Shown here one piece after another: positions 1 to 64,000 of a DNA stretch of 64,000 bases (the stretch's first letter is position 1; each line of letters begins with the position of its first letter). The stretch covers positions 50,821-114,820 of IMG/VR virus record IMGVR_UViG_3300029543_000174, one strand, 5' to 3'. This stretch comes from a virus (taxonomy: Duplodnaviria; Heunggongvirae; Uroviricota; Caudoviricetes). The notes beneath the pieces were generated by a model. It had not been told where the DNA came from. It searched no databases and saw nothing but the letters and a program-made list of their open reading frames with translations. Both the position numbers and the translations under genes were made by a program.

Positions 1-1
1 A

Positions 2-649
2 CCGGTTGAACATTGGTACTTATATAACACTGAGGAAAAAAAGAAATATACAATTACTGAATACAGACAGGCAATCAAAGACGGTAAATATACCGAAAAA
101 GATTTCATCTGGCGTTCAATGACATTTCATGTTTTCCACGAAAGTTGTATTGAAGGTATGCCTGCTGCAGAAAAGCACGAAATGCCTCAAATCACCCGAT
201 TAGATTTCATTGATACATTGATTTCTAACTTGGGCGTAAAGTACAAGGAAGAGGGTAATGATGCTTATTATTCACCTTCAATGGATACGGTAGTTGTACC
301 ACCAATGAAGAATTTTAAGAATGAATATGAGTATTGTACTACTCAACTTCATGAACTTTGCCATTCGACAGGACATTCAAGCAGACTTGCAAGAGATATG
401 AGCACAGGGTTTGGTTCGGAAGAGTATGCAAGAGAAGAATTAAGGGTAGAAATTGCTGCCTCGTTAATTGCTTGCGATTACGGTTTACCGGCTTCTGAAT
501 CAAATACCAACAATCATTTGGCTTATGTTCAATCGTGGATTGAAACACTTAAAAACAAGCCTGATGAACTTTTTAAGGCTATTAAGGATGCTGAACAGAT
601 TGCCGAGTATATCAAAAAAAATTGTGAAGTAAAAGAAAAAGTTGCTTAA
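2..649 (+). CDS. ArdC-like antirestriction protein (ssDNA-binding N-domain plus zincin-like C-domain); 5' end truncated by window edge
   Basis: Frame is open from nt 2 with no upstream stop. The C-terminal part has LHELCHSTGH (HExxH-like), typical of ArdC and DUF1738-type proteins. Confidence 0.6.
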   Translation, partial: PVEHWYLYNTEEKKKYTITEYRQAIKDGKYTEKDFIWRSMTFHVFHESCIEGMPAAEKHEMPQITRLDFIDTLISNLGVKYKEEGNDAYYSPSMDTVVVPPMKNFKNEYEYCTTQLHELCHSTGHSSRLARDMSTGFGSEEYAREELRVEIAASLIACDYGLPASESNTNNHLAYVQSWIETLKNKPDELFKAIKDAEQIAEYIKKNCEVKEKVA

Positions 650-665
650 TTAGGAGGAAAAAGTA

Positions 666-2210
666 ATGACATTACTTGAAAGTAAAATTAGAGCTTTTCT
701 CAAAGATTATGAGGATGTTGTAATTAGAGAAGAAGACGGCAAGTATTATTATGACTTGTATTGTGATATTGATGATGAATTGAGTAACGACCAGATTAAT
801 GAAATTTTAATTTCTGATAATCCGATTGAAACTCTTTACCGTAAAATCAGAGAAGCGTATTATCAAAGTCTTTATGAGGTTGAATTAAATTTAGCTGCTG
901 ATTTTAGAAAAAGCAAATATGGCTATACTGAAAAGATTGATGATGCTTTCGATTGGTTTTACAATAATATAATTCTCGATTATCCGAAATTAGCAGAGCA
1001 TTTTCTCAAACAAAAAGTTTGCACCAATATCTTTCTTGATACCGGTGATAAAGCAAATGGATATGAGGATAATGATATTTATCCATCCGGCTATGGCAGA
1101 TATGATGAATTGTATGACATTTCCGACAAATCATCTGTTCTTTGGCTTGCTAATCAGCAAGGATACAGTAAGGATGACTTTCTTGATGTATTTGAAAGTG
1201 AATGCAGAAATACCAAGTCAGGACTTTTGTACGACCTTTATCATGAATTACTTAATTCTTATAACGGTGGTTGTATTGCTGTATTAACTGAAATGACATT
1301 ACAGCAGATGATTGATATTAATGATGCAAAAAATGATAACATTGCTGGCTTTGTTACTATTGAAAAGAATACATCTGTCGGTCTTTATGATTATGCAAAC
1401 GGCGGTGGAGGCCCTTTTGATATTGAATTGGAAAAAGACCTTGATATTCCGATTGCTTATATTGGTGAGTGTCTTGCTGATTCAACAGTAGGTAGTATTC
1501 AAAATTACACTCTTTCCAGTGTCTATGGTACTTGCGATTCTTTTTGGCAATACGGCAAAAAAGAACCACAAATATTTATCCCTGATATGGATAAACTTGC
1601 AAATCTTGATATTTTTTCTTGGCGTAGTACATCACCAAATAACCGTGTTTTGGAACATGTCTACTTTAACCCTGATGCAAATTCAGGTTTTCAGTTTGTA
1701 TATGACATTATACAAGATAAAGAGGTAGCAAAGGCAATTGAAGAGTCAAGCGACAGCAAAGAGTTCTTTGACATTATCAATAACTGTGAGAGAAAAACAG
1801 AACTTACAGATATTGATGAATTGTCTCTTTTTAAAGAAATATATTTTAAATATTGCTTTGAAAAGAATTCTTCTTGGTACTACGGTACTAACAAAGAAAC
1901 ATATCAGAAACTTTATAAGGTCTTTGTTAAATCACCTGAAGTGGTTATTGACAAATCAGTTCTTCAAACAGATGAAACATTCAGGTATATGCTCCTTGAT
2001 AGGATGAAAATTGATTGTAACTATTATTTAGGTAATGGTGACGGTCATAACAAATTTCTTTGGGGCGGTAATGTGGAAACTCAAATTGCTTATATGAGAG
2101 CACTTTACGATAGTTTCCCTAACGAAAAAAAGCCTGAATGGATTTCTATTGAAGATATTGACAATTACCAAAAAAAAATGATTGAAAAGGAGACAGTAAA
2201 GAATGCCTAA
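666..2210 (+). CDS. hypothetical protein (514 aa)
   Basis: Long ORF with a GGAGG RBS 7 nt upstream of the ATG. No domain recognised. Confidence 0.5.
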   Translation: MTLLESKIRAFLKDYEDVVIREEDGKYYYDLYCDIDDELSNDQINEILISDNPIETLYRKIREAYYQSLYEVELNLAADFRKSKYGYTEKIDDAFDWFYNNIILDYPKLAEHFLKQKVCTNIFLDTGDKANGYEDNDIYPSGYGRYDELYDISDKSSVLWLANQQGYSKDDFLDVFESECRNTKSGLLYDLYHELLNSYNGGCIAVLTEMTLQQMIDINDAKNDNIAGFVTIEKNTSVGLYDYANGGGGPFDIELEKDLDIPIAYIGECLADSTVGSIQNYTLSSVYGTCDSFWQYGKKEPQIFIPDMDKLANLDIFSWRSTSPNNRVLEHVYFNPDANSGFQFVYDIIQDKEVAKAIEESSDSKEFFDIINNCERKTELTDIDELSLFKEIYFKYCFEKNSSWYYGTNKETYQKLYKVFVKSPEVVIDKSVLQTDETFRYMLLDRMKIDCNYYLGNGDGHNKFLWGGNVETQIAYMRALYDSFPNEKKPEWISIEDIDNYQKKMIEKETVKNA

Positions 2211-2847
2211 TTGGTGTGTAACGGATATTGAGGTATCCGGCAAGAAAGACGAATTGTCAAAATTATATGATTTAATTAACACTTGGGGTCAAAAATCATT
2301 AGATGGGGATTCAAATGGAGATTATTTCTTTTTTAGATTTAAAGATGTAGTTGAACTTACAGATATTGTTAAGTATGCAGAAATCTTTACTGAAGATAAA
2401 CTAAATAGTTTATCAATAAGAGGCAATCTTGAAGATATGCAAATTCAAAATGATGGTAGTTTGCTTATTCGTGTTACAACCCCTTGGAATCCAATGTTAT
2501 TAATGTGGGTTAGAATTTTTGATAAATATTTAACCGATTATACGATGTATTATATGTCGGAAGAATCAGGAGAAGGTATTTATATTACAAATAACCCTAA
2601 GTATATTGGTACATATAATTTTGATGTTAAAGATCATGATAGTTTGGAAGAAAAACTTGGCAAAGGCAATGTGCCTGAAACCGAAAGTTATGTTTCCGAA
2701 AAACGAATCATTGAAATTTTGCAGAATCTTCTCAAATCAGAGTTAAATGATATTGATGAGTTAATTACTAAATTTAATTCGTCATATTTTATTGATGATA
2801 TTTCAATAAATAAATTTAATTTTGTTCCAATTGAAGATGTTTTGTAA
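2203..2847 (+). CDS. hypothetical protein (214 aa)
   Basis: ORF with an AAGGAG RBS. Its start overlaps the upstream gene. Confidence 0.45.
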   Translation: MPNWCVTDIEVSGKKDELSKLYDLINTWGQKSLDGDSNGDYFFFRFKDVVELTDIVKYAEIFTEDKLNSLSIRGNLEDMQIQNDGSLLIRVTTPWNPMLLMWVRIFDKYLTDYTMYYMSEESGEGIYITNNPKYIGTYNFDVKDHDSLEEKLGKGNVPETESYVSEKRIIEILQNLLKSELNDIDELITKFNSSYFIDDISINKFNFVPIEDVL

Positions 2848-2899
2848 AAAAGAAATTATTAAGCAGTAGGAACAATCCTGCTGCAAACGGAGGTTTACT

Positions 2900-3964
2900 A
2901 TGAAACTTATAACTAAAGAAATAATCAAATTGTTTGAGAAGTATCCGATTGGAAGTCAAGACGGAAAGGGAGGAGATGCAACAGTAATTGTTAAATTCTT
3001 CTATCCTGCCGGTGCGGCTACATGGTTAATTACCGAAGGCAATTTGATTAAGGATGAAAACGGAAATGTTTCAGATATTGAAATGTTCGGTTTCTGTTGC
3101 CCTATGGGCGTTGAATACGGTGAGTTAGGTTATGTTATGTTATCAAACCTTGAATCAGTTGAAGTAATACCGGGATTAAAAGTTGAAAGAGATTTATATT
3201 TTCCTAATGGAAAAATTAATCTCCGTAATGCTTGTATGAAATGTTTCATGACCATTCCTGAATTGTTTGACTATCCTTTGTATTACTCAATTTATCAACT
3301 TAAAGAAAATGATGATAACCGTCATCTTCGATTTGCAAAATTTAATGAACTTGAAAATGGTTTGGCAGATATTAAAGCTGAAAACTATTATCAAGTTTAT
3401 CGTGACAAATATGAAGATAATATTGATATGACAAAATCATCTGAACAACTTTCCTTGTGCAATTCTTTATATAGCTTGCTTAATAGTGATATGCCTATGC
3501 CACTTGGTTGGTACGGTCACTCTTTATCAGTAAGTGACATCATTACTCTTGAAAAAGGTAATATAAAATCTGCATATTATGTTGATGCTATCGGTTTTAA
3601 ACAGTTACCTGATTCACTTGTTGATGAACTTAAAACTGAGCAAAATAATTATCTTCCAATTCAACTCGTTGCGTTTATAAAGAATATGGACTTTTATGAA
3701 TTTAACGACAATCTTGAAATCGGACAAACAGATGAAGATGCCATTGAAGAGGTGCAAAAACAGCTCAATGATAAAAAAGCCCGTGAGGGTATTTTAAAAA
3801 CATTGAGAGAGTATTTGGAAAATTCGGAGACTATTATTTCAAATACAACCATTAAAAAGCTTAGTCTGATTGAGCTTAGTCTGATTGCTGACAGTTTAAT
3901 AATGGAATATCTTATAAGAATGGTATCTCAATATCAAGAAGAAACGGAGGATAACAATGGCTAA
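2900..3964 (+). CDS. DUF2958-domain protein (family often linked to ArdC on conjugative elements)
   Basis: N-terminus VIVKFFYPAGAATWLITEG...FGFCCPMGVEYGELGYVMLSNLESV...VERDLYFP matches the DUF2958 signature recalled from memory. RBS ACGGAGG. Confidence 0.55.
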   Translation: MKLITKEIIKLFEKYPIGSQDGKGGDATVIVKFFYPAGAATWLITEGNLIKDENGNVSDIEMFGFCCPMGVEYGELGYVMLSNLESVEVIPGLKVERDLYFPNGKINLRNACMKCFMTIPELFDYPLYYSIYQLKENDDNRHLRFAKFNELENGLADIKAENYYQVYRDKYEDNIDMTKSSEQLSLCNSLYSLLNSDMPMPLGWYGHSLSVSDIITLEKGNIKSAYYVDAIGFKQLPDSLVDELKTEQNNYLPIQLVAFIKNMDFYEFNDNLEIGQTDEDAIEEVQKQLNDKKAREGILKTLREYLENSETIISNTTIKKLSLIELSLIADSLIMEYLIRMVSQYQEETEDNNG

Positions 3965-4565
3965 GTTATATTTCAGATATGGCGCAATGGGTAGTTCTAA
4001 AACTGCTAATGCTCTCATGGTTGCTCATAACTATTCTGAAAGAGGGCAAAGGGTTCTTTTAGCAAAGCCTGAGACTGATACAAGAGATGTCGGCGTTTTA
4101 CACAGCAGAATAGGTCTTGAAAAAGAATGCGTTTCTGTTGAAAGACTTTTTTGGCTGTACGAAAACTTTGCTAAATCAATTGATAACCGTTTTCTTAAAG
4201 ACTATGATTGTATTATTGTCGATGAGGCACAGTTTTGTGATAAATCTGAAATTGAATTTTTCACACATATTGTGGATGACTTAAATGTACCGGTTATTTG
4301 CTACGGTTTGCGAACTGATTTTCAAAATAATTTATTTGAGGGTAGTAAGTGGCTGTTAGCTTGGGCTGATGAAATTGAGGAGCTAAAAACCGTATGCTGG
4401 TGTGGTAAAGCTGCTAAGTGCAATGCTCGTATTGACAGTGACGGAAATATTATAAGAGAAGGTGAGCAGGTACTTGTGGGCGCTAATGAAAAATATGTTT
4501 CTCTTTGCAGAAAACATTTTTATCAAGGCAACACAGGTCCAAAATCACATTATCTTGATAAATAG
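3957..4565 (+). CDS. tdk: thymidine kinase
   Basis: P-loop GAMGSSKT, VDEAQF, and a C-terminal CxxC...CxxH zinc ribbon. About 200 aa, as expected for thymidine kinase. Confidence 0.85.
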   Translation: MAKLYFRYGAMGSSKTANALMVAHNYSERGQRVLLAKPETDTRDVGVLHSRIGLEKECVSVERLFWLYENFAKSIDNRFLKDYDCIIVDEAQFCDKSEIEFFTHIVDDLNVPVICYGLRTDFQNNLFEGSKWLLAWADEIEELKTVCWCGKAAKCNARIDSDGNIIREGEQVLVGANEKYVSLCRKHFYQGNTGPKSHYLDK

Positions 4566-4577
4566 GAGGATATTTGT

Positions 4578-5042
4578 ATGTCAAAATACAATCCGGATAA
4601 CATTAAAGATTTAAAGGAATTTATTGGCTTGCTTACAGGTGATGCTGGTTATTTTCCTGATGAACTTTTTGATTTTGATGCAACACTTCTTGGTAAAGCA
4701 ATGGAAAAACCATTAGTAAATCGCTCTGCAAAAACAATTTTTAGCGATGCTTTTCAAATTGCTTGTGATGAATTAACAAGTCAATTTACATGTATGGAAA
4801 TATTCCATTTCCCAGATAATGAAAAAGTAAATACATTTGTTCAAAAATGTATTCAAAAACATTTTTTGTCGGATTTATTTAAAATAAAAGGAGATGCTGT
4901 TTCTTCTTATATTGAATTTATTTGTAAAGACAAAGATGTTATTTCAGTAATGAAATTTCTTGATGAGGAAACCGGATGCTTTTCTTACTTTCAAGAAGAA
5001 GTACCAATAATCGAAAATTTTGATATTGTTTTAAATAATTAA
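4578..5042 (+). CDS. hypothetical protein (154 aa)
   Basis: ORF with a TAGGAGG RBS. Confidence 0.45.
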   Translation: MSKYNPDNIKDLKEFIGLLTGDAGYFPDELFDFDATLLGKAMEKPLVNRSAKTIFSDAFQIACDELTSQFTCMEIFHFPDNEKVNTFVQKCIQKHFLSDLFKIKGDAVSSYIEFICKDKDVISVMKFLDEETGCFSYFQEEVPIIENFDIVLNN

Positions 5043-5057
5043 TAAAAATTAAGATAT

Positions 5058-5087
5058 AAGCAGCAGGCTTATGCTTGCTGCTTATTT
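5058..5087 (+). terminator. hairpin AAGCAGCAGGC-TTAT-GCTTGCTGCTT followed by ATTT
   Basis: Inverted repeat followed by a T-rich tract. One of a family of similar AAGCAGCAGG hairpins. Confidence 0.4.
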
Positions 5088-5100
5088 GGAGGAAAATTTT

Positions 5101-6066
5101 ATGAATGAAGAAAAATTATGTGACTTAGTACAAGATTGTTTTGTATATGATAAATATGGAAAAGTGACCTTTGATCTTTGTGATTTTATACTTCTTTTTG
5201 ATGATTTTTCGGTTAATTCGGTTAAAGCCGTTTTTAAGTGTTTAACAGATAATCAAAAAGAATTTTTAAAAAACAACTTTACAAAGTTTAAAAATTTGCG
5301 TGATGACCTTATTTTGCCTTCAAGTAGTTATATTAGCTTAGAGGTATTAAATGATATGATTACAGGTGAATTTAAAAACGCTAAAATGCGACCGGCAACT
5401 GAGGAAGAACTAAAATCCGTTTCTGACGGAATTAAATCAATCTCAAAACCGGTTGTTGATAACAAAGAAGGAGAAAATATTATGGAAAAGTCAAATATTG
5501 TTTTTACGGATGAGGATATTTTAAGATTGGAAAAATTATACTCTCAGTCAGATTCTCTTTTTTTACAAGAATTATTAAAAATTCTGAACGAAAAGAATTC
5601 GTTTAATTGTGTTGAAAAGGATGTACTGAAAGAATTAATAAAATTAAATGATTTGGCTTATAACGAATATATTAATATATTTAGTCCGGAAACAATTTCA
5701 AAGTTTGATGAAGCTTATGTTGAATCGAGAAATGAATTCTTGAAACACTTGGGCTTAGATTATCTTGTCAATTTTGAAGAAAAATTTAAAGATAAACTTC
5801 GAAAGGAATTTAATGAGTTCATCAAATCGGTTCAGGAAGAACAGAAAACAAATCCAAATTATGCAATTCAACATGCATATGAGATTTGTTGGAAACAAGA
5901 AATTGTTTTTGTTTCTGAAGATGTTTGCTATGATAATTTTGGTATCTTTACAAAGAAAAGTCTTTTGAATACCAATGGCGTTTTGGATATCATTTATAAA
6001 GAATGGCTTGACACAGATTCAAGTGACATCAATGAACAAATTTCAAAAATTATAAGTGAAGTGTAA
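5101..6066 (+). CDS. hypothetical protein
   Basis: Start moved to the ATG at 5101, which has a GGAGGA RBS. The listed 5071 start lies inside the terminator hairpin. Confidence 0.45.
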   Translation: MNEEKLCDLVQDCFVYDKYGKVTFDLCDFILLFDDFSVNSVKAVFKCLTDNQKEFLKNNFTKFKNLRDDLILPSSSYISLEVLNDMITGEFKNAKMRPATEEELKSVSDGIKSISKPVVDNKEGENIMEKSNIVFTDEDILRLEKLYSQSDSLFLQELLKILNEKNSFNCVEKDVLKELIKLNDLAYNEYINIFSPETISKFDEAYVESRNEFLKHLGLDYLVNFEEKFKDKLRKEFNEFIKSVQEEQKTNPNYAIQHAYEICWKQEIVFVSEDVCYDNFGIFTKKSLLNTNGVLDIIYKEWLDTDSSDINEQISKIISEV

Positions 6067-6081
6067 GAAGGAGAAAATTAA

Positions 6082-6720
6082 ATGATTCAATCAGCAGTTT
6101 ATTCTGAATTAAATGCTTTTTTCAACGCAAAAGAAAAAGGTGTTTCATTTCAAGAGTTTATCAAAGGTATCCACAAGTACGAGCTTATGGATGCAGAAGG
6201 TGACAAAGTACGTGATGATGACGAATTAATAAACTTCTTAACCGATAATTCAATTGATTATGAATTTGTTAGTTTGCATAAGTCAACTTACGGTGATGTA
6301 TATATGATTTTTACTTATTTTTACATTTATTTGTTACCACAGTGCAAAAAAGGTTCAAAGTATTATGTGGATTTTTCTAAGCTTACCTGGTATAAGAGTA
6401 ATTACGAATCACAAATCGTACATTGCCCTGAGTGCCAAGAAGAACTCAGCTATGTTAATGCAACAGATTTTATATTTGATAATGGTAAATGGAAAGAAGA
6501 AACATTTCCGACAGCTATTACATCAAATTTAAAATCAGGTTCATCTATGAAACTTGCTTTCTGCAGATTAAAATATGGAAAACTTCCAAAAATTTTATCG
6601 TTAGTTACACTGACTGATGATAAATTAAAAGAAGAACACAAAAAAGAATGTGAAAAGATTGGTGTTTATTGCCCTCATTGTGGTAAAAAAATCAATCTTC
6701 AAGAAAACAGAACTTATTAA
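6082..6720 (+). CDS. zinc-ribbon protein (CPECQ...CPHCGKK)
   Basis: ORF with a GAAGGAG RBS and two CxxC pairs. Confidence 0.45.
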   Translation: MIQSAVYSELNAFFNAKEKGVSFQEFIKGIHKYELMDAEGDKVRDDDELINFLTDNSIDYEFVSLHKSTYGDVYMIFTYFYIYLLPQCKKGSKYYVDFSKLTWYKSNYESQIVHCPECQEELSYVNATDFIFDNGKWKEETFPTAITSNLKSGSSMKLAFCRLKYGKLPKILSLVTLTDDKLKEEHKKECEKIGVYCPHCGKKINLQENRTY

Positions 6721-6762
6721 TAATTATGTTCCGTTTTTTAGTTCTTTAATTTAATTAAAACA

Positions 6763-6788
6763 AAAAGCCACCTTTTGGTGGCTTTTTT
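6763..6788 (+). terminator. rho-independent terminator AAAAGCCACCTTTTGGTGGCTTTTTT
   Basis: Perfect GC-containing hairpin followed by a T-run. Confidence 0.7.
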
Positions 6789-6805
6789 ATTAAAAAATGT
6801 AAATA

Positions 6806-6866
6806 TTTTGTTAAAATCGAGATTTTTTTCAAATTTTTTTGAAATATTTGCGATTTCTATAATGTA
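6806..6866 (+). promoter_or_regulatory. copy 1 of recurrent promoter-like motif (core TTTGCGATTTCTATAATG at 6848-6865)
   Basis: Shares the architecture found in 15 copies in this window. Located upstream of the dnaN-like gene. Confidence 0.5.
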
Positions 6867-6895
6867 CGGACCAAAAGGTCAGAAAGGAAAATTTT

Positions 6896-8023
6896 ATGAA
6901 TTTTAAATGTGATACTCAAATAATCAAAAGTGCTTGTGCCTCGGCTTCAAAGGCATCAAGCGTAAAAGCAACAATCCCAACATTAAAAGGATTACTTCTC
7001 GAAGCAAAGGAAAATTGTCTTACAATTACAGGCTATGATTTACAGCTTGGAATTAAAAAGTCAATTACTGCTGAGGTAAGCGACACCGGAGCAATTATTG
7101 TTGATGCAACAATGCTCAATAATATTCTCTCAAAAGTAAAAGGAAATACGGTTGAATTTGCTCTTGAAAACAATAACCTTGTAAGAATTAAATCAGGTAG
7201 GGCAAGATTTAAAATCAATGGCATTAACGCAGAAGACTTCCCGGAGATTCCGGCAGTGACAGGTGAAAACTTTTCTCTTACTGAAAAAGATTTTCTCAAA
7301 ATGATTTCAGTTCCGATTTTCGCTGCTGCTGATGAATGTCAGCAAAAGCCTATTTCTACAGGATTAAACTTTGAACTTTCGGATGGTTGTCTTACTACAT
7401 ACGCTCTTGACGGCTATCGTTTAGCTTTATACAGATTATTTAATGATTTTGTAGGTTCATACAGCTTCACAGTGCCTAAAAGAACGATTAAATGTATCAG
7501 TAAAGAAATAAGCGATTCAGAAGAAAAAATCGTCAATATAACGCTCTCTGCCAATCATATCCATATTGTAACAGATGAATATGATTTCTTTAGCAGATTG
7601 CTTGAAGGTGAAAGATTTAATTATAAGAATGCCATTCCTAACAAGTTCGTTTTTGAAACAATAATTGATGTTGACAGCACAGCCGAATCAATAAATTGTT
7701 GTGCACCTATAATCGAAAGTTCACAAAAGAATCCGATTCGTTGTGAATTTAACGGTAATCAATTAAATATTAAAACGAAATCCGTACTTGGTGAGGTCGA
7801 AGATACAATTGATATTGAGACAACAATGCAAGAAACACCTGTAACTATCGGTTTTAATGCTAAATATCTTTTAGAGGCATTAAATAATATCCCACCTGAA
7901 CACAGTACGGTTACATACAAGCTTGCAGGACCGGTTTCTCCGAGCGTTATTGTTCCTAATAAGGATGATGATTCAAACGAAAAATTCTTATTTATGGTGC
8001 TTCCTATGAGGTTAAAGAACTAA
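6896..8023 (+). CDS. dnaN: DNA polymerase III beta subunit-like sliding clamp
   Basis: 375 aa. The N-terminus MNFKCDTQ...IPTLKGLLLEAKENCLTITGYDLQLGIKKSITAEV follows the DnaN consensus (ref. tLPiL-L-a--g-L-ltgTDLE). Confidence 0.8.
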   Translation: MNFKCDTQIIKSACASASKASSVKATIPTLKGLLLEAKENCLTITGYDLQLGIKKSITAEVSDTGAIIVDATMLNNILSKVKGNTVEFALENNNLVRIKSGRARFKINGINAEDFPEIPAVTGENFSLTEKDFLKMISVPIFAAADECQQKPISTGLNFELSDGCLTTYALDGYRLALYRLFNDFVGSYSFTVPKRTIKCISKEISDSEEKIVNITLSANHIHIVTDEYDFFSRLLEGERFNYKNAIPNKFVFETIIDVDSTAESINCCAPIIESSQKNPIRCEFNGNQLNIKTKSVLGEVEDTIDIETTMQETPVTIGFNAKYLLEALNNIPPEHSTVTYKLAGPVSPSVIVPNKDDDSNEKFLFMVLPMRLKN

Positions 8024-8065
8024 TATTACCACTTGTATTTCATCACGATTCTAAAAAAATAAAAA

Positions 8066-8084
8066 TTGCGTGATATATATAGTG
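8066..8084 (+). promoter_or_regulatory. short-form promoter-like core TTGCGTGATATATATAGTG
   Basis: Same core as the other 14 copies. Lies directly upstream of the GC-rich island. Confidence 0.4.
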
Positions 8085-8139
8085 TAAGCAGAAAAATTTA
8101 ATACAGTTCCTTTTATGGCTTTTTGGGGAAATAAAATAA

Positions 8140-8550
8140 TCAAAAAGAGTATCACCAAGCTTAACTATAAAATTGGTGGGGCGGGGCGAAAGCGGCTTGA
8201 CCAAGTAACCCTGTCCTGAGCGGTGAAGTTCTTCCATACCGTTGCCTAAGTCAACTAAGTTGATATGGTTAAAAGGAAGAGGATGGAATTCAATAGAGTT
8301 CTGGGAACTGCCGGTGAGTGGAAACACTCAACAATGAGGGATCTGTACCATTGAGGCAGGTTAGATATTGGTCTAACAACTCGTCAAGTGTCCGATCAAG
8401 CGGTTTAGCGACGGCGACGGCATAAGCTGTTTTTGTCATTTTTACTGTAATGAAGAGGGGAAGGAGTTTCTTCAAATGCCCTTGGGGAAACTCTGTCCTC
8501 TCTTCACAGTACGCTCTGGTTCTGGCATCGGTTCTTAGAAGATACATAGG
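8140..8550. ncRNA. candidate structured non-coding RNA (GC-rich island; class and strand unknown)
   Basis: About 400 nt with GC content far above the ~30% GC flanks (GGTGGGGCGGGGCGAAAGCGGC...GGCGACGGCGACGGC...). Only two low-complexity minus-strand ORFs cover it. No RBS, and it sits in a 626-nt intergenic gap. Confidence 0.3.
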
Positions 8551-8649
8551 AAATAAGTAGGAAGATAATAAAGATGGATATTATATATAGTAATTTATAA
8601 TATATAGGACTGAAAAATTTTTAAAAATAAAAATAAAAAGGAGAAAAAT

Positions 8650-9168
8650 ATGTTTAATTTACAAGATGTGGCAAACGAATATCGACGTCTGGACCAAATT
8701 CTTAATGTTGACACAAGCAATATTGATTTAGTGCACTTCGCCGGTGTTTTTCGATGTGGATATTGTTCCGTTTGTGGAGAAAAATCAATTAAAATTGGAA
8801 TTAATGATTTGGTCTTTGAGTGTCCTGAAAATGAGTTTTACAATGTAATAAGACACGAATATGCTCATGCTGTTGATGCAATAAAATACAAAAACAGAGG
8901 ACATAGCCAAACTTGGAAACAAATTTGTAAAATAGTTGGCTGTATTCCATCGACACATATTCCTAAAAATTCAGAATTACAAAAGAAAGTTGAGCAATAC
9001 AATATGCAAACTGCAAAATACAAAATTACTTGTTCACATTGTGGTGAAGTTTATTACTATCAAAGAAAATCTTCTATTGTAAATGCTTATTATGCAGGAG
9101 CAAAACTTAAATGTCCTGTATGCCACAAGAAATTTTCAATTAATACGAACAAGGAAAATATTTCATAA
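8650..9168 (+). CDS. SprT-like zinc metallopeptidase-domain protein with C-terminal zinc ribbons
   Basis: HEYAHAVD (HExxH) plus three CxxC pairs. RBS AAGGAG. Confidence 0.5.
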   Translation: MFNLQDVANEYRRLDQILNVDTSNIDLVHFAGVFRCGYCSVCGEKSIKIGINDLVFECPENEFYNVIRHEYAHAVDAIKYKNRGHSQTWKQICKIVGCIPSTHIPKNSELQKKVEQYNMQTAKYKITCSHCGEVYYYQRKSSIVNAYYAGAKLKCPVCHKKFSINTNKENIS

Positions 9169-9186
9169 AAAATATTAAGCAGTAGG

Positions 9187-9212
9187 ATTATTCCTGCTGC
9201 TTATATGTACAC
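9187..9212 (+). terminator. hairpin AAGCAGTAGGATTATTCCTGCTGCTT
   Basis: Inverted repeat after the gene end, followed by an AT-rich tract. Confidence 0.4.
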
Positions 9213-9253
9213 AAAAAACAATATAATCAATAATTTATAAAGGAGAATTATAC

Positions 9254-9883
9254 ATGGCGTATTATGCTGTAAAAGTTGGCAGAGAACCCGGTGTTTATAA
9301 CACTTGGGATGAATGCAATTCACAGGTGAATGGTTTTCCAAAAGCAATATATAAGAAATTTTCTACTTTAGAGGAAGCTGAAATATTTGCTGACGTGAAA
9401 AACAAATCTTCTGCCAAAAAAGTTAAAACTGAAAAGAAAAAATCAAAAAACAGTAAAATTCCTGATAAAGAAAGAGCAATTGCTTATACAGACGGCTCTG
9501 CAATCGGTAATCATGTGATTGAATGCGGCTCAGGCGCAATTATTATTTGGAAAGAAAATGTTGTTAAAATCTGTTCTAAGCTTTCAGGACCTATTGTTAC
9601 ATCAAAAAATGTAACAGGTGAGATTTATGCTGCAATGTCGGCTATGAGTTTTGCAGTACAAAATAACATCAAAGAGGTTGTTATTTATTACGACTATGAG
9701 GGAATAGCAAAATGGTGTACAGGTGAGTGGGAAGCTAACAAGCAAGTAACTCGTCGGTACAGGGAATTCTTTGATTTCTGTTCGGGCAAAACAAACATTA
9801 AATTCAAGAAAGTCAAAGCTCATTCAGGAGATGTTTATAATGAGATGGCTGATGAATTGGCTAAAAAAAGTATTAATTTGTAA
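9254..9883 (+). CDS. rnhA: ribonuclease H1 with N-terminal hybrid-binding (caulimovirus viroplasmin-like) domain
   Basis: N-terminus MAYYAVKVGREPGVYNTWDECNSQVNGFPKAIYKKFSTLEEAEIF (HBD). The C-terminus has RNase H motifs AYTDGS, E, D and HSGDVYNEMADELAK. Confidence 0.75.
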   Translation: MAYYAVKVGREPGVYNTWDECNSQVNGFPKAIYKKFSTLEEAEIFADVKNKSSAKKVKTEKKKSKNSKIPDKERAIAYTDGSAIGNHVIECGSGAIIIWKENVVKICSKLSGPIVTSKNVTGEIYAAMSAMSFAVQNNIKEVVIYYDYEGIAKWCTGEWEANKQVTRRYREFFDFCSGKTNIKFKKVKAHSGDVYNEMADELAKKSINL

Positions 9884-9900
9884 GAAAGGAATTTTAATTT

Positions 9901-10437
9901 ATGCAAAATAAAATTACATACGAATCAATAATCAATAAAAAGGATATTGAATTTATAGTGACACAAAAGGTATTTATGGATCCGATACTTTGGATTTCAA
10001 GACTTGTATTTGCTTTAGGCGGTATAGGTTTGATGCTATTCTCATTATTTGGTTATATGAAAGATAAAGTTAATCTTCCTCTTGCTCTTGTGTTAGGTAT
10101 TATCGGTTTTTATCTTCTTATTATTGACCCATTCCTCAATCATAAAATTAAGGTTAACGCTCAGTTTAAAAATAAAATGAACAGATTTCCGCATTATATA
10201 GAGGTTGATAATGATTCAATTGATATGGTAATTAAGGACAATTCAAGAAAGCCTTTGACATATAGATATAAACTCAAAAGAATTGATGTTGCTTTTGAAA
10301 AAAATAATAATATTTATATGCACTTGGCAAACAGCAAAATGTTTTTTGTTTTTCATAATGATGAATTTATTTCAGGTAATATTGATGAGCTAAAAAAGAT
10401 TTTAAATTCTAAAAATATTAAACTTATTTCTAAATAA
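9901..10437 (+). CDS. membrane protein (2 TM)
   Basis: ORF with RBS. Hydrophobic N-terminal segments. Confidence 0.45.
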   Translation: MQNKITYESIINKKDIEFIVTQKVFMDPILWISRLVFALGGIGLMLFSLFGYMKDKVNLPLALVLGIIGFYLLIIDPFLNHKIKVNAQFKNKMNRFPHYIEVDNDSIDMVIKDNSRKPLTYRYKLKRIDVAFEKNNNIYMHLANSKMFFVFHNDEFISGNIDELKKILNSKNIKLISK

Positions 10438-10442
10438 TACTA

Positions 10443-10469
10443 AAAAGTCACCTTTTGGTGGCTTTTTTT
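10443..10469 (+). terminator. rho-independent terminator AAAAGTCACCTTTTGGTGGCTTTTTTT
   Basis: Hairpin followed by a T-run. Near-duplicate of the 6763 terminator. Confidence 0.7.
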
Positions 10470-10497
10470 ATTTTTTAAAATACAATTTTGTTAATAT

Positions 10498-10556
10498 TTT
10501 GCGAACTTTATGGAAAATTACAAATTTTTCATAAATATTTGCGATTTATATATTGG
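10498..10556 (+). promoter_or_regulatory. copy of recurrent promoter-like motif (TTGCGA-N17-AAATTTTTCATAAATATTTGCGATTTATATATTG)
   Basis: Full long-form motif. Confidence 0.5.
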
Positions 10557-10570
10557 GTGGTGAAAAAAAT

Positions 10571-10747
10571 ATGTTTTTTGAGATTATTAACAACGAAAAA
10601 AGAACAGTTTTTACAACTGATGATAAGAAGTGTATTCCGATGATTGGAATTTTAAAACTTCAAAATAAAAATGGTTATAAATTCAAATTGGATGGTAAAA
10701 ATATTTCATTAAATAACCTAATTAATTATGTAAATGAGGAGGAATAA
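10571..10747 (+). CDS. small hypothetical protein
   Basis: ATG 14 nt after the motif. The listed TTG start at 10553 is less likely. Confidence 0.3.
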   Translation: MFFEIINNEKRTVFTTDDKKCIPMIGILKLQNKNGYKFKLDGKNISLNNLINYVNEEE

Positions 10748-10749
10748 CA

Positions 10750-11070
10750 TTGGATTACAAGAGTAAATGCAATACCAAAGAAGAACTTGCAGTATTAGAG
10801 TTAATCAGAGAAGACCAATATATTACTTCTACTGAAATAAGTCTGCACACAAGGTTGGGTACGCAGCAAATAAGAGAACAGATTAATCATATGAGAACTA
10901 ACGGTATTCCTATCGTTGCTTGTAATAAAGGTTATAGACTAACTGATAGTGCTCAAGATGTATCCGACCAAATAGAATCACTGCTTGGCAGAATTAACAG
11001 CATATATAATGCAATAGACGGCTTGAAAAAAGCCAAAATCATTTTAAAGGAGAATGAAACAAATGGGTAA
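10750..11070 (+). CDS. putative winged-helix DNA-binding protein
   Basis: TTG start with a GAGGAGG RBS. The pattern ELAVLELIRE...ISLHTRLGTQQIREQINHMRTNGIPIV is wHTH-like. Confidence 0.35.
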   Translation: MDYKSKCNTKEELAVLELIREDQYITSTEISLHTRLGTQQIREQINHMRTNGIPIVACNKGYRLTDSAQDVSDQIESLLGRINSIYNAIDGLKKAKIILKENETNG

Positions 11071-11404
11071 TGAAAACGTTTTAAACGACATTTTAGACGG
11101 TAAGAAGGTAAAGGTTGACAGAAAAACCAAAAAGGCTGCAAAAAAGCTTGTAAAAAATAATTTAGGCGGTATCACTTCTCTTGTGAAGGATCTATCTAAT
11201 TCCGAATTATCGGATGCTGAAATGCAAAATAAATTTAATGACTTTATGTTTGGTATGTTGGGTTCACTAAAAAAAGACGATACCAATGGTGCTGATGAAG
11301 TATCTGAATTTATACCAGATAAAGAAAATAACAGTGATGGTTCAGAGAATGTTGAATTATCGGAAATGGTAGGTGAAGTTCTTGAAGAAGTCAGCAAGAA
11401 TTAA
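11054..11404 (+). CDS. acidic hypothetical protein
   Basis: ORF with an AAGGAG RBS. Confidence 0.4.
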   Translation: MKQMGNENVLNDILDGKKVKVDRKTKKAAKKLVKNNLGGITSLVKDLSNSELSDAEMQNKFNDFMFGMLGSLKKDDTNGADEVSEFIPDKENNSDGSENVELSEMVGEVLEEVSKN

Positions 11405-12458
11405 TTACGCCACACCAATTGTAGCACTGATATTACTTGTCGTAATAGGCTTATTTACTTATTTTGTGTCTTACAATGTAAATATACATAATTATACTTT
11501 TACCTTTGATAAAGCATCTTACGAGTACACAGGGCAACAAATAAAGCCTAAGTTTGTTGCAAAAACAAAAGCCGGTATAAAAATCAATATGGAAAATTAC
11601 ACTGTTGACTATATTGATAATACAGAAGTAGGCACAGGCACGGTAACACTTACTAATAAGAACAAACTCTTTGCTATTGGTAAAGCAAAAGGACAATTTA
11701 AAATTGTGCCTGCTGCAATTAAAAACACACGAATCACTTCATCAAAAGCATATCCAAACGGTAAATATAAATTTGATATTGAATATAACGGAATGAAACT
11801 TGAAGAAGGTAAAGATTATGCTGTGAATTTCAACAAAGATACATTAACACCGGGTGATATTAATATTTTCGAACTTAAAGGTATCGGAAAACATTATCAA
11901 TCAACTACTAAGGTAAATGTTTTAACAGCACCAAATACGATTAATAAAACAGATTTGATTGTATCTACATCATCAACAATTTCTATTCAATGGGATAAAG
12001 ATAACAATAATGTCAAGTATGATATTTTTAGATGCAATAAAAGTGGTAATGATGCTTATTTAATAAGTACGGTTGATAAAAATACGTACACATTTAAAGA
12101 ATTACCTCATTCAACATACATTTACTATTATATCAGACCGTTTATTGAATTAAACGGACAAAAACTCTATGCAGAAGGCAAAAAGGTACTTTCGCAACAT
12201 ACCACTACACCGGAGATAATTATAAAAGGCGTTAGCCGAAGTGGTAGTACAGTTTCAATATATTGGAAAGCAGAAAATTGCAAGTCATATGAAGTTCAGT
12301 ATTCAAATGATAAAAGTTTTTCAAATGCAAGAACTGTAACAACCACTAAAAACAATATTACAATGAAAAATATGTCTAATCCTTGTTATGTAAGGGTTAA
12401 ATGTGTAACAAACGATTCAAAAATTATTGGCTATTGGAGCCAAGCACAAAAAGTATAA
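11373..12458 (+). CDS. membrane-anchored surface protein with Fn3-like modules
   Basis: N-terminal TM segment. Two W/Y-containing beta-sandwich-like modules (ISIQWDKDN...YYYIRPF; VSIYWKAEN...YVRVKCVT) of the type that recurs in other surface proteins here. Confidence 0.45.
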   Translation: MKFLKKSARINYATPIVALILLVVIGLFTYFVSYNVNIHNYTFTFDKASYEYTGQQIKPKFVAKTKAGIKINMENYTVDYIDNTEVGTGTVTLTNKNKLFAIGKAKGQFKIVPAAIKNTRITSSKAYPNGKYKFDIEYNGMKLEEGKDYAVNFNKDTLTPGDINIFELKGIGKHYQSTTKVNVLTAPNTINKTDLIVSTSSTISIQWDKDNNNVKYDIFRCNKSGNDAYLISTVDKNTYTFKELPHSTYIYYYIRPFIELNGQKLYAEGKKVLSQHTTTPEIIIKGVSRSGSTVSIYWKAENCKSYEVQYSNDKSFSNARTVTTTKNNITMKNMSNPCYVRVKCVTNDSKIIGYWSQAQKV

Positions 12459-12472
12459 GGAGAATAAATATT

Positions 12473-12751
12473 ATGGAAATTCCAAACGTAAATGAAAGAA
12501 TCTTACTTTCACAAATTGAACCGGAGGCAATGACAGAATGTGCAATGTATTGCAAAGAAGGAAGAATATCCAGTTGCTTAGCACTTGAAGAACTGGTATG
12601 TAAAAAGAAATTCTGTCCTTTCTTTAAACGTAATATGAATGACAAACCAATGAGTGTTAAAGAACAGAAAAGATACTTACTTGGCAAAAAACTACAAACA
12701 CAGGCAAATGCTAATAACGCAGTTGGTAATCAATCTTCGTTGTTCAAGTAA
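12473..12751 (+). CDS. small Cys-containing hypothetical protein
   Basis: ATG with an AAGGAGAA RBS. The listed 12401 start lies inside the upstream gene. Confidence 0.4.
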   Translation: MEIPNVNERILLSQIEPEAMTECAMYCKEGRISSCLALEELVCKKKFCPFFKRNMNDKPMSVKEQKRYLLGKKLQTQANANNAVGNQSSLFK

Positions 12752-12758
12752 AAAATGT

Positions 12759-12787
12759 AAGGCAGAATTACCTACTCTGCCTTATTA
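12759..12787 (+). terminator. hairpin AAGGCAGA-ATTACCTAC-TCTGCCTT followed by ATT
   Basis: Inverted repeat after the stop codon. Confidence 0.4.
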
Positions 12788-12817
12788 CTTTAATATTATG
12801 TATGTGTGAGGAAAATT

Positions 12818-13279
12818 ATGATAGATATGTTATTTAAAGGAAAGACAACTGATACAAAAAGATGGATATATGGTTCTCTTGTTGTAGCAATCGTACATCA
12901 ATGTAAACATTATTATATTACTTCCGGCAGAACCAATATTAATGACGGTAATATTGATTTTGAAAAATTTGAGGTTATTCCTGAAACTGTAAGTCAGTTT
13001 ACCGGTAAATATATTAATAACACTCGAATCTTTGATGGAGACATTTTAGAGTGGTGTGATGATAGTTGGGGAATCACAAATACTGCTGTAACAAGGACTG
13101 TTGTATCTTGGGATGAAAATGACTGTTGTTGGGTTTTAAAACATGACGGTAAGGACGAATGCATTTGCACATTCACTGAATATGATAAATCTGAGTGGGA
13201 AAATATGAATTTAATCGGAAATATTTATGATAACCCGGAATTGTTATTGGATTATAACAAACAGGTTACTACCGTTTAA
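12818..13279 (+). CDS. YopX-family protein
   Basis: C-terminal IGNIYDNPELL hallmark and an internal IPETV...TGKYI...IFDGDIL motif. Paralog of 13507..14010. Confidence 0.65.
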   Translation: MIDMLFKGKTTDTKRWIYGSLVVAIVHQCKHYYITSGRTNINDGNIDFEKFEVIPETVSQFTGKYINNTRIFDGDILEWCDDSWGITNTAVTRTVVSWDENDCCWVLKHDGKDECICTFTEYDKSEWENMNLIGNIYDNPELLLDYNKQVTTV

Positions 13280-13291
13280 GGAGGCAATAAT

Positions 13292-13468
13292 TTGGAAAAA
13301 TGGTATTACGAAATTATAGATTCAACTAATAATGAAATAGTATTTTATGTATCTATTGATTTACCTATCAAGGAAGAAAAGGTGTGTAGTATTCTTGGTT
13401 TAGACGGTTTTCAAGCAAAAATGATATCAAAAGATGAATATGAAAAAAATACTGACGATGAAACTTAA
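13292..13468 (+). CDS. small hypothetical protein (58 aa, TTG start)
   Basis: AAGGAGG RBS 7 nt upstream of the TTG. Fills the gap between the YopX paralogs. Confidence 0.3.
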   Translation: MEKWYYEIIDSTNNEIVFYVSIDLPIKEEKVCSILGLDGFQAKMISKDEYEKNTDDET

Positions 13469-13506
13469 AAAATTGTTGATGATTTAAAAATTAAGGAGGA
13501 AACGAT

Positions 13507-14010
13507 ATGAGAGTACATTTATATAGAGGTAAACCTCTTCGTAAAAAAGACTATATACTCAATGAAAATATGCAATATAGTGTTGGATACTTTAAAGACG
13601 GATTTGCCTATGGTGCTTTGATTGTAAAACATGATAAATACTTTATCTGTGTAGGCGTTGCAGGTGTTATGATTAATAGTTCAATCAACAATGCAACGGC
13701 AACTCTGATTGAAGTAATACCTGAAACAGTCGGTGAATATACAAATTTAACCGATAAGAACGGCAAAAAGATATTTGAGGGTGATATATTAAAGCCAGAT
13801 TATGATAACAGCTCTTATTATAGAGTTGCTTGGGATAGTGGCAAATTACACTTAAACATAGAAGAATATTGTTTTAACGATTTTGAGGGGAAAGCTTTGT
13901 GGTCGTGGTGCGAAAATATAGCACAATATCAAATTAACGGTTGTGTAGACAATTGTGAAATTATCGGCAACATATACGATAACCCCGAATTGTTGGAGGT
14001 AGACGAATGA
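13507..14010 (+). CDS. YopX-family protein (paralog)
   Basis: IPETVGEYTNLTDKNGKKIFEGDIL and C-terminal IGNIYDNPELL. Confidence 0.65.
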   Translation: MRVHLYRGKPLRKKDYILNENMQYSVGYFKDGFAYGALIVKHDKYFICVGVAGVMINSSINNATATLIEVIPETVGEYTNLTDKNGKKIFEGDILKPDYDNSSYYRVAWDSGKLHLNIEEYCFNDFEGKALWSWCENIAQYQINGCVDNCEIIGNIYDNPELLEVDE

Positions 14011-14354
14011 AAGCGTGGGAAGTAAAAAATAAATATGAAGGCTTTAATACTGAAATCGTTTTTGCAACAACAGCAGGTAAAGCTAAAACACTTGCTTTAA
14101 GTATAAGTGAAGATAATTTTGATGATAGTAACTTCTGTGACCTTGAAGCTCACAGAGCACCGGCACTTGACAAATATTATAGGCAGGGCAAAACACACAT
14201 GGATTGGTGTGAACCAAATGACAGGCTTGTGCTTGTTAAGGAATATGATTACTACTGTAGTGATGATTGTTTTAGCGTAAAAGAATGCTACAAGTGTATG
14301 GCAAACAAATATTGTCAAAGATACAAAGATTATGTAGAAAGGAATAAGGAATAA
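14007..14354 (+). CDS. Cys-rich hypothetical protein
   Basis: ATGA-coupled start. Multiple Cys residues. Confidence 0.45.
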   Translation: MKAWEVKNKYEGFNTEIVFATTAGKAKTLALSISEDNFDDSNFCDLEAHRAPALDKYYRQGKTHMDWCEPNDRLVLVKEYDYYCSDDCFSVKECYKCMANKYCQRYKDYVERNKE

Positions 14355-14355
14355 T

Positions 14356-15156
14356 ATGGATATAAAAAGAGCTGAGAAATGCTTTGAAAACCATAAGGCA
14401 ACATTAACTGATTACGGAAATATTAAAATTTTGGATTTTAAAAACCCACAATCTTCTGAATACAGAATAAGATTTCTTTTTGAAGAAGATTATTGCAGAC
14501 TACATATATCAGGCGATTTAGGTGAACTGATTGCTACTAATTATTACAATATGACTTACGAAAAATTTAATGATATGGTAAGAGATGTAGGCTACTTTGA
14601 AGGAAAGATAAATTGCCACAGCAGACCTCTTTACATTTTTGATGAAGATGCCGTAAAAGAAGATGTCCTTGAACTTATAAAAGAAAAGTATGGAATTGAA
14701 GAATTAATAGAAGATTATAGGGATTGGGATTATGATTTTTATTCTAATGAGGAAGTTTTGAAAGAATTTTATGATGATATTCTGTCTGATTTTTCTGATG
14801 TAACCGGTATAAGTTCTGAGGCTCGTAAAATCTTAGCTAAATACATTGGTGAATATGACGCATACTCGGAGGATATTGGCAAAAGAAAAACAGACATACT
14901 TGATTGGTATATGTTTGCTTTTCAATTGGCACAAAAACAATTAAATGATGACAATGCAGAAATTAAAACATATCCACCAGTTGATACAGAAAAACATGCT
15001 TATTGGATTGATGTTACCACAGAAGATGATGACGAACCACTTTTCAAATGTTCTAATTGCGGTAACAAGGGCGGACAATGGAATTATAACTGTGATTATT
15101 GCCCTGACTGTGGTTACAAAATGGAAAAAGTAAAGGAGAATAACAATATTGAGTAA
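14356..15156 (+). CDS. hypothetical protein with C-terminal zinc ribbon (CSNCG...CPDCG)
   Basis: ORF with RBS. Confidence 0.45.
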   Translation: MDIKRAEKCFENHKATLTDYGNIKILDFKNPQSSEYRIRFLFEEDYCRLHISGDLGELIATNYYNMTYEKFNDMVRDVGYFEGKINCHSRPLYIFDEDAVKEDVLELIKEKYGIEELIEDYRDWDYDFYSNEEVLKEFYDDILSDFSDVTGISSEARKILAKYIGEYDAYSEDIGKRKTDILDWYMFAFQLAQKQLNDDNAEIKTYPPVDTEKHAYWIDVTTEDDDEPLFKCSNCGNKGGQWNYNCDYCPDCGYKMEKVKENNNIE

Positions 15157-16162
15157 AGATTATTATATTTGCAAAGCATTAGAAAGGCATAACAGATTTG
15201 CAACTGAAATTGTTAATAATCCTCAAAATATTATTGGCTGTTTTCTTATCGGTAGTCAAAACTACCATTTAAGTGATGAAGAGTCAGATGTCGATACGGT
15301 TGTTTTAGTTGCGCCAACACTCAAAGAAATTGTTACTAACAAAAAGCCGATAAGCAAGACATATATTCAACCTAACGGCGAACACACCACAATTAAGGAT
15401 ATTCGTCTTTTTGTTGAAGGCATTAAGAAAGGTAGATTGGAATGCCTTGAAATTTTAAATACTGTTCATTTTATAATCAATGATAATTGGCGTAATCATT
15501 TTGCTTTTAATTATTTTTTCTTTTATTTTATTAAACAAAACAGAGAAAAAATTGCTCGTCTTAATGAGAGGGCAGTAATTCAAGCTGCAACCGGAATGAT
15601 TAAAAGTTGTAATCGTAAAAATGCAAAACCTAAAGATCTTTACCATTCTATGAGATTAAAAAGTTTCTTGCAAAAATATATGAATAAAGAACCTTATGAG
15701 GTATGCCTTGTTGGTGAATCTGATATGATTGCTTGTAAAAGAAAATCTAAATTAACAAATGATGATTTAGTGATTCTTGAAAACAATGCAAAAATGGCTC
15801 AGGAAATATTAAACAATTTAGACGATTGTGAATATTCCTTAACAGATAAAGAAAAAAGTGAAATAAAAAAAGAACTTGATGCTTTTGCAATGAATTTTGT
15901 TGAATTTGGCTTAATGGGTGAAAACAGAAAAAAATTTAACATGCCTAAAAAACCTATTACAAAAAATGTTGTTTGTGGTGACGTGAATTACAAAAGATTC
16001 TATTGCCCTCATTGTAAGAAACTTATAGTAACAAAGGTTAATGATGATTTTAATGAAAATTTTATCGGAGAAAATGGTTTTGTTATAGAAGAACTACAAT
16101 GTTATTGTGACAACTGTGGTCAGCATTTAGATTGGAATGGTGAAAGGCAAAGTGAAAGGTAA
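15149..16162 (+). CDS. Pol-beta-superfamily nucleotidyltransferase with C-terminal zinc ribbons
   Basis: GSQNYHLSDEESDVD matches the minimal NTase motif hG[GS]x9-13Dh[DE]h. C-terminal CPHC...CDNCG. TTG start with an AAGGAG RBS. Confidence 0.5.
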   Translation: MSKDYYICKALERHNRFATEIVNNPQNIIGCFLIGSQNYHLSDEESDVDTVVLVAPTLKEIVTNKKPISKTYIQPNGEHTTIKDIRLFVEGIKKGRLECLEILNTVHFIINDNWRNHFAFNYFFFYFIKQNREKIARLNERAVIQAATGMIKSCNRKNAKPKDLYHSMRLKSFLQKYMNKEPYEVCLVGESDMIACKRKSKLTNDDLVILENNAKMAQEILNNLDDCEYSLTDKEKSEIKKELDAFAMNFVEFGLMGENRKKFNMPKKPITKNVVCGDVNYKRFYCPHCKKLIVTKVNDDFNENFIGENGFVIEELQCYCDNCGQHLDWNGERQSER

Positions 16163-16411
16163 TATGATTGCTGCACTGTTCCTGATTTTTAATATTTCAT
16201 CTATTCTCACATTTATATATTATTGCAAATTACCACAGCCTAAAATGTCTGACAATGAGCACAATTTTAACAAGTGCGATTTCAAAGTGATTAATATTAT
16301 AAAAAATCAGCAAGTTACCGGCAAGTAAAATAACAAATAATAAAGCCAAATAGTTGAAAATATATGCTTTTTAGCAAGTTACAAGCAAGTTAAACTGAAA
16401 GGAAAAATAAA

Positions 16412-16987
16412 ATGTTATATGTTCTAATATTGTTAATTATCAATGCATTATTAACGGCTTTTATGTACTTTTTAACCGAAATTCCAATCGTAACAATTAT
16501 GTATATAGTTTTTCTGTTTGTATATGAAGGATTGATATATTTTGCATACAGAGTTGTGAACGGTAACTGTGATGAAAAGTCTATGTGGATTGAAAAATGT
16601 GAACCAAAATGGTTTGAAGTGAAAAATGAAGTTATATACGATCCTATTGATACTAACATTAATGATATTTACAATCTGAAATTGTATGCTAATTATTATC
16701 ATAGAAAACGAAACGGTAAACTGATTCAGAAACATATTAATTTATATAATGAGTCAAAAAATACTTTGGACTTTTCCGAAAAGTACAGTGAACCACACAA
16801 AATCACTTATGTGTGTAGCAATACAAAATTAGCCGTTAAACCTAATTTTTGGACCACATTGCCACACTTATATTTCAAATATCGTGGCACCAAAGTAGGC
16901 TCTTATGTCAATTTCAGTGATGAATACATCAATATTGTGTTACCTATGGAATACAGAAAAAACATTTATAAAACTGAAAGGAATTAA
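16412..16987 (+). CDS. membrane protein
   Basis: Two N-terminal TM segments. RBS GAAAGGAAAA. Confidence 0.45.
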   Translation: MLYVLILLIINALLTAFMYFLTEIPIVTIMYIVFLFVYEGLIYFAYRVVNGNCDEKSMWIEKCEPKWFEVKNEVIYDPIDTNINDIYNLKLYANYYHRKRNGKLIQKHINLYNESKNTLDFSEKYSEPHKITYVCSNTKLAVKPNFWTTLPHLYFKYRGTKVGSYVNFSDEYINIVLPMEYRKNIYKTERN

Positions 16988-16992
16988 AAATT

Positions 16993-17556
16993 ATGGATAA
17001 TAAAAATACAGTACAAATTAATTGGAAAACAATGTTTATTATTTTAGGTATTATAGTAGCTATTGTAGTAGCATTCTTCTTAACAAAACTTTCAATTAAT
17101 ACGACAGCGATAAACAAGGAAGAACAAATCTTTGAATCAGCATCGTCAATTAATGTTCAAATGGATACTCGAAACAGAAAAATCAAACAGGTTGCTCAGG
17201 TTGTTGAAAAATATTCTGATTATGAAAAAGGCATTATGACAGATTTCGCAGAAGCAAGGAAAGAAATCTCCTCCGGCACTGATAAAGCATCTACGATTCT
17301 TAATGCTATTTCAGAACAGTATCCTACACTCAAAGCTGACAAGCAATATGAAAAGCTGAGTAATGAAATTATTTCCTGTGAAAACAAAATATCTGATTAC
17401 AGAGAAGATTATAACCAACAAGTGAAAAGTTATCGAAAATATTGTAGAAATCCGGTAAATAAGTTTTTCCTTGGAAATTATAAAATGATTAATGATTCGG
17501 AATATTTGCAGTTTGATGAAAGTGTATCGGAAGTAGGGGATGTTTTTGAAAAATAA
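16993..17556 (+). CDS. LemA-family protein
   Basis: N-terminal TM, 187 aa. Has ...RNRKIKQVAQVVEKY...ARKEISS...YPTLKADKQYEKLSNEI...ENKISDYREDYN, which is LemA-like. Confidence 0.55.
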   Translation: MDNKNTVQINWKTMFIILGIIVAIVVAFFLTKLSINTTAINKEEQIFESASSINVQMDTRNRKIKQVAQVVEKYSDYEKGIMTDFAEARKEISSGTDKASTILNAISEQYPTLKADKQYEKLSNEIISCENKISDYREDYNQQVKSYRKYCRNPVNKFFLGNYKMINDSEYLQFDESVSEVGDVFEK

Positions 17557-18412
17557 AAACGATAATGTACTGATTGATTGTGATACCTTTACGGTAACAA
17601 AGCGTGAAGCTCTTGTTTCGATAATAATTGTTGTTTTACTAATTGGAATAGGCATATATACAACTTCTTCTATTATCAACAAAGTAGACGAGCATAATTC
17701 CAAGGTTAATCGTATTCAGTGTTGTGATACTCAAGATATGTTCGACCATTTGGTTGATACCAATGCAGGAAAAGTAATTGCAAAGGCAAATGTAGTATGT
17801 ACTAAACCCGTAGCTATGAACGATATAATATCAGGCGAATACTCTTATATTTATTATCAAAGAGAAAAATATGAAATGAAAACAAGAGTGGTTACAGATA
17901 CATATACCGATGCTGACGGCAATACTCATACAAGTTCACATACAGAAACATATTACGAATGGGATACGAAGGATTGGGAATCAAAGTCAAGTGATGAAAT
18001 TACAATTAATAATCATAAGTACAAACCGGAAAATGTATCAAAATATTTCCCATATAAGTATTTAAGTGCTAAAGACTATAAAGGTAAATATTCTTATGAA
18101 AGTGGGAATTATATTTACTTGTCATCACACGAAAGAATATCATTTAAGGTCTATGAATTGACTTCTGCCGGCGTAGTGTATTGTAAACTTGACAATAACA
18201 AAATTGATTATGTTCGTAAATATTACCTTAACAAGACAAGTCCAAAAGAAGTCAAAAAATCAATGTTGAAAAACGCCAATTCTGTTTTAGCTGTATTTTG
18301 GATAATTGATGCTTTGCTTATATTGGGCGTTGTATTTGTATTCGTTTATTTTGACAACGATTGGCTTTATGGTAAAAAGGAGGAGAAAAGTTTTGATGAG
18401 TACGATTGGTAA
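17540..18412 (+). CDS. membrane protein
   Basis: N-terminal and C-terminal TM segments. Confidence 0.45.
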   Translation: MFLKNKNDNVLIDCDTFTVTKREALVSIIIVVLLIGIGIYTTSSIINKVDEHNSKVNRIQCCDTQDMFDHLVDTNAGKVIAKANVVCTKPVAMNDIISGEYSYIYYQREKYEMKTRVVTDTYTDADGNTHTSSHTETYYEWDTKDWESKSSDEITINNHKYKPENVSKYFPYKYLSAKDYKGKYSYESGNYIYLSSHERISFKVYELTSAGVVYCKLDNNKIDYVRKYYLNKTSPKEVKKSMLKNANSVLAVFWIIDALLILGVVFVFVYFDNDWLYGKKEEKSFDEYDW

Positions 18413-18794
18413 AATATTATTTGTGGCAATTATAGTTTTGTTAATTGTAATTGGTATAATTGTTTTTAAATGTGTAAAAAAATCAAACGATTATTTTAAA
18501 AAAAACGGACAAACCGGAACCGCCGTGATTGTTGGATATGATAGTGAATCTACAAGCACAAATGTAAGACTTTCTGTTAAGGTTCTTAACTCTGATGATG
18601 AACATTCATACAATTTAAAAGGCATATATAATGTAAAGAAAATTGACGGCTCGTTAGATGAAAGATATCCGCATTTTTCTATTGGAGATGAAGTTAAAGT
18701 TATTTATGCAAAAAAGAAAACTTTAGGCATCGAAATGCTTGATGTCAGAATTGATCAAAGTCAATATGATTATCCTAAAAAACAGGAGAAATAA
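18396..18794 (+). CDS. membrane protein (DUF3592-like: N-terminal TM plus beta-rich domain)
   Basis: Start moved to the ATG with an AAGGAGGAG RBS. Confidence 0.4.
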   Translation: MSTIGKILFVAIIVLLIVIGIIVFKCVKKSNDYFKKNGQTGTAVIVGYDSESTSTNVRLSVKVLNSDDEHSYNLKGIYNVKKIDGSLDERYPHFSIGDEVKVIYAKKKTLGIEMLDVRIDQSQYDYPKKQEK

Positions 18795-18818
18795 TTAATG
18801 GGTAAAGAATGTCAACTG

Positions 18819-18849
18819 CCACACACCGTAAAGGAATGTGGTTTTACGG
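18819..18849 (+). repeat. conserved box CCACACACCGTAAAGGAATGTGGTTTTACGG (copy 1 of 3)
   Basis: Contains a CCGTAAA/TTTACGG inverted repeat. Exact copy at 21758 and near-exact copy at 37493. Confidence 0.6.
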
Positions 18850-18917
18850 AAAGTTGTTTATATGATTTTCACAATTATATGGTGAAAGATTAATTTCTGT
18901 AACTCTTTTTTAATAAA

Positions 18918-18976
18918 TTGCGAATTTTAAGCAATATTTCAAATTTTTTCAAAATATTTGCGATTAATTATATAGA
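18918..18976 (+). promoter_or_regulatory. copy of recurrent promoter-like motif
   Basis: TTGCGA-N17-AAATTTTTTCAAAATATTTGCGATTAATTATATAG. Confidence 0.5.
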
Positions 18977-19003
18977 AACAAAAAACAAAAGGAGATTTTT
19001 ATT

Positions 19004-19264
19004 ATGACATACGAAGAAGTTTTAGAAAAAGATTTAGAACATTGTACAGGCTGTGAGAATTTTTATAAAGATGATTGTACAAAAACTTGTGCATATGGTA
19101 TTCACAGAAATTCTGTACAAAAACAGATACCGGTACAAGCAACGGTATATAACTTTCCAAAGGCTCAAATTGCATTTTGTCCTGAATGTAATAACTTACT
19201 TGGAAAAGATTCAAAATACTGTGATAAATGCGGTCAGAGGGTGAGAATTAATGCAGATGCTTGA
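19004..19264 (+). CDS. small zinc-ribbon protein
   Basis: CTGC...C..C...CPEC...CDKCG. RBS AAAGGAG. Confidence 0.45.
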   Translation: MTYEEVLEKDLEHCTGCENFYKDDCTKTCAYGIHRNSVQKQIPVQATVYNFPKAQIAFCPECNNLLGKDSKYCDKCGQRVRINADA

Positions 19265-19634
19265 TTCGATAAGGAAGACAATGCTTGTCTTTCCAAAAAG
19301 TTATATTAATTACAATAATGAGCTGATTTTAATTCCAAAATTCAATGTTTATATCTGTTTGGATAATATCATTTCTGACGAAGATTTCTATGTTGAACTT
19401 TGTGAAAACTTTAGTAGGGAATGTTCATCAGCGTTAAGGAGTTCATCAAAACCAACACTTTACAGATATTACAATAATAATACAAGAAATTTTAACAAAA
19501 TTTGCAACACTTCATTTTCAACAAAAGATATGGATACGATTTATGCAAAGTTAGGCAATGGTATTAATCATCAAATGGCTGTAGATTTTGTTAAATCAGG
19601 TTTTGATTTAAGCGTTTTAGGAGAAAATCAATGA
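19251..19634 (+). CDS. hypothetical protein
   Basis: Start overlaps the upstream gene (translational coupling). Confidence 0.4.
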   Translation: MQMLDSIRKTMLVFPKSYINYNNELILIPKFNVYICLDNIISDEDFYVELCENFSRECSSALRSSSKPTLYRYYNNNTRNFNKICNTSFSTKDMDTIYAKLGNGINHQMAVDFVKSGFDLSVLGENQ

Positions 19635-20110
19635 TTAAAGAAGATATGGCAAAACTATGTCCGTTCTATTCTTGTGTTGATAATGGTAATGTTAATTGTT
19701 TTGACCATCCGGTTTACATACAAACTTGTACTAAAACTAATCAAAAAACTTCACTCATTAATTGTAGCCGTTGTAAATGTGGTAATATTTACAGACAATT
19801 AATCGAAAAAGAATTCAAAAAGATACAAAATTTATCTGTCGAGACTTTTGCAGATTGGCTATGCAACAATTTGTTACAATGCAAGAACTGTGGACTCAAA
19901 TACCATAATTGTAAAAAACAATTAGCTTTTAATCTTAGCCAACCTTTGTCTGGTGGCTATGGTAATAAGCATTACAACGAGTTATCAACAGAGTTATTCT
20001 ATGAATTTTTAGAAACACAGTGGCTTTTTAATGACAGCAATAATATTAACAAAAATTTCAGTAAAAAGTTAATTACGATAATCGAAAAGGAGAAAAATAA
20101 TGAAAGTTAA
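19631..20110 (+). CDS. Cys-rich hypothetical protein
   Basis: GGAGAA RBS. Many Cys residues. Confidence 0.4.
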   Translation: MIKEDMAKLCPFYSCVDNGNVNCFDHPVYIQTCTKTNQKTSLINCSRCKCGNIYRQLIEKEFKKIQNLSVETFADWLCNNLLQCKNCGLKYHNCKKQLAFNLSQPLSGGYGNKHYNELSTELFYEFLETQWLFNDSNNINKNFSKKLITIIEKEKNNES

Positions 20111-20792
20111 TAATACTAAAGAATATTGTATTTTTCCGGAAATTAACAATAATTTAGAATTAAAACAAACCTTTAAGGAAATAAAGAAGAACAAAAGACA
20201 AGATTTTTTTTCTGAATTAAAAGAGACATTTAATTCAAAAAAGTTTAAATACATAGTTGTTAATATTATATTGGCAATTATTATAGTTCTTTGTAGCTAT
20301 GCTCGTTTTAATTTTATTGCTCCAATTGATTATGATTCTTTTCCACCTGATAAAAGAATTACACTAAAAATTGCTGTTGGGTTTGTATGTGTTCTTTTTG
20401 TATCATTAGCAGCACTTGTATTGAGATTGGTCGAAGGCAAAATTCAAGATTTAGTAATAGAAAAAAAGTTAAGTAAAATGTCATATAAGAAAATGCAATA
20501 TATACCTTTAACCAAATCTGAATTTATCAAATTAGAAATTCATAACATTACTGATTATGTAACTTTTTTAAATGATTTTTTGAAAGCAAAAATAGAATAT
20601 TTTGATATAAATGTTTTTTCAACTGCTTATAGAGCTGTAACTGCAACACCGCCACAAATGATTTTAGACAAAATCAATGAATCATTGATATATCTTGCAG
20701 AACTACCTGAAAGCGGACAACAAATTGGATTTAATGATGTTAATAAATTCATTGTTAAGAAAGGAGAAAATTATGGAACATTACACGACTAA
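20100..20792 (+). CDS. membrane protein
   Basis: AAAGGAG RBS. Three TM segments. Confidence 0.45.
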   Translation: MKVNNTKEYCIFPEINNNLELKQTFKEIKKNKRQDFFSELKETFNSKKFKYIVVNIILAIIIVLCSYARFNFIAPIDYDSFPPDKRITLKIAVGFVCVLFVSLAALVLRLVEGKIQDLVIEKKLSKMSYKKMQYIPLTKSEFIKLEIHNITDYVTFLNDFLKAKIEYFDINVFSTAYRAVTATPPQMILDKINESLIYLAELPESGQQIGFNDVNKFIVKKGENYGTLHD

Positions 20793-21021
20793 AATTAATA
20801 AGATTAAAGTAAAAAATATACCAAGACTATGTACAATATTAAGAGGCTGTGACCAATTTGTAATTTCGTCCGGTAATTATAGATTGGAAACAGCATCGTT
20901 GCTTATGATGATGTCACTTATCGGTCTTAGAAACGGTTTTAATCTTGATATTTATAATTATGATACTGAACGACAAAAGTTCATTATAAGGGAAATTGAG
21001 GCTCTTAAGAAAATCCTCTAA
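20773..21021 (+). CDS. small hypothetical protein
   Basis: ATG with a GGAGAA RBS. In frame with the listed 20695 ORF. Confidence 0.35.
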   Translation: MEHYTTKINKIKVKNIPRLCTILRGCDQFVISSGNYRLETASLLMMMSLIGLRNGFNLDIYNYDTERQKFIIREIEALKKIL

Positions 21022-21285
21022 CGGCCTTGACAGTTTTAATATATTGCGCTACACTAAGTGTATAGTAATTATTATTTATGATTTAATTTTATATATTTTA
21101 AATTCAAGGAATGTACTTTTTGAGAAAAGTGTGTTCCTTTTTTTTATTATAAATTTAATAAAAGTAAATTTTGAGCAGATACTTTTGGGTATTTGCTTTT
21201 TGTTTTTTCATAATAAAAAATAACAGACATATTAAATTTATGCTCAGTTTGTTATTTTGTTGTGAGCACAACAGGAGGTAGAATT

Positions 21286-21606
21286 ATGAAGAACGTTATT
21301 ACAAAAAATGAGATGCAGTCTATTCAAAATCTTATTTATGCTGTTACAAAAGCTTGTGCAATTGATATTCGTAAATATCGTATTTTTGTTGATAAACATG
21401 GTACGGAATTTATGGATAAGAAAATGCAAAAGGAGTTTGAAAAGTATTTGGAAAATTTTGAAGAATCGAAAGATTGGTTACTTGCTTCTGATATTGGTGT
21501 TGCAATTTTTGATAAACTTATGAATGAGAGCATTCAGGAAGCTAAGAAAAATTTGCATAACATGTATACATCAAAATCAGAAGAATACATTGAGGATGTT
21601 GCATAA
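21286..21606 (+). CDS. hypothetical protein
   Basis: ATG with an AGGAGG RBS. The listed 21262 start is less likely. Confidence 0.45.
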   Translation: MKNVITKNEMQSIQNLIYAVTKACAIDIRKYRIFVDKHGTEFMDKKMQKEFEKYLENFEESKDWLLASDIGVAIFDKLMNESIQEAKKNLHNMYTSKSEEYIEDVA

Positions 21607-21619
21607 TTTAATCAAACTA

Positions 21620-21649
21620 AAAAGAGCCACCGGAAGGGTGGCTTTTTTT
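21620..21649 (+). terminator. rho-independent terminator GAGCCACCGGAAGGGTGGCTTTTTTT
   Basis: Hairpin followed by a T-run. Confidence 0.7.
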
Positions 21650-21678
21650 ATGCCTTGATTTACTCTTTTGTAAACAAT

Positions 21679-21735
21679 TTGCGAAAATTGAGAAAATTTT
21701 CAAATTTTTTTGAAATATTTGCGATTTATATAGTG
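21679..21735 (+). promoter_or_regulatory. copy of recurrent promoter-like motif
   Basis: TTGCGA-N17-AAATTTTTTTTGAAATATTTGCGATTTATATAGTG. Confidence 0.5.
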
Positions 21736-21757
21736 AAGACTGAAAAAGAGTGAACTA

Positions 21758-21788
21758 CCACACACCGTAAAGGAATGTGGTTTTACGG
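21758..21788 (+). repeat. conserved box CCACACACCGTAAAGGAATGTGGTTTTACGG (copy 2)
   Basis: Identical to 18819..18849. Confidence 0.6.
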
Positions 21789-21834
21789 ATAGTTATTTAT
21801 AAATAACTTTTTTGTAATTTTAGGAGGATTTTTT

Positions 21835-23313
21835 ATGAGAACAAGAGGAAAATTAAATTTACACAAAATAATTCAAGATAACTTGAATTTATATATCAAA
21901 AAAATTAACGAAAAATACATATATCCTATTGATTATGCTTCGCCATGTACTATTTTGTTTGACTTAATTATGGATGTTATAAGAAAGGATAAAGATAATT
22001 TCTTGTTTTATAATTCATCACATAGTCTCAACGGAAAATTTACCAGTTTTGAATTTATATATTTTAATAATAATTATGATATTGTAAAACAATTTGCAAA
22101 AACTTATGAAAAAATATATAAAACAGGCAAAAATCCGGGCGATGTGGAATTGGAAATAAGGAATATGCGATTTGAAATAACAATTTCAGATTATATTGCA
22201 ATAACTGTGCAACCTTATCGATGGGTTAAATTGTATTGGGATAGAGCCTTTAAAAAACTTGAAATATCCACAACCACAAAAATTGGTAATAAACAATTAA
22301 TGTTAATATACAATGACGGAAGTATATATTCTCAAAAGAAATATTCAAAACAGTTTTATCCGTCTTCAATACATAAAGTTTTAGATCTTCCACACGAAAT
22401 TGCAGAATTAATATTTCAATTTTGCACATATAAAAATTATTTTTACAAAGATTTTTTGAATGAAAATTATCAATCAACTTTGGCACTAAATAATTTACAA
22501 AAATACCACAGTAAAAGTGAATACATGAATGATGTATTTCCTATCGCTAATTTTCCAAACAAAAGTAACAAACTTGAATTTTCGAATTTGTATATGATAG
22601 GTAGTGCGGCTAAATATGTTTTACCGGAGCAAATATCATTATTATTTGAAGATGCATTTTTGTGTGACGATTATGATCATAAAATTATGCCGGTCAGAAT
22701 TAATCGAGAATGTTGTGCTGAAGAATATTTAAAAGCAATATTTAGAAAGAGGTTTCACGATAAAGGCGATATAGACTGGTATAATTCATACTATTATATA
22801 ATTGATGATTATATAGATATGGCGATAGAACTTGGCGAAAAAATCAATTTAAAGGAAAGAAAAAGAAATATTCTTCAACTTCACGATTATTATTGTGATA
22901 AGATAACTGCCAAAAAAGTAGCTCAAGGCAGAAAAAAATTACAAATTCCTGAAACACCATTAAAGTATTTAGAACTGCCTGATAACTATAAAAAGCTTGA
23001 AAGATATAATGAATTTGTATCAGAAGGCAAAAAACAACACAATTGTGTTGCAAGCTATATAAGCGATGTGGAAGATGGCGAATGCATGATTTTTAGTGCA
23101 ACTGTGAATGATGAACGATTAACAATCGAAATCCGTGAAACAAAGACATCGTTTAAAATTAATCAGTGTTTAAAATCTTGTAATGAAAGATGCTTATCTG
23201 AAACATTTAAAATCGTAAAAACAGATGTAAAAAATGCGACAGAAAACGCCTACAAAAAATATAATGCCGTTCAAAAAAGAAGAAGAAACAAAGAATTAAA
23301 GGCAAAATTATAG
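21835..23313 (+). CDS. hypothetical protein (492 aa)
   Basis: TAGGAGG RBS. No confident domain. A PcfJ-like relationship was considered but is not supported. Confidence 0.5.
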   Translation: MRTRGKLNLHKIIQDNLNLYIKKINEKYIYPIDYASPCTILFDLIMDVIRKDKDNFLFYNSSHSLNGKFTSFEFIYFNNNYDIVKQFAKTYEKIYKTGKNPGDVELEIRNMRFEITISDYIAITVQPYRWVKLYWDRAFKKLEISTTTKIGNKQLMLIYNDGSIYSQKKYSKQFYPSSIHKVLDLPHEIAELIFQFCTYKNYFYKDFLNENYQSTLALNNLQKYHSKSEYMNDVFPIANFPNKSNKLEFSNLYMIGSAAKYVLPEQISLLFEDAFLCDDYDHKIMPVRINRECCAEEYLKAIFRKRFHDKGDIDWYNSYYYIIDDYIDMAIELGEKINLKERKRNILQLHDYYCDKITAKKVAQGRKKLQIPETPLKYLELPDNYKKLERYNEFVSEGKKQHNCVASYISDVEDGECMIFSATVNDERLTIEIRETKTSFKINQCLKSCNERCLSETFKIVKTDVKNATENAYKKYNAVQKRRRNKELKAKL

Positions 23314-23326
23314 AAAGGACTAACTT

Positions 23327-23815
23327 ATGGAAGAATTCAAGGTAGAATTAGAAAATTTAACTGATAAAGAAAAGAAAACTTTTCTTCACTTGGTTAAAAA
23401 AAGTAAAAAAAGTCGCAGAAAACATATGAACGAAATATATTACAGTATTGCTGAAGATGGAAATATTGTCGGCAGTGTTGAAAACGATACGCTTTACGAT
23501 GAAAACTGTTGGAAATTTGGAAATTATTATAACACCAAAGAAGAAGCTGAATTTGTAAAGCAAAAGCAATTAGTATATCAAGAACTGAAAAAATATGCCT
23601 TAGAACATAATACTAAGGATATTGATTGGGAAAATTATTTACAAATCAAATATTTTATTTATTGTAATACAAAGTCTAACGACCTTGGCATTATGGATGT
23701 ATCTAAAAGGAAAATAGCAGGGCAGGTATATTTTACCTCTGAAAAGATTGCAGAAAATGCAATTAAAGATATTGGTGAAGATAGAATTAAGAAGTATTTA
23801 TTTGAAATTAATTAA
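23327..23815 (+). CDS. hypothetical protein
   Basis: ORF. Confidence 0.45.
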   Translation: MEEFKVELENLTDKEKKTFLHLVKKSKKSRRKHMNEIYYSIAEDGNIVGSVENDTLYDENCWKFGNYYNTKEEAEFVKQKQLVYQELKKYALEHNTKDIDWENYLQIKYFIYCNTKSNDLGIMDVSKRKIAGQVYFTSEKIAENAIKDIGEDRIKKYLFEIN

Positions 23816-23830
23816 AAGGAGATAACTACA

Positions 23831-24262
23831 ATGCCTATTAAAAACTATACAACAAAAATTGATTGTTACCAGTCAATTGGAGAAATACAGGGTGCTCTTG
23901 CAAAACACGGTGCAAGACAGATTATGATTGATTATGATGAAAACGGTAAGCCTACCGGAATTGCATTTAAGCTTGTAAACGGTAATCAGTCGCAAGCATT
24001 TATTTTGCCGGCAAATATAGACGGTGTGCTTGAAACATTTAAAAAACAAAGAATTAAAGTTGACAGAGAACAGGCTGAAAAAACAGCTTGGCGCAATGTA
24101 AGAGATTGGATTCTTGCACAAATGGCATTTATTGAATCGGGTAATGTAGAAGTTGACGAAATATTCTTACCTTATCTGACTGACGGTAAAAAAACGCTGT
24201 ATCAAGCATATAAAACAGGACAACTACTATTAAGTGACGGAGGAAATACTTATAGTGCTTGA
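23831..24262 (+). CDS. hypothetical protein
   Basis: AAAGGAGA RBS. Confidence 0.45.
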   Translation: MPIKNYTTKIDCYQSIGEIQGALAKHGARQIMIDYDENGKPTGIAFKLVNGNQSQAFILPANIDGVLETFKKQRIKVDREQAEKTAWRNVRDWILAQMAFIESGNVEVDEIFLPYLTDGKKTLYQAYKTGQLLLSDGGNTYSA

Positions 24263-25136
24263 ATTTAACAAAATTTATGATATGGAAGGCACAGAAGGGC
24301 TATATGCACTTGAACCTCATTCGGTTGACCTGATTGTTGCCGACCTGCCTTACGGAGTCACAAAGAACAAATACGATATACCTATTCCTTTTCACAAAAT
24401 GTGGGAAGCAATTGATTATGCACGAAAACCAAATACAGCTATTCTTCTGTTCGGGCAAGGTAAGTTTTATATTAATTTATGTGCAAGTAATATTGATATG
24501 TTTCGATATGACTATTGCTGGAACAAAATACTTACATCAGGTTTTCTTAATGCATCGAGTATGCCATTACGACAGCATGAAAATATTGCTGTATTTTACG
24601 AACAAAGACCTACATACAATCCGCAATTTACAATAGGTCAACCTTTACATTCAAGAGGTAATTATACTCAAGACAAAGTTAATTCAAACTATTCTGATTT
24701 TAAGCTTAATGATAACAGAAAAGGATGTATGGAAAAATATCCTACTGATATATTAAGCTTTCCGATTGCTGATGAAGATGTCGAATTTTATGTTGACGGC
24801 TTGGATTATGAAAATCAAATATTCTATATTAATGACTTTATAGAATTTCAAAAAGTCCATCCAAGCAAAGCTATTCATCAAACAGAAAAGCCGGCAGGAC
24901 TTATGGATTTTCTTATTCGTACATATTCTAATCCCGGTGATTTAGTAGTTGACTTTACTTGCGGTTCTGCATCTACAAATTTAGCTGCAATAAGAAACAA
25001 AAGAAAAACAATTGGATTTGATTTCGGTAAATGTTTAAATCCAAAAAGTAAATATTATTTACAAAAATGGGCTGACATCGGAAATCAAAGAATTAAAGAG
25101 TTGATGGATATGCCTGAACAGATTACGTTTGTATAA
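24234..25136 (+). CDS. beta-class N6-adenine/N4-cytosine DNA methyltransferase (orphan)
   Basis: DLIVADLPYG (motif IV, DPPY-like) lies before VVDFTCGSASTNLAA (motif I), giving the beta-class order. An alternative GTG start at 24255 has a better GGAGG RBS. Confidence 0.75.
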   Translation: MTEEILIVLEFNKIYDMEGTEGLYALEPHSVDLIVADLPYGVTKNKYDIPIPFHKMWEAIDYARKPNTAILLFGQGKFYINLCASNIDMFRYDYCWNKILTSGFLNASSMPLRQHENIAVFYEQRPTYNPQFTIGQPLHSRGNYTQDKVNSNYSDFKLNDNRKGCMEKYPTDILSFPIADEDVEFYVDGLDYENQIFYINDFIEFQKVHPSKAIHQTEKPAGLMDFLIRTYSNPGDLVVDFTCGSASTNLAAIRNKRKTIGFDFGKCLNPKSKYYLQKWADIGNQRIKELMDMPEQITFV

Positions 25137-25146
25137 GGGAGAGATT

Positions 25147-25434
25147 ATGATAACAAATTATAACAACAAAGTAGCAAATTACATTATTATACCAAATAAT
25201 TTTAAAGAAATTTTAATAGAAAAATTCAAATCGTTAAATATTGAGAGCACCGTTTTAAGTTCAAACGGTATCTATCTCAACAAAGGTCAAACAATGTTTT
25301 TGTCTGTGACTAATTTTACCAAGTCGGATGAAATTAAATCAATTCTTACAGAATTTGAAATTGATAATAATGATAAGTTGAAACAACATATTATTTTCTT
25401 TACCGTACCGGTACTTGATTTTAATGTATTTTAA
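25147..25434 (+). CDS. small hypothetical protein
   Basis: ATG with an AAGGGAGAG RBS. Confidence 0.4.
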   Translation: MITNYNNKVANYIIIPNNFKEILIEKFKSLNIESTVLSSNGIYLNKGQTMFLSVTNFTKSDEIKSILTEFEIDNNDKLKQHIIFFTVPVLDFNVF

Positions 25435-25443
25435 TAAGGTGGC

Positions 25444-25842
25444 GTGACAATATTGACTTTTGAACACATGACTGCTGAGGAATATCAAAAAGAAATACTT
25501 GGCAAATGTAATAATAAAAGTGCTAAATATAAAAACAAATGTATTTGGTATGATGGCTTATATTTTCAATCGCAGAAAGAACTTGATGATTATTTGGACC
25601 ACAAAAGAATGCTTATGGCAGGTGAAATCGCAGGCTTTTTATGGCAGGGAACACTTGTACTTGTTGAAGGTGGAAGTACCTCAAAAGAACGTGCGGTGAC
25701 TTATAAACCTGATGTTGTAACACTGTTTAATGATGGTACATACGAAATGAGAGAAGATAAAGGAAAGAAAACAAAGGACTATATCATCAAAAAGAAATTA
25801 ATATTAAAAAAATATCCAAGAATTAATTTTAAGGAGGTTTAA
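25444..25842 (+). CDS. DUF1064-like phage protein
   Basis: The pattern YFQSQKE...GEI..F..Q....L...G....VTYKPD.....DGT....E.KG..T....IKKKL....YP matches the DUF1064 signature recalled from memory. Confidence 0.4.
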   Translation: MTILTFEHMTAEEYQKEILGKCNNKSAKYKNKCIWYDGLYFQSQKELDDYLDHKRMLMAGEIAGFLWQGTLVLVEGGSTSKERAVTYKPDVVTLFNDGTYEMREDKGKKTKDYIIKKKLILKKYPRINFKEV

Positions 25843-25845
25843 AAA

Positions 25846-26094
25846 GTGTCTGAATTATTTGTAGGATTGTTTATGATTGGTTTAATTTTATTTGGAGCTG
25901 TTATGTTTGTATTGTTTGTTTTGTTTGGACCTACAAAAAAAGGAATAATATGTTTTGCCGTAATGATGTTTTCTTTAATTAGTTTTATTGCTTTTGTTAT
26001 GTTTGTTGCAAAAATATCAATTATCGTGACCTTGCTTGTTAATGCATTCTTAATAGCAATTGTTTTAATAGGCTGTTATATGATGAGCTATTAG
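25846..26094 (+). CDS. small membrane protein (3 TM)
   Basis: GTG start with an AAGGAGG RBS. Strongly hydrophobic. Confidence 0.45.
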   Translation: MSELFVGLFMIGLILFGAVMFVLFVLFGPTKKGIICFAVMMFSLISFIAFVMFVAKISIIVTLLVNAFLIAIVLIGCYMMSY

Positions 26095-26142
26095 TGTAAA
26101 AATTATTATTTTAATTATAATTAAAAAAGGAGGAAATAGTTA

Positions 26143-28119
26143 ATGTTTATAGAACATGAAAATGTAATTGATGTTTTAAAATATTCTATGAAAAGGTTGC
26201 CAAAAGAAGCAGACGATGATGATATTATAAGTTTCTTTCCTAAAAAATATATTGATTATACGAAATTTCGATATGCAAAACCTGAATGTGTGAATAAAGA
26301 AGTTTGCTTAAAATTGCATCTTAAAGATTTTGATATTGGTAGAGCCTCTACCTATGTTCAATATTCTTTGGGTCGTTGTGTTGATGAATTTACAAAAAGA
26401 AGAGTAAATGTTATGTGGTTCGATCAAGAAGATATAATAGATTTTCTTCGTAATAGATGCGGAAAAACAATATATGTATGTGGAACTTTGAACTATAGTG
26501 AAGAATATAACATTTATTCTATAACAAATCCTAATATAACAACTGAATATGAAAATACGGCTTTGACTATTTTTCCGGCGTATGTCGGAGTACCAAGCAC
26601 GGACTATTTCAATTACAAAGATTACAGAAAAAATTTAAGAGAAATTCTTGATGTTTATTATTTTGATGAATGGATTCCTGAGTACATAAGAAAAGAATGT
26701 AACCTTATGACTTTGGAAGAAGCATATAAGGAAATTCATTTTCCTACAACTTTTAGAAGATTAAAAAGAGCACTTTCAACAGTAGACTTCAATAAAATGT
26801 TGAAGTATTCTATTAATCTTGCAAAACAAAAAGATAGAAATTGTACAACTACAGCATTTATTCCTAAAAATTTAAAAATTGTAAGTGAAATTGCTGAAAA
26901 ACTGCCGTATGAATTAACTAACGACCAAAAGCAAACGATTAATTCTATTCTTTCAAATATGAAAACCGGTAATTGTGAAACAGCATTGGTCCAAGGTGAT
27001 GTCGGTTCAGGCAAAACTATTGTAGCTGTTATGCTTATGGCAACAATGGCAAAATCAGGCTATCAATCTGTTTTAGTTGCTCCTACTACTGTATTAGCAG
27101 AACAACATTATAAAAACATAAAAGAATTATGTGAACCATTTGGAATTAAAACCGTTTTCTTAACATCAAGCATTAAAGCTACTGAAAAAAGAAAAATTAC
27201 GAAAGAAATCAATGAAGGCAAATACGATATTATAGTTGGAACTCATTCAGTTCTTAATGATGATATTGAATATAACAATTTGGCTTTAATTGTAACGGAT
27301 GAAGAACATAAATTTGGCGTAGCTCAAAGAGAAAAGTTGAGAAATAAATCAACAGAAAATGTTCATTCAATTTCTATGACTGCCACACCTATCCCAAGAA
27401 CCCTTGCAACAACACTTTACGGTGATTGGATAAATGTATATACGATAAAAGAAAAGCCTAAAGGAAGATCTCCTGTAAAAACAATAATTGATAATGATTA
27501 TGAAAGTAGCTTTGAATTTTTAAACGAGGAAATAAAAAAAGGTCATCAATGTTATGTCGTTGCTCCTAAAATTGAAAAGGATACCAAAAGAAAAAGCAGC
27601 GTTCTTTCCGTAAAACAATTAACAGAAAAACTTGAAGATTTTTTTGATGAAGTAAATCCTTCTGTTAAGATTCAAAGTTTAACCGGAAAAACAAGTGCTG
27701 AAAGCAAATCAAATATTTTGAATGATTTTTCAGATAATAAAATTCAAATTTTGGTTTCAACAACTGTTATTGAGGTTGGCGTTAATATTCCTAATGCAAC
27801 TGTAATTGCTATTTCAAATGCTGAAATGTTTGGCTTGGCTTCTTTACATCAGCTTAGAGGCAGGGTAGGCAGAAGCAACTTGCAGTCATATTGTTTGTTG
27901 ATTTCAGATAAAGGCAATAATGAGCGACTTAATGCTCTTGTTTCAACAAATGACGGCTTTGAAATTGCAAAGCAAGATTTCTATCAGCGTGGCTCAGGTG
28001 ATTTGGTAGGTGTTACGCAATCCGGTTTTACGGAAGAAATTGCAATTATGCTCAATCGACCAAAAATGTTTGAATTTGCACAAAGGTATGCTAAAAATTT
28101 AAAGCATTTGTCTGTTTAA
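26143..28119 (+). CDS. recG: RecG-like ATP-dependent DNA helicase
   Basis: Walker A GDVGSGKT, DEEH box (TDEEHKFGV), TATPIPRTL and QLRGRVGR. 658 aa. Confidence 0.8.
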   Translation: MFIEHENVIDVLKYSMKRLPKEADDDDIISFFPKKYIDYTKFRYAKPECVNKEVCLKLHLKDFDIGRASTYVQYSLGRCVDEFTKRRVNVMWFDQEDIIDFLRNRCGKTIYVCGTLNYSEEYNIYSITNPNITTEYENTALTIFPAYVGVPSTDYFNYKDYRKNLREILDVYYFDEWIPEYIRKECNLMTLEEAYKEIHFPTTFRRLKRALSTVDFNKMLKYSINLAKQKDRNCTTTAFIPKNLKIVSEIAEKLPYELTNDQKQTINSILSNMKTGNCETALVQGDVGSGKTIVAVMLMATMAKSGYQSVLVAPTTVLAEQHYKNIKELCEPFGIKTVFLTSSIKATEKRKITKEINEGKYDIIVGTHSVLNDDIEYNNLALIVTDEEHKFGVAQREKLRNKSTENVHSISMTATPIPRTLATTLYGDWINVYTIKEKPKGRSPVKTIIDNDYESSFEFLNEEIKKGHQCYVVAPKIEKDTKRKSSVLSVKQLTEKLEDFFDEVNPSVKIQSLTGKTSAESKSNILNDFSDNKIQILVSTTVIEVGVNIPNATVIAISNAEMFGLASLHQLRGRVGRSNLQSYCLLISDKGNNERLNALVSTNDGFEIAKQDFYQRGSGDLVGVTQSGFTEEIAIMLNRPKMFEFAQRYAKNLKHLSV

Positions 28120-28136
28120 TGAAAAGGAGAAAAATA

Positions 28137-28871
28137 ATGAAACCGATTTACGAACCTAAAGGTGCCGCAAAAGAATATGGCGATTATGCCATTAATATCT
28201 ACACAGGCTGTCCTCATAACTGTTTTTACTGCTTCGCACCAAATGTGTTGCATAAGAAAAAAGATGATTTTCACAGCCTTGTAGAACCTCGTAAAGACAT
28301 TGTGAACGAAGTAAAAAAGCAAATAGAAAGAGAAAAAATAACAGGTAAAACTATTCATTTATGCTTCACTTGTGACCCTTATCCACTTGGATATGATTCA
28401 ACACCAACAAGAGAAATTATTAAAATTATTAAAAATTCCGGCAATCATGTTCAAATTCTTACTAAAAACGGCAAGGATGCAATGAGAGATTTTGATTTGC
28501 TTGATAGTAATGATTGGTTTGGTGTAACCTACGCAGGTTATTCTGTTCAGGCAAATTTAGATGTTTCTCCTGATGAACCTAATGCCGGTAAGATTTCGGA
28601 TAGATTAACAGCTTTAAAAACAGCTTATTCAAAAGGTATTAAAACATGGGTATCTGCTGAACCGGTACTTAATGCAGAAAGTGTATTAAATTTATTTAAA
28701 AACGCCGATTATGTTGATTTGTTTAAAGTGGGTAAGCTTAATTATCATAAGTCTGATATTGATTGGAAATCTTTTGGTGAAAGTGCAGTTGAGTTATTGG
28801 AACTTAACAAGAAGTTATATGGTTCTGATTACTATATCAAAGATAGCTTAAGAAAAGAAATGGAAAAATAA
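28137..28871 (+). CDS. radical SAM protein, SplB/COG1533-like
   Basis: NIYTGCPHNCFYCFAP has the CxxxCxxC radical-SAM cysteine triad in the context typical of SplB-like proteins (ref. NPYxGCxHGCxYCYA). RBS AAAGGAG 7 nt upstream. Confidence 0.6.
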   Translation: MKPIYEPKGAAKEYGDYAINIYTGCPHNCFYCFAPNVLHKKKDDFHSLVEPRKDIVNEVKKQIEREKITGKTIHLCFTCDPYPLGYDSTPTREIIKIIKNSGNHVQILTKNGKDAMRDFDLLDSNDWFGVTYAGYSVQANLDVSPDEPNAGKISDRLTALKTAYSKGIKTWVSAEPVLNAESVLNLFKNADYVDLFKVGKLNYHKSDIDWKSFGESAVELLELNKKLYGSDYYIKDSLRKEMEK

Positions 28872-28874
28872 CTT

Positions 28875-29429
28875 ATGGAAACAGAACTTACAAAAACGCT
28901 GAAAAAATTAACACATTATTTTAAGCCTATAATGCATACTCAAATGAGAACTTTGAGATATGCTGACGAGGTTTGGACTCCTACCGGCATTGTTGATAGC
29001 ATTCGTTTTGAGGATATTCCAACTAAAGAATTAAACGATTGCAGAAAACTAAAACATAACGAGCCTTGTAAATTAGGACAAAAAGAAGTCGGCAAATATT
29101 GCAAAGGGTGTGTATTTTATCAACATGCCGTTTTAGAAACAGGTATTTGTGTTACTTGCTTTGAAGTAAAAATTACATTTGAAGATTTTAAAAGCCCACA
29201 CGGACATAATTTTTGTGGTAACAGAAATTATTATGTTGTACCTAAAGAATTAGCTACTAAAATAGTGGATTTAGTACCAGATGATATTGGTATTATTACA
29301 TATCATGGTCATAACTATATGAGGGTTTATAAGGAATGTAAATTTAAGGAAATTACTGAAGAATTAAAATGCCGATTGCTATATGACGGACTGAAAAAAT
29401 GGTGTGATGGAAGCCAAAGCATTAAGTGA
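28875..29429 (+). CDS. Cys-rich hypothetical protein
   Basis: ORF directly after the radical-SAM gene. Confidence 0.45.
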   Translation: METELTKTLKKLTHYFKPIMHTQMRTLRYADEVWTPTGIVDSIRFEDIPTKELNDCRKLKHNEPCKLGQKEVGKYCKGCVFYQHAVLETGICVTCFEVKITFEDFKSPHGHNFCGNRNYYVVPKELATKIVDLVPDDIGIITYHGHNYMRVYKECKFKEITEELKCRLLYDGLKKWCDGSQSIK

Positions 29430-29442
29430 GGAGTTAAGAATT

Positions 29443-29535
29443 ATGCCTTTAATTACGTCTATTGCAGTATGCTGTACTGGAATTATTCTGTTTACTGTAA
29501 CAGTATATGTAACTAAAATTTTATTAAATTTATAA
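29443..29535 (+). CDS. small hydrophobic peptide (30 aa)
   Basis: GAGGAG RBS. Sequence MPLITSIAVCCTGIILFTVTVYVTKILLNL. Confidence 0.3.
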   Translation: MPLITSIAVCCTGIILFTVTVYVTKILLNL

Positions 29536-29556
29536 ATAATTAAGGAGAAAATTAAT

Positions 29557-29748
29557 ATGACAAATACCAAAACAGTTTCACCAAGTGTAAAATCCGGCTA
29601 TTCAGATGATTATAAAAGAATTAGAAACGATGCTGAGTGCAATTGGCCAGAATGGAAAATTGCTGCATACAATGAAAGCTTTGCAGTTTCTATATATGCA
29701 AAAAAACTAACACCAATTAAAGAAATGTTGACGGTTGCGAAGGAATAA
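29557..29748 (+). CDS. small hypothetical protein
   Basis: AAGGAGAA RBS. Confidence 0.4.
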   Translation: MTNTKTVSPSVKSGYSDDYKRIRNDAECNWPEWKIAAYNESFAVSIYAKKLTPIKEMLTVAKE

Positions 29749-29900
29749 TAGTAAATACTCTTCTTGGCAGTAGTCATTCTAAAATGATGATATTCCTGCT
29801 GCACAGAATATTTACGTTGAACGGACTGATATTTATAAAGAAAGAAAAATTCCTTTTATCGGAACTGAAAAATTATACGATTGTTTGGAGGTATAAAAAT

Positions 29901-30530
29901 ATGAGTTATACTGAACTTTGGGGCATTAAAAAAGATTGGTACGGTGAAGAAATCAAATCATATCAAAACAGTTATATATTTGTGCCTGTTATTTGTGACA
30001 AACTACTTTGTGAATACATATCGGAAAGTGAAAGAAGAAAAATGATCGGCTTCGATTCGGAAGCTATTAATTCTTATTTGTTCTTTTGTTTTATCGGTAT
30101 TGGTAATTGGGAAAAGCTTAACAATAAGATTAATGATTCTGATTGTTTCACTAACCGTATTATGTGGGATTTATGTAATTCAGGTATTTTTTCTGCAAAA
30201 GACAAAGAAAAAGTGGCTGATTGTATTATCAAATTTTCTGAAAAATATTTTTCTGATGAAGAATATGCCATTACTGCCAAAAGACTTCAAGAAGTTGCAG
30301 AAGATATACAAAATCTTGACAAAAAATATAAATATTTTTGTATTCATGGAACTTCTTGTGATGATAATGTTGAGCGTTGGTTTTACGACTTGGAAGGAGA
30401 AGCAGCACCACTATCTGATTGCTGTGACCCCGAATGTTGTTTTGTGACAATTTCAGATAATAATGAAATTTCATATAAGAATTGTTCGGAAGTGACAAAA
30501 AGAATTAAATTAAGGTGCAAAAATATATGA
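29901..30530 (+). CDS. Cys-rich hypothetical protein
   Basis: ATG with a GGAGG RBS. The listed 29784 start is less likely. Confidence 0.4.
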   Translation: MSYTELWGIKKDWYGEEIKSYQNSYIFVPVICDKLLCEYISESERRKMIGFDSEAINSYLFFCFIGIGNWEKLNNKINDSDCFTNRIMWDLCNSGIFSAKDKEKVADCIIKFSEKYFSDEEYAITAKRLQEVAEDIQNLDKKYKYFCIHGTSCDDNVERWFYDLEGEAAPLSDCCDPECCFVTISDNNEISYKNCSEVTKRIKLRCKNI

Positions 30531-30559
30531 GAAAAAAGATAGAATGGAAAATAGATAAA

Positions 30560-30592
30560 AGGCAGCAGGTAAATATATCTGCTGCTTTTTTA
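30560..30592 (+). terminator. rho-independent terminator AGGCAGCAG-GTAAATATAT-CTGCTGCTTTTTTAT
   Basis: Hairpin followed by a T-run. Confidence 0.65.
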
Positions 30593-30604
30593 TTTGTAAA
30601 CAAT

Positions 30605-30672
30605 TTGTGAAGATTTAAGAATATTTCAAATTTTTCCGAAATATTTGCGATTTATATAGTGAAGGCTCAAAA
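30605..30672 (+). promoter_or_regulatory. copy of recurrent promoter-like motif
   Basis: TTGTGA-N17-AAATTTTTCCGAAATATTTGCGATTTATATAGTG. Confidence 0.5.
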
Positions 30673-30710
30673 AAATGGGTCAAAGTTTCATATTATAGGA
30701 GGAATTTTTT

Positions 30711-31025
30711 ATGGAAACTACAATCTTAGAAATCAAAAGAAACAAAGAAACAAATCAAATTACTGACAAAATTGAAATTCGTAATTCTTTCACATTTGGC
30801 ATTCAAGAAATTACATATTTCACAACAAACAAATCAAAGTTTAGAAAAGCTTTGATTATACTTAATGAAATGGCATTGCCTAACTTGATTTGTAAAGAAC
30901 TAAGAACAACTGAAGGATATACAATTATGTGTTATTCAAATGATACAGATATTGAAAAGACTGTGCATTGCGTTTTTTCTGATTGCCTTCAAGGTAAAAA
31001 AGTTAAGATTATTAAAATAGGTTAA
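30711..31025 (+). CDS. hypothetical protein
   Basis: TAGGAGG RBS. Confidence 0.45.
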   Translation: METTILEIKRNKETNQITDKIEIRNSFTFGIQEITYFTTNKSKFRKALIILNEMALPNLICKELRTTEGYTIMCYSNDTDIEKTVHCVFSDCLQGKKVKIIKIG

Positions 31026-31041
31026 AAAAGGAGAAAAAAAT

Positions 31042-31638
31042 ATGAACACATTTTTAATTGGAATAGGAATAGCAATTTCTATTATTATTGGCGTTTTGGC
31101 AATTATTTTTATCATTAGTCAAACGATTGAAAATTATGAATACAACGACTTTGGTACGTATTTATTAGATGGAATGATAATTATATTCATTATTTCTGCG
31201 GTTATTGTGGGTTGTTTAGGCATTTATGAATTAAAAGATGATAATAAAGCTGAAATTACTCCATATTATTCACAAGGTCATATTGTCGGTGGGAAATTTG
31301 TTAGTTCTAATGAATTATTACCGTTTGAGGACGGTTCGTATGTAAAAAAATCAGAAGTTAATGATTTTTCTGAAAATTCTGATACATATTACATTCGTAT
31401 TTATATCAATGACAGTGGTGATTTCGTTGAGCAAACAATAGAAGGTGAACTTACTTATTCTTATACAACGGATAAGCCACATATTGAAAAGTATTTGTCT
31501 AAAGAAAAAACAATTATAAGTGATGAAGAATATTCGTATAAGATTTATATTCCCAAAACTGAAAAATCAACAGAAACAACTCAGAGTACCACTAATACTG
31601 AAACAACTACTGATAATGCAGTAGAAAATAATAATTAA
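31042..31638 (+). CDS. membrane protein
   Basis: AAGGAG RBS. Two TM segments. Confidence 0.45.
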   Translation: MNTFLIGIGIAISIIIGVLAIIFIISQTIENYEYNDFGTYLLDGMIIIFIISAVIVGCLGIYELKDDNKAEITPYYSQGHIVGGKFVSSNELLPFEDGSYVKKSEVNDFSENSDTYYIRIYINDSGDFVEQTIEGELTYSYTTDKPHIEKYLSKEKTIISDEEYSYKIYIPKTEKSTETTQSTTNTETTTDNAVENNN

Positions 31639-31655
31639 AAAAGAAAGGAAAAATT

Positions 31656-32567
31656 ATGAGAAAGATAGAACAAAACAAATATTATAACAATTTTGATGAG
31701 GACAATGATGAGATGTATGTTGTACATAACAACGGAAGTTTTACAAAAAAATGGATAATCATCGGAGTTATTGCGTTTCTTTTTGTTGTTTTAATCGGAA
31801 CAAGTATGACACAAGTAAGAGCCGGTCATACAGGTGTTGTATCAACATTTGGTAAAATTAGTTCAAATGTATTGCAGGAAGGTTTACACTTTAAAGCGCC
31901 TTGGCAAAAGGTAACTAAGGTTGATAACCGTATTGTTAAACTTGAAATTGAAACAGAATCATCTACAAAGGATTTGCAGACTGTATCGGCAAAGTTAGCA
32001 ACAAGTTATCGTATTAATACCAATATGTCATATTCGATTATTAAAAATGTCGGTAAGAACTATGAAGATGTTTTGGTAACACCGGCAGTAAATGAGGTCC
32101 TTAAAGCCGTAACAGCTAAATATACAGCAGAAGAATGTATTTCATCAAGAAGTAACGTATCAAAAGAACTTGTAGATGAAATTAATAAAAAACTTAACGC
32201 TCAAGGTATTTATGTAAATGATGTAAATATTATTAATTTTGATTTCTCTGAGGCATATAATAAGGCAATTGAGGACAAGCAGGTTGCAGAGCAGAAATTA
32301 AAGAAAGCTGAAACAGATAAGCAGTCGGCAGTTGTAAAAGCACAGGCTGAGGCTGAAAAGAAAAAAATTGCTGCTGAGGCAGAAGCCGCGGCTACAAAGG
32401 TTAAAGCAGATGCACAAGCTGAGGCAAACGAAAAACTTAACAAATCAATTAATAAAAGCCTTATTGATTATGAAATTGCTAATAAGTGGAACGGTGAACT
32501 TCCTAAAGTATCAGGTTCAAATGGTACACTTATTAATTCAGACAGCTTGTTAAACGGCAAAAACTAA
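31656..32567 (+). CDS. SPFH/band-7 (stomatin/prohibitin/HflK-like) protein
   Basis: N-terminal TM, then GHTGVVSTFGKIS...GLHFKAPWQKV and an Ala/Glu/Lys-rich coiled-coil tail. Typical SPFH architecture. Confidence 0.7.
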   Translation: MRKIEQNKYYNNFDEDNDEMYVVHNNGSFTKKWIIIGVIAFLFVVLIGTSMTQVRAGHTGVVSTFGKISSNVLQEGLHFKAPWQKVTKVDNRIVKLEIETESSTKDLQTVSAKLATSYRINTNMSYSIIKNVGKNYEDVLVTPAVNEVLKAVTAKYTAEECISSRSNVSKELVDEINKKLNAQGIYVNDVNIINFDFSEAYNKAIEDKQVAEQKLKKAETDKQSAVVKAQAEAEKKKIAAEAEAAATKVKADAQAEANEKLNKSINKSLIDYEIANKWNGELPKVSGSNGTLINSDSLLNGKN

Positions 32568-32616
32568 CAAAAAAACAGCCAAGATATTATTTTTCTTGGC
32601 TGTACGAGGATTTTTT

Positions 32617-33297
32617 ATGTCAAACGATATGTATAAAAATAATTTAAAAAATTGGGTTGATAATTTTGACGAACAAACAAAGATTGAATCAGGCAAAGCT
32701 TTTAATACTTATTATAAGATGAAATCACAAAATGTTATTTATCCAAACAGTGCTGATATTTATAACGCTTTTATGAAAACTTCTTATGATGATGTTAAGG
32801 TTGTAATTTTAGGTCAAGACCCATATCACGAAGAAGGACAGGCAAACGGTTTGGCTTTTTCCGTCAACAACGGTGTGAAAATTCCACCTTCATTAAAGAA
32901 TATTTTTAAAGAACTTCAAGATGATATTGGCGGTGAACTTCGTACTAATACTGATTTGACCGATTGGGCTAAGCAGGGTGTATTTCTTTTGAACTCGTCT
33001 TTAACTGTTATAGAGGGTAGACCTAACTCAATGGCTGATATTTGGAATACTTTTACCGACAGTATCATTAAACTACTGAACAATAAGGAAAAGCCTATTG
33101 TATTTGTTCTTTGGGGCAAAAATGCAAGAGATAAGAAAAAGTTAATTGATACAAATAAACATTTTATTATTGAATCTGCACATCCAAGTCCATTATCGGC
33201 ATACAGAGGTTTCTTTGGTTCAAAGCCGTTTTCAAAAGTAAATGAATATCTTATTTCTACCGGTCAAGTACCGATTGATTGGGTAGGTGAATGCTAA
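32617..33297 (+). CDS. ung: uracil-DNA glycosylase, family 1
   Basis: GQDPYH, LLLNSSLTV and HPSPLSA motifs. ATG start at 32617; the listed 32596 is a TTG. Confidence 0.8.
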   Translation: MSNDMYKNNLKNWVDNFDEQTKIESGKAFNTYYKMKSQNVIYPNSADIYNAFMKTSYDDVKVVILGQDPYHEEGQANGLAFSVNNGVKIPPSLKNIFKELQDDIGGELRTNTDLTDWAKQGVFLLNSSLTVIEGRPNSMADIWNTFTDSIIKLLNNKEKPIVFVLWGKNARDKKKLIDTNKHFIIESAHPSPLSAYRGFFGSKPFSKVNEYLISTGQVPIDWVGEC

Positions 33298-33967
33298 AAT
33301 GGATTTGCGTTTACAATTGTTCATTTTGGGTATTGGTATTGGCTTGTTACTAAATTTTAGTATTAAGAGCCTTTATAATTTGCTGAAATATAAGCCTGAA
33401 AATAATAAGAAAGCAAGTGCAAAAATCATTGATAGTTCATACGACTATGTTTACATACACGAAGCAGGGCATGCGTTTCTTGCACACATGTTTTGCAATG
33501 AATATTTCGTTGAGGCTGATATATCTAAAGATAAAAGTCCTTGTGTTACAACATATAGCAAAGAAATTTGTACAAAAGATGATGTTAAAAATCTAATTCT
33601 TATATGTTATGCAGGGGCGGCGGCAGAAGAAGTTATTTTAGGTGAATTTAGTGCCGGTTCTATAATCAGTAACAAATATAATGATAGTGATTTTGTAAAG
33701 TGTGTTGATTTCTTAAAAGCATATATTCTTTTAGAAGAAAATAATTCTTCACACCCTAAAGAATCAAGACACAGTAAAACAATGCTTGACAGTGATTTTA
33801 ACGATTTAATAGTTGAAAAAAGCAAGCTATTTTATAATGAAACACTTAAAATCATTGAACAGAACAAAAAAGTGATTATAGAATTTGCTAATTTGATTAA
33901 AAAGAAAAGACAATTGTCAAAGGATGAAATTGATGAATTTCTTATCAAAAAGGATTTGAACTTATGA
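33287..33967 (+). CDS. HExxH zinc-metalloprotease-like membrane protein (FtsH/ImmA-like motif HEAGHA)
   Basis: N-terminal TM, then YIHEAGHAFLAH. Confidence 0.4.
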   Translation: MNAKMDLRLQLFILGIGIGLLLNFSIKSLYNLLKYKPENNKKASAKIIDSSYDYVYIHEAGHAFLAHMFCNEYFVEADISKDKSPCVTTYSKEICTKDDVKNLILICYAGAAAEEVILGEFSAGSIISNKYNDSDFVKCVDFLKAYILLEENNSSHPKESRHSKTMLDSDFNDLIVEKSKLFYNETLKIIEQNKKVIIEFANLIKKKRQLSKDEIDEFLIKKDLNL

Positions 33968-34126
33968 TATATTTTGTGATTATAATTTTTGTAATCGTAG
34001 TTGTTTGTTCAGCATGGTTTTTGATTGAAGATTATAAACTAACTAAAGAATTTAACAATGAAATACAAAAATTAAGTGATAATTTAGATTCTGTTATAGA
34101 AAAATTAACTAAAGGAGAAAATAATT

Positions 34127-34912
34127 ATGAAGAATAACACATACAATTTTGAGAAAAAACAATCTGTTTTTGGATTGTTGAAAATGATAATTAGCATATA
34201 TAAGGTATTTGATGCCGGAATGATTATCATAAGTTTTGCTTTATCTGTACTGTTTAATATATTCCTTAATAATCAATACTTTAAGGAAAGTGAGACTTGG
34301 ACTAATACATTAAAATATGAACGACTATTTACTAACATTATATATTCTTTTATATTTGTAGTAAGTTTTTTCATTATCTTATTTGCTTTGTCTTGGATTG
34401 TAAGAGGCATTACATACGGCTGCGCAAAAATTAAGTCATTCTTAAAAATGAGATACTTACCATTATCAAGTAAGGAAATCGAAGAAACTCTTGGTGAAAA
34501 ATCTAAATATTATGACTATATTAATTTTATCAATGATTTTCTTAAGGTGAAATTATTCTATTTTGACTCATCTGTAATCTCTACTTTTACTTTTATAAAT
34601 GAATGGAGCAAAAAATATTGTATAATTAAAATCCCAAGTGAATTATTTGATCAAATTGCGGAAAGTGCAGTTAAATATTACAATTGTACTAAAGACGAAT
34701 TTATTGATTCTTTTGAATATGAGAAAGCAAAATATGAGATGATAGATGATAGTAAGGACCTTTATATTGGCAAAATTTCTTTTGCAAAAAACGGCGAAAC
34801 AATAACCCTTATCGAGTATAATAGCTGTAATGATATTAAAGTGAAATTTAAGGATGGAACTATTGTTAGCACAACATATTATAACTTTATTACTGGAAAT
34901 ATTGACAAATAA
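34127..34912 (+). CDS. membrane protein with C-terminal 48-aa repeat-family module
   Basis: Three TM segments. The C-terminus GETITLIEYNSCNDIKVKFKDGTIVSTTYYNFITGNI matches the repeat unit of 37664..38425. Confidence 0.45.
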   Translation: MKNNTYNFEKKQSVFGLLKMIISIYKVFDAGMIIISFALSVLFNIFLNNQYFKESETWTNTLKYERLFTNIIYSFIFVVSFFIILFALSWIVRGITYGCAKIKSFLKMRYLPLSSKEIEETLGEKSKYYDYINFINDFLKVKLFYFDSSVISTFTFINEWSKKYCIIKIPSELFDQIAESAVKYYNCTKDEFIDSFEYEKAKYEMIDDSKDLYIGKISFAKNGETITLIEYNSCNDIKVKFKDGTIVSTTYYNFITGNIDK

Positions 34913-34926
34913 TACAGGAGAAAAAT

Positions 34927-35688
34927 ATGATTTATGTAACAGGTGATTGTCACGGCGATTGGAGAAGATTTCAACCAAACTGTTTTCCAGAACAGAAAAA
35001 TATGAACCGTGACGATTACGTAATTGTGTGCGGCGATTTTGGTATATGGCATGATACATATGGCAAAGAAACAGAAGAACTTAACAAACTTACAAAGTTG
35101 CCATTCACTATTCTTTTTGTGGATGGCAACCACGAAAATTATGACCGTCTTGAAAGTGAATTCCCTGAAGTCAATTTTCATGGCGGTAAAGCACATAAGA
35201 TAAGAGAAAATGTATATCATCTTGAAAGAGGATATGTGTTTGAATTACAAGGAAAAAAATTCTTCTGTTTTGGTGGTGCTTCTTCACACGATATAAGCGA
35301 TGGTATTCTTGACCCAAATGATTATAAATCAGAAAAGAATTTCGTTAAGGTATATAACGAATATAATTTATCCGGTAAAATGTTTAGGGTAAAAAATATA
35401 TCTTGGTGGAAAAGAGAATTACCAAATGAAGAAGAAATGCAACGAGGGTTAGATAATCTGAAAGAAAATAACAATAAGGTCGATTTCATAATATCTCATT
35501 GTGCTCCAGAATCTATTGCAGATATTATAGGCTGTGGACTGTATCAAGAAGATATACTTACAGATTATTTTGAAAAAATCAAAAATACGGTCCATTTTAC
35601 AAAATGGATATTTGGTCACTACCATGATGATATTAAATTTTTAGATGATTATATCTTATTGTATTATCAATTTGTGAGAATTGTATGA
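34927..35688 (+). CDS. calcineurin-like metallophosphoesterase
   Basis: GDCHGD, CGDFG, DGNHEN, ISHCAP and GHYHDD motifs. Confidence 0.7.
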   Translation: MIYVTGDCHGDWRRFQPNCFPEQKNMNRDDYVIVCGDFGIWHDTYGKETEELNKLTKLPFTILFVDGNHENYDRLESEFPEVNFHGGKAHKIRENVYHLERGYVFELQGKKFFCFGGASSHDISDGILDPNDYKSEKNFVKVYNEYNLSGKMFRVKNISWWKRELPNEEEMQRGLDNLKENNNKVDFIISHCAPESIADIIGCGLYQEDILTDYFEKIKNTVHFTKWIFGHYHDDIKFLDDYILLYYQFVRIV

Positions 35689-35902
35689 CGGAAAGAAGGT
35701 GGATATATTGACGATTGTTCACTACAAAGGTTATTCAGGAGAAATTCATTTTTCTAAAGAAGATAATCTGTTTGTAGGTCAAATAATTAATATTGTCGAT
35801 TCAATCAATTTCCACGGAAAAACAATCGAAGAATGCATTGAGTATTTCCACAAATCTGTTGATGAGTATATATTAATTCAGAAAGATTGTGCACAACGGT
35901 AA
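35681..35902 (+). CDS. HicB-family antitoxin-like protein (orphan)
   Basis: YKGYSGEIHFSKEDNLFVGQII...GKTIEECIEYFHKSVDEY resembles the HicB/UPF0150 N-terminal domain. TTG start. No HicA partner is seen. Confidence 0.4.
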   Translation: MYDGKKVDILTIVHYKGYSGEIHFSKEDNLFVGQIINIVDSINFHGKTIEECIEYFHKSVDEYILIQKDCAQR

Positions 35903-35968
35903 AAACAAATATTTACTTTTTTATAAAAACAGTGTAATATAAACACAAGAAAATATAAGAGGAAAATT

Positions 35969-36292
35969 ATGGAACAGAAAAACATCAAAGAAAAATTACA
36001 TAATCATATTAAGCCATTAGGCACCGGTGATTTGTATTTTTTGTATTATAAAATATATGGGCTTAGTGAGGTATCAACTACAGCGTTTCTTAATGACATA
36101 TATAATCATTTTACTATTTTTGCAAAAAAATATGATTGCACTTGTAAAAAATCGAATCTTTTAAAGCCCCAAAAAAATGAAATTGGTTTTGCGGTAAAAG
36201 TAGAAGGCGCTCCTGAGAAGATTAACAAATTAGCATATGCTATTGCTGATATTTTGCAACAAAACTCAATTGAGGATTTTAGCAATGTGTAA
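35969..36292 (+). CDS. hypothetical protein
   Basis: ORF. Confidence 0.4.
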   Translation: MEQKNIKEKLHNHIKPLGTGDLYFLYYKIYGLSEVSTTAFLNDIYNHFTIFAKKYDCTCKKSNLLKPQKNEIGFAVKVEGAPEKINKLAYAIADILQQNSIEDFSNV

Positions 36293-37244
36293 AAAATTAA
36301 CATTCAAAATACTTGTGATTTTAACTTCATTCCTGCTGCTGTTTGGTTGTTCAGCTAATGTAGTTAATAATACAACACAGCAAAGTATATCTAATACTGT
36401 ATCAACTACAAACAGTCAAAAAAGTAGCAAAAATAACATTACAAGTAGCACGACAACAGAACAGACTTTTGATATTTCTTCGATACCTGAATACAATGGT
36501 TCACCTTATGTTGAAATTAACGATAACGTACCACAATTCACAAAGAGTGAGATTACTACATCATCATTTGAGATATATGGTGGTTTAGACGGTCTTGGAC
36601 GGTGTACAACGGCTTTTTCTTGTATAGGTAAAGACTTAATGCCAACAGAAAAAAGAGGGGAGATAGGCTCAGTAAAACCGACAGGCTGGCATCTTGCTAA
36701 ATATGATTTTATTGACGGCAAATATCTTTACAACAGGTGTCATTTGATAGGTTATCAACTTACAGGTGAGAATGCTAATGAAAAGAATCTGATTACAGGC
36801 ACGAGATACCTTAATATTCAAGGTATGCTGCCTTTTGAGAACGAAGTAGCTGAATATATTAAAAACACAAACAACCATGTTATGTACCGTGTAACACCTA
36901 TATTTGAGGAAGATAATCTTCTTGCCGATGGTGTGCAAATGGAAGGATATTCAGTTGAAGATAATGGCAGAAGTATTTCATTCAATGTATTCTGTTACAA
37001 TGTTCAACCCGGCGTGAATATTAATTATGCAACCGGCGATAACTCTACATCAGGAGAATATACAACAACAACTGATGAAGATATAACGGACACATATATT
37101 GTAAATCTCAATACAAAAAAATTCCACAAACCAAGTTGTAGTTCAATATCTCAAATGAGTAAGAAAAATAAAAAACAATACAAAGGAAAAAGAAGCAGTT
37201 TGATTAACAATGGTTACGAGCCTTGTAAAAACTGCAATCCGTAA
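36285..37244 (+). CDS. lipoprotein, EndA/NucA-like secreted DNA nuclease
   Basis: Lipoprotein signal MCKKLTFKILVILTSFLLLFGC. NRCHLIGYQLTGENANEKNLITG resembles the DRGH-type DNA-entry nuclease core. Cys-rich C-terminus. Confidence 0.5.
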   Translation: MCKKLTFKILVILTSFLLLFGCSANVVNNTTQQSISNTVSTTNSQKSSKNNITSSTTTEQTFDISSIPEYNGSPYVEINDNVPQFTKSEITTSSFEIYGGLDGLGRCTTAFSCIGKDLMPTEKRGEIGSVKPTGWHLAKYDFIDGKYLYNRCHLIGYQLTGENANEKNLITGTRYLNIQGMLPFENEVAEYIKNTNNHVMYRVTPIFEEDNLLADGVQMEGYSVEDNGRSISFNVFCYNVQPGVNINYATGDNSTSGEYTTTTDEDITDTYIVNLNTKKFHKPSCSSISQMSKKNKKQYKGKRSSLINNGYEPCKNCNP

Positions 37245-37247
37245 GAT

Positions 37248-37487
37248 ATGACAAATTATACATCATCTAATAAAACAAAAAGTACAGAATATACATATTT
37301 TGTTGCAACAACAGTTAATAGTAAGGATAATTCTACAAGCAAACAGTTATTCAGAGAACACTTTGCTACTGTTGAGGTATATAATATATATAACGGTCAT
37401 TTTGTAGAAAATACTAATTATGTTCCTATTAGAACACATTTCATTTCTTCTTCATTTGATTCTGCTTTATCATATCACTTACGGTAA
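37248..37487 (+). CDS. hypothetical protein (no RBS)
   Basis: ORF only. Confidence 0.25.
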   Translation: MTNYTSSNKTKSTEYTYFVATTVNSKDNSTSKQLFREHFATVEVYNIYNGHFVENTNYVPIRTHFISSSFDSALSYHLR

Positions 37488-37492
37488 ATTAC

Positions 37493-37521
37493 CACACACC
37501 TAAAGGAATGTGGTTTTACGA
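37493..37521 (+). repeat. conserved box CCACACACC-TAAAGGAATGTGGTTTTACG (copy 3, 1-nt deletion)
   Basis: Near-identical to copies at 18819 and 21758. Confidence 0.55.
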
Positions 37522-37591
37522 ATAGATATTTATATTTTTTTAGAGTAACCTTTATGGTTGCTCTTTTTTTATGCCTTTTTTTGTTAATAAT

Positions 37592-37648
37592 TTGCGAATT
37601 ATGAGAAGAATTTCAAATTTTTCTGAAATATTTGCGATTTATATATTG
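37592..37648 (+). promoter_or_regulatory. copy of recurrent promoter-like motif
   Basis: TTGCGA-N17-AAATTTTTCTGAAATATTTGCGATTTATATATTG, immediately followed by AAGGAG and an ATG. Confidence 0.5.
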
Positions 37649-37663
37649 AAAGGAGCGTTTATA

Positions 37664-38425
37664 ATGCCTTATCCAAATAGACTTTATGAAACAAATATTT
37701 CTAATCGAGGTCAAAAAATGAGAATTGTTGCATATCGAAGTGCAACTGATATTGACGTAGAATTTGAAGATGGTACTGTTGTTGAACATCGAACATACAG
37801 AAGATTTAAAGAAGGCCATATTTCTAACCCTAATTATAGCGACTACGACAAGGTGGGAGAGGAAAATATATCAAATTACGGTCAGAAAATGAAAGTAATT
37901 GCCTGCCATAATCTTAACAACATTGATATTCAATTTGAGGACGGCACTATAGTTACCGGAAGAAGATATTCTTCATTTAAAAAAGGAAGCATTTTTAATC
38001 CAAATTTGAAAAGATTATATTTGAATCAAAGCCAAAAAGCAAATAACGGTCAGTTGATGAAAATAATTGAATACAAAAATGCTAATGATATTGTCGTTGA
38101 GTTTGAAGATGGCACTATAACAAAAACATCATATCGTGCTTTTAGGAAAGGCAGTGTTGCAAATCCTAATGTTAAAACAAAATATAATAGAAGCTTTTGG
38201 AACAATATGGCAAAAAGCAGAATCGGCGAAACAAACATTGCTTCTTGTGGTATGGAAATGACAATTGTTGAATATAACGGAGCAAATGATATTATCGTTG
38301 AATTTAAAGACGGCGCAAGAACTCATACCACATACAGTAATTTTAAAAACGGTATAGTAAAAAATGAGAATATCAGTAAAACTAATTATGCAAAAAAAAG
38401 ATATTCTTCTTGCTTTATAAAATAA
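37664..38425 (+). CDS. tandem-repeat protein (four ~48-aa repeats)
   Basis: The unit NISNxGQKMxIVxYxxxxDIxVEFEDGTxVxxxxYxxFKKGxIxNPN repeats four times. ATG with an AAGGAG RBS; the listed 37571 start is inside the promoter motif. Confidence 0.5.
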   Translation: MPYPNRLYETNISNRGQKMRIVAYRSATDIDVEFEDGTVVEHRTYRRFKEGHISNPNYSDYDKVGEENISNYGQKMKVIACHNLNNIDIQFEDGTIVTGRRYSSFKKGSIFNPNLKRLYLNQSQKANNGQLMKIIEYKNANDIVVEFEDGTITKTSYRAFRKGSVANPNVKTKYNRSFWNNMAKSRIGETNIASCGMEMTIVEYNGANDIIVEFKDGARTHTTYSNFKNGIVKNENISKTNYAKKRYSSCFIK

Positions 38426-38444
38426 TAGAAAGGAGTTTTGTTTT

Positions 38445-39560
38445 TTGAAAAAAATATTATCAATTATTATATCAATCATGTGTTTTACAGCTTTATGTAC
38501 CATTGCTGCTGTATCTTATGCAGATGAAATAGAGCCGTTGTTGAATATTACAAATTATTCAAGTGAAAGCAAAGAAAATCAAAATTTATCACCAACCTCA
38601 AATGATTATTCATTACAATGTTATTATTTAAACAACAGTATTAAAGTTAATGTATCGTCAATTTATGATAATCAAATATTAACTTGCAGTTTGTATGAGG
38701 ATGATTTTGATACAGATATTAATATGGATTCACTTGTAGTTAAACCGGCAATTGATAGCACACAAATAACTACAAATTGCTGTTTTGAATTTAATCTCGA
38801 TAAATTACACAGTGAATATACAGTTATTCTTACCAAGTTAATAAATAATCAGGAAACTATTGTTGCACAGTCAACTGTAAAAGTAAATATAGAAACACCT
38901 AAAATTGAAATAAAAGAAATAAGTGGTAAATCAGTAGTGCTTCAGTTCTCTAATGAAAATACCGAAGGCTATGAGTTATATAGAAATGATAAATTAGTTG
39001 CAAACTTTAATCAAAATACTTATGACGATACTGATTTACAGCCTGAAACTTCTTATACATATAAAGTAAGAAGTTACAAAAAAATTGATAATAAAAAGGT
39101 ATATTCTGACTTTTCTAAAGAAGTTGAAGTAAGAACATTAAGCCAGTATGGTTTACCTGATGTATCAGGTGAATGTAAAACTTATGCATATTACACAGCC
39201 GTAACAGCAACAGGAAGCCCACAGTATAAACTACTTAACGGACCGAATTGCTATACAGATACCAAAACAGGTATTCGTATGGTTGATGATTGTTATTGTA
39301 TTGCTCTTGGTTCGTATTATGGTTCTACAATCGGCACTAAATATAAAATAAGACTTTCATCAGGACAGTCGTTCAATGCAATTCTATGTGACCAAAAGTC
39401 TAATAGACACACAGATGACAATCATCAATACGCTGTGAAAAATAAAGATATTATTGAATTCTATGTTCAGGGAGGATATATACCTTCATCAGTAAACGGT
39501 TCATATAATACTATATTTAGTGGTTCTGTTGTAAGCATTGAGCAGTTATCAATTATGTAG
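38445..39560 (+). CDS. secreted protein with Fn3-like module
   Basis: TTG start with an AAGGAG RBS. Signal peptide. Middle module VVLQFSNENTEGYELYRNDK...SYTYKVRSYKK. Confidence 0.5.
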   Translation: MKKILSIIISIMCFTALCTIAAVSYADEIEPLLNITNYSSESKENQNLSPTSNDYSLQCYYLNNSIKVNVSSIYDNQILTCSLYEDDFDTDINMDSLVVKPAIDSTQITTNCCFEFNLDKLHSEYTVILTKLINNQETIVAQSTVKVNIETPKIEIKEISGKSVVLQFSNENTEGYELYRNDKLVANFNQNTYDDTDLQPETSYTYKVRSYKKIDNKKVYSDFSKEVEVRTLSQYGLPDVSGECKTYAYYTAVTATGSPQYKLLNGPNCYTDTKTGIRMVDDCYCIALGSYYGSTIGTKYKIRLSSGQSFNAILCDQKSNRHTDDNHQYAVKNKDIIEFYVQGGYIPSSVNGSYNTIFSGSVVSIEQLSIM

Positions 39561-39589
39561 TTTTTATTTACAAAAATATTTTAAATTTT

Positions 39590-39608
39590 CTTGCGCGATA
39601 AATATATA
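39590..39608 (+). promoter_or_regulatory. short-form promoter-like core TTGCGCGATAAATATATAG
   Basis: Same core as the other copies. Confidence 0.45.
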
Positions 39609-39661
39609 GAAAGACTTTTTTTAAAAACAAGTCAAATATTAAAGAAAAGGAGGAAAATTAT

Positions 39662-39997
39662 ATGGACTTAGATAATAAGGTCGGTGAAACCGTTGAAAAT
39701 GCATCTGTAGAAGCAGACGGAAAAGATGTTACTAATACATATGTCACAGAATCAGCACAATACACCGAGGAGCAAGATGCTTCAAAAGAAAAAATGGCAA
39801 ATATGGCACTTGGTTTTGGCATCGCTTCGTTGTTTATTGTTTTATTTGCTATTCCAAGTCTGATTTATGGATACGAGTATAAGAAACAATCTGCAATAAC
39901 GGAAAATGGTCTAAAAAAAGCAAAAGCCGGTATTATTATCAGCTATGTTGCCATTGGCATTGTCTTGCTCACTCAACTTGCTAAACTTTTGGTTTAA
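39662..39997 (+). CDS. small membrane protein (paralog of 44420..44860)
   Basis: Shared pattern GYEYKKQSAITENGLKKAKAGIIISYVAIG matches GYLYKNKPITSTQGRKYAKAGIICSWISFG. Confidence 0.45.
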   Translation: MDLDNKVGETVENASVEADGKDVTNTYVTESAQYTEEQDASKEKMANMALGFGIASLFIVLFAIPSLIYGYEYKKQSAITENGLKKAKAGIIISYVAIGIVLLTQLAKLLV

Positions 39998-40108
39998 ACA
40001 ACAAATACGTTTCACAATGTACGGCAAAAAAACATTGTTTAGAAAATAAGGTAAACATTATTGTTTGCCTTATTTTCATACAAAAATATTTAGAAAGGAT
40101 GATTTATA

Positions 40109-42907
40109 TTGAAAAAAATATTATCAATTGTACTTGCAATAGCAGTAATGCTTAGCACTGTTGTTATAAGCAGAACTGCATTTGCGGAAGAAAGTACAGA
40201 AAAAATCTACACTATGGTGTCAGGTAGACTAAATATTAAAACCGGAGTCGAAACAATACCTTCAAATTTTTTGGATAAAGACGATGTTAATAATGTTATA
40301 AGTATTACAATGCCTGATACTGTTACCAATATTGGTTCAAGAGCCTTTAAAAACTGTGCTAATTTGTCTTATGTTAAATTATCAAAAAACATTACGCAAA
40401 TTAATGACAGTACGTTTTATGGATGCTCACGATTAACAGACATTACAATTCCGGCAAAAGTAGAATGTATTGATAAATATGCATTTTATGGTTGCACCAA
40501 TTTATCAAATATGAATTTTGAATCAAATACAACACTAACACAAATTTTATCATACGCATTTTATAATTGTATCTCTTTATCTAACTTTAGTATACCTGAT
40601 TCGGTTACAACATTGGGTACATATGCTTTTTATAACTGCTCTTCGCTTACTAATATAACGATTCCTAACAGTGTAAGCGTAGTGCCGGAAAAATGTTTTT
40701 ACGGTTGTATTAACGCAACTGATTTAAAATTGTCAAAAACATTAACAGAAATAGGTAATAATGCATTTGAAAATTGTAAAACAATTAAAAGTATAAATAT
40801 GCCTAATACTGTTGAAAAAGTAGGTGTGGCCGCATTTAACGGATGTAAGAATGTTAGAAATATTCATATTTCAACGAATCTTGGAAGTTTATCTAAGTCA
40901 GTATTTAAAAGTTGTTCAAGTCTAACTTCGTTAACAATTCCAAATAATATTTACGTAATTAACAGCAATGCATTTACTGATTGCAAATCACTCTTAAATA
41001 TTATCGTTCCGGAAAATGTTTATATACTTGACAATGAAGCTTTTAAAGGATGTACAAATCTTAAAACTTGCCAGTTGCCAACGAAACTCACTTCGATACC
41101 GTCAGGATTATTTAGCGGTTGTACTTCACTTGAAGCTATAACAATTCCTAAAACTGTTAAGTCAATTTCGGCATCAGCATTTTATAATTGTCAATCACTT
41201 AAAAATATTGATATTCCTGATACCGTTAAAACAATCGGTTCAAGTGCATTTTCAGGTTGCAAAAATATTGAAACATTAAAATTATCAAATAATTGTGAGA
41301 CAATAGGTGCAAATGCTTTTTACAATTGTTCAAAAATTCAAAATGTTGAATTGCCTGAGACTGTTAATACAATCGGCGAAAGTGCATTTGCTTATTGCTC
41401 TTCACTTTCTGATGTTACTGTAAAATCAAACCTTGATGCTATAGGTAATAACGCATTTAGCAAAATTAATCGAAATTGTGTATTTCATTGTTATTCAAAC
41501 GGATATTCGTTTAATTATTTCAAATCTCTTGGCTATAACGTTGAATGTATAAATCATGACAAAGGCTCATATCAAGTTATAAAGGCGACTCCAAATACAA
41601 ATGGCTCTTATGGTATTAGATGTAATGCTTGTGGTGCCGTTCTTGAAGATAATAAAGTGATTTTAAGACCTTCATCAATTCATCTATCAACCAATTCTAC
41701 ACCGTATACAGGTAATGAGATAAAACCTGATGTAATTGTATATGATGCAAAAGGTAATGCTATCAGTAAATCTAATTATGAAGTTGTTTACAATAATAAT
41801 GTTCATCCCGGTAATGCAACAGTAACAGTTAATTTTAAGGGAAAATATTATGAGGGTTCAATGACCTCTGAATTTACAATTAGAACAACTGCAAATATTA
41901 ATAATCCAATTTATGATTGGGATAATGCTACAGTAGTTGATTTTTCAAAATCAAAAACATACAAATATACAATTACAAATGATAATTCACTTTCTTATTT
42001 TAAAATTAATTCAGCAGATGCAGGATATTATGAAGTAAGAATATCAGGATATTATCCGGCAACTCCGGATTACAGTTGCTCTATGTTTATTAATAATACT
42101 CCTTTTGCAAACAATGCATCATATATTACAAACAACGGAATTATAAATGTAAATTCAGCTAATTCAAACGGTGTACTTAAAAGTATTATGCGGTTAGAGC
42201 AGGGAAACAACTATGGTGTAATTAATGTTCAATATGCTGCTAACCAAAATGCAGGGAAAACTATAACAGTTTCATTTACAAAACATACTTCACATTCAAC
42301 AGTTGAAAATATAATACCGGCAAGTACAAGCACTAACGGTGCAATAGTTAAAAAGTGTAAGGTATGTGGTGAAACAATATCGACTACCGTAATACCCCGA
42401 ATAAGAAATGTTTCTTTAACTAAAACGAAATTTGTATATAACGGTAATTCAAGAACACCATATGTAACTGTTTATAATACAAACGGTAATAAAATTTCAT
42501 CAGGTTACTATGATGTTACATATAAAAATAATAAAAATGTGGGTAAAGGTACAGTAATTATCACTTTAAAAGGTAATTATTCCGGTACTATTACAAAAAC
42601 ATTTAAAATTGTACCAGCAAGCATCAATATTTCAAGACTTTCGGTCAAAGGAAAGACAGTTACCGTTAAATGGAAAAAGCAGAAAAAACAAATCACAGGC
42701 TATCAAATTAGGTATTCAACTAAATCTAATATGAAGTCTTCAAAAACAATTACAATATCTAAAAAATCTACGTCTTCTAAAAAAATTTCTAAATTAAAAA
42801 AGAAAAAGAAATACTATATCCAAATAAGAACATACAAAAAGGTTGGTAAAACTAAGTATTATTCTAATTGGTCTAAAAAAGGCGTAGCTAAAATCGGTAA
42901 AAAATAA
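40109..42907 (+). CDS. BspA-type leucine-rich-repeat surface protein with Ig/Fn3-like C-terminal modules (932 aa)
   Basis: Signal peptide. More than 15 repeats of about 23 aa of the form IP.SV..IG..AF..C..L..I. (LRR_5-like). Lys-rich Fn3-like tail. Confidence 0.7.
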   Translation: MKKILSIVLAIAVMLSTVVISRTAFAEESTEKIYTMVSGRLNIKTGVETIPSNFLDKDDVNNVISITMPDTVTNIGSRAFKNCANLSYVKLSKNITQINDSTFYGCSRLTDITIPAKVECIDKYAFYGCTNLSNMNFESNTTLTQILSYAFYNCISLSNFSIPDSVTTLGTYAFYNCSSLTNITIPNSVSVVPEKCFYGCINATDLKLSKTLTEIGNNAFENCKTIKSINMPNTVEKVGVAAFNGCKNVRNIHISTNLGSLSKSVFKSCSSLTSLTIPNNIYVINSNAFTDCKSLLNIIVPENVYILDNEAFKGCTNLKTCQLPTKLTSIPSGLFSGCTSLEAITIPKTVKSISASAFYNCQSLKNIDIPDTVKTIGSSAFSGCKNIETLKLSNNCETIGANAFYNCSKIQNVELPETVNTIGESAFAYCSSLSDVTVKSNLDAIGNNAFSKINRNCVFHCYSNGYSFNYFKSLGYNVECINHDKGSYQVIKATPNTNGSYGIRCNACGAVLEDNKVILRPSSIHLSTNSTPYTGNEIKPDVIVYDAKGNAISKSNYEVVYNNNVHPGNATVTVNFKGKYYEGSMTSEFTIRTTANINNPIYDWDNATVVDFSKSKTYKYTITNDNSLSYFKINSADAGYYEVRISGYYPATPDYSCSMFINNTPFANNASYITNNGIINVNSANSNGVLKSIMRLEQGNNYGVINVQYAANQNAGKTITVSFTKHTSHSTVENIIPASTSTNGAIVKKCKVCGETISTTVIPRIRNVSLTKTKFVYNGNSRTPYVTVYNTNGNKISSGYYDVTYKNNKNVGKGTVIITLKGNYSGTITKTFKIVPASINISRLSVKGKTVTVKWKKQKKQITGYQIRYSTKSNMKSSKTITISKKSTSSKKISKLKKKKKYYIQIRTYKKVGKTKYYSNWSKKGVAKIGKK

Positions 42908-42957
42908 CCAGTTCGTCCTCCGGATTGCTTCGGCACCGGGGGCTTTTTATTAACATT

Positions 42958-43015
42958 TTGCGAATTTTGGCAAAAACAGCAAATTTTTTTGAAATATTCG
43001 CGATTAATAATATAG
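42958..43015 (+). promoter_or_regulatory. copy of recurrent promoter-like motif
   Basis: TTGCGA-N17-AAATTTTTTTGAAATATTCGCGATTAATAATATAG. Confidence 0.5.
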
Positions 43016-43060
43016 AACGACTGAAAAAAGTCTGATTTTTAATATGAAGGGTGGAATTAA

Positions 43061-44398
43061 GTGGACTACAAAATCGCAAAACCGGTAAGACTAATTGAGC
43101 TTTTTGCAGGTATTGGAAGTCAAGCTAAGGCTCTTGAATTACTTGGCGTTGATTTTGAACATTGGAAAGTTTGTGAATTTGATGATTATGCTATGAAAAG
43201 CTATAACGCAGTTCATAATACAAATTTTAAAACATCAGATATTCAAAATCTTACCGCATCCGACTTGGAAATAAAAGATAAAGATAAATATGAATATATA
43301 ATGACTTATTCATATCCCTGTACTGATATTTCCATTGCAGGTAAGAGGGAAGGCATGGAAAGAAACAGCGGTACTCGTTCAAGTCTATTATGGGAAGTCG
43401 AAAGACTTTTGAAAGAATGTGGCAATAACAAACCTCAAATTCTATTGATGGAGAATGTAAGAGAATGCCATAACGGAAAAAATGCTCCATTGTTTTTTGA
43501 ATGGACTTCCTTTCTTCGCTCTATAGGATACAAAAATTTTTACACAGATATGGATGCTAAAAATTATGGTATTCCACAAACAAGAAAAAGATGTTTTATG
43601 TTATCTATTCTTGATGAAAATGCTTATTATGAATTTCCACAAGCTTGTGGTTTAAACTATTCAGTAAAAGAATTTCTCGAAGATAAAGTTGATAAAAAAT
43701 ACTATGTAAAAGAAGAAACGGCATTACCACTTATAAAAAAGATGGAAAAAGAGTGCCCCAGTGCAACTATCATTGATGATACATACGGTTTTGATAACAG
43801 TGAGGTAAGATATTTTCCTGATGTTTGCCCGACACTTAGAGCTGCAAAGGCTAACTTAAAATGTATTGTTGCTATGAGAGGAAGAAATTCTGATAGCCTA
43901 AATCAAACACCCGGCACTTCTACTGAACAACGGCTTGAAAAAAATAAAACCAATTGCAGTAACGCAATTACAACCGTACCTAAAGATAATCTTGTGCTTG
44001 TTTATGATGATTATAACGGTCACATAAGAGATGGCCAAGATACAATTGGTACGATAACAACAAATATTGGTAATCAAGCACTCAGAAACGCTACAAAACT
44101 TATCGTAAACAAACGATTAAGGACTCTTACACCAAAAGAAGTATGGAGATTGTTCGGTTTTGAGGATAAAGACGTAGAAAATGCATCTGAATTTGTTCCT
44201 GATACACAATTATATAAGCAGGGAGGTAATTGTATTGTTGTCAATTGTCTTGTTGCCATATTAGGACAGCTATTTAAAGGTAAAGAAAGCGTATATCGTG
44301 AAATTGCCAAAAAGCCTTTATTTGATGTTGATTCTCAGAGTCAACTGACTTTTTCAAATGATTCTGATGACATAAATTTATTTAATTTAACAGCTTAA
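43061..44398 (+). CDS. dcm: DNA (cytosine-5)-methyltransferase (orphan)
   Basis: Motif I LFAGIGSQ, motif IV SYPCTDIS, ENV, and QGGNCIVV near the C-terminus. GTG start with an AAGGGTGG RBS. Confidence 0.8.
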   Translation: MDYKIAKPVRLIELFAGIGSQAKALELLGVDFEHWKVCEFDDYAMKSYNAVHNTNFKTSDIQNLTASDLEIKDKDKYEYIMTYSYPCTDISIAGKREGMERNSGTRSSLLWEVERLLKECGNNKPQILLMENVRECHNGKNAPLFFEWTSFLRSIGYKNFYTDMDAKNYGIPQTRKRCFMLSILDENAYYEFPQACGLNYSVKEFLEDKVDKKYYVKEETALPLIKKMEKECPSATIIDDTYGFDNSEVRYFPDVCPTLRAAKANLKCIVAMRGRNSDSLNQTPGTSTEQRLEKNKTNCSNAITTVPKDNLVLVYDDYNGHIRDGQDTIGTITTNIGNQALRNATKLIVNKRLRTLTPKEVWRLFGFEDKDVENASEFVPDTQLYKQGGNCIVVNCLVAILGQLFKGKESVYREIAKKPLFDVDSQSQLTFSNDSDDINLFNLTA

Positions 44399-44419
44399 CA
44401 AGAAAGGAGGAAAAACATA

Positions 44420-44860
44420 ATGGATGTTGAAAAAAATGCTCAAATTAACAGCCAAAACAGCGTAAATAACGAAAATCAAGGTAACGTTTACTATTCACCA
44501 CCTCAACAAAATAGTGGTATGAATAATGCTCAATATGTCGAAGTAAAAGGAAGTGCTGTTAATAACAACTCACAAAGCACATGTTCTGTTTCGGACAATG
44601 AAAATACATCTAATGACGGCTTGTCAATCACTTCATTGGTATGTGGTATTCTATCGCTCTTTTTTGTACTTTTAGCAGTACCCGGTCTTATTACAGGTTA
44701 CTTATATAAGAATAAGCCAATTACTTCTACTCAAGGAAGAAAATATGCAAAAGCAGGAATTATTTGCAGTTGGATTTCTTTTGGAATCTATATTCTATTA
44801 TATATTTTGTTGCTAATATGCTTTCTTTTTCCATTGTTCCATGATGAGGTGATATTTTGA
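44420..44860 (+). CDS. membrane protein (paralog of 39662..39997)
   Basis: Gln/Asn-rich N-terminus followed by TM segments. Confidence 0.45.
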   Translation: MDVEKNAQINSQNSVNNENQGNVYYSPPQQNSGMNNAQYVEVKGSAVNNNSQSTCSVSDNENTSNDGLSITSLVCGILSLFFVLLAVPGLITGYLYKNKPITSTQGRKYAKAGIICSWISFGIYILLYILLLICFLFPLFHDEVIF

Positions 44861-45186
44861 CTGAACTCGAAAAAAATAATTTAGATATTGCAGTAGACAA
44901 TATTATCAGTTTGTGCGACAAAGAAAGATGGAATTATTTCTTTTTTGGTTACACGTTTTTTGTGTTTACACCATTCTCCGGTTGGAAGTTTGACCTTGAT
45001 GCAAACAAAATTGAGCTTTACCATAAAAATTCTCGTATTGAGCCGAATGCTGAAAAGCATAAACAAGAATATCATAACCAAAATAAATCTTTTTCCATTA
45101 ATGATTTAGATGATATGTTCAGCTATATCAAAAATCATGATAATGTCTATTTACATAAGAAAAAAAGAGGTTTTGGTGCAATATGA
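44857..45186 (+). CDS. hypothetical protein
   Basis: TTG-coupled start. Confidence 0.35.
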   Translation: MTELEKNNLDIAVDNIISLCDKERWNYFFFGYTFFVFTPFSGWKFDLDANKIELYHKNSRIEPNAEKHKQEYHNQNKSFSINDLDDMFSYIKNHDNVYLHKKKRGFGAI

Positions 45187-45974
45187 AAAGCAAAAAGTTT
45201 AAAATTGCAATTGTGATACTCATTATATCTATATTAATAGGTATAGTAAGCGGAAGTTATTTGGTATACAAACATAATCGGTTAAATGATTACAACACAA
45301 CAATTTCTCAAATTAAGGATAAAACTACTGACGAAGATAAAAAGTCTATTTCAAAGAAAAAACTGAATTTTAAATCTTTAAAGAAAATTAATTCTGATGT
45401 AAAAGGATGGCTTTCAATTCCTAATACATATATTGATACACCGGTTACACAAACTAAAAACAATACATTTTATCTTAAACATAATTTTTATAAAAATTAT
45501 AGTTTTTACGGAAATGCATTTCTTGACTACCAATGTAATGATAAATCTCATTTGAAAATCATTTACGGCCATAATATGAGAGATAATGCACAATTTGGAA
45601 CTTTACATGATTTATACAAAAATCCTAATAAAGCAAAAAGTAATTCTATGATTACTTATGAAACTTCATCCGGAAAATCAGAATGGATTGTTGTCGGTGC
45701 TTATTATACAAACGGCACTGAGTTTGCACAAACCAGTGAACAATTACGTAATGCTCTTGATAGCAATAGTGTTAATTCTATTGAAAACAAAACGAAACAA
45801 CTTGATAAGCTTAAAAATAAATTTATTTATACTTCAGATGTTATATTTGATGAATATGACAACTATATGGAGCTATACACTTGCTCTTATCAGGTTAAAG
45901 GTCAGCGCTTTGTCGTTGTTGCAAGAGAAAAACGTGAAAATGAACTTATAACAAACATTGATTACAAAAAATAA
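45183..45974 (+). CDS. sortase-like transpeptidase
   Basis: N-terminal TM. IIYGHNM (His motif), ELYTCSY (TLxTC-like Cys motif) and a following RFVVVAR (Arg). Confidence 0.45.
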   Translation: MKSKKFKIAIVILIISILIGIVSGSYLVYKHNRLNDYNTTISQIKDKTTDEDKKSISKKKLNFKSLKKINSDVKGWLSIPNTYIDTPVTQTKNNTFYLKHNFYKNYSFYGNAFLDYQCNDKSHLKIIYGHNMRDNAQFGTLHDLYKNPNKAKSNSMITYETSSGKSEWIVVGAYYTNGTEFAQTSEQLRNALDSNSVNSIENKTKQLDKLKNKFIYTSDVIFDEYDNYMELYTCSYQVKGQRFVVVAREKRENELITNIDYKK

Positions 45975-45987
45975 GGAGATTGTTACT

Positions 45988-46152
45988 ATGGAAAAAAATG
46001 AAATTATTGAACAAATCGAAAAAATGTCGGATAAACAAAAGGCTAAGGTTTTAAGTATAGTTTTGGATGAATATCAACATTCAAACTCTAATGATGATTT
46101 TGGTCAAAAAGCTGCTGCCGCATTTGAATCGGCTGTAAGATGGTTACTCTAA
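45988..46152 (+). CDS. small hypothetical protein
   Basis: ATG with an AAGGAGA RBS. Confidence 0.35.
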   Translation: MEKNEIIEQIEKMSDKQKAKVLSIVLDEYQHSNSNDDFGQKAAAAFESAVRWLL

Positions 46153-46221
46153 TATAGCTTTGAGGGCAGTAATTTATATTACTGCCTTTTTTATTGTTTT
46201 TTTCTTCATTCTGCGAACTTT

Positions 46222-46277
46222 TTGCGAATATTGACGATTTTTTCAAATTTTTCTGAAATATTTGCGATTATATAATG
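46222..46277 (+). promoter_or_regulatory. copy of recurrent promoter-like motif
   Basis: TTGCGA-N17-AAATTTTTCTGAAATATTTGCGATTATATAATG. Confidence 0.5.
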
Positions 46278-46293
46278 TAAGGAGAAAAAAGCA

Positions 46294-46479
46294 ATGGGAT
46301 CAAGCTTTAATAAGTTCAAAATTGTTGATAAAGAAACAACAATAGTTTACACACAAGATGTAAATGGAAACATCAATGGTAAATTCTATATTGATACTGA
46401 AGATTTGTCAAAAGTCCTTATGGGGTTATTGCCAAGGTTGTGCTCCTCCAAACTGCCTGAAATTGTTAATGTTTTGTAA
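46294..46479 (+). CDS. small hypothetical protein
   Basis: AAGGAGAAAAAA RBS. Confidence 0.35.
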   Translation: MGSSFNKFKIVDKETTIVYTQDVNGNINGKFYIDTEDLSKVLMGLLPRLCSSKLPEIVNVL

Positions 46480-46530
46480 ACACTGAGAAAAATCACAAAT
46501 TTTTTTGAAATATTCGCGATTTATATAATG
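46474..46530 (+). promoter_or_regulatory. copy of recurrent promoter-like motif (upstream of TnpB-like gene)
   Basis: TTGTAA-N17-AAATTTTTTTGAAATATTCGCGATTTATATAATG. Confidence 0.5.
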
Positions 46531-46556
46531 TAAGGCGGTAAAAAGGAGGAATTACT

Positions 46557-48353
46557 GTGCCGGAAAAAGAAAAAAAGAATCAATATATTTTATCAATGGG
46601 CTTAGAAATTAATGCTGATGATAAAATTTATCTTGATAAGTATTTTGAATTTGTAAGAAAAATGCAAAATTATTTTATTTCTTATCAGCTAAAAAAATAT
46701 AACAAAATGGTAAGAGAAACAAATTATCAAGAATTAAAAATTCAAATTGATAATATTGATAAAGCTATTTCTAATTTCAACAGACAAATTATAAACCGTC
46801 AAAAAGTTATTGATGAAGGTGAAATATCTAAATGTGAAATCACTTCATACAAGAATGAAATTGCAGAATTGAAAAAAGATATTTCTTCTTTGAAAAAAGA
46901 AAAATCAAAATATCAAAAGCAAATTTATGAACTTTTGAAAGAATACAGGTTTAGTGATTTAAGTTTTAAATCCGATGTAGCTATATTTGACAAAATTGAT
47001 TATTTCACAAAACCTTGTTACAAAACAAAGAATGGTAAGCTTGCAAGAGATAAAAATGGTAACAAAATTCCTATTCTCGATGAAAACGGAAATGTAAAAA
47101 GAAAATGTTTTGTCTCTTCATTAGTGAGAAAATATTCTATTGCTGCACCGATTTGGTCAGCATTTGATAAAAAGTTCAAGGAAAACGGTGCAGTCCATTT
47201 TAAAAGCTTTTTAAATAAAAAATCAGTCAGCTCTATTGCATTCCCAGTTGGTAATTCTTTCAAAGGTAACAATGCTTTTGTTATTCCTTCTGTAGGCAAA
47301 ATAATTAAATATAAAATACCAAGAACCCAATACGAAAAGGAAGTATTTAACAAAGAAAATGTTAATGTTATCCGAATTAAAAGGATTTGGAAGAATACAA
47401 AATACAGCTATTCGGTTCAGTTTACTATAACAGGTGAACCTGTGTTAAGGAAAGACAAAGATAATTGTGTCAAACATCCACTTGGCACTGGTGTAGCAGG
47501 TGTAGGTATAAGTTTAAATGAATGTTGGATTTGCACTGAGAACACATTAAAAAGAGTTTCTTTAGTTCCACCTGATGCTTATGAGTTTGATAATGAAATA
47601 AAACAAATTGAAAGAGCAATGGATAGAAGTAAGCGTGCTACTAATCCAAATAATTTTGATGAAAAGGGTAGGGCAAAGAGCTTTTACGAAACGCCTGACC
47701 CTGATAACCCAGACAAAATCATCAAGTCAAAGCTCCGTTGGAGATTTTCAAAGCATTACAGAAAACTAAGTCAAAGAAAAGCTTATTTGGAAGGTATTAA
47801 TGCCAGAAAGCGTAAGCTTTATGACGAAAACCTTGTGAATGAATTATTGCTGTATTTCAATGAAATCAATATTCAAAAGAATGATTTCAAGAGAACTCAA
47901 ATGAGTAAACAAAAAGTCGGTGACAGCGCCGATGAAAAGAAAAAGGCTGGTTTACATATTAAAGAAGCATCACCTTCACAGTTCGTTGAAATTCTTAAAA
48001 GAAAAGTCATCAGCCACGGTGGTAAAGTAAATATCATTACTAAAAAGGAATGTCAAGCAACAGAATTCAATCATATAGACGGTAAGTTCTATGATATGCC
48101 TGTTTCTAACAGGTGGTTTGGTATGAGTGATGGTAATGTTCTTCAAAGAGATGCTCATACGGCTTTTAATCTATTGACACTTAATGATATAGAAAAAAGC
48201 AACAAACTTTATGATGACTTTTTAAAACAACATTCTGCCGAACTTGAAAAGTTTAATGTTGTTGCACCTGAACAGGTAAATATGGTTACTTGCAGTCAGG
48301 CAAAAGAAAAAAGAAAGTCAGCAAGAAAAACAAAAAAGAAAAATATTGCATGA
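46557..48353 (+). CDS. TnpB/Cas12-like RuvC-fold protein (598 aa), RuvC-I Asp apparently replaced by Ser
   Basis: GTG start with an AAGGAGG RBS. Region GTGVAGVGISLNE aligns with the TnpB RuvC-I block (ref. vGIDLG) with S in the D position. KLRWRFSKHYRKLSQRKAYL...LLLYFNEINIQKNDF aligns with the RuvC-II block (ref. vvvEdLnvkgm). SQFVEILKRKVISHGGKVNIITKKECQATEF aligns with the TnpB block FxxLxYKAxxxGxxVxxV with a degenerate zinc finger. QRDAHTAFNLL aligns with RuvC-III (ref. DRDxNAAxNIL). Confidence 0.55.
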   Translation: MPEKEKKNQYILSMGLEINADDKIYLDKYFEFVRKMQNYFISYQLKKYNKMVRETNYQELKIQIDNIDKAISNFNRQIINRQKVIDEGEISKCEITSYKNEIAELKKDISSLKKEKSKYQKQIYELLKEYRFSDLSFKSDVAIFDKIDYFTKPCYKTKNGKLARDKNGNKIPILDENGNVKRKCFVSSLVRKYSIAAPIWSAFDKKFKENGAVHFKSFLNKKSVSSIAFPVGNSFKGNNAFVIPSVGKIIKYKIPRTQYEKEVFNKENVNVIRIKRIWKNTKYSYSVQFTITGEPVLRKDKDNCVKHPLGTGVAGVGISLNECWICTENTLKRVSLVPPDAYEFDNEIKQIERAMDRSKRATNPNNFDEKGRAKSFYETPDPDNPDKIIKSKLRWRFSKHYRKLSQRKAYLEGINARKRKLYDENLVNELLLYFNEINIQKNDFKRTQMSKQKVGDSADEKKKAGLHIKEASPSQFVEILKRKVISHGGKVNIITKKECQATEFNHIDGKFYDMPVSNRWFGMSDGNVLQRDAHTAFNLLTLNDIEKSNKLYDDFLKQHSAELEKFNVVAPEQVNMVTCSQAKEKRKSARKTKKKNIA

Positions 48354-48365
48354 CAGCAATGTTGA

Positions 48366-48516
48366 TATAGGTAGACTTAGCTACCTAAAACTACCGGTAA
48401 ACGCATTTTTGTGTTTGGTAGTAATGAAATAATTAAGGTTAAGCAGTTAGTTGGTTTGCGTTTGTCAGAACTTAATAGAGCTGTTTGACAAGATTATACA
48501 GTGTAATTAATTTGAG
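48366..48516 (+). other. conserved array leader, copy 1 (about 150 bp; contains TTGACA-N17-TAATTT)
   Basis: About 90% identical to 49690..49825 and 50502..50652. Confidence 0.5.
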
Positions 48517-48618
48517 GTTTTGGTACTGTAGTAGATTACACTACTCTAAAAGAAATATATTGGGAGTGTCTGAAAAATCCATGTTTTGGTACTGTAGTAA
48601 ATTACACTACTCTAATTA
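48517..48618 (+). CRISPR. CRISPR-like mini-array 1 (2 repeats of 36 nt, 1 spacer of 30 nt)
   Basis: Repeat GTTTTGGTACTGTAGTA(A/G)ATTACACTACTCTAAAAG. Spacer AAATATATTGGGAGTGTCTGAAAAATCCAT. The second repeat has a degenerate 3' end. A terminator hairpin follows at 48618-48638. Confidence 0.5.
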
Positions 48619-48638
48619 CACCATTTGGTGTGTTTTAT
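48618..48638 (+). terminator. hairpin ACACCATTTGGTGTG followed by TTTTAT
   Basis: Inverted repeat with a T-run after array 1. Confidence 0.5.
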
Positions 48639-48668
48639 ATAAAAAATAATTTAGGAGGAAAAAATATA

Positions 48669-48769
48669 TGTCATTCAATATGGTTATGGTTATTATTTGT
48701 GCTGTAATTCTTGTTGCTTGCATTATTGCTCTTATTGTAAGAGGCATTAAGAGTAAGCGCAATAAGTAA
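48669..48769 (+). CDS. small hydrophobic peptide (33 aa)
   Basis: GGAGGAAAAAA RBS. Sequence MSFNMVMVIICAVILVACIIALIVRGIKSKRNK. Similar in shape to the peptide at 52312. Confidence 0.3.
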
Positions 48770-48824
48770 TTAAGTACAAATACAGCATCCCCGGATACGC
48801 TGATTAAACATTATCCGGGAATGT

Positions 48825-48911
48825 GACAATGTAGTTTAACGGTAAAACACAAAAGTTGTTTTTTTGATCCTCCTTCGACTTTTGGATGTAAGTTCAAATC
48901 TTACCATTGCC
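48825..48911 (+). tRNA. atypical tRNA-like gene (possible anticodon UGU; 21-nt variable arm; one acceptor-stem mismatch)
   Basis: Canonical T arm (GTAAG-TTCAAAT-CTTAC) and D arm (GTTT-AACGGTA-AAAC) by eye. The anticodon loop is ambiguous because of a T7 run. Confidence 0.3.
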
Positions 48912-48921
48912 AATAAGATAT

Positions 48922-49007
48922 GCTGATGTGATGGAATGGCAGACAGAAGAGACTTAAAATCTCTTGGTGGAAACATCGTGTGAGTTCGACTCTCACCATC
49001 AGCACCA
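48922..49007 (+). tRNA. tRNA-Leu (UAA), type II with long variable arm, CCA encoded
   Basis: Acceptor GCTGATG/CATCAGC. Anticodon stem AGAGA/TCTCT with loop CTTAAAA. T arm GTGAG-TTCGACT-CTCAC. Confidence 0.7.
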
Positions 49008-49355
49008 CTGCAGGGCCCAAGTGAAAGGTCTAAGAAGTTTCACAACGGTATAAGATATTTCTTGGCTGGTTTTTGCCGTGTGCTGGAATGCACTGAATCA
49101 ATAACCTTACAGACAGTATCAAAAAAGTTAGGACTTTTTGTATTGGAAGGGTTGCTGACCTTTCCGTAGTTTTTCTAATGATTTAAAGGAAGTTAAGCAA
49201 AAGTGTACATATTACTTTACTGAATTTAATCACCGTATTAACACGCTGATAGACAGTATTTCTCCCACAATTCGGGAAGTAAAGAGATCTATTGGTTGAA
49301 AGTAAATGGATACGGCAGAACAGTGCACATCTGCCGTATCACGATTATTAAATAC

Positions 49356-49430
49356 GCAGATATGATGTAATCGGTAGCATACAACTCTTCCACAGTTGGT
49401 GTGCGAGTTCAAACCTCGTTATCTGCTCCA
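49356..49430 (+). tRNA. tRNA-Gly (UCC), CCA encoded
   Basis: Acceptor GCAGATA/TATCTGC. Anticodon stem CAACT/AGTTG with loop CTTCCAC. T arm GCGAG-TTCAAAC-CTCGT. Confidence 0.75.
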
Positions 49431-49436
49431 AAATAT

Positions 49437-49512
49437 TCTCCATTAGTTCAGAAGGTAGAACGGTAGACTGTTAATCTATATGTCATTGGTTCAAATCCAA
49501 TATGGAGAGCCA
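49437..49512 (+). tRNA. tRNA-Asn (GUU), CCA encoded
   Basis: Acceptor TCTCCAT/ATGGAGA. D arm GTTC-AGAAGGTA-GAAC. Anticodon loop CTGTTAA. T arm ATTGG-TTCAAAT-CCAAT. Confidence 0.8.
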
Positions 49513-49515
49513 AAC

Positions 49516-49591
49516 GGACCGTTAGCTTAGTAGGTAAAGCAACCGGCTCATAACCGGTAAACCATGGGTTCAAATCCTATACGGTCCACCA
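49516..49591 (+). tRNA. tRNA-Met (CAU) (elongator-type; Ile2/lysidine alternative not excluded)
   Basis: Acceptor GGACCGT/ACGGTCC with 1-72 paired. D arm GCTT-AGTAGGTA-AAGC. Anticodon stem ACCGG/CCGGT with loop CTCATAA. Confidence 0.8.
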
Positions 49592-49594
49592 TAT

Positions 49595-49670
49595 GTGTCA
49601 TTAGCTCAGTAGGTAGAGCAACAGACTTTTAATTTGCAGGTCAAGGGTTCAATTCCCTTATGACACACCA
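49595..49670 (+). tRNA. tRNA-Lys (UUU), CCA encoded
   Basis: Acceptor GTGTCAT/ATGACAC. D arm GCTC-AGTAGGTA-GAGC. Anticodon loop CTTTTAA, with one A-C mismatch in the anticodon stem. T arm AAGGG-TTCAATT-CCCTT. Confidence 0.7.
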
Positions 49671-49689
49671 CTTAATAGGGCTGAATTAG

Positions 49690-49825
49690 CAGCCTGATGC
49701 TACTGGTAAACACATTTTTGTGTTTGGTAGTAATGAAATAATCAAGGTTAAGCAGTTAGTTGGTTTGCATTTGTCAGAACTCAATAGAGCTGCTTAACAA
49801 GATTATATAGTGTAATTAATTTGAG
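49690..49825 (+). other. conserved array leader, copy 2
   Basis: About 90% identical to leader copies 1 and 3. Confidence 0.5.
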
Positions 49826-49993
49826 GTTTTTGTACTGTAGTAAATTACACTACTCTAAAAGCGCCGCAGAATTGCTTCCACGGTGGTCTTTGTTTTGGTA
49901 CTGTAGTAAATTACACTACTCTAAAAGGACAGCTACAGTTTTAGGCACGGTTTTCTTGTTTTTGTACTGTAGTAAATTACACTACTCTTAACG
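49826..49993 (+). CRISPR. CRISPR-like mini-array 2 (3 repeats of 36 nt, 2 spacers of 30 nt)
   Basis: Repeats GTTTTTGTACTGTAGTAAATTACACTACTCTAAAAG, then the GTTTTGG variant, then a degenerate terminal repeat ending CTTAACG. Spacers CGCCGCAGAATTGCTTCCACGGTGGTCTTT and GACAGCTACAGTTTTAGGCACGGTTTTCTT. Confidence 0.55.
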
Positions 49994-50056
49994 TTGTTTG
50001 TTTTGAGAAATGCAAGACAAAGAGTAGTAAATTTCATTTAAAAGAGGAAAAAATAA

Positions 50057-50497
50057 ATGCATTTAGATACAGCAGTAATATTTTTTATTGGTGTTCCTGT
50101 ATATTTGCTAATGGCATTATTATCAAGAAAATTTGCGTATGTTGAAGCATCAATTGGATTGCTAATATGTTCAATTGTTAGCCTATTTACAGAAAACACA
50201 GGAATAATTTGTTTGGTGATATATTTTGGACCATTCATTGTTTCAGCTATTATGAAACCAATAGAAAATAGGATAAATAAAAAGAAACAAGAAAAAGAAT
50301 TGCATAAATTTGCGGATATGCAAAAAGGAAAGGTGGGTGTTATCCATGAATTAGAAGATGGCAACTTATATTTATTCCTCTCAGGTAGATATTGGCAAAT
50401 ATCCGAACAGTCGAGAATTAAATATAATTGTGAGGAACAAGATGCCGTTAAGGTATTAGATATTAATACAGATAGACTTATCGTTAAGCCTATTTAG
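50057..50497 (+). CDS. NfeD-like membrane protein (short form)
   Basis: N-terminal TM segments. The C-terminus GKVGVIHELEDGNLYLFLSGRYWQISEQ...AVKVLDINTDRLIVKP fits the NfeD OB-fold pattern (ref. G.G.v..G..W.A.s...i..G..V.V....L.V.P). Confidence 0.5.
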   Translation: MHLDTAVIFFIGVPVYLLMALLSRKFAYVEASIGLLICSIVSLFTENTGIICLVIYFGPFIVSAIMKPIENRINKKKQEKELHKFADMQKGKVGVIHELEDGNLYLFLSGRYWQISEQSRIKYNCEEQDAVKVLDINTDRLIVKPI

Positions 50498-50501
50498 TAT
50501 A

Positions 50502-50652
50502 TATGGGTAGACTTAGCTACCTGAAACTACCGGTAAACGCATTTTTGCGCTTGGTAGTAATGAAATAATCGAGATTAAGCAGTTAGTTGGTTTGCATTCG
50601 TCAGAACTTAATAGAGCTGTTTGATAAGATTATGTAGTCGTAATAATTTGAG
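50502..50652 (+). other. conserved array leader, copy 3
   Basis: About 90% identical to leader copies 1 and 2. Confidence 0.5.
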
Positions 50653-50818
50653 GTTTTAGAACCATATATAACTACACTACTCTAAAAGTACCGAAGAAGA
50701 ACGAAGCGGTGCATAAAAGTTTTAGAACCATATATAACTACACTACTCTAAAAGGTCTGAGATAGTTGCAACAATAAAAAACTTTGGAACTGTATTATAT
50801 TACACTATTTTTTAAAAA
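50653..50818 (+). CRISPR. CRISPR-like mini-array 3 (2 clean repeats plus 1 degenerate; spacers of about 30 nt)
   Basis: Repeat variant GTTTTAGAACCATATATAACTACACTACTCTAAAAG appears twice. Spacer TACCGAAGAAGAACGAAGCGGTGCATAAAA. The third unit is degenerate (TGGAACTGTATTATATTACACTATTTTTT). Confidence 0.5.
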
Positions 50819-50833
50819 AAGGAGATAAAAATT

Positions 50834-51238
50834 ATGCTAAAAATTGCAAAACCAAACTTCTTCGTAAATGAAGAAAAGAGAACAATCGTTGGTAAGTTGA
50901 TTATGCCGGATGATAAAGAATTATTTGATGTTGCTCAATTAGTTGACGAGGTTGACGAAGATTTCTGTTATGAAAATCTTAAAAATTCCTATGACTTTAC
51001 TATTTTTGAAGCAAAGGCAAAGTGCTGCCCCGAAGACAAGTGGGATGTAGAAAAAGGAAAGGCCATTGTTAATGAACGATTGGGTAAAATGATTATTCAA
51101 AGAGTTAAACGTCAGGCTAAAGAAGAAAGAACAAAAATTATTAATCGTATCAGTGAACTCGATGAAATCATAAAGCATTGTGATAAAAGCATCGACAATT
51201 CAAACAAACATATTGATAAAATTATCAAGGGGGAATAA
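50834..51238 (+). CDS. hypothetical protein
   Basis: AAAGGAGA RBS. Confidence 0.45.
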   Translation: MLKIAKPNFFVNEEKRTIVGKLIMPDDKELFDVAQLVDEVDEDFCYENLKNSYDFTIFEAKAKCCPEDKWDVEKGKAIVNERLGKMIIQRVKRQAKEERTKIINRISELDEIIKHCDKSIDNSNKHIDKIIKGE

Positions 51239-51240
51239 TT

Positions 51241-52191
51241 ATGAGTTTAGCTAAGAAAGTATTATCGGTTGGTATTGCTTCTATTATGGCAATGTCAGCT
51301 ATTGGAGTTGGCACTACTGCACTTGCCGAACCAATTAATTCTGTTCAGTCGGCTACTTCAATTTCACTAAATGAGAGTAAAACTGTAACCTTGAAATATG
51401 GTGATATTGGTAATTATGATGACATCTCGGAAGATACTGTTTACTATAAGTTTACTGCTCCGACCACTAATTATTATGAATTTACCTTAACAGGTTACAA
51501 GACAAGAATTGATAATAATGACCCAAGTGCTTATATTGATATAACAGATGAATATGGCGTCAATGCATCGTCAAGTGGGGGCTTATTTAATCCGTATTTT
51601 AATGATGTAAAATCAATTGCCTATTTGGAACAAGGAAAGTCATATATAATCAATGTCTTTTACTCACCAATTGGTACTCAAGAGTACAATTCAAAGGACT
51701 ATGCCGAAACAGCAATTACACTAACTGTTTCTCCACATACACATGACATTACAAGTGTCGTTAATGACGGATATACAGACTACACCTGCAAGCGTTGCAA
51801 TTATTCATATACCGAATTTAAACCGTTACCGACATCTCCTTCACAGCCTACACAGGCTCCTACAAGCACTGTTACTCCAATAACAGCAAGTAAGGTATCA
51901 AAGCCAAAAAAGACTAAAATTAAAAAGGTAAAGGCTGCTAAGAAGGCATTGGCAGTTACTTGGAATAAAGTATCCGGCGTAAAAGGTTATCAAGTACAGG
52001 CTGCAACAGACAAAAAGTTCAAAAAGAACAAGAAAACTGTTACAATCAAGAAGCAAAAAACTACTAAGACAACCGTAAAGAAACTTAAAGCTAAGAAAAA
52101 GTATTACGTAAGAGTAAGAACTTACAAGACCATAAATGGAAAAAAGGTTTACTCGGCTTGGTCAAGTGTAAAAAATGTAAAAACTAAATAG
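51241..52191 (+). CDS. secreted protein with shared Lys-rich Fn3-like C-terminal module
   Basis: Signal peptide. The C-terminal ~100 aa are nearly identical to the C-terminus of the 60296 protein. Confidence 0.5.
   Translation: MSLAKKVLSVGIASIMAMSAIGVGTTALAEPINSVQSATSISLNESKTVTLKYGDIGNYDDISEDTVYYKFTAPTTNYYEFTLTGYKTRIDNNDPSAYIDITDEYGVNASSSGGLFNPYFNDVKSIAYLEQGKSYIINVFYSPIGTQEYNSKDYAETAITLTVSPHTHDITSVVNDGYTDYTCKRCNYSYTEFKPLPTSPSQPTQAPTSTVTPITASKVSKPKKTKIKKVKAAKKALAVTWNKVSGVKGYQVQAATDKKFKKNKKTVTIKKQKTTKTTVKKLKAKKKYYVRVRTYKTINGKKVYSAWSSVKNVKTK
51848..52140 (+). repeat. about 290 bp nearly identical to 63724..64000 (shared C-terminal module of two surface-protein genes)
   Basis: Direct comparison of the nucleotide strings gives about 93% identity. 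Confidence 0.7.
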
Positions 52192-52269
52192 ACTTTTTTG
52201 TAAATCTAAAAAGCACCATAGAATTTTGATTTTCTATGGTGCTTTTTTATTTTTCTAAAAATAAAAAAC

Positions 52270-52288
52270 TTGCGCGATATATATATTG
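52270..52288 (+). promoter_or_regulatory. short-form promoter-like core TTGCGCGATATATATATTG
   Basis: First of four tandem copies in 52.2-52.7 kb. Followed by a strong RBS and a 34-aa peptide gene. Confidence 0.5.
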
Positions 52289-52311
52289 AACGAAGCAGTT
52301 AGGAGGAATGT

Positions 52312-52416
52312 TATGACACTTACAGGAAACATAATTTTGCTGATTGTATGTTCAATTACATTTATTGCAAGTTTGACGGCTCTCATTTTGAGAAGTGTCA
52401 AAAAACACAAAAAATG
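52312..52416 (+). CDS. small hydrophobic peptide (34 aa)
   Basis: TTAGGAGGAATG RBS. Sequence MTLTGNIILLIVCSITFIASLTALILRSVKKHKK. Confidence 0.3.
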
Positions 52417-52446
52417 AAAAAATTTAATATTCAAAAATTTTAAAAA

Positions 52447-52465
52447 GTTGCGCGATATATAAAGT
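52447..52465 (+). promoter_or_regulatory. short-form promoter-like core TTGCGCGATATATAAAGTG
   Basis: Tandem copy 2. Confidence 0.45.
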
Positions 52466-52536
52466 GAAAGGTGAATAACACTCATTTGATATTAGAAATT
52501 TGGAGCTTGATTATAACCTTTCTGAAAATAAAAAAA

Positions 52537-52555
52537 TTGCGCGATATAGAAAATG
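52537..52555 (+). promoter_or_regulatory. short-form promoter-like core TTGCGCGATATAGAAAATG
   Basis: Tandem copy 3. Confidence 0.45.
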
Positions 52556-52673
52556 GTGAGGTTAAACCGCACTGGCGTAAATATCGTATTGAAAATTATA
52601 AAAAATCAAATAGAACCTGCTTTGAGTGTATATTTTGAGGATTTGTATTTGATTTTATGAAAAAAAATTTTCT

Positions 52674-52692
52674 TGCGCGATATCTTAAGTGA
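52674..52692 (+). promoter_or_regulatory. short-form promoter-like core TTGCGCGATATCTTAAGTG
   Basis: Tandem copy 4. Confidence 0.45.
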
Positions 52693-52932
52693 CAGCACTA
52701 ATAATCGAGCTGTTCAAAAGGCTGGATAAGCCGTTATTATGATTGTTTTAGTCTGAATATTACATAAAAATACTTGAATTAAAGGGTTTATACAAACATT
52801 GTTATTTACTCTTCGGGCAAAAATAATTCACTTTTTTGATGATATCAGGCTTGAACATATATCTATTCAATGCATCTAAACAAAATACTACTTTCCGCAT
52901 TGGAAATCTAATGAAAGGAGAACATATAGTAC

Positions 52933-53100
52933 ATGAAAACTATTTTCGAGGAATACGGTACAGTAATCATCGTTGCAATTGCTATCGTTGCTCTTATTGC
53001 TATCGTAACATTTATCCTTGGCGATGACCAGATTAAGGGCAAGTTCAAGGATCTTGTAACAAGCTTCTTCAATCAGGTTAAGTTTGACGCAGCAGCTTAA
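52933..53100 (+). CDS. Flp-like pilin candidate (55 aa)
   Basis: AAAGGAGAA RBS. MKTIFEEYGTVIIVAIAIVALIAIV has an EY-G motif followed by a hydrophobic helix, as in Flp prepilins (ref. IEYGLIAALIAV). Confidence 0.4.
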   Translation: MKTIFEEYGTVIIVAIAIVALIAIVTFILGDDQIKGKFKDLVTSFFNQVKFDAAA

Positions 53101-53212
53101 TTAAATTGATTTGAAAAGGTTTTAAGTCTTGAACAGACACGTGCCACACCTTGTTTCTTGATGGACGAGGTGTGGCTTTTTCTTTGAAAATGATTTTTGT
53201 GGGTGAATTTAT

Positions 53213-54508
53213 ATGGGAATTTTTAGTAAGAAAAATAATGATTTAGAGAATATAGAAAATACAGAAATCGTTACTCTGATAGAAGAAAAGAAAGAGAAAA
53301 CGGAATCTCAGATTATAAATGAGATGCAAAAGGATTATTTATCTAAAAGAGAAAATCTTGGCGATTGGGATTTAGAGCCTAAAGATTTCGGACCGGTATG
53401 GAGTTATGTTGCAGATGAAAATGTCACAGATATTAACTTGAATATGGACGGTCACGATTTGTGGATTACTGATTTAAACAAGGGTAAATATCGAGTTGAA
53501 CCGGAAACATTTAAACAAAAATGTGATGAATGGTTAGAAACACAGGATGCACTTGAATTTGGAAATACAGAGCAGCAGGATTCAAACAGTTTATTTGTAA
53601 AGCAATTCGTACACAGAGTTGGTAATAAGCAAAGTAGGCAATTTAATAAACAAAAACCGTTACTTGAAGCAGAAACAGGAAATCTTCGTATATCGTGCGT
53701 TCATTCATCTGCGGCAGTATCTGGTATATCAATATGTATAAGAAAAACACCACCTGTAATGAGAATTACACCTAAAAAAGCGTTAGAGCAAAAATATTTT
53801 ACAGAAGATATTTTGTGTTTGCTAACCAATTGCGTTAAGGCAAAAATGAATTTTGTCTTTTGCGGTGAACCGGGTGTAGGTAAAACAGAATGTGCAAAAT
53901 TCTTTTCCCAATTTATTAATGCTGAGGATAGAGTTATTACAATCGAAGATAACCCTGAATTACACTACAGAGAAATTAATCCCGGCAAGGATTGTGTTGA
54001 ATTGAAAGTATTTGAGCCTATGTTTACATACAGTACAGCTATTAAGGCTTGCCTTCGTCAAAACCCTCAATGGATTATGCTTTCTGAGGCACGTTCAACA
54101 GAAGTTAAATATCTTCTTGAATGTTGGTCAACCGGTGTATCAGGTTTTACTACACTTCATACTGATGATGTAAGAAAAATTCCGGACCGTATCCAAAACA
54201 TGATGGGAGATAGCAGAGATGCCGAAAGACTTGAAAATGATATTTTTTCTTTCGTAAATATTGGAATACTACTTCGTAAAAAGAAGGATGAAAACGGCAA
54301 TACATATCGTTATATTGATCAAGTTTGCTTTTTTGATAGAAGTAATGGTAAAAACAATATTGTGATGATGGTTGAAAACGGACAAATGATTAACAACAAT
54401 GGAGAAAAACCAAAAATTCCTGACTATATTTTAAAGCGGTTAAGCTTTGTGGATATAACTGATCCTTATTCGGGATTAAACGAAATTTTGAAGGGAGAAA
54501 AAGATTAA
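53213..54508 (+). CDS. CpaF/TadA (VirB11-family) secretion ATPase
   Basis: Walker A CGEPGVGKTE, RQNPQWIMLSEAR (ref. RxxPDxIxvGEiR), and a His box TLHTDD. Confidence 0.7.
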   Translation: MGIFSKKNNDLENIENTEIVTLIEEKKEKTESQIINEMQKDYLSKRENLGDWDLEPKDFGPVWSYVADENVTDINLNMDGHDLWITDLNKGKYRVEPETFKQKCDEWLETQDALEFGNTEQQDSNSLFVKQFVHRVGNKQSRQFNKQKPLLEAETGNLRISCVHSSAAVSGISICIRKTPPVMRITPKKALEQKYFTEDILCLLTNCVKAKMNFVFCGEPGVGKTECAKFFSQFINAEDRVITIEDNPELHYREINPGKDCVELKVFEPMFTYSTAIKACLRQNPQWIMLSEARSTEVKYLLECWSTGVSGFTTLHTDDVRKIPDRIQNMMGDSRDAERLENDIFSFVNIGILLRKKKDENGNTYRYIDQVCFFDRSNGKNNIVMMVENGQMINNNGEKPKIPDYILKRLSFVDITDPYSGLNEILKGEKD

Positions 54509-56364
54509 TGGATAAACGTGAAAAAATCGAAAAGAAAAAGGAACGTCTTGAAACTAAAATCAAAGATTGTGATGACCAAATTGCAGAAATCGAAAAAGCA
54601 AAAGCTTTAAAAGCAAAAATCGAAAAGATGAAACAAGAGGAACGTCTTGAAAAAGCCGAACAGAAAAAATTAAAGCAACTGCAAAGAGAATATGCAAGAG
54701 AGCAGGATAAAATCCGTAAGAAGAACGAACAAATTGCTCAAAAGAATAAAGTTGTTGAAAAACGTGAAGCTGAAAAAGAAACAAAGGCTAAAAAAGATTT
54801 CAACAAAAGAGAAAAGTATCTTAAATACGGTGTTGATCCTAATATAAAAACATTACCAAAAAAGAAAAAAGTAAATGTTTTTAAAATGCTTGATTACAAT
54901 CAATTGCAGATGGAAGTAAATAAATACGGATATCATTATTCGTTTAAGAAAATTCTTATGCATTACCTTATTGCAGTTATTCTTGCTGTTGCAGTCGGTA
55001 TGGTGTTTAAACTCAAATTCTATCTTATCGGAGTTATTGTCCTTGCCGCAATTATCTTTACGCCGTCAATAATTCTTACTTCTGTAAAAGGAATGTATGA
55101 AGGTAAACGATTTTATGACGTAGCAAATTATATTGAAACTCTCTTATATTCTTTCAGACGTAAGGAAAAAATCCTTGATGCACTTGAAGATACATATACG
55201 TCATATAAAAAAGACAAAGGCAAAATGGGTGACTGTATTGCAAAGGCAATAAATCATATTAAATTTTCCAACTCTGTCGGTGATGTTTCAAAAGAAGCTT
55301 TATCAATCATTGAGGATGAATATGAACATAATGAAAGAATGGTTAATGTTCACAACTTCCTTATTGCTGTTGAAAATAATGGTGGTGATGTTCGTAGACC
55401 GGTTGATTTACTTCTTAAAGAAAGAAATATGTGGGATGAAAGAAACCATTCGTTCCAGAAAGAAAAGACAACTGTAAGAAGAAATATTGCTATTTCAATT
55501 ATATGCTCAGTTGGACTTTGTGTATTCCTTCTTTATATCCTCGGAACAGGACAAATGGCTGAACTTGATATTATTCACAATAATCTTGTTCAAATTACAT
55601 CAACCGTTGCAATTATTGCAAGTATGGCTATGTATGTAATGGCTATAAACAAATTATCTCAGAGCTGGTTGGCTAAAAATACTAAATACAGTGATTATCA
55701 GGTATTAAGAAACTACTTTAATGCAAAAGATTTTGACTTCGTTTCTGAAATGAAATCAAGCTTATTGTTTTCCGTAATTGGTGTATTACTAATTGTCCTT
55801 GGTATTTCAAGAGGAATTAAAGTTACGATTATTCTCGGTGCTGCACTGACAATTTTCTTTATTTGTGCACCTCTTATTGCTCATTCAACAGCAAAGAAAG
55901 TAACAAACAAAGAAATTACAAAAGCGTTCCCTGAATGGCTTATGAACGTTGCACTTCTTATGCAACAAGATAATGTTCAGGTGGCTATTGCTAAGAGTGT
56001 TAATACTGCACCTGCAGTATTAAGACCTGATCTTACAAAACTTGTTAAAGATTTCTACAAAGAGCCTAACAGTATTAAGCCATACCAAAACTTTTTATCG
56101 GATTTTGACTTTCCTGAAATTCAGGGTGCTATGTGTATGCTTTATTCAATAACCGAAACAGGTGACGATGCCGGTGGAGAGCAAATTAACGACCTTATTG
56201 ATAAACAAAATATTCTTATGGATAAGGCAGAAAGAACGGCAAATGAAGATACCATAGCAAGCTATTCGGCATATCAAATGATGCCTATGCTTATATGTAT
56301 ATTCAAAGCTCTCCTTGATATGACAGTCCTTGTAATGGGATTGATGTCATATATGAATAATTAA
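54508..56364 (+). CDS. large polytopic membrane protein, putative TadB/TadC-like platform (618 aa)
   Basis: ATGG-coupled to the ATPase gene. Lys/Glu-rich coiled-coil N-terminus followed by multiple TM segments. Confidence 0.45.
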   Translation: MDKREKIEKKKERLETKIKDCDDQIAEIEKAKALKAKIEKMKQEERLEKAEQKKLKQLQREYAREQDKIRKKNEQIAQKNKVVEKREAEKETKAKKDFNKREKYLKYGVDPNIKTLPKKKKVNVFKMLDYNQLQMEVNKYGYHYSFKKILMHYLIAVILAVAVGMVFKLKFYLIGVIVLAAIIFTPSIILTSVKGMYEGKRFYDVANYIETLLYSFRRKEKILDALEDTYTSYKKDKGKMGDCIAKAINHIKFSNSVGDVSKEALSIIEDEYEHNERMVNVHNFLIAVENNGGDVRRPVDLLLKERNMWDERNHSFQKEKTTVRRNIAISIICSVGLCVFLLYILGTGQMAELDIIHNNLVQITSTVAIIASMAMYVMAINKLSQSWLAKNTKYSDYQVLRNYFNAKDFDFVSEMKSSLLFSVIGVLLIVLGISRGIKVTIILGAALTIFFICAPLIAHSTAKKVTNKEITKAFPEWLMNVALLMQQDNVQVAIAKSVNTAPAVLRPDLTKLVKDFYKEPNSIKPYQNFLSDFDFPEIQGAMCMLYSITETGDDAGGEQINDLIDKQNILMDKAERTANEDTIASYSAYQMMPMLICIFKALLDMTVLVMGLMSYMNN

Positions 56365-56380
56365 TGTGAGGTAAACAACT

Positions 56381-56698
56381 ATGAGTAGTGTTATCAAATC
56401 TTATACTTCAATCATTTTTATCATTATTGCTTTTGTTGTGTCAATTGGTGTTATTTCAATGAGTGTTGATATTCAAAACGCAAGAAATTTTTATAGCACT
56501 GCTGTTACCGAAATCGAAAACAGTGATGCTAACGACAAAGTTATTGAAGCGTTACAAAATGATGCCAAGAAAAATAAGTACAAACTCACAGTCACTAAAA
56601 CAACCGGCGGTACAGCTAAAGTTGTTCTTGAATACAAATATTCCTTCAGATTTTTAAATATATCAAATAATCAAAAAATTGAAGGATATGCCCGATAA
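56381..56698 (+). CDS. pseudopilin/TadE-like small membrane protein
   Basis: N-terminal TM, 105 aa, sited in the pilus locus. Confidence 0.35.
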   Translation: MSSVIKSYTSIIFIIIAFVVSIGVISMSVDIQNARNFYSTAVTEIENSDANDKVIEALQNDAKKNKYKLTVTKTTGGTAKVVLEYKYSFRFLNISNNQKIEGYAR

Positions 56699-56710
56699 GG
56701 AGGTAAAGCA

Positions 56711-56809
56711 ATGCGTTTAATTATTGAAGAATATGGACTTGCTGTTGTTTTTACTATCTTTATCGGGGGATTAATCGGCTTGCTTTTTAAATTAGTGACT
56801 CAATTGTAG
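56711..56809 (+). CDS. Flp-like pilin candidate (32 aa)
   Basis: AAGGAGG RBS. Sequence MRLIIEEYGLAVVFTIFIGGLIGLLFKLVTQL. Confidence 0.35.
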   Translation: MRLIIEEYGLAVVFTIFIGGLIGLLFKLVTQL

Positions 56810-56821
56810 GGGGGATTGTTT

Positions 56822-56965
56822 TTGAAAGATATATTTGAAGAATACGGAGATTTCATATTACAGATTATCGGAGGTTTTGCCGTATTGGGAATTGTATTCT
56901 CACTTTTTTCAAAAAACGGTTTGCTCAACGAAGCACTTGCCTCAGTCTTTAATTCTGTTACATAA
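56822..56965 (+). CDS. Flp-like pilin candidate (47 aa, TTG start)
   Basis: KDIFEEYGDFILQIIGGFAVLGIVFSLF. Confidence 0.35.
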   Translation: MKDIFEEYGDFILQIIGGFAVLGIVFSLFSKNGLLNEALASVFNSVT

Positions 56966-56978
56966 GGAGTGATTTGCT

Positions 56979-57182
56979 TTGAAAATAATTTTTAGTGAAT
57001 CCGGTAAAACAATTATTGCTATTTTGGTAGCACTAATAATGATTGGTACATTTGCTATGGGCGGTTTCTTTGCCGACTTGCTATCTGATTATGGTAATAA
57101 AAATAATAATGTATCATATTCAGATAGTGATAAAGCTTTTGCCGATTATATTCCGGATGAAAGTACAACATCAAATACTTAA
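56979..57182 (+). CDS. small TM protein
   Basis: TTG start with an AAGGAGTG RBS. N-terminal TM. Confidence 0.35.
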   Translation: MKIIFSESGKTIIAILVALIMIGTFAMGGFFADLLSDYGNKNNNVSYSDSDKAFADYIPDESTTSNT

Positions 57183-57198
57183 TAGGGGGTAACTTAAA

Positions 57199-57846
57199 TT
57201 GAAAAACGCAATTATTTCGGTTGGACTTGTTATTATAATGATATTATCCTTATGTGGTATTCTCAGTGTTGTTACAAACATAACAAGGACTAATGAATTG
57301 GAAGAAAATATTAATACAGCAACATATCAAACTATGGATAAATTCTTTATGGATACAACGGTTGAATCAAATCAAGAAAATGAAAATAGATTTGTATCTG
57401 AATTTACGGCAAATTTAATGAATTTAATTGATAGCGATTCTGAAATCAATGTAAAAGTCGTTAAAATTGACCTCTCTAACGGCGTATTTCGTGTAAACGC
57501 TACAGAAAAATACAAAGGTATGTTTAAAATAAAAAAGTCAATTAAAGCTGACAGAACAATGATTTTGGACTTTGGTTCAAGTGATGTATATAAAAAGAAT
57601 AATATTACTGTTACGTTCTATTGGGATAAGGATAAAGTCGTGAAAAAAATAAGAGCAACGGCAGGGGATAGCGTTTCGGCACCAAATGAATACATTTATG
57701 TAGATAATGCCAATTATCCGATTCCTAATGGCTTTCATGATTTTAAAGGTTGGACCAAAAATAAAGAAACAAATGAACTTGTTGAATTTGAAGACGGAAA
57801 AGAAAGAGTAACCGAAGATACGGTTTACTATGCTGTATTTGAGTAA
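57199..57846 (+). CDS. N-terminally anchored protein, pilus-associated?
   Basis: TTG start. N-terminal TM. Confidence 0.4.
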   Translation: MKNAIISVGLVIIMILSLCGILSVVTNITRTNELEENINTATYQTMDKFFMDTTVESNQENENRFVSEFTANLMNLIDSDSEINVKVVKIDLSNGVFRVNATEKYKGMFKIKKSIKADRTMILDFGSSDVYKKNNITVTFYWDKDKVVKKIRATAGDSVSAPNEYIYVDNANYPIPNGFHDFKGWTKNKETNELVEFEDGKERVTEDTVYYAVFE

Positions 57847-57997
57847 GAGCAAGGAGATGTCAAGATGGCATCTCCTTTTTTGACAAATAAATTGTATGAT
57901 TACAATTATAATGTTGATAGACAAATATACAACAATTGTCGAATAATGTAGAAAAAACGTAAAAAATATTGTATTTTGGAAAGGTTTATGGTAAATT

Positions 57998-58834
57998 ATG
58001 GATGTAAAGGTATATATATTTACACACGATGATAGCAAAAACAGGAGAATTAAATTGAATAACCCAATAGCAAAAATTAATAATGATTTATTGAAAGATA
58101 ATAAAAATGACGATTTTGAGAAGTTATACAAGCAATTATTTAATATCTTTGACAGCACTAATTTAACTGTTGATGAATTATGTGCTCTGCTTAATGAACG
58201 CCAAAATAGAGCATCACAAAAAAGCAATAATATTGACGAATCAAAATATTATGTAAAGAAAACAAGTGATATTGACAAGGTATCATTATATGCCAACTAT
58301 GTTGTGGATTTATTTTCATATTTTAAAGATAAGAATGGCATAACTTTTAATTGTCCGGAAATTAAAATTCATAAGATGATTTTGATTTTACAAATTGCTC
58401 AAGCTTATAATTACATAGATTTTTTCAATCTGAATTATCAAATCGAAATATGTCCTTGCGGATTTAAAATTCCTAATTTAGCTATACATACAGAAAAATT
58501 TGTTAATAATGACTGTTCTGATAAAGAAGTTGATTTTACCTTTGAGGAAAAATATTTATATATAGAAAATTCAGGATGTTTCAATAACAGCCTAATAACA
58601 AATGAAAACAAAAAGAAACTATTTGTATTGTTTAAAAACTTTGCTAATTCTAATCCGCTTGTGTTAGGACAATTCCTTGATACGATTAAAACAGATACAA
58701 TGAAAGAGGAAATAGGTAAGAAAATATCTTCAAAAGATTTTGAAAAATTAGCTACCGATGGAAAAGAAAAAGTGAAAAATTTTAATGGCTTAAATGTATT
58801 TTCATTCTTTAAGGAATTGGAATCAACAAAGTAA
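57998..58834 (+). CDS. hypothetical protein
   Basis: ORF. Confidence 0.4.
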   Translation: MDVKVYIFTHDDSKNRRIKLNNPIAKINNDLLKDNKNDDFEKLYKQLFNIFDSTNLTVDELCALLNERQNRASQKSNNIDESKYYVKKTSDIDKVSLYANYVVDLFSYFKDKNGITFNCPEIKIHKMILILQIAQAYNYIDFFNLNYQIEICPCGFKIPNLAIHTEKFVNNDCSDKEVDFTFEEKYLYIENSGCFNNSLITNENKKKLFVLFKNFANSNPLVLGQFLDTIKTDTMKEEIGKKISSKDFEKLATDGKEKVKNFNGLNVFSFFKELESTK

Positions 58835-58854
58835 CTAAAATTGGAAAAGAACTT

Positions 58855-60159
58855 ATGAGTAGGATTGATAATAAATATTTACAAAGTTTTATAGATATAA
58901 TCAGTGAAGAAAACAGAGTCTTTTCGGTTTTAAATGACAATGATAAAACATTTTGTAAACGACTTTTTGAAAATTATAGTGAAGTACAGAAAATATCAAG
59001 TGGTGAAGATATTTTTTCTTTTCATTACATATATCTATTAGATGAATTAATAATAAACAAACTAAAATGTAACAATTCACTTTGCATAGATGAATTTGAA
59101 TGCAAATTGTCTGTTGATTATTACAAGTTGCTAAAAGATTATTCAAATACACTTGCTGAAAATAATATAAAAGAGCCAGATAAACCTGCGAATCCTTCAA
59201 ATGATACACAGCCTTCAAACCAGACTGGTACAACAAAACCAAGTGAATATTCAGATATTTCAATGACAGAAGAAACTTTTGACTTGGATAATATTCCTTG
59301 GGTATTGGAAACATTAAAATACATTGACATAAAGTGTGAAATGCTTTCTCATGCAAGTTCTTTAACAAATGTATATACCGATGATGCTGTATCTCAAAAT
59401 TTAAAAAACTTAAATGAAGTAAATAAAAAAATCACTGATGTTAATGGCTATATTGATGAAATTGCCAATAATTCTGCTCAAAAGATCACTGAAATTGAAA
59501 AACAATACAATACTCTCGATAATCAAATTAAATTACAGAAAAAATCGTACAAAAAACAAAATGAAAAGTTAAAGCATCAAGAACAAAAAGCAACAGAAAA
59601 TTATATTACTATTTTAGGTATATTTGTTGCAATTGTAACAGTTTTAATTGCTGGTGTGTCATTCACCGGACTTGTTACTAAAGAATTGCTAATGGCAAAC
59701 CCAATAAAATCCTTAATGTTTATTGGAATGATTAGTATTATTTTATATGATGCTTTGCTATCTTTATTTTACTATTTATCAAAATTAACAGGCAAACCGA
59801 TACATAATACAGATTATTGCAATTTTTGCTGTTCAAAAAACAGTTTAAAAAAATTGATTTGTCCGATCGCTCATAATTATAAATTTGCTTTTTGGTCAAA
59901 TGTGATTCTTGGTTTATTTATGTTGTTTTTATTTAATCTTTATTTATTAACCAATAACCATATAAATATAGGCTTTACTTCAAATGGAATTTCGTTTATG
60001 AATGTTTTTATTTCAATGTCAATTCCTGTGTTAATCATAATTTTGTTACTTATTTTTACAAGACCTTGCCAAGAACATATTGATGAATTAAATTCTTCAA
60101 AACAATCAAGTAAAATTCATGTTAAAAAAAGTGAAAAGTCAAATAAAAATGAACAATAG
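58855..60159 (+). CDS. coiled-coil protein with C-terminal TM segments
   Basis: ORF. Central heptad-like region (NLKNLNEVNKKITDVNGYIDEIANNSAQKITEIEKQYNTLDNQIKLQKK) and four C-terminal TM segments. Confidence 0.45.
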   Translation: MSRIDNKYLQSFIDIISEENRVFSVLNDNDKTFCKRLFENYSEVQKISSGEDIFSFHYIYLLDELIINKLKCNNSLCIDEFECKLSVDYYKLLKDYSNTLAENNIKEPDKPANPSNDTQPSNQTGTTKPSEYSDISMTEETFDLDNIPWVLETLKYIDIKCEMLSHASSLTNVYTDDAVSQNLKNLNEVNKKITDVNGYIDEIANNSAQKITEIEKQYNTLDNQIKLQKKSYKKQNEKLKHQEQKATENYITILGIFVAIVTVLIAGVSFTGLVTKELLMANPIKSLMFIGMISIILYDALLSLFYYLSKLTGKPIHNTDYCNFCCSKNSLKKLICPIAHNYKFAFWSNVILGLFMLFLFNLYLLTNNHINIGFTSNGISFMNVFISMSIPVLIIILLLIFTRPCQEHIDELNSSKQSSKIHVKKSEKSNKNEQ

Positions 60160-60167
60160 ACCTTAAA

Positions 60168-60195
60168 CAGCAGCAGGAATTCTGCTGCTTTTTCT
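60168..60195 (+). terminator. rho-independent terminator ACAGCAGCAGG-AATT-CTGCTGCTTTTTC
   Basis: Hairpin followed by a T-run. Confidence 0.65.
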
Positions 60196-60295
60196 TTCTT
60201 TTTTAATTGTAAAACATATGCGAACTTATCCATATCGACATTGACACTATGTACTCCGTGCGGTATAATTTAAGTATAGAAAGGAACGAAAAATT

Positions 60296-63200
60296 ATGAA
60301 GAAAACGTTGAGTTTTTTACTTGCTTTTGCATTGATATTTTCAACTGTAATTGTACCTGTATCTGCTTTTGCTGATACGGATTTTTCAAATTATTCTAAA
60401 TATGTTTATGATTCAAATTCTGATCCTATTGACTACAATAAAGTAGCAGTATTCAAAGATTATGACGAATTGGAAAAATACATTCAATCTCTTAATTTAA
60501 AATTGGAAAATAAGCCTGAATTAATTGATGGATTAGTGTGCTATATTACGTCCGGATATGGTGGATATGGTTCAGATCAAGATTATGATAAACCTTTAGT
60601 AATATCTTTAGGCTATGGTCCGACAAATACTTTCGATGATGGCATTTATGATCAGGCTCTTGCAGGACCGTATTCTGTTAAATTATATCCTATTAAATCA
60701 AATTACATGAGCGATTGTCTTTTTCAAGTTCGTGTTGATAATGGCATTTACACAACCGAACAAATCAATGAATATTATAAAACAATAAAAAGAGCTTTTG
60801 ACGAAATGGACCTTTATGATAAGTCTGATTATGCAAAGGCTACTTCTATTGTTTCTTGGATTGGTAATAATATTAGTTATAACGATGATAATTATCAAAA
60901 TGTTGCAACGGCTATGCTTATCAATAAAGACGGTATCTGTTCTGGATTTTCAAGTTTAGTTAATTATTTTTGTAATATAGTAGGAATTGAAAGTTATGAA
61001 ATGGGTAGTATAGCTCATTCATGGAATGTGTTAAAAATCAACGGTAAATATTATTTCACAGATTGTTCTAATATTATTACTGCAAGGCTTATGTCAGCTA
61101 AAGATTTTGGACGTGTAGATGAAAAGACTTGGGTTGGCGGACAATCAAATGATTATTATATTGAAATGATCAACACAGCTCCATATGTCAAATTGCATAT
61201 CGTAGATGAGGAAACATGGAATGATCCGGGTTGGAAGTCTTTAAAGCAGTTTGTTCTTGACTTTATGGATAATCTTACGTTAGTTGGTATTGATACTATA
61301 GGTCTTGTTGGAGACACTCGTTATCACACACATTCCTCTCCGTATACAATTAGTAAAACTAAAATAAAAAAATCAAATTCATCTTCAAATAATTTAATTT
61401 CTGATGATAATTGCAATCTTAAATATGAAAACATTGACGAGAAATTTACTCAAACCAGTAAATGTAGTGTCAATGGCTATATGACAGGCTATTTTACCGA
61501 TAGAACAGCATATTATACTGACAATGATGTTATAACAGAAAATGCACGTCCTATTAAAGATTGTATCCTTAACGGTAATACCGGCGATAAAGCAGTTAAA
61601 CTTACCACAAAGGAAACTCAGGTTGACCAGTTTGATAACCCAACTGATAAAACTGTTAATTTCACGGAAAACCGTGTAATTGAAACCGGTAAAGTTATAA
61701 AGAACAACAAGACTTCTCATAATTATTACAAGAGGACAATCAAAAATTATACTTGTGATAAAGATACCGTAATTGAATTTGTATGTAAGGATTGTGGTGA
61801 AAGATTTTGTCTTGTAAAATATTGTGATAATCATCAGTTTAAAACTTATGTTGACGTTACACCAAATACATGTACTTCTGACGGCAAAATTAACATTTAT
61901 GATGGAAACGCAACGGATTATGATTTTAAGTCGAAGTCTTTTAAAGGTGTTTCATTGAACAAGCTTAATCATAATATTAAGACTGAGGTTGTTGATAATG
62001 GTACATTAGAAAGAACTTATTGTGATAATACTTCTAATGAAATCACATTAACAACCGATGATATTAAAAATAATCTTATGAATTGCTTGTATTCCAGCGA
62101 TTATGACGGTGTAGACGATTTAAAGTGGAATAAAACTCAAGACCGTAGATTTTGGGAATTTAATTGTGATAATCAAAATGGTCAAACACCGACTATTACA
62201 ATGAAACTCCTCGCTAAAGGTATCAGTGACGGTGTAAGCAATTATGGCACATCTCTTTACTTCACAATTAAAGATGATAAAACGAATGAAGTAAAGACAT
62301 ATAATTTCTGTTATAACGACAAAACGAAAGTAGCAACTCTTACCAATGTAAATGATAAGACTGATGTATTACCGGCTGAAGCAAAAATTGATGGTGTAAC
62401 CATTACTCTCAGTGTTAAGGCTAATTCGGTATATAAGAGATATGGTTATAGTTACTCTTATCTTAACGGAAGATTTTACGAAATAAGAACCAATGGCGCA
62501 TTTTCGGATATGTTTGGTACAAACTGTTATATCAAATTTACATACGATAATTGTAATTATGAAACTACTAAAGAGTTAGATCATTTTTATCAGGAAAGTA
62601 ACAGAACACCTGCTTCTTGTACCAAAGAGGGTACAGTAGAGTATACTTGTAAGCACTGTGGTGCTAAGAAATATGATACTTTACCATTAGCAGAACATAC
62701 TGCTATAATTCAAAATAAAAAGGATTCTACGTGTGCTGAGGAAGGCTATACAGGTGATACTGTTTGTAGTGTATGTGGTAAAACACTCAAAAAGGGAACA
62801 GCAGTTCCTAAAAAGGACCACACGTATAAGATTACAACCGTAAGTGCTAATTGTACTTCTCAGGGTTATGATGAATACACTTGTATTTATTGTGGCTATT
62901 CGTATAAAACAAATTATGTAGAACCTAACGGTAAGCACGTTCCTAAATATGGTGTAAACAAAAAGGAAGCAACTTGTACCGAAAAGGGCTACACCGGTGA
63001 TACGGTTTGTACTGTTTGTAACAAAGTGATTGAAAAGGGTAGTGAAACAAATCCTAAAAATCACAGCTATGTTCTTACAACTGTATCTGCAACGTGTGTA
63101 TCTGAGGGATACGACCTTTATACTTGCTCAAATTGTGGTGATTCATATAAAACAAATATTGTTGCACCAAATAACAAACACACAGTTGTAGTTGACAAGG

Positions 63201-64000
63201 CAGTTCCTGCTACTTGTACTACTGATGGATACACTGCCGGTACCCATTGTTCGGTATGTAATAAAGTTATTTCTGCTCAAAAGGTTATTAAGGCTACAGG
63301 ACATAAGCCTACCAAAATTGCTGCTGTACCTGCTACTTGTTCTTCTACCGGACTAACGGAGGGTTCAGTATGCTCTGTATGTAAAACAGTATTGGTAGAA
63401 CAAAAGGTTGTTCCTGCACTTGACCATAAATGGGATAACGGTACTGTTACCGTTGAACCGACTTGTACAAAGGAAGGTAAAAAGGTTTATCATTGTGTTA
63501 ATTGCAATGAAACTATGATTGAATCAATCGGTAAAACAAATCATTCGTTTGGTAATAATCTTCCTAATTGTTCAGTATGTGGCGCTGCTAATCCAAATTA
63601 TGTAGCGCCAACAAAGCCAACTGAACATACTACAAAGCCTGCTGCTCCTTCACAGCCGCCACAGGCACCGATTCAGCCGAGTGTAATACCAAATGCTCCT
63701 GCTACAACAACACCTGTTCCTGTGCCTACACAGGCTCCTACAAGAGCTGTAGTAAAGGTATCAAAGCCTAAAAAGACTAAAATCAAAAAGGTAAAGGCTG
63801 CTAAGAAAGCATTAGCAGTTACTTGGAACAAAGTATCCGGCGTAAAAGGTTATCAAGTACAGGTTGCAACGGATAAAAAGTTCAAAAAGAACAAGAAAAC
63901 TGTTACAATCAAGAAACAGAAAACAACTAAGACAACCGTAAAGAAGCTTAAAGCTAAGAAAAAGTATTACGTAAGAGTAAGAACTTACAAAACTGTAAAG
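60296..64000 (+). CDS. giant secreted protein: transglutaminase-like cysteine-protease core, at least 8 Cys-rich ~32-aa repeats (ATC..GYTGDTVC.VC.K), Pro-rich linker, shared Fn3-like tail; 3' end beyond window
   Basis: Frame 2 is open from 60296 to the window end; I translated it and found no stop. Signal peptide MKKTLSFLLAFALIFSTVIVPVSAFA. GICSGFS...HSWNV...TDCS forms a Cys/His/Asp triad. Confidence 0.6.
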   Translation, partial: MKKTLSFLLAFALIFSTVIVPVSAFADTDFSNYSKYVYDSNSDPIDYNKVAVFKDYDELEKYIQSLNLKLENKPELIDGLVCYITSGYGGYGSDQDYDKPLVISLGYGPTNTFDDGIYDQALAGPYSVKLYPIKSNYMSDCLFQVRVDNGIYTTEQINEYYKTIKRAFDEMDLYDKSDYAKATSIVSWIGNNISYNDDNYQNVATAMLINKDGICSGFSSLVNYFCNIVGIESYEMGSIAHSWNVLKINGKYYFTDCSNIITARLMSAKDFGRVDEKTWVGGQSNDYYIEMINTAPYVKLHIVDEETWNDPGWKSLKQFVLDFMDNLTLVGIDTIGLVGDTRYHTHSSPYTISKTKIKKSNSSSNNLISDDNCNLKYENIDEKFTQTSKCSVNGYMTGYFTDRTAYYTDNDVITENARPIKDCILNGNTGDKAVKLTTKETQVDQFDNPTDKTVNFTENRVIETGKVIKNNKTSHNYYKRTIKNYTCDKDTVIEFVCKDCGERFCLVKYCDNHQFKTYVDVTPNTCTSDGKINIYDGNATDYDFKSKSFKGVSLNKLNHNIKTEVVDNGTLERTYCDNTSNEITLTTDDIKNNLMNCLYSSDYDGVDDLKWNKTQDRRFWEFNCDNQNGQTPTITMKLLAKGISDGVSNYGTSLYFTIKDDKTNEVKTYNFCYNDKTKVATLTNVNDKTDVLPAEAKIDGVTITLSVKANSVYKRYGYSYSYLNGRFYEIRTNGAFSDMFGTNCYIKFTYDNCNYETTKELDHFYQESNRTPASCTKEGTVEYTCKHCGAKKYDTLPLAEHTAIIQNKKDSTCAEEGYTGDTVCSVCGKTLKKGTAVPKKDHTYKITTVSANCTSQGYDEYTCIYCGYSYKTNYVEPNGKHVPKYGVNKKEATCTEKGYTGDTVCTVCNKVIEKGSETNPKNHSYVLTTVSATCVSEGYDLYTCSNCGDSYKTNIVAPNNKHTVVVDKAVPATCTTDGYTAGTHCSVCNKVISAQKVIKATGHKPTKIAAVPATCSSTGLTEGSVCSVCKTVLVEQKVVPALDHKWDNGTVTVEPTCTKEGKKVYHCVNCNETMIESIGKTNHSFGNNLPNCSVCGAANPNYVAPTKPTEHTTKPAAPSQPPQAPIQPSVIPNAPATTTPVPVPTQAPTRAVVKVSKPKKTKIKKVKAAKKALAVTWNKVSGVKGYQVQVATDKKFKKNKKTVTIKKQKTTKTTVKKLKAKKKYYVRVRTYKTVK

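What the first reader, a model, noticed from the sequence alone, without database searches (positions are those of the whole stretch)
6806..52692. Fifteen copies of an element-specific promoter-like motif with core TTGCG(C/A)GAT(T/A)TATATAGTG
There are nine long-form copies, at 6806, 10498, 18918, 21679, 30605, 37592, 42958, 46222 and 46474. These have the stereotyped structure TTGCGA-N17-AAATTTTT(T/C)TGAAATATTTGCGATTTATATAGTG. There are six short-form copies (TTGCGCGATATATA-AGTG) at 8066, 39590, 52270, 52447, 52537 and 52674. All are on the + strand and intergenic. They usually follow a terminator and lie 5-45 nt ahead of an RBS. The spacing does not fit a standard sigma-A -35/-10 pair. A TATAAT or TATATA element is embedded, but only 2-3 bp separate it from the downstream TTGCGA. 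The two TTGCGA boxes are about 40 bp apart. This suggests recognition by an element-encoded factor or by an alternative sigma or RNA polymerase.
Basis: seen in the sequence. Interest (0 to 1): 0.72.

Follow-up and report, generated by a model that had tools for sequence, protein, structure and literature searches.

The report
Repeated promoter cassettes on a conjugative element
Fifteen copies of one intergenic, single-strand motif in this window look like the private promoter/operator cassettes of a roughly 195-kb conjugative plasmid-like element from gut bacteria; that kind of regulon is known, but this sequence and layout match no described promoter class.

Summary
All 15 copies sit at the stated coordinates (±1 nt), all on the + strand and all intergenic.

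Both forms align without gaps on one core, GCGAT-W-TATATA-nTG. The "long" form is TT+GCGAT and the "short" form is TTGC+GCGAT. The long form adds an inverted repeat (AATATTTCA-N8-TGAAATATT) and an upstream TTGCGAA box.

Eight of nine long copies directly follow an intrinsic terminator. Most copies precede an RBS.

The motif occurs only in one family of 190–200-kb contigs that are 93–99% identical to the window. These are filed as "viral" but look conjugative: VirD4, ArdC, PcfJ, sortase, surface adhesins.

Canonical TTGACA-N17-TATAAT promoters coexist in the same element, so the cassettes are a separate class. They have no −35 box and no TGn. In four copies the Shine-Dalgarno sequence starts 2–3 nt after the TATAnT hexamer, which places the start site at about nTG.

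I found no sigma factor or RNA polymerase gene in about 147 kb of the element. The trans-acting factor therefore remains unidentified.

Best reading: promoter-plus-operator cassettes of an element-specific regulon, analogous to the EGeRS sequences of pLS20/p576 plasmids.

The parts
6806..6866 (+). Long-form cassette 1 (upstream box degenerate), ahead of the DnaN clamp gene 6896-8023
   Evidence: terminator 6762-6787 just upstream
10498..10557 (+). Long-form cassette 2; the RBS GGTGGTG begins 2 nt after the TATATT hexamer
   Evidence: terminator 10442-10467
18918..18977 (+). Long-form cassette 3 (GCGATTAATTATATAGAA sub-variant)
21679..21737 (+). Long-form cassette 4, ahead of the PcfJ-like gene. 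In relatives it flanks a 3.9-kb insertion that carries two more copies
   Evidence: terminator 21625-21643
30605..30663 (+). Long-form cassette 5
   Evidence: terminator 30557-30590
37592..37650 (+). Long-form cassette 6; the RBS AAAGGAG begins 2 nt after the hexamer. A recombinant copy (upstream half like cassette 2) occurs in a relative
   Evidence: terminator 37542-37564
42958..43017 (+). Long-form cassette 7, ahead of the C5 DNA methylase gene
   Evidence: terminator 42927-42943
46212..46280 (+). Long-form cassette 8, with a doubled upstream box (CTGCGAAC-TTT-TTGCGAAT); the RBS AAGGAG begins 3 nt after the hexamer
   Evidence: terminator 46162-46189
46474..46532 (+). Long-form cassette 9, ahead of the 598-aa TnpB/Cas12-like ORF
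8046..8086 (+). Short-form copy (GTGAT variant), followed by about 540 nt of ORF-free structured sequence
39571..39611 (+). Short-form copy, ahead of the DUF4190 gene and the BspA-type LRR surface protein gene
52250..52290 (+). Short-form copy, ahead of a 43-aa membrane ORF
   Evidence: terminator 52208-52247
52428..52693 (+). Three tandem short-form copies (GCGAT at 52452, 52541, 52677), upstream of a leader with a terminator (53143-53176) and the T2SSE ATPase operon
60205..60269 (+). Comparison site: canonical TTGACA-N17-TATAAT promoter, preceded by AATTGTAAAACATATGCGAAC, which resembles the upstream box of the long form

Best explanation
The copies are transcription-start cassettes, each a promoter with attached operator sites. 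Together they define a private regulon of a roughly 195-kb conjugative plasmid-like element of an AT-rich, Shine-Dalgarno-using gut bacterium (probably a Firmicute).

Shown:
- Each cassette stands between a terminator and a gene or operon, always in the direction of the genes.
- Both classes share the core GCGAT-N3-TATAnT-G. The long class adds a 9-bp inverted repeat centred about 30 bp upstream of the likely start site, and a TTGCGAA box about 40 bp further upstream.
- Canonical sigma-A promoters coexist in the element.

Inferred:
- Transcription starts at or next to the conserved nTG. In four copies the ribosome-binding site begins only 2–3 nt after the TATAnT hexamer.
- The core therefore cannot be read as an ordinary −35/−10 pair by host sigma-A alone. 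It needs an element-specific factor.
- I think that factor is most likely one or more element-encoded DNA-binding regulators acting with the host polymerase. The inverted repeat would be a dimer site lying where a −35 box would be. The TGCGAA/TTGCG boxes would be repeated operators.
- This would switch on (or release from repression) about 40 kb of DNA-metabolism, methylase and anti-defence-type genes together. It resembles the establishment regulons of pLS20-family plasmids.
- The short class, which lacks the inverted repeat and upstream box, would be a second, differently regulated set. It drives surface-protein genes, the ATPase operon and non-coding transcripts.
For: - Position and strand statistics.
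- Terminators directly upstream.
- RBS and start codon downstream.
- The core is less variable between strains than its flanks, 0.7% against 2.8%.
- Gap-free common core across 18 independent copies.
- One copy in relatives keeps both half-sites of the inverted repeat while the spacer changes from AATTTTTC to AAAAAAAA.
- TGCGAA occurs 12 times on + in the window, 8 of them in these cassettes or next to the canonical promoter at 60241. A tandem pair, CTGCGAA-TTTT-TTGCGAA, abuts the −35 box of canonical promoters in the element's control region.
- TGCG also sits just upstream of the −10 box of several canonical promoters.
- Winged-helix proteins are encoded in and near the regulon: 10750-11070 and L168:728-1042. 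An ImmA/IrrE-like peptidase was recognised by eye only.
- Conjugative context: VirD4, ArdC, PcfJ, YodL, LPD11, sortase. The distant relative MT835474.1 carries VirD4, VirB4, an NlpC/P60 hydrolase and topoisomerase III.
- Precedent: repeated regulatory sequences upstream of ardC and other establishment operons in pLS20 and p576 (PMC8708921).
- No sigma or RNA polymerase gene in about 147 kb.
Against: - No transcription data exist. The start site is inferred only from RBS proximity.
- No regulator has been tied to any box. The RHH-like small ORF (L174:8100-8372, − strand) and the winged-helix proteins are candidates by position only.
- The inverted repeat and upstream box are no less variable between strains than neutral flanks.
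- A promoter with no −35 and no TGn is a poor sigma-A substrate even with an activator.
- GATATA-type −10 elements are typical of alternative sigmas such as SigN.
- About a quarter of the element was not examined.
- Copy similarity partly reflects recent duplication and recombination rather than selection.
Confidence: 0.5

Rival explanations
1. The cassettes are bipartite promoters for an alternative sigma factor. It would be encoded in the unread part of the element, be too divergent for Pfam/PHROG models, or belong to the host. The −10 region would be (G)CGAT(A/T)TATA and the −35-like box TTC(A/T)AA, 16–17 bp upstream.
For: - The CGATAT/GATATA core resembles the −10 elements of the plasmid sigma SigN of pBS32 (CCAGATATAA; PMC6751061). 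From my own knowledge it also resembles sigma-D/sigma-28 (GCCGATAT) and SPO1 gp34 (GATATT).
- A TTCWAA box lies 15–18 bp upstream of GCGAT in most copies.
- The start site predicted from such a −10 box falls at nTG/A, which leaves the adjacent RBS intact.
- The motif is lineage-specific. A relative whose ArdC is 97% identical uses a different repeated motif, TTTTTTTTACTATATA(A/T)AC.
Against: - No Sigma70_r2/r4 or other sigma hit in any ORF across about 147 kb.
- The −35 candidates are AT-rich, low in information and at variable distance (15–18 bp, absent in 39590).
- Neither the −35 box nor the spacing matches SigN or sigma-D.
- The strongly conserved TATATA downstream of CGAT is unexplained by this model.
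Confidence: 0.25
2. The cassettes are promoters for an element-encoded RNA polymerase, either T7-like single-subunit or YonO-like. A contiguous stretch of about 20 bp would be recognised, ending in TATA, with transcription starting at the following purine.
For: - The shape resembles T7/SP6 promoters: an AT-rich stretch, a specificity block (GCGAT), TATA, then G/A. Compare TATAGAAG in four copies with SP6 TATAGAAG (my own knowledge).
- The conserved sequence extends past the presumed start (nTG-A-G).
- A relative has a different specificity block before the same TATATA.
Against: - No polymerase-sized ORF with any RNA polymerase signature. The large ORFs are surface proteins, helicases, VirD4, a polytopic membrane protein (618 aa) and a TnpB/Cas12-like protein.
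- Spacing between GCGAT and the TATA block differs by up to 3 nt among copies, which is hard to reconcile with rigid single-subunit recognition.
- To my knowledge, no such polymerase is known on Firmicute conjugative elements.
Confidence: 0.07
3. The repeats are not primarily promoters. They could be recombination or cassette-boundary sequences, partition or replication sites, or transcribed 5′-leader RNA or single-stranded-DNA elements such as Frpo-type ssDNA promoters.
For: - Copies bound indels. A 3.9-kb module present in relatives is flanked by copies, and one relative has a hybrid copy (upstream half like cassette 2, downstream half like cassette 6).
- The surrounding region has establishment/leading-region-type gene content, where ssDNA promoters are known (PMC11541004).
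Against: - Single-stranded DNA folding of either strand is weak and inconsistent (ΔG −4 to −9 kcal/mol, z from −2.2 to +0.2).
- The motif is about 75 nt and AT-rich. Frpo elements (my own knowledge) and EGeRS1 elements (420–750 bp, GC-rich) are structured and several hundred nucleotides long.
- Strict co-orientation with genes, a fixed place between terminator and RBS, and a TATA-rich core all fit initiation better.
- Recombination between repeated promoters is an expected side effect of their similarity.
Confidence: 0.1

Closest known systems
EGeRS2 establishment-gene regulatory sequences of Bacillus plasmid p576 (Reg576 regulon; PMC8708921)
   Same: - Several copies of one regulatory sequence stand upstream of separate operons (in p576 these include ardC) on a Firmicute conjugative plasmid. 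The copies are similar but not identical, and they are what defines the regulon.
- Short repeated boxes sit next to the promoter. The dual heptamers of p576 compare with the single or doubled TGCGAA boxes here.
   Different: - EGeRS2 contains a strong consensus sigma-A promoter, and the operator is TTATCCCnnTTATCCC, bound by an RHH repressor.
- Here the core has no −35 box, the boxes have a different sequence, and there is an additional inverted repeat.
- There are 9–12 or more long copies plus a second (short) class.
- No repressor has been identified.
- ArdC itself is driven by a different cassette, a canonical promoter followed by a three-hairpin leader.
EGeRS1 sequences of pLS20 (PMC8708921)
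   Same: Repeated upstream of establishment operons; no recognisable sigma-A promoter; mechanism unknown.
   Different: - EGeRS1 is 420–750 bp, GC-rich and strongly structured.
- The cassettes here are about 75 nt (long) or 40 nt (short), AT-rich and unstructured.
- The 540-nt structured stretch at 8083-8620 resembles EGeRS1 more than the motif does.
SigN (ZpdN) regulon of Bacillus subtilis plasmid pBS32 (PMC6751061)
   Same: A plasmid-restricted set of promoters with a GATATA-type −10 element. The best plasmid matches of the window's T2SSE ATPase are pBS32-sized B. subtilis plasmids (26% identity).
   Different: - SigN promoters have TTTACGTTT at −35, 13–14 bp from GATATA. That box is absent here.
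- No SigN-like gene was found.
Phage middle/late promoters that replace the −35 box by an activator site (T4 MotA box at −30; P1 Lpa inverted repeat at −22), and the IncP KorA/KorB global operator regulons (my own knowledge)
   Same: A −10-like element plus an element-specific site in place of −35, repeated at many promoters of one mobile element.
   Different: Different sequences, hosts and proteins. No homologue of MotA/AsiA, Lpa or KorA/KorB was detected.

Membership tests
Housekeeping sigma-70/sigma-A promoter | −35 hexamer close to TTGACA, 16–18 bp upstream of the −10 hexamer | tested here: not met
   At 16–18 bp upstream of TATAnT the sequence is TTTTTT/TTTTCT/ATTTTT. No cassette is reported by the sigma-70 scan. 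True TTGACA-N17-TATAAT sites exist elsewhere in the element.
Housekeeping sigma-70/sigma-A promoter | −10 hexamer TATAAT-like, with the start site 5–9 nt downstream | tested here: inconclusive
   TATAnT is present in most copies. In 10541, 37634, 46264 and L177:2130 the RBS starts 2–3 nt after it, so a start 5–9 nt downstream would remove the RBS.
Housekeeping sigma-70/sigma-A promoter | Extended −10 box (TGn) when the −35 box is missing | tested here: not met
   Positions −15/−14 are TT or AT in all copies.
EGeRS2-type establishment regulon (p576) | Multiple similar regulatory sequences upstream of operons of a conjugative plasmid | tested here: met
   9 long and 6 short copies in the window, with more outside it. 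VirD4 and ArdC are present in the element.
EGeRS2-type establishment regulon (p576) | Strong sigma-A promoter flanked by dual heptamer operators bound by an RHH repressor encoded in the regulon | tested here: inconclusive
   There is no sigma-A consensus in the core. Doubled TGCGAA boxes occur at 46212/46223 and in the control region. An RHH-like 73-aa ORF was seen by eye only and has no database support.
EGeRS2-type establishment regulon (p576) | Transient expression after transfer into a recipient | not testable with these tools
   Needs conjugation experiments.
EGeRS1 (pLS20) / Frpo-type single-stranded-DNA promoters | Several hundred nucleotides of GC-rich, strongly structured sequence | tested here: not met
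   The cassette is 40–75 nt and AT-rich. ssDNA folding gives ΔG −4 to −9 kcal/mol and z from −2.2 to +0.2 on either strand.
T7-like single-subunit RNA polymerase promoter | Rigid contiguous element of about 23 bp ending in TATA, start at +1 G, and a cognate polymerase gene in the element | tested here: inconclusive
   TATA followed by a purine is present, but the GCGAT-to-TATA spacing varies by up to 3 nt. No polymerase gene was found in about 147 kb. About 45–50 kb is unread.
SigN / sigma-28-type alternative-sigma promoter | −10 box GATATA/CCGATAT with the cognate −35 box (TTTACG or TAAA) at fixed spacing, and a cognate sigma gene | tested here: inconclusive
   The −10-like CGAT(A/T)T is present. 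TTTACG is present only at 39590 and at the wrong distance. A CAAA/TAAA box fits sigma-D spacing in the long form but is 2 bp off in the short form. No sigma gene was found.

The most novel reading that the evidence does not exclude
The cassettes are read through a previously undescribed specificity factor that current profiles cannot see. It could be a sigma-like subunit or a sigma-appropriating protein. This would give a ~195-kb gut conjugative element its own transcription programme, orthogonal to host sigma-A, with two promoter classes (long and short) that share one core.
Probability: 0.2. Interest if true: 0.7.

Novelty: new variant of a known kind. Interest (0 to 1): 0.45.

Why it matters
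Large conjugative elements of uncultured gut Firmicutes are almost unstudied at the level of transcription.

A 15-to-25-copy cassette that marks every transcription unit of a 40-kb block gives a ready-made map of a co-regulated regulon. That block holds a sliding clamp, helicase, methylases, UDG, nucleases and a nuclease-dead TnpB/Cas12-like protein with CRISPR arrays. The cassette is also a handle for finding its regulator.

If the core turns out to need a new sigma-like factor, it would be a new orthogonal promoter/factor pair. If it is a repressor-controlled establishment regulon, it extends the pLS20/p576 paradigm to much larger elements and to a different promoter architecture.

The work also shows that several database records filed as viral or "Bacteriophage sp." (the IMG/VR contigs and MT835474.1) are conjugative elements.

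Tried and rejected
1. The merged consensus from the title, as a search pattern, gave only 3 hits. I replaced it with class-specific anchors.
2. Megablast of the window against the phage and plasmid collections found nothing. tblastn gave only distant hits.
3. The genome scan with the long-form anchor gave 5 single, chance-like hits, with no host genome carrying the cassette.
5. Host flank in ERZ772818 NODE-260: rejected as a chimeric join to 55–60% GC enterobacterial DNA.
6. Hunt for a sigma factor or RNA polymerase. I ran Pfam on nearly every window ORF, and Pfam and PHROGs on concatenated unannotated ORFs of the window and 30 kb upstream. I also used the precomputed Pfam hits for neighbouring contigs. 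Nothing was found.
7. A scan for further copies of the control-region promoter TTGACACCTACTATTCAGTG found only the known control region.
8. Sigma-54, ECF, MerR-type long-spacer and Spo0A-box readings were considered from the sequence and rejected on spacing or mismatches. The TTGCGAA box is a constant 6/7 match to TGNCGAA and never the consensus.
9. The ssDNA hairpin promoter reading was rejected by folding.
10. A literature search for the motif strings found nothing relevant.
11. CRISPR spacers were tested against all held DNA for self-targeting of the cassettes. None matched.
12. More distant relatives (L169, L170, L181–L183, MT835474.1; 39–59% GC) lack the motif.

Full report
**Observation**

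Reading the sequence at the 15 stated coordinates shows the motif at every one, within ±1 nt.
- The long-form anchor AAATTTTTNNNAAATATTYGCG occurs nine times on the + strand and never on the − strand.
- TTGCGCGAT occurs five times on + and never on −. The sixth short copy is TTGCGTGAT at 8066.
- The merged consensus in the finding's title fits only the short form, with 3 matches at ≤2 mismatches.
- Anchored on GCGAT, all copies align without gaps as GCGAT-W-TATATA-nTG-A-G. The "long" form is TT+GCGAT and the "short" form is TTGC+GCGAT. An equally gap-free alignment is TTGCG-N3-TATATA.
- Four copies (18960, 43000, 39595, L190:4995) read GCGAT(T/A)AA(T)(T/A)ATATAGAA instead.

The long form is a 75-nt cassette: TTTGTWAAYAATTTGCGAA – about 12 nt – (A)ATATTTCA-N8-TGAAATATT – TGCGATTTATATAnTG.

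**More than chance**

- GCGAT occurs 37 times on + and 8 times on −.
- Fifteen of the + copies lie in the 12% of the window that is intergenic. None of the − copies do.
- The chance that 15 of 15 copies fall in intergenic DNA is about 1e-14.
- An intrinsic terminator lies 15–45 nt upstream of eight of the nine long copies and of the copy at 52270.
- Most copies are followed within 5–110 nt by a strong Shine-Dalgarno sequence and a start codon.
- Exceptions: 8066 is followed by about 540 nt of ORF-free, GC-richer sequence that folds well (z = −3.8; no Rfam match). Three short copies stand in tandem at 52447–52690.

**What the element is**

The window is 30% GC, has almost all genes on the + strand and carries six tRNA genes.

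Pfam identifies the following:
- a DnaN clamp, a RecG-like helicase, RNase H, UDG, thymidine kinase, and C5 and N6/N4 methylases;
- PcfJ, LPD11, YodL/DUF2958, DUF3848 and YopX;
- a sortase, BspA-type LRR and fn3 surface proteins, and a T2SSE ATPase.

Scanning public collections with the long-form anchor found the motif only in one family of contigs: 168,962, 192,275, 197,780 and 198,492 bp, plus fragments. All are 93–99.8% identical to the window. It was not found in the representative genomes of 185,579 species, apart from chance-like single hits.

Walking along these contigs added the following:
- Upstream: an ArdC gene just before the window, a VirD4-type coupling protein, SpaA-type adhesins, a 1.5-kb repeat-rich origin-like region, RtcB, HPF and a RecD-like helicase.
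- Downstream: giant surface proteins, an ImmA/IrrE-like peptidase (by eye), and DUF1848, DUF4942, Macro, HD and methylase genes.

A distant relative filed as "Bacteriophage sp." (MT835474.1; its ATPase is 44% identical) carries VirD4, VirB4, an NlpC/P60 hydrolase and topoisomerase III.

The element is therefore most likely a roughly 195-kb conjugative plasmid-like element rather than a phage. The apparent host flank in one contig is a chimeric join to enterobacterial DNA.

**Are the cassettes ordinary promoters?**

No, for four reasons.
- At 16–18 bp upstream of the TATAnT hexamer there is only a T-run.
- There is no TGn.
- The sigma-70 scan does not call any cassette.
- The same element contains perfect TTGACA-N17-TATAAT promoters:
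  - at 60241 in the window;
  - four copies in a divergent control region;
  - a repeated cassette of TTGACA-N10-TTTGCGTTACTATAAT plus a leader with three terminator-like hairpins, upstream of ArdC and of several downstream modules.

So the host polymerase recognises the usual consensus, and the cassettes are a distinct class.

A further argument comes from the sequence itself. In four copies (10541, 37634, 46264, L177:2130) the ribosome-binding site begins 2–3 nt after the TATAnT hexamer. A start site 5–9 nt after that hexamer would remove the site. The start is therefore probably at or near the conserved nTG. That puts TATATA in the melting region and GCGAT at about −15 to −20.

**Selection and turnover**

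- Across up to five alleles per copy, the core (−3 to +15 from GCGAT) has 2 variable sites in 285. The flanks have 67 in 2,415. This is modest evidence for constraint.
- The inverted repeat and the upstream box are no less variable than the flanks.
- In relatives, one extra copy keeps both half-sites while the 8-nt spacer changes from AATTTTTC to AAAAAAAA. This suggests the half-sites are what matters.
- Copies also recombine. A 3.9-kb module in relatives is bounded by copies, and one relative has a hybrid copy.
- Single-stranded DNA folding of either strand is weak and inconsistent. A hairpin-type ssDNA promoter is therefore unlikely.

**The TGCGAA/TTGCG box**

- TGCGAA occurs 12 times on + in the window. 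Eight are in the cassettes or next to the canonical promoter at 60241.
- A tandem pair, CTGCGAA-TTTT-TTGCGAA, abuts the −35 box of canonical promoters in the control region. A doubled box also precedes cassette 8.
- TGCG sits just upstream of the −10 box of several canonical promoters: GTGCGG|TATAAT, GTGCGC|TATAGT and TTTGCGTTAC|TATAAT.

This sharing between promoter classes suggests a DNA-binding regulator rather than a sigma determinant. It is only an inference.

**Search for the trans-acting factor**

- No sigma or RNA polymerase domain was found in any window ORF.
- None was found in concatenated unannotated ORFs of the window and 30 kb upstream (Pfam; PHROGs).
- None was found in the precomputed Pfam hits for neighbouring contigs.
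- About 147 kb of roughly 195 kb was covered, and about 45–50 kb could not be reached.
- Candidate regulators are the winged-helix proteins 10750-11070 and L168:728-1042, an HTH protein L174:7194-7580(−), and an RHH-like 73-aa ORF seen by eye with no database support.

**Comparison with known systems**

- The closest concept is the establishment-gene regulatory sequences of pLS20-family plasmids (PMC8708921). Several similar sequences stand upstream of ardC and other operons and define a regulon expressed on entry into a recipient.
  - EGeRS2 is a strong sigma-A promoter with dual heptamer operators for an RHH repressor.
  - EGeRS1 is a 420–750-bp structured element with no recognisable promoter.
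  - The cassettes here are neither.
- The −10-like GATATA recalls the plasmid sigma SigN (CCAGATATAA; PMC6751061), but its −35 box is absent.
- A relative whose ArdC is 97% identical uses a different repeated motif, TTTTTTTTACTATATA(A/T)AC. The upstream block is therefore lineage-specific.

**Verdict**

The factor that reads the cassettes is unknown. My estimates are:
- element-encoded DNA-binding regulators acting with host polymerase: about 0.5;
- an unseen alternative sigma: about 0.25;
- an element RNA polymerase: about 0.07;
- not promoters at all: about 0.1.

This is a new variant of a known kind of system and of moderate interest.

**Side finding**

The 598-aa ORF behind cassettes 8 and 9 belongs to the TnpB/Cas12 superfamily (profile against PDB, E = 1e-10 to 4e-6).
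- Two of its three RuvC catalytic residues are substituted: D→G and E→Q.
- It lies directly upstream of three mini-CRISPR arrays with conserved leaders.

Noticed in passing
window 46557-50820: The 598-aa ORF (46557-48353) belongs to the TnpB/Cas12 superfamily (family profile hits TnpB and TranC structures). Two of its three RuvC catalytic residues are replaced, D→G and E→Q. It is followed by three mini-CRISPR arrays (36-nt repeats, 30-nt spacers; repeats at 48517/48583, 49826/49892/49958 and 50653/50719/50783), each behind a conserved leader of about 150 nt. This could be a nuclease-dead RNA-guided DNA binder. The spacers match nothing in the held DNA.
   Followed up: partly
window 8083-8620: About 540 nt of ORF-free, GC-richer sequence lies directly downstream of the short-form copy at 8066 and directly upstream of the RBS of the SprT-like gene. 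It folds well (−149.9 kcal/mol, z = −3.8) and has no Rfam match. It may be a large non-coding RNA or an EGeRS1-like structured leader.
   Followed up: partly
window ~18826-18860, ~21757-21800, ~37490-37530: A repeated element of about 45 nt, CCACACACC(G)TAAAGGAATGTGGTTTTACG(G)… It can form two interlocking helices (CCACA/TGTGG and CCGTAAA/TTTACGG), so it is pseudoknot-like. One copy lies in a 5′ leader and two lie upstream of long-form cassettes. No Rfam match.
   Followed up: no
window 49008-49355; L167:2215-2500: About 340 nt of ORF-free sequence lies between tRNA-Leu and tRNA-Gly and is conserved in a relative that otherwise differs in this region. No Rfam match. It is a candidate non-coding RNA.
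   Followed up: no
L165:5420-5783 and 9153-9457; L200:~1781, ~10613, ~18393; L194:12413: A second repeated cassette in the same element. It consists of the canonical promoter TTGACA-N10-TTTGCGTTACTATAAT followed by a leader of about 250 nt with three terminator-like hairpins. It stands upstream of ArdC and of several downstream gene modules, which suggests an antitermination-controlled or EGeRS-like leader.
   Followed up: partly
L174:6300-8800 and L177:8480-10000: A control region holds four copies of the promoter TTGACACCTACTATTCAGTG..TATAAT in divergent orientation, tandem TGCGAA boxes, small HTH and RHH-like ORFs. Next to it is a 1.5-kb non-coding stretch of direct and inverted repeats (GTTGACT ×5, TTCACTAAA ×3) just after the VirD4 gene. 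That stretch is a likely origin (oriT or oriV).
   Followed up: partly
window 52428-53212: Three short-form copies stand in tandem with no convincing ORFs between them. They are followed by a leader ending in a strong terminator (53143-53176), immediately before the T2SSE ATPase gene. The arrangement suggests attenuation or small transcripts.
   Followed up: no
L041:7150-12668: Contig ERZ772818 NODE-260 jumps from 30% GC element DNA to 55–60% GC DNA encoding Usp, ADH, Rnk, AraC and PTS proteins, at a terminator hairpin. This is a chimeric assembly, not an integration site.
   Followed up: yes
L167 (IMGVR_UViG_3300045988_183523) ~790, ~2030, ~5770: A relative shares the ArdC operon at 89–97% protein identity but lacks the GCGAT cassettes. 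It has its own repeated motif, TTTTTTTTACTATATA(A/T)AC, in front of genes. One similar site lies at L168:1319 in front of the RecD-like helicase gene.
   Followed up: partly
L197 (ENA ERZ28616849 scaffold_2, 695,903 bp, positions 201,826-222,989): A close relative of the region downstream of the window lies inside a 696-kb scaffold, while other copies are on 190–203-kb contigs. The element may also exist integrated or as part of a larger replicon, or the scaffold may be mis-joined.
   Followed up: no
MT835474.1 (L171/L172) and the IMG/VR contigs: Records filed as viral or 'Bacteriophage sp.' carry VirD4, VirB4, an NlpC/P60 hydrolase and topoisomerase III, or VirD4 and ArdC. They look like conjugative elements.
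   Followed up: partly

What the first reader, a model, noticed from the sequence alone, without database searches (positions are those of the whole stretch)
8140..8550. GC-rich, ORF-free island of about 400 nt downstream of dnaN: candidate large structured RNA
The composition departs sharply from the ~30% GC context. It has G-runs and GNRA-like tetraloops (GGGGCGGGGCGAAAGCGGC), GGCGACGGCGACGGC, and many short inverted repeats. There is no RBS. The only ORFs are two overlapping minus-strand ORFs with low-complexity products. A short-form promoter core (8066-8084) sits directly upstream on the + strand. Large phage genomes often carry structured RNAs such as GOLLD, ROOL, group I introns or tmRNA-like RNAs. 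I could not match this island to a known class by eye.
Basis: seen in the sequence. Interest (0 to 1): 0.7.

Follow-up and report, generated by a model that had tools for sequence, protein, structure and literature searches.

The report
New large structured RNA after dnaN
The GC-rich gap after dnaN most likely encodes a conserved non-coding RNA of about 450 nt that matches no catalogued RNA family, carries a textbook RNA docking motif, and has an unknown function in a giant mobile element of the human gut.

Summary
The island is real. GC reaches 0.47-0.50 against a window mean of 0.31, and it sits at the same place in 25 independent assemblies. It is not protein-coding. The two minus-strand ORFs are fragmented in a divergent relative, have no homologues outside this element, and change almost only non-synonymously.

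The evidence points to a + strand RNA of roughly 8090-8540. Its core is 82-93% identical to a relative whose dnaN is only 62.5% identical at DNA level. A 112-pair model is 98.7% paired, with 10 double-sided compensatory pairs against 1.2 in shuffles. The RNA has an invariant canonical 11-nt GAAA-tetraloop receptor (CCUAAG 8245-8250 / UAUGG 8264-8268) and a conserved GAAA loop (8321-8324). A promoter-like motif upstream recurs at five other + strand sites, four of them checked to lie between ORFs.

No Rfam 15 family matches, and ARAGORN finds no tRNA or tmRNA there. Only three lineages of the RNA were found, so the covariation rests mainly on one divergent sequence.

Function is unknown. My best guess is an independently transcribed, compactly folded RNA acting in trans. 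The host element looks as much like a giant plasmid as like a phage.

The parts
8055..8083 (+). Promoter-like element: an A-rich tract followed by TTGCGTGATATATATAGT (8066-8083)
   Evidence: The motif recurs on the + strand at 39591, 52270, 52448, 52537 and 52673: 8 matches against 1.5 expected. The four copies at 52270-52690 lie between ORFs; 39591 falls between listed ORFs of at least 90 aa. At 52270 it lies about 43 nt before an RBS and ATG. It is conserved upstream of the RNA in L011 and L012. Promoter function is inferred.
8090..8540 (+). Candidate non-coding RNA of about 450 nt; the conserved core is about 8117-8538 and the ends are inferred from conservation only
   Evidence: Window versus L012 identity is 0.82-0.93 in the 40-nt bins starting at 8224, 8264, 8304 and 8344 (that is, 8224-8383) and 0.93 in the bin starting at 8144, but 0.57 in the bin starting at 8184; dnaN is 0.625. 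RNA fold z-scores are -5.5 on + against -2.35 on -. For L012 they are -3.07 against -0.96. There is no Rfam, tRNA or tmRNA match.
8119..8147 (+). H0: A/U-rich hairpin CUUUUUG / CAAAAAG
   Evidence: 7 pairs. L012 keeps the hairpin with one bulged A. Support is weak.
8153..8178 (+). H1: hairpin CACCAA / UUGGUG with a conserved 14-nt loop GCUUAACUAUAAAA
   Evidence: The stem is invariant in all lineages, so it gives no covariation information. It lies in a stretch of about 47 nt with only two changes between window and L012.
8179..8216 (+). H2: G-rich stem (8179-8186 / 8209-8216) with a variable apical part that includes the GAAA at 8188-8191
   Evidence: One compensatory pair and one one-sided change; two pairs become U-U in L012. 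The apical GAAA is AAAA in L021 and absent in L012, where a GUAA loop appears in a neighbouring hairpin.
8219..8388 (+). Core domain: a multi-helix junction closed by the long-range helix GGUGA 8222-8226 / UCGUC 8381-8385
   Evidence: In the closing helix G-U becomes G-C and U-G becomes U-A in L012. MFE folds of the window and L012 cores give the same set of inner helices (H3, receptor hairpin, H4, H5/H6, H8). L012 is closed exactly by GGUGA/UCACC; in the window a nearby but different register was predicted. A covariance model of this domain scores 214, 213 and 177 bits in the three lineages, which were all in the training set.
8229..8281 (+). H3 (8229-8235 / 8275-8281) carrying the receptor arm
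   Evidence: 7 pairs, 6 of them invariant and 1 broken in L012.
8245..8268 (+). Canonical 11-nt GAAA-tetraloop receptor, CCUAAG 8245-8250 / UAUGG 8264-8268, capped by hairpin 8251-8263
   Evidence: The pattern CCTAAG-N(8-30)-TATGG occurs once in 64 kb on both strands, and it is here. The 11 nt are invariant while the capping helix covaries (C-G to U-A, A-U to G-U) and its loop changes from UAA to GUAA. The wild-type receptor is written CCUAAG_UAUGG by inference from the mutant names in PMC11381326 and from my own knowledge.
8286..8301 (+). H4: hairpin GAAUUC-AAUA-GAGUUC
   Evidence: The hairpin is predicted in both lineages but in a shifted register. In the column-wise count 2 pairs are broken in L012.
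8308..8359 (+). Three-way junction: H5 (8308-8312 / 8355-8359), H6 (8315-8320 / 8325-8330) capped by the conserved GAAA at 8321-8324, and H7 (8332-8336 / 8349-8353) with a 12-nt loop
   Evidence: H6 has a compensatory U-A to C-G change. H7 has G-C to G-U. H5 is invariant. The GAAA is invariant in all lineages. Its docking into the receptor is inferred.
8360..8377 (+). H8: hairpin GUUAGAU-AUUG-GUCUAAC, directly abutting H5
   Evidence: The only change is A-U to G-U in the L001 and L021 variants.
8239..8244 (+). 5' half of a candidate pseudoknot (CCGUUG), proposed to pair with CGACGG at 8409-8414
   Evidence: 6 complementary bases, invariant in all lineages, so neither supported nor refuted by covariation. 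The local hairpin that competes for 8416-8431 in the window is deleted in L012.
8409..8414 (+). 3' half of the candidate pseudoknot: the first copy of the CGACGG tandem repeat
   Evidence: Only the first copy is conserved in L012, which reads CGACGG CGAUAG.
8444..8510 (+). H9: long 3' hairpin of about 28 bp with internal loops
   Evidence: The 23-pair inner helix has 6 compensatory and 6 one-sided changes, and 98.9% of cells are paired. Five G-U pairs argue for the + strand.
8516..8531 (+). H10: short hairpin followed by UUCUUAG; a possible weak 3' end element
   Evidence: One compensatory and three one-sided changes. It is not among the terminator-like sites found by the scan.
8043..8547 (-). 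Two overlapping minus-strand ORFs (94 aa and 85 aa), judged not to be genes
   Evidence: They are fragmented into ORFs of 42 aa or less in L012. There is no Pfam hit. An exhaustive HMMER search of 1.84 billion proteins with the 85-aa ORF finds only the same ORF, at 93% identity. Across five variants the changed codons total 2 synonymous and 16 non-synonymous (0-1 against 2-6 per variant). L011 loses the start codon and gains a stop.

Best explanation
The island is the gene for a non-coding RNA of about 450 nt, made from the + strand at roughly 8090-8540.

Shown:
- The region is not protein-coding.
- It is under stronger purifying selection than the flanking genes.
- The helices tolerate only pair-preserving changes.
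- An invariant canonical 11-nt GAAA-tetraloop receptor and a conserved GAAA loop lie in the same 170-nt core domain.

Inferred:
- Transcription starts a few bases downstream of an element-specific promoter motif (TTGCGYGATATATA).
- The GAAA loop at 8321-8324 docks into the receptor at 8245-8250/8264-8268. Together with a possible CCGUUG:CGACGG pseudoknot, this would lock a compact tertiary fold.
- The RNA acts in trans as a folded RNA (a scaffold for a protein, an RNA-only assembly or a ribozyme) during early establishment or replication of the giant element, and not as a leader for one particular downstream gene.

The biochemical activity is unknown.
For: Existence and reproducibility: (25 loci).

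Not coding. In addition, no gene was called in the gap in any of 10 metagenome contigs.

Selection: the core is 82-93% identical to L012, while dnaN is 62.5% and the downstream 178-aa gene is 69%.

Strand: RNA fold z-scores are -5.5 on + against -2.35 on -, and for L012 -3.07 against -0.96. Many helices contain G-U pairs.

Structure: of 112 pairs, 98.7% of cells are paired. Ten pairs show double-sided change, against 1.2 +/- 1.1 in shuffles (0 of 500 reach 10) and 0-4 in the slid controls. Among close variants, 13 of 18 variable sites are unpaired, and 4 of the 5 paired-site changes keep the pair.

Tertiary motif: the receptor pattern is unique in 64 kb. It is invariant while its capping helix covaries.

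Promoter.

Independence from the downstream gene: the next gene is SprT-like in the window, RNase H in L011 and a 178-aa membrane protein in L012.
Against: Only three lineages were found, so nearly all compensatory changes come from the single sequence L012. The shuffle control does not correct for relatedness, and no R-scape-grade statistic is possible.

There are no expression data, and the transcript ends are inferred only from conservation. No convincing intrinsic terminator follows the RNA, so read-through into the downstream operon is possible.

The three downstream genes belong to one syntenic block with deletions, so a leader role for that block is not excluded. Tetraloop-receptor docking and the pseudoknot are invariant and therefore untested by covariation. 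H4 and parts of H2 are imperfect in L012.
Confidence: 0.6

Rival explanations
1. The RNA is a long structured 5' leader, a cis-regulator of the downstream operon (SprT-like, RNase H1, 178-aa membrane protein). It would sense a ligand, protein or temperature and control read-through or translation.
For: It is on the same strand as the downstream genes, and the scan found no terminator-like site at the RNA's 3' end. The three different downstream genes all belong to one syntenic block seen complete in the window. A leader for that block is therefore compatible with the data.
Against: A second promoter-like A/T-rich element (GATATTATATATAGT) lies between the RNA and the next gene. The 100-nt spacer after the RNA is poorly conserved and of variable length. 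No riboswitch, T-box or leader family of Rfam matches. At 450 nt with a tetraloop-receptor core, it is far larger than typical leaders. No terminator/antiterminator alternative was seen.
Confidence: 0.15
2. The RNA is a replication pre-primer that forms an R-loop, in the manner of ColE1 RNA II. A G-rich transcript would form a persistent hybrid and be processed by the element's RNase H1 to prime DNA synthesis.
For: It lies in a replication module between dnaN and, in the window and L011, an RNase H1 with a hybrid-binding domain. It has its own promoter. The RNA strand is G-rich, with GC skew of +0.15 to +0.24.
Against: GC skew is uniformly positive and genes are co-oriented over the whole 64 kb, with no switch at 8.1-8.5 kb. 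RNase H is absent from the short L012 contig, where the membrane-protein gene follows directly. Neither an invariant RNA tertiary docking motif nor selection on many separate helices is a known requirement of an R-loop primer (my own knowledge). The promoter scan lists no minus-strand promoter-like site inside the island that could make an antisense RNA I-like regulator.
Confidence: 0.07
3. The element acts as single-stranded DNA. It would be a single-strand origin or priming site, or an Frpo-type ssDNA promoter used when the element enters a new cell by conjugation.
For: The neighbourhood is rich in genes typical of the early-entering region of conjugative elements: MPTase-PolyVal, LPD11, DUF2958/YodL, DUF3848 and PcfJ. 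Folding the + strand with DNA parameters also gives z = -4.3.
Against: The 11-nt receptor with a GAAA tetraloop is an RNA tertiary motif. The helices contain many G-U pairs and drift along G-C / G-U / A-U paths. The strand that folds well is the sense strand, whereas an Frpo-type promoter would be expected on the template strand (my own knowledge), which folds poorly at z = -2.1. The TAGCGA hexamer is not conserved in L012.
Confidence: 0.05
4. The island is a protein-coding gene or a decayed fragment of one acquired from a GC-richer genome, or it is an assembly artefact.
For: Two minus-strand ORFs of 85 and 94 aa exist. One pipeline called the 85-aa ORF as a protein (P0241).
Against: The ORFs are fragmented in L012. 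There is no Pfam hit. Among 1.84 billion representative proteins there is no homologue except the same locus. Changed codons in the 85-aa ORF total 2 synonymous against 16 non-synonymous across five variants, and L011 loses the start codon and gains a stop. A decaying fragment would not be more conserved than dnaN. The identical placement in 25 assemblies excludes a chimera.
Confidence: 0.02

Closest known systems
GOLLD and ROOL RNAs (large 'ornate' RNAs of phages and prophages)
   Same: These are large, elaborately structured non-coding RNAs of unknown function carried by mobile elements of bacteria. They are encoded as stand-alone genes and not as gene leaders (PMC12286853).
   Different: There is no match to either Rfam model, even at E=10. 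This RNA is about 450 nt, whereas many GOLLD members exceed 800 nt. It is not next to the tRNA island, which lies 40 kb away at 48.8-49.7 kb. I saw no conserved palindromic loop that would suggest homo-oligomer formation. That was checked by eye only, so oligomerisation is untested.
OLE and raiA motif RNAs (large ncRNAs of anaerobic Firmicutes)
   Same: Like this RNA they are large, strongly conserved ncRNAs whose biochemistry is unresolved. They occur in Firmicutes, which is the likely host range here, given that the closest bacterial DnaN homologues are from Eubacterium and Clostridium.
   Different: There is no match to either Rfam model. OLE and raiA are chromosomal and widespread. This RNA is confined to one clade of a giant mobile element.
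P4-P6-type domain of group I introns, and other self-folding RNAs that use the 11-nt receptor (group II intron domain I, RNase P)
   Same: It uses the identical tertiary module, a CCUAAG/UAUGG receptor plus a GAAA tetraloop on a nearby helix within one multi-helix domain (receptor sequence inferred from mutant names in PMC11381326). That group I and II introns and RNase P use this motif is from my own knowledge (Costa and Michel 1995; Cate et al. 1996).
   Different: It is not an intron. dnaN is complete upstream, and the next gene has its own start codon and a GGAG Shine-Dalgarno-like sequence. There is no match to the Rfam group I, group II or RNase P models.
Unannotated RNA-like element in human-gut contigs with bacterial-type flanking genes (L076 type)
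   Same: It shares a nearly identical 33-nt module, ACCNUUGCCUAAGUCAA...UUGAUAUGGUUAAAA, which scores 16.9 bits against model positions 20-56.
   Different: Nothing else aligns by nhmmer, blastn or the covariance model. Its context is different, lying between an IS21-like transposase and a penicillin-binding-protein-like gene. I read it as a shared module and not as a family member.

Membership tests
Any Rfam 15 family (4227 models, including GOLLD, ROOL, OLE, raiA, HEARO, group I and II introns, RNase P, tmRNA, 6S, SRP and the self-cleaving ribozymes) | Score at or above the family's gathering cut-off against its covariance model | tested here: not met
   At gathering cut-offs the whole window gives only 6 tRNAs at 48.8-49.7 kb. 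In E-value mode up to E=10 on 7500-9200, on 8086-8545 and on the L012 homologue, the only hits are scattered miRNA, snoRNA and similar models at 13-25 bits, far below their cut-offs.
tmRNA / tRNA-like RNAs | A tRNA-like acceptor/T-arm domain, plus a tag reading frame for tmRNA | tested here: not met
   ARAGORN finds no tRNA or tmRNA in 8000-8700.
Group I intron | Interrupts a host gene, with flanking exons that are joined after splicing | tested here: not met
   dnaN upstream is full length: 375 aa, all three DnaN Pfam domains, and homologues of 365-380 aa aligned over 99-100%. The downstream genes start with their own ATG, preceded by a GGAG Shine-Dalgarno-like sequence.
Group I intron | Conserved catalytic core (P3-P8, P4-P6, G-binding P7) recognised by the Rfam model | tested here: not met
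   No hit even at E=10.
GOLLD / ROOL | The family-specific consensus secondary structure | tested here: not met
   No covariance-model match.
GOLLD / ROOL | Frequent location next to tRNA islands (typical but not defining) | tested here: not met
   The nearest tRNA is at 48824, about 40 kb away.
GOLLD / ROOL / OLE | Homo-oligomeric RNA-only assembly | not testable with these tools
   This needs native gels, SEC-MALS or cryo-EM. By eye I found no conserved palindromic loop. The GGAUCU in the H7 loop becomes GCAUCU in L012.
RNAs using the 11-nt GAAA-tetraloop receptor (a structural motif, not a family) | 5'-CCUAAG-3' / 5'-UAUGG-3' on opposite strands of a helix, with C-G pairs below and a helix above | tested here: met
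   CCUAAG 8245-8250 and UAUGG 8264-8268 flank a 5-6 bp covarying helix. The pattern is unique in the window and invariant in all lineages.
RNAs using the 11-nt GAAA-tetraloop receptor (a structural motif, not a family) | A GAAA tetraloop elsewhere in the RNA that docks into the receptor | tested here: inconclusive
   A GAAA loop on a covarying 6-bp hairpin (8315-8330) is conserved in all lineages. The docking itself cannot be shown from sequence.
ColE1 RNA II-type replication primer | Lies at the origin, with replication starting at its 3' end | tested here: inconclusive
   There is no GC-skew or gene-orientation switch anywhere in the 64 kb. That argues against a bidirectional origin here but does not exclude unidirectional replication.
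ColE1 RNA II-type replication primer | An antisense regulator RNA (RNA I) from the opposite strand of its 5' part | tested here: inconclusive
   The sigma-70-type promoter scan lists no minus-strand site within 8090-8540; the four minus-strand sites it reports all lie at 8597-8674, downstream of the RNA. The scan covers only sigma-70-type promoters, and the element appears to use its own promoter type, so an antisense promoter of another class cannot be excluded.
Protein-coding gene | An ORF conserved among relatives with an excess of synonymous change | tested here: not met

The most novel reading that the evidence does not exclude
This is the founding member of a new class of large self-folding RNA, either a ribozyme or an RNA-only or RNP machine. 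It would be specific to giant extrachromosomal elements of human-gut Firmicutes, be made early from an element-specific promoter, and be needed for establishment or replication of the element in a new host cell.
Probability: 0.2. Interest if true: 0.8.

Novelty: new variant of a known kind. Interest (0 to 1): 0.6.

Why it matters
Bacterial and phage RNAs longer than about 300 nt with conserved tertiary structure are rare. The known ones have mostly turned out to be ribozymes, RNP cores or, recently, RNA-only cages.

This RNA is unusually easy to test. It has a short, well-defined core, a textbook tetraloop-receptor pair that can be mutated, and a recognisable promoter. It is also present in many human-gut metagenomes, on contigs up to 817 kb long.

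Knowing what it does could show how very large mobile elements establish or replicate themselves. It would also add a family to the RNA databases, so that this 450-nt gap stops being reported as empty or as a spurious ORF (one pipeline already called P0241).

Tried and rejected
Known RNA families. Rfam 15 at gathering cut-offs and at E up to 10, on the window and on L012, gave nothing. ARAGORN gave nothing.

More homologues.
- blastn of the gap against 50,697 GenBank phages: no match.
- Four IMG/VR pattern scans returned only the three known contigs plus chance hits. L010 is a high-GC chance match, and the 52 extra hits of a 16-mer have no nhmmer similarity.
- The JGI metagenome scan returned 3 window-type loci and 37 loci of an unrelated element that shares only the receptor hairpin.
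- The GTDB genome scan gave 2 hits in unrelated taxa, and nhmmer finds no similarity to the RNA in either.
- Protein-guided searches with DnaN, with the divergent DnaN P0003 and with the 178-aa neighbour each found only the same three lineages.

Antisense targets. The reverse complements of two conserved loops have no above-chance match in the window.

Other copies. nhmmer finds no second copy of the RNA in the window, only the promoter motif.

RNAalifold pairings I replaced. ACCGU/AUGGU conflicts with the receptor. UCGUC/GGCGA has a broken pair in L012. GCGGUGAAG/UUUACUGU has two broken pairs in L012.

The second GC island at 63.2-63.8 kb is coding.

A CsrA-type GGA-sponge idea was dropped. 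A rough count by eye gave about 12 GGA motifs against about 10 expected; this was not computed with a tool.
Full report
**Observation.** The stretch between the stop codon of dnaN (8023) and the next start codon (8650) contains a clear composition island. In 200-nt windows GC is 0.395-0.47 over 8100-8599, against 0.23-0.39 in the other windows between 5000 and 12000. In 150-nt windows it peaks at 0.50, against a window mean of 0.308 and sd 0.048. It is the strongest GC island that is neither tRNA nor coding. The other large island, at 63.2-63.8 kb, lies inside an ORF that runs off the window. The quoted G-run and GAAA string is exactly at 8178-8196. The second quoted string is one base off (AGCGACGGCGACGGC, 8407-8421). 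Two overlapping minus-strand ORFs of 94 and 85 aa and four short + strand ORFs exist. The same sequence follows dnaN in 25 loci from independent ENA, JGI/IMG-VR and Logan assemblies, so it is not a chimera.

**Not a protein.**
- In the most divergent relative (L012) the minus-strand ORFs break into pieces of 42 aa or less.
- Neither ORF hits Pfam.
- An exhaustive HMMER search of 1.84 billion representative proteins with the 85-aa ORF returns only the same ORF from the same element, at 93% identity.
- Among close variants the changed codons of the 85-aa ORF are almost all non-synonymous: 0 synonymous to 3 non-synonymous in L001 and L021, 1:2 in L003, 0:2 in L100 and 1:6 in L011.
- L011 also loses the start codon and gains an in-frame stop.
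- Gene callers left the gap empty in all ten metagenome contigs inspected.

**Relatives.** DnaN-guided look-ups found three lineages.
- The window clade: DnaN 99% identical, dozens of human-gut assemblies, contigs up to 817 kb.
- L011: DnaN 91% identical.
- L012: DnaN 53% identical.

Searches with the divergent DnaN and with the 178-aa neighbour found nothing further. Pattern scans of IMG/VR, JGI metagenomes and GTDB genomes, and blastn against GenBank phages, also added nothing. In all three lineages a gap of about 620 nt follows dnaN and aligns to the island. The gene after the gap differs: SprT-like in the window, RNase H1 in L011, and the homologue of the window's 178-aa membrane protein in L012.

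**Selection.** Between the window and L012, dnaN is 62.5% identical at DNA level and the 178-aa gene is 69%. The RNA is 93% identical in the 40-nt bin starting at 8144 and 82-93% over 8224-8383. It falls to 57% in the bin starting at 8184, which holds the variable top of H2. The spacers before and after are 35-55% identical. Against L011 the island is 95-100% identical over 8144-8503, while dnaN is 87%. A non-coding stretch that is more conserved than its coding neighbours is under direct selection.

**Strand and structure.** As RNA, the + strand folds with z = -5.5 and the - strand with z = -2.35. The L012 homologue gives -3.07 and -0.96. RNAalifold on four sequences already showed 12 pairs with compensatory change.

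I built a model by hand on alignment A6, which holds 8 distinct sequences. The model has these helices:
- hairpins H0 and H1;
- the G-rich stem H2;
- a core domain at 8219-8388, closed by GGUGA 8222-8226 / UCGUC 8381-8385, and containing H3 with the receptor arm, H4, a three-way junction (H5, H6, H7) and H8;
- a 3' hairpin H9 of about 28 bp;
- a short hairpin H10.

Counted on A6, 98.7% of 891 cells form standard pairs. Ten pairs have changes on both sides, against 1.2 +/- 1.1 in 500 shuffles (none reaches 10) and 0-4 when the partners are slid by 1-3 columns. MFE folds of the core alone recover the same inner helices in the window and in L012. L012 is closed exactly by GGUGA/UCACC, while the window's predicted closing helix sits in a nearby but different register. 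Within the close variants, 13 of 18 variable sites are unpaired, and 4 of the 5 paired-site changes keep the pair. In L012, 36 of 51 changed paired positions still pair.

Caveat: almost all double-sided changes come from one sequence, L012, and the shuffle control ignores relatedness. The structure is therefore well supported for H6, H9, H10, the receptor hairpin and the closing helix. It is only compatible with the data for the invariant helices H1, H5 and H8 and for the candidate pseudoknot CCGUUG 8239-8244 : CGACGG 8409-8414.

**Tertiary motif.** The arm carried by H3 reads 5'-CCUAAG-3' (8245-8250) ... 5'-UAUGG-3' (8264-8268) around a short helix. This is the canonical 11-nt GAAA-tetraloop receptor. 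I take the wild-type sequence CCUAAG_UAUGG from the mutant names in PMC11381326 and from my own knowledge. That group I and II introns and RNase P use it is also my own knowledge. The pattern occurs only here in 64 kb on both strands. Its 11 nucleotides are invariant in all lineages. The capping helix covaries (C-G to U-A, A-U to G-U) and its loop changes from UAA to the GNRA loop GUAA.

A GAAA tetraloop on a covarying 6-bp hairpin (8315-8330) in the same domain is invariant, and it is the likely docking partner (inference).

**Transcription signals.** The motif TTGCGTGATATATATAGT (8066-8083), preceded by an A-rich tract, is conserved upstream of the RNA in L011 and L012. It recurs on the + strand at 39591, 52270, 52448, 52537 and 52673, for 8 matches in all against 1.5 expected. 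The four copies at 52270-52690 lie between ORFs. At 52270 the motif lies about 43 nt before an RBS and ATG. It does not fit the sigma-70 spacing, so I read it as an element-specific promoter type (inference). No convincing intrinsic terminator follows the RNA. The 3' end near 8540 is placed only by the loss of conservation.

**Comparison with known families.** No Rfam 15 model matches at its gathering cut-off or at E up to 10, on the window or on L012. ARAGORN finds nothing here.

The RNA is not an intron. dnaN is complete: it aligns over its full length to homologues of 365-380 aa. The downstream gene has its own start.

It resembles GOLLD, ROOL, OLE and raiA in kind, being a large conserved stand-alone RNA of unknown function on a mobile element or in Firmicutes (PMC12286853). 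It shares neither sequence nor structure model with them, and it is not near the tRNA island at 48.8-49.7 kb.

**Rivals.**
- Leader of the downstream operon. This remains possible (about 0.15), because there is no terminator and the varying downstream genes belong to one syntenic block.
- RNA II-like R-loop primer. The dnaN/RNase H context and the G-rich transcript suggest it. The uniformly positive GC skew, the co-oriented genes and the tertiary motif argue against it (about 0.07).
- Single-stranded-DNA element (sso or Frpo type). The conjugative-type neighbourhood suggests it. The RNA-specific motif, the G-U-rich helices and the strand argue against it (about 0.05).
- Coding or artefact. Effectively excluded.

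**Context.** The window carries the following families:
- polyvalent-protein and conjugation-linked modules: MPTase-PolyVal, LPD11, DUF2958/YodL, DUF3848 and PcfJ;
- surface and secretion genes: BspA-type LRR proteins and a T2SSE-type ATPase next to a small hydrophobic ORF that I read as Flp-pilin-like (my reading of the sequence);
- two DNA methylases and a RecG-like helicase;
- thymidine kinase, DnaN and RNase H1;
- two phage-type YopX proteins.

IMG/VR lists three contigs of this element as viral. The gene content fits a giant plasmid or conjugative element at least as well as a phage.

**Verdict.** It is a new RNA family of a known general kind, with a narrow distribution and an unknown function.

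Confidence:
- a functional structured RNA: about 0.9;
- an independent, trans-acting folded RNA: about 0.6;
- any specific biochemical role: low.

Noticed in passing
L076:3680-5207 (and 36 other human-gut contigs, L075-L113): An ORF-poor stretch of about 1.5 kb lies between an IS21-like transposase and a penicillin-binding-protein-like gene. It carries a nearly identical receptor hairpin module, ACCUUUGCCUAAGUCAAAACAUUGCCAAUGUUUUGAUAUGGUUAAAA, and several GAAA-containing stretches. The only Rfam hit at E up to 1 is LOOT, at 19 bits against a cut-off of 46. Nothing beyond the 33-nt module resembles the window RNA. It may be another unannotated structured RNA.
   Followed up: partly
window 52240-52700 and 39591-39608: Four copies of the promoter-like motif (A-rich tract plus TTGCGCGATAT...) lie within 450 nt, at 52270, 52448, 52537 and 52673. 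The first is followed by a small ORF (ATG at about 52314) encoding a hydrophobic peptide. A fifth copy is at 39591. The motif looks like an element-specific promoter class that does not fit sigma-70 spacing.
   Followed up: partly
window 1-64000; contigs of L013-L022: The host element reaches 500-817 kb in several assemblies. It carries many genes typical of conjugative plasmids or ICEs (MPTase-PolyVal, LPD11, DUF2958/YodL, DUF3848, PcfJ, a T2SSE ATPase at 53213-54508 next to a small hydrophobic ORF at about 52934-53100, read by eye from the sequence as Flp-pilin-like, and BspA LRR proteins), alongside phage-type YopX. The only structural hit is a weak head-scaffold match. The phage label from IMG/VR may be wrong.
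   Followed up: partly
window 8650-9168: The SprT-like gene is only 79-81% identical in protein between the window and contigs whose DnaN is 98-99% identical and whose RNA is about 99% identical. It is absent in L011 and L012. This looks like a local hot spot of replacement right after the RNA.
   Followed up: partly
window 48824-49670: A cluster of six tRNA genes (Thr, Leu, Gly, Asn, Met, Lys). The tRNA-Thr is predicted at 90 nt, which is unusually long for a Thr tRNA.
   Followed up: no
window 62900-64000: A second GC-rich stretch (63.2-63.8 kb, GC up to 0.52) lies inside a long + strand ORF that runs off the window end. By eye its translation shows repeated Cys-containing modules and a Pro/Ala/Thr-rich linker. 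It is coding, not RNA.
   Followed up: partly
window 8409-8420: A tandem direct repeat, CGACGG CGACGG. Only the first copy is conserved in L012 (CGACGG CGAUAG). The first copy is complementary to the invariant CCGUUG at 8239-8244.
   Followed up: partly

What the first reader, a model, noticed from the sequence alone, without database searches (positions are those of the whole stretch)
18819..37521. Conserved 30-nt hairpin box CCACACACCGTAAAGGAATGTGGTTTTACGG in three intergenic positions
The box is identical at 18819 and 21758 and has a 1-nt deletion at 37493. It contains a CCGTAAA/TTTACGG inverted repeat and a CCACA/TGTGG inverted repeat. It always lies within about 100 bp of a promoter-motif copy, but the order relative to that copy varies. 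A 31-codon ORF spans copy 1, but the reading frame is not preserved in copies 2 and 3. This favours an RNA or DNA element: an operator for an element-encoded regulator, an RNA processing site, or an attenuator.
Basis: seen in the sequence. Interest (0 to 1): 0.55.

Follow-up and report, generated by a model that had tools for sequence, protein, structure and literature searches.

The report
Leftover stub of IscB transposon
The repeated "hairpin box" is the 48-49 bp remnant of an IscB-carrying IS200/IS605 transposon: its two ends joined on one shared hairpin, scattered in the non-coding gaps of an uncultured gut phage. This is a known kind of transposon remnant, not a phage regulatory signal.

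Summary
An exact 31-mer occurs at 18819 and 21758, and a variant at 37492. The repeated unit is 48-49 bp (18811-18859, 21750-21798, 37484-37531).

Copy 2 is a clean 49-bp insertion. Three close relatives have an empty site, and there is no target duplication.

A sibling phage carries a 1.7-kb IscB element (Rfam HEARO 92.6 bits; NCBIfam IscB 348 bits). Its two ends carry this same palindrome as a direct repeat. The box equals its first 8 bp, one palindrome and its last 18 bp. A bacterial TnpB element shares the same ends.

Read on the minus strand, the copies follow TTTAT (some ATAT) and most end in TTCAC. These are the motifs published for the Geobacillus ISGst IS605 family.

The box is therefore a "terminal-only" mini-element, as described for 52-bp elements in Haloquadratum. 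It most likely formed by deletion between the two terminal hairpins. Spread of the mini itself is the main rival.

There is no evidence for an operator, attenuator or processing site. Interest is low to moderate; this is a new member of a known kind.

Side find: a TnpB-family protein lacking two of three catalytic residues, next to phage mini-CRISPR arrays.

The parts
18811..18859 (-). Mini-element copy 1 (49 bp). On the + strand it reads GTCAACTG | CCACACACCGTAAAGGAATGTGG | TTTTACGGAAAGTTGTTT. The transposase-active ('top') strand is the minus strand. The iscB/omega-RNA sense strand is the + strand.
   Evidence: (D8). The copy is present in all relatives fetched at this site (L001, L003, L005, L046, L047, L055). 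Its outer parts diverge from copy 2 (4 differences in 18 nt) while the inner 31 nt are identical.
18819..18841 (.). Subterminal imperfect palindrome of copy 1 (9-bp stem with 2 mismatches, 5-nt loop)
   Evidence: Folds. The same palindrome occurs at both ends of the L062 IscB element.
21750..21798 (-). Mini-element copy 2 (49 bp): GTGAACTA | CCACACACCGTAAAGGAATGTGG | TTTTACGGATAGTTATTT. It lies in the 5'UTR of the PcfJ-like gene (21835-23313), just downstream of a phage promoter motif.
   Evidence: It is a clean insertion relative to the empty sites in L042, L043 and L044, with no target duplication. Its left 31 nt match the L062 right end / HEARO start at 30 of 31 positions. Its right 32 nt match the L062 left end at 31 of 32.
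21758..21780 (.). Imperfect palindrome of copy 2
21799..21803 (+). ATAAA, the complement of the transposon-adjacent motif (TAM) TTTAT. It abuts the left end of copy 2 and is retained in the empty sites of relatives.
   Evidence: empty site gaaaaaga|ATAAAcaacg. TAM TTTAT for the ISGst2 family is reported in PMC10055086.
37484..37531 (-). Mini-element copy 3 (48 bp): GTAAATTA | CCACACACCTAAAGGAATGTGG | TTTTACGAATAGATATTT. It supplies the stop codon (37485-37487) of ORF 37248-37487 and is followed by a terminator and then a promoter motif.
   Evidence: The orthologous copy in sibling L008 carries 4 substitutions (ccacGTGcctaaagAaatgtgg ... atagCtattt).
37492..37513 (.). Imperfect palindrome of copy 3 (22-nt form, loop TAAA)
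29817..29839 (+). Related feature, not a box. This is the vacant insertion site of the sibling phage's IscB element: TTGAACGGACTGATATTT (identical to the 18 nt just upstream of the omega-RNA scaffold in L062) followed by TAM ATAAA.
   Evidence: L062 has the 1709-bp IscB element in place of window 29835-30554.

Best explanation
Each box is the core of a 48-49 bp 'terminal-only' derivative of an IS200/IS605-superfamily transposon of the IscB (ISC) type.

Composition. The element consists of:
- the last 8 nt of the transposon right end (TAGTTCAC on the transposon's top strand, i.e. a linker plus the transposon-encoded motif TTCAC);
- a single copy of the subterminal imperfect palindrome that the Y1 transposase TnpA recognises;
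- the first 18 nt of the left end.
It sits with its top strand on the phage minus strand, immediately 3' of the target motif TTTAT (ATAAA on the + strand), with no target duplication.

Relation to the omega-RNA. Read on the + strand, the first 31 nt are the start of the IscB guide-RNA scaffold (HEARO / omega-RNA). The remaining ~180 nt of the scaffold and iscB itself are missing.

Origin. The most likely origin (inferred, about 0.55-0.6) is this: 1.7-kb IscB(+TnpA) elements like the one still present in a sibling phage inserted at these sites. They later lost their core by deletion between their two directly repeated 22/23-nt terminal palindromes, leaving one palindrome flanked by both tips.

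Function. The stub probably has no dedicated function for the phage. Two incidental effects follow by inference. It adds a modest hairpin to the transcripts. It also separates the former guide-matching flank from its ATAAA motif, so that allele should no longer be cut by the cognate IscB-omega-RNA.
For: Shown by tool results:
1. Insertion polymorphism with precise junctions and no duplication at copy 2.
2. Sibling phage locus L062 carries a 1709-bp element whose + strand begins GTGAACTA-CCACACACTGTAAAGGAATGTGG-CTTC. This is the start of an Rfam HEARO match (RF02033, 92.6 bits against a gathering score of 83, E = 5e-19). It is followed by iscB (Pfam RRXRR + HNH; NCBIfam guided_IscB 348.5 bits against a cutoff of 175), a tnpA remnant, and then CCACACACCTAAAGGAATGTGG-TTTTACGGATAGTTATTT|ATAAA. 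Copy 2 matches these two tips at 30/31 and 31/32 positions.
3. A bacterial MAG (L045) has the same left end (TTTTAT|AAAAACATAGCCGCAAAA-palindrome) and the same right-end tail (TAGTTCAC) around a tnpB gene on the opposite strand to iscB. This matches the published rule that ISC and IS605B elements share termini with opposite gene orientation (PMC4810608).
4. Ten distinct mini insertion sites and five long-element sites were found across phage, metagenome and genome loci. All are preceded on the top strand by TTTAT (most) or ATAT. The tail is TAGTTCAC at six of the ten mini sites. The other four, including window copies 1 and 3, carry one- or two-base variants (CAGTTGAC, TAATTTAC, TAGTTCAT).
5. 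Published TAM TTTAT and TEM TTCAC for the G. stearothermophilus IS605 family, with the IscB omega-RNA bounded by the right end (PMC10055086).
6. Left-end guide logic: the AAAA 5' of the hairpin foot against target TTAT parallels IS608 AAAG against TTAC (PMC5027513).
7. Direct precedent: 52-bp terminal-only PATEs made by repeat-mediated deletion between the near-terminal palindromes of IS605-type elements (PMC3119063).
8. RE hairpins of other IscB elements in viral contigs covary (CCCACTACC/GGTAGTGGG, CCATAGACC/GGTCTATGG and others) behind an invariant GTGAACTA.

Supporting the in-situ collapse sub-claim:
- TnpA excision needs both ends intact.
- The minis' outer parts are as diverse as those of full-length left ends, and they pair up with them (copy 2 = L008/L049; L060 resembles L045).
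- The exact palindrome was found once in 185,579 species-representative bacterial and archaeal genomes, and that hit was a full tnpB element, not a mini.
Against: - No site was found that carries the full-length element in one genome and the mini in another. In-situ collapse is therefore inferred, not observed.
- Minis outnumber full-length copies (10 sites against about 2 IscB sites in this phage clade). This could equally mean that the mini spreads on its own.
- Copy 2's loop (CCG) is not a simple crossover product of the two L062 hairpins (CTG and CC-). Its parent must have been a slightly different element.
- The searches required an exact or nearly exact palindrome, so conservation of the hairpin among the retrieved copies is partly built in by the search.
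- No intact tnpA was seen: L062's is internally deleted, and the L051 reading frame has an in-frame stop.
- No expression data are available, so a secondary RNA-level role cannot be excluded.
Confidence: 0.88

Rival explanations
1. The box has the same identity (the tips of an IS605/IscB element on one hairpin), but the 49-bp unit is itself an active non-autonomous transposon (an ultra-short PATE). A Y1 TnpA supplied in trans by the host or a co-infecting element moves it from site to site. Under this view each copy arrived as a mini, not as a 1.7-kb element.
For: - There are ten distinct mini sites, all at the TAM, against very few full-length copies.
- Copy 2 is private to this genome, and no full-length allele was seen at its site.
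- Dyall-Smith et al. raised the same possibility for the 52-bp ISHwa23 derivative: 6 strain-specific insertions were all of the terminal-only form (PMC3119063).
- Some minis have AAAG instead of AAAA 5' of the hairpin foot (L050, L054). By IS608-type rules this could pair with both TTAT and TCAC (inference).
Against: - The canonical mechanism uses a TnpA dimer that binds a left-end and a right-end hairpin, and excision needs both ends (PMC10055086).
- The mini has one hairpin and only the left-end-type guide (AAAA), which mismatches the last base of the right-end motif TCAC.
- No minis were found in the 185,579 species-representative bacterial and archaeal genomes, where TnpA donors live.
- The minis' outer sequences are heterogeneous, rather than forming a single homogeneous family expanding from one master copy.
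Confidence: 0.3
2. The box is a phage cis-regulatory element: an operator for a phage DNA-binding protein, an attenuator or antiterminator RNA, or an RNase processing/stability site.
For: - All three copies lie in promoter- or terminator-containing gaps, in one orientation.
- The RNA hairpin is moderately stable (-13 kcal/mol, z = -2.1).
- Two stem variants in relatives (ttacacacc, ccacgcacc) would remain G-U pairs in + strand RNA.
Against: - The box is absent from the orthologous 5'UTR in 3 close relatives that have an intact promoter, ribosome-binding site and gene.
- Its position relative to promoter and terminator is inconsistent: it is in a 5'UTR once and in a 3' region twice.
- Copy 3 has 4 substitutions in a sibling.
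- There is no Rfam family match.
- The sequence is fully accounted for by transposon termini.
Confidence: 0.04
3. The box is a functional truncated guide-RNA module: a decoy or 'anti-omega' hairpin that binds IscB, or a seed for trans-acting omega-RNA. The phage keeps it to interfere with IscB elements.
For: - The + strand RNA reproduces the first helix and hairpin of the HEARO/omega-RNA (alignment).
- All copies are in the transcribed orientation.
- The window carries an intact target plus TAM for the sibling's IscB at 29817-29839.
Against: - Only 31 of about 211 scaffold positions are present, and there is no HEARO hit even at E <= 10.
- No iscB is present in the window.
- Copies carry substitutions.
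- No data exist on IscB binding to this hairpin alone.
Confidence: 0.03
4. The box is a REP-like element propagated by a RAYT (TnpA-REP) domesticated transposase.
For: It is a single extragenic imperfect palindrome of about 23 nt with short conserved flanks, found mostly at 3' ends of genes, and it is related to IS200/IS605 ends (general knowledge; PMC4810608).
Against: - Copy number is low (3 in 64 kb).
- There is no inverted pair (BIME) arrangement and no GTAG-type 5' tetranucleotide.
- The flanks match both tips of a specific IscB element.
- No RAYT was seen in any locus examined. The whole phage genome could not be scanned.
Confidence: 0.02

Closest known systems
Terminal-only (~52 bp) PATEs of Haloquadratum walsbyi (HqIRS46 core deletion; ISHwa23 derivative), Dyall-Smith et al. 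2011, PMC3119063
   Same: About 50 bp long. Each consists of both tips of an IS605-type element around one copy of the near-terminal palindrome. They arise by deletion between the directly repeated palindromes (22 or 19 bp there; 22/23 nt here). There is no target duplication. They insert next to a short targeting motif. Whether the stub can still move is an open question in both cases.
   Different: The Haloquadratum elements are in an archaeal chromosome, and their parents are TnpB (IS1341-type) elements or larger PATEs. Here the host is an uncultured ~170-200 kb gut phage and the parent is an IscB(+TnpA remnant) element. As a result the stub also equals the 5' tip of an omega-RNA.
ISGst1-5 IS605-like family of Geobacillus stearothermophilus (Meers et al. 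2023, PMC10055086)
   Same: TAM TTTAT (ISGst2), TEM TTCAC, an IscB omega-RNA (HEARO) bounded by the right end, gene-less PATE-like relatives, and mobilisation in trans by one TnpA.
   Different: The host, the sequence and the palindrome all differ. The Geobacillus PATE-like elements were identified by pairing separate LE and RE models, and PATEs are said to often encode omega-RNAs. The stub here has one hairpin and no omega-RNA body.
HEARO RNA / IscB omega-RNA (Rfam RF02033)
   Same: The first 31 nt (GUGAACUA plus the first hairpin with its UAAAGGA loop) are the 5' end of the scaffold. The full RNA is present in sibling locus L062.
   Different: The window copies lack about 180 nt of scaffold and the adjacent iscB, and they do not score against the model.
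ISC / IS605B transposon pairs sharing termini (Kapitonov et al. 2016, PMC4810608)
   Same: The same termini serve an IscB element (L062) and a TnpB element (L045) with opposite gene orientation. There is no duplication. The subterminal hairpins are imperfect. A rare iscB-then-tnpA co-directional, overlapping arrangement (ISC2Y-like) is also seen.
   Different: The target here is N|ATAAA (TTTAT on the top strand), not the GT|GG, GT|RA or N|ATGA targets listed in that paper.
IS608 of Helicobacter pylori (mechanistic paradigm)
   Same: Insertion 3' of a tetranucleotide or pentanucleotide target. The left cleavage site lies about 18-19 nt 5' of the hairpin and the right one about 8-10 nt 3' of it. 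A guide tetranucleotide sits 5' of the hairpin foot (AAAG/TTAC there; AAAA/TTAT here).
   Different: IS608 has two hairpins and carries tnpA and tnpB. Its target is TTAC and its right end is TCAA.
REP elements and RAYT
   Same: Single extragenic imperfect palindromes evolutionarily linked to IS200/IS605 ends.
   Different: REPs are high-copy chromosomal elements with a dedicated domesticated transposase and a conserved 5' tetranucleotide. None of these features was seen here.

Membership tests
IS200/IS605 superfamily non-coding derivative (PATE, terminal-only form) | No terminal inverted repeats; a subterminal imperfect palindrome is present | tested here: met
   CCACATTCC-TTTA(C)-GGTGTGTGG on the top strand: a 9-bp stem with T.G and T.T positions. 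No terminal inverted repeats.
IS200/IS605 superfamily non-coding derivative (PATE, terminal-only form) | Insertion 3' of a specific 4-5 nt target, without target-site duplication, shown by an empty orthologous site | tested here: met
   Copy 2 against L042, L043 and L044: gaaaaaga|49 bp|ATAAA, with no duplication. All 15 sites are preceded on the top strand by TTTAT (most) or ATAT.
IS200/IS605 superfamily non-coding derivative (PATE, terminal-only form) | Termini shared with a full-length element encoding TnpA, TnpB or IscB | tested here: met
   L062 IscB element: 30/31 and 31/32 identity to the two tips. L045 tnpB element: same left end and the same TAGTTCAC tail.
IS200/IS605 superfamily non-coding derivative (PATE, terminal-only form) | Cleavage motifs complementary to guide bases 5' of the hairpin foot (TAM with left guide, TEM with right guide) | tested here: inconclusive
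   Left side: AAAA against TTAT fits the IS608 AAAG/TTAC pattern. In the full elements the right-end guide is AGAAG against TTCAC (L062, L045). The mini keeps only the left guide, which mismatches the last base of the TEM. This was read from the sequences; no biochemical test was done.
IS200/IS605 superfamily non-coding derivative (PATE, terminal-only form) | Two near-terminal palindromes (as in a canonical complete PATE) | tested here: not met
   There is only one palindrome per 48-49 bp unit. This is the defining trait of the 'terminal-only' subclass described in PMC3119063.
IS200/IS605 superfamily non-coding derivative (PATE, terminal-only form) | Mobilisation by a Y1 (HUH) TnpA | not testable with these tools
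   Only tnpA remnants were seen next to related left ends (L062 deleted; L051 and L048 truncated or with a stop codon).
HEARO RNA / IscB omega-RNA (RF02033) | Match to the covariance model at or above the gathering score | tested here: not met
   No HEARO hit in the window at the gathering threshold, nor at E <= 10 around copy 1. L062 scores 92.6 bits against 83.
HEARO RNA / IscB omega-RNA (RF02033) | Located directly upstream of an iscB gene | tested here: not met
   tblastn of the L062/L008 IscB against the window finds nothing.
REP / RAYT system | High-copy extragenic palindromes with a cognate RAYT gene and a conserved 5' tetranucleotide | tested here: not met
   There are 3 copies in 64 kb. 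No RAYT-like ORF was seen in the loci examined. The flanks are transposon tips. The whole genome was not available.
Structured cis-regulatory RNA (riboswitch, pseudoknot or attenuator) | Conserved pairing with covariation of the proposed stems and a fixed position relative to a regulated gene | tested here: not met
   The CCGTAAA/TTTACGG stem is broken in many copies. Position varies between 5'UTR and 3' region. The box is absent in relatives. No Rfam match.
Intrinsic terminator | GC-rich hairpin followed by a U-run | tested here: not met
   The hairpin is followed by TTTTACGG and no T-run. Separate canonical terminators lie nearby (21620-21650; 37545-37570).

The most novel reading that the evidence does not exclude
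The most novel reading has two parts.

(a) The 49-bp single-hairpin stub may be a selected 'resistance allele' against an RNA-guided homing nuclease. Collapsing the IscB element onto one hairpin sheds 1.7 kb of cargo. It also keeps the guide-matching flank separated from its ATAAA motif. Unlike a precise TnpA excision, this means the allele cannot be re-cut and re-converted by IscB from a co-infecting sibling phage.

(b) The stub may still be mobilised by TnpA. That would mean one hairpin carrying both cleavage motifs is a sufficient transposition substrate.
Probability: 0.25. Interest if true: 0.6.

Novelty: new member of a known kind. Interest (0 to 1): 0.3.

Why it matters
The result removes a false lead. 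The box should be annotated as a transposon remnant, not as a phage operator or RNA switch.

It also shows that this clade of large gut phages is repeatedly colonised by IscB/TnpB IS605-type elements. The window has three stubs. It also has an intact, uncut target plus TAM for a sibling phage's IscB. The window therefore offers a natural system for studying RNA-guided homing and its loss in phage populations.

If the stubs turn out to be homing-resistant alleles, or are still mobile with a single hairpin, that would bear on how these selfish RNA-guided nucleases are held in check and on the minimal substrate of Y1 transposases.

Tried and rejected
- **Known RNA family:** Rfam found only tRNAs at the gathering threshold, and nothing relevant at E <= 10 around copy 1.
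- **H-type pseudoknot or small riboswitch (preQ1-like):** I rejected it because the second stem is not conserved and the loop geometry is poor.
- **Right end of a TnpB element:** this was my first idea, from L016. The palindrome is similar there. However, the window box combines a left end with a right-end tail, and the closest parent is an IscB element. The idea was refined rather than dropped.
- **Megablast of 18000-23000 against cultured/INPHARED phages:** no match. A protein-level search gives only distant gut-phage fragments.
- **tnpB, iscB or tnpA in the window:** none found.
- **A site with both full-length and mini alleles:** none found.
- **Same-site comparison of the 22-nt and 23-nt loop forms (L053 against L002/L057):** too few differences to discriminate between origins.
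- **Side quest on ORF 46557-48353:** Pfam, NCBIfam, PADLOC and PDB sequence searches were empty. Single-sequence AlphaFold was unusable (pLDDT 41). Only the large homology search placed the ORF in the TnpB family.
- **CRISPR spacers:** no match in the phage collection or in any fetched locus.

Full report
**Observation**

The exact 31-mer occurs at 18819-18849 and 21758-21788, and appeared in none of 100 dinucleotide shuffles. A third copy shares the 18-mer AAAGGAATGTGGTTTTAC at 37502. It starts at 37492 and differs by a deleted G and by a G>A change near its end.

The repeat finder and direct reading show that the conserved unit is longer than 31 nt, about 49 bp (D8). The window is 31% G+C, all genes are on the + strand, and the proteins match phage families. 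It is an uncultured phage. Rfam finds only six tRNAs, and nothing at the boxes.

**Relatives and the empty site**

Scanning viral contigs for the 18-mer recovered the box in 166-192 kb sibling phages. I fetched the neighbourhood of the gene downstream of copy 2 from three siblings (91-94% amino-acid identity). They have the same promoter, ribosome-binding site and gene, but no box. The window carries a clean 49-bp insertion, GTGAACTA...GTTATTT, between gaaaaaga and ATAAAcaac, with no duplicated target.

Copy 3 is present in a sibling but carries 4 substitutions against 97% background identity. Copy 1 is present in every sibling retrieved.

**What the sequence is**

A looser pattern also hit loci where the complement of the box core overlaps the 3' end of tnpB genes. 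This pointed to IS200/IS605 ends.

A scan of one genome per species found the exact palindrome once, in an Acutalibacteraceae MAG (L045). There it reads TTTTAT|AAAAACATAGCCGCAAAA-CCACATTCCTTTAGGTGTGTGG-..., followed by tnpB (Pfam OrfB_IS605), then ...-CCATAGTGCCTTTCGGCCTATGG-TAGTTCAC|. The minus-strand reading of the box is TTTAT|AAATAACTATCCGTAAAA-CCACATTCCTTTACGGTGTGTGG-TAGTTCAC|. This is that left end joined directly to that right-end tail.

The metagenome scan added more copies. They fall into two classes:
- minis, in which the palindrome is followed by TAGTTCAC or a close variant;
- long elements, in which the palindrome is followed by ATACACGG..., with an outer stem that covaries (CCGT/ACGG, CCGC/GCGG, GTGGC/GCCAC).

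In total there are ten distinct mini sites and five long-element sites. All are preceded on the top strand by TTTAT (most) or ATAT.

**The parent element**

In sibling phage IMGVR_UViG_3300045988_183299 the long element is complete (L062, L008) and spans 1709 bp. On the phage + strand it begins GTGAACTA-CCACACACTGTAAAGGAATGTGG-CTTCTG... This is the start of a HEARO / IscB omega-RNA match (RF02033, 92.6 bits, gathering score 83, E = 5e-19).

It continues with iscB, 447 aa (Pfam RRXRR + HNH; NCBIfam guided_IscB 348.5 bits against a cutoff of 175). Next comes an internally deleted tnpA whose start overlaps the iscB 3' end. It ends ...GTGTAT-CCACACACCTAAAGGAATGTGG-TTTTACGGATAGTTATTT|ATAAA.

The two terminal palindromes are therefore near-identical direct repeats. 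Copy 2 equals the first 31 nt (30/31 identical) plus the last 32 nt (31/32 identical) of this element. Other IscB elements in viral contigs keep GTGAACTA and vary the hairpin by compensatory changes. A mini of another subfamily also exists (L143).

**Fit to published rules**

[quoted passage not shown] They also report that the Geobacillus ISGst family uses TAM TTTAT and TEM TTCAC, that TnpA excision needs both ends, and that gene-less PATE-like relatives exist (PMC10055086).
- Kapitonov et al. report that ISC and TnpB-only elements share termini with opposite gene orientation and make no target duplication (PMC4810608). This is what L062 and L045 show.
- The IS608 left guide AAAG, 5' of the hairpin foot, reads the target TTAC (PMC5027513). 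Here AAAA faces TTAT.
- Dyall-Smith et al. describe 52-bp 'terminal-only' PATEs formed by deletion between the directly repeated near-terminal palindromes of IS605-type elements. They leave open whether such stubs still move (PMC3119063).

The window boxes are the same kind of object, derived from an IscB element and residing in a phage.

**Mechanism**

What is shown: the identity of the parts, the insertion polymorphism, the target motif, and the existence of the parent element in a sibling phage.

What is inferred: how the copies formed. I favour collapse in place by repeat-mediated deletion, at about 0.55-0.6, for four reasons.
- The canonical transposase dimer needs two hairpins.
- The stub keeps only the left-type guide.
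- The stubs' outer parts are as heterogeneous as those of full-length left ends, and they pair with them.
- No stubs were found in the bacterial and archaeal species-representative genomes.

The rival, that the stub spreads as an ultra-short PATE, is supported by the excess of stub sites over full-length sites and by the absence of any site showing both states.

Either way, nothing indicates a role in phage regulation:
- the position relative to promoter and terminator varies;
- relatives lack the box at copy 2;
- one copy has accumulated substitutions in a sibling;
- the folds are only moderately better than shuffles (DNA z = -0.7 to -3.5; RNA z about -2).

The promoter proximity is real but modest. 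All 3 copies lie in promoter-bearing gaps, which make up about a quarter of the ~27 gaps in a crude gene call. Selection against insertions in coding sequence explains this. There may also be an advantage for IscB elements that are transcribed from outside, but that is inference.

One logical consequence is that a stub separates the former guide-matching flank from its ATAAA motif. That allele should therefore escape cleavage by the cognate IscB. This is untested.

**Verdict**

The regulatory interpretation is not supported. The box is a new member of a known kind: a terminal-only PATE-like remnant of an IscB IS200/IS605 element. Interest is low to moderate.

**By-products**

- The window retains an intact target plus TAM (29817-29839) for the sibling's IscB.
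- Three mini CRISPR-type arrays, each behind a conserved ~145-nt leader, flank the tRNA cluster. Their spacers differ from a sibling's arrays.
- The 598-aa ORF just upstream (46557-48353) belongs to the TnpB family only by distant homology (E about 1e-19 to 1e-24 to proteins named TnpB or transposase). The alignment shows D>G and E>Q at two of the three RuvC catalytic positions. This suggests an RNA-guided protein without nuclease activity. It deserves its own study.

Noticed in passing
window 48374-50770 (arrays 48517-48631, 49826-50006, 50653-50767; leaders 48374-48552, 49683-49861, 50510-50688): There are three phage-borne mini CRISPR-type arrays. The repeat is 36 nt (GTTTTGGTACTGTAGTAAATTACACTACTCTAAAAG; the third array uses a variant) and the spacers are 30 nt. 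Each array follows a conserved ~145-nt leader or scaffold. The arrays flank a 6-tRNA cluster (48825-49667). Some spacers are GC-rich compared with the phage. They have no match in the phage collection or in the fetched loci, and they differ from the sibling's array (L049).
   Followed up: partly
window 46557-48353 (+): This 598-aa ORF lies directly upstream of the first leader and array. It has no Pfam, NCBIfam, PADLOC or PDB hit. It does have distant homologues named TnpB or transposase (E = 1e-19 to 1e-24). The alignment shows RuvC-I D>G (GVGIS), RuvC-II E>Q (NIQKN) and RuvC-III D retained. It also has an N-terminal coiled-coil insertion. It is a candidate TnpB/Cas12-like protein without nuclease activity, associated with guide arrays.
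   Followed up: partly
window 29817-29839; sibling L062 4309-6035: The window keeps the vacant target of the sibling phage's IscB: TTGAACGGACTGATATTT followed by TAM ATAAA. In the sibling, the 1709-bp IscB element replaces window 29835-30554 (most of ORF 29784-30530). In other words, the insertion is accompanied by a 720-bp adjacent deletion between two ATAAA sites.
   Followed up: partly
L049 7200-7470 (sibling OLRZ01000005.1) compared with window 48583-48660: In a sibling phage the first CRISPR-type array is followed directly by 26 nt of IscB-element interior, the left-end palindrome and 18 nt, before ATAAAAAATAATTTAGGAGG. The window has no remnant at that position. This is another polymorphic IS605 footprint, and it abuts an array.
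   Followed up: partly
window ~6800-6876, 10488-10567, 18903-18975, 21664-21747, 30590-30673, 37577-37660, 42943-43047, 46180-46290, 46432-46542: A phage-specific promoter-like module (TTGCGAA-N13-TTTCAAATTTTT-N4-AAATATTTGCGATTTATATA) is repeated at least 8 times, usually after a terminator. A second motif class (TTGCGCGATATATA) occurs at 8041, 52245, 52423, 52512 and 52648.
   Followed up: no
window ~21667-21736 compared with L042 1290-5950: Siblings carry an extra ~4.5-kb gene module between two copies of the promoter module. The window lacks it, apparently through recombination between the promoter repeats.
   Followed up: partly
window 37709-38317 and 34793-34861: Five copies of a 69-nt coding repeat (...IxVxFEDGT...) lie inside ORF 37664-38425, with one more in ORF 34127-34912. 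Function unknown (D6).
   Followed up: no
window 51875-52136 and 63738-63999: A 262-nt direct repeat, 91% identical, with copies 11.9 kb apart (D4).
   Followed up: no
L145-L147 (IMGVR_UViG_3300049825_000745, 64.5 kb): One viral contig carries at least 5 copies of another HEARO-type start (GTGAACTACCACACACTGACCTTCGGTACAGTGTGGGCTTCC...). This suggests a burst of IscB or omega-RNA elements in a single phage genome.
   Followed up: no
L051 420-870; L048 33-272; L062 5880-6000: The tnpA genes next to related left ends are all damaged: one has an in-frame stop, one is truncated and one is internally deleted. tnpA starts inside the iscB 3' end, which is the rare iscB-tnpA co-directional arrangement.
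   Followed up: partly
L010 740-800: A right-end-like piece (GTGAACTA-CCCACACCTAAAGGAATGGG-CTTC) lies inside a 166-aa minus-strand ORF of an unrelated viral contig. No HEARO match follows it. It is either a remnant or a chance ORF.
   Followed up: partly
L053 near its 3' end: The contig ends in the Nextera adapter sequence CTGTCTCTTATACACATC. This is an assembly artefact in the public record.
   Followed up: no
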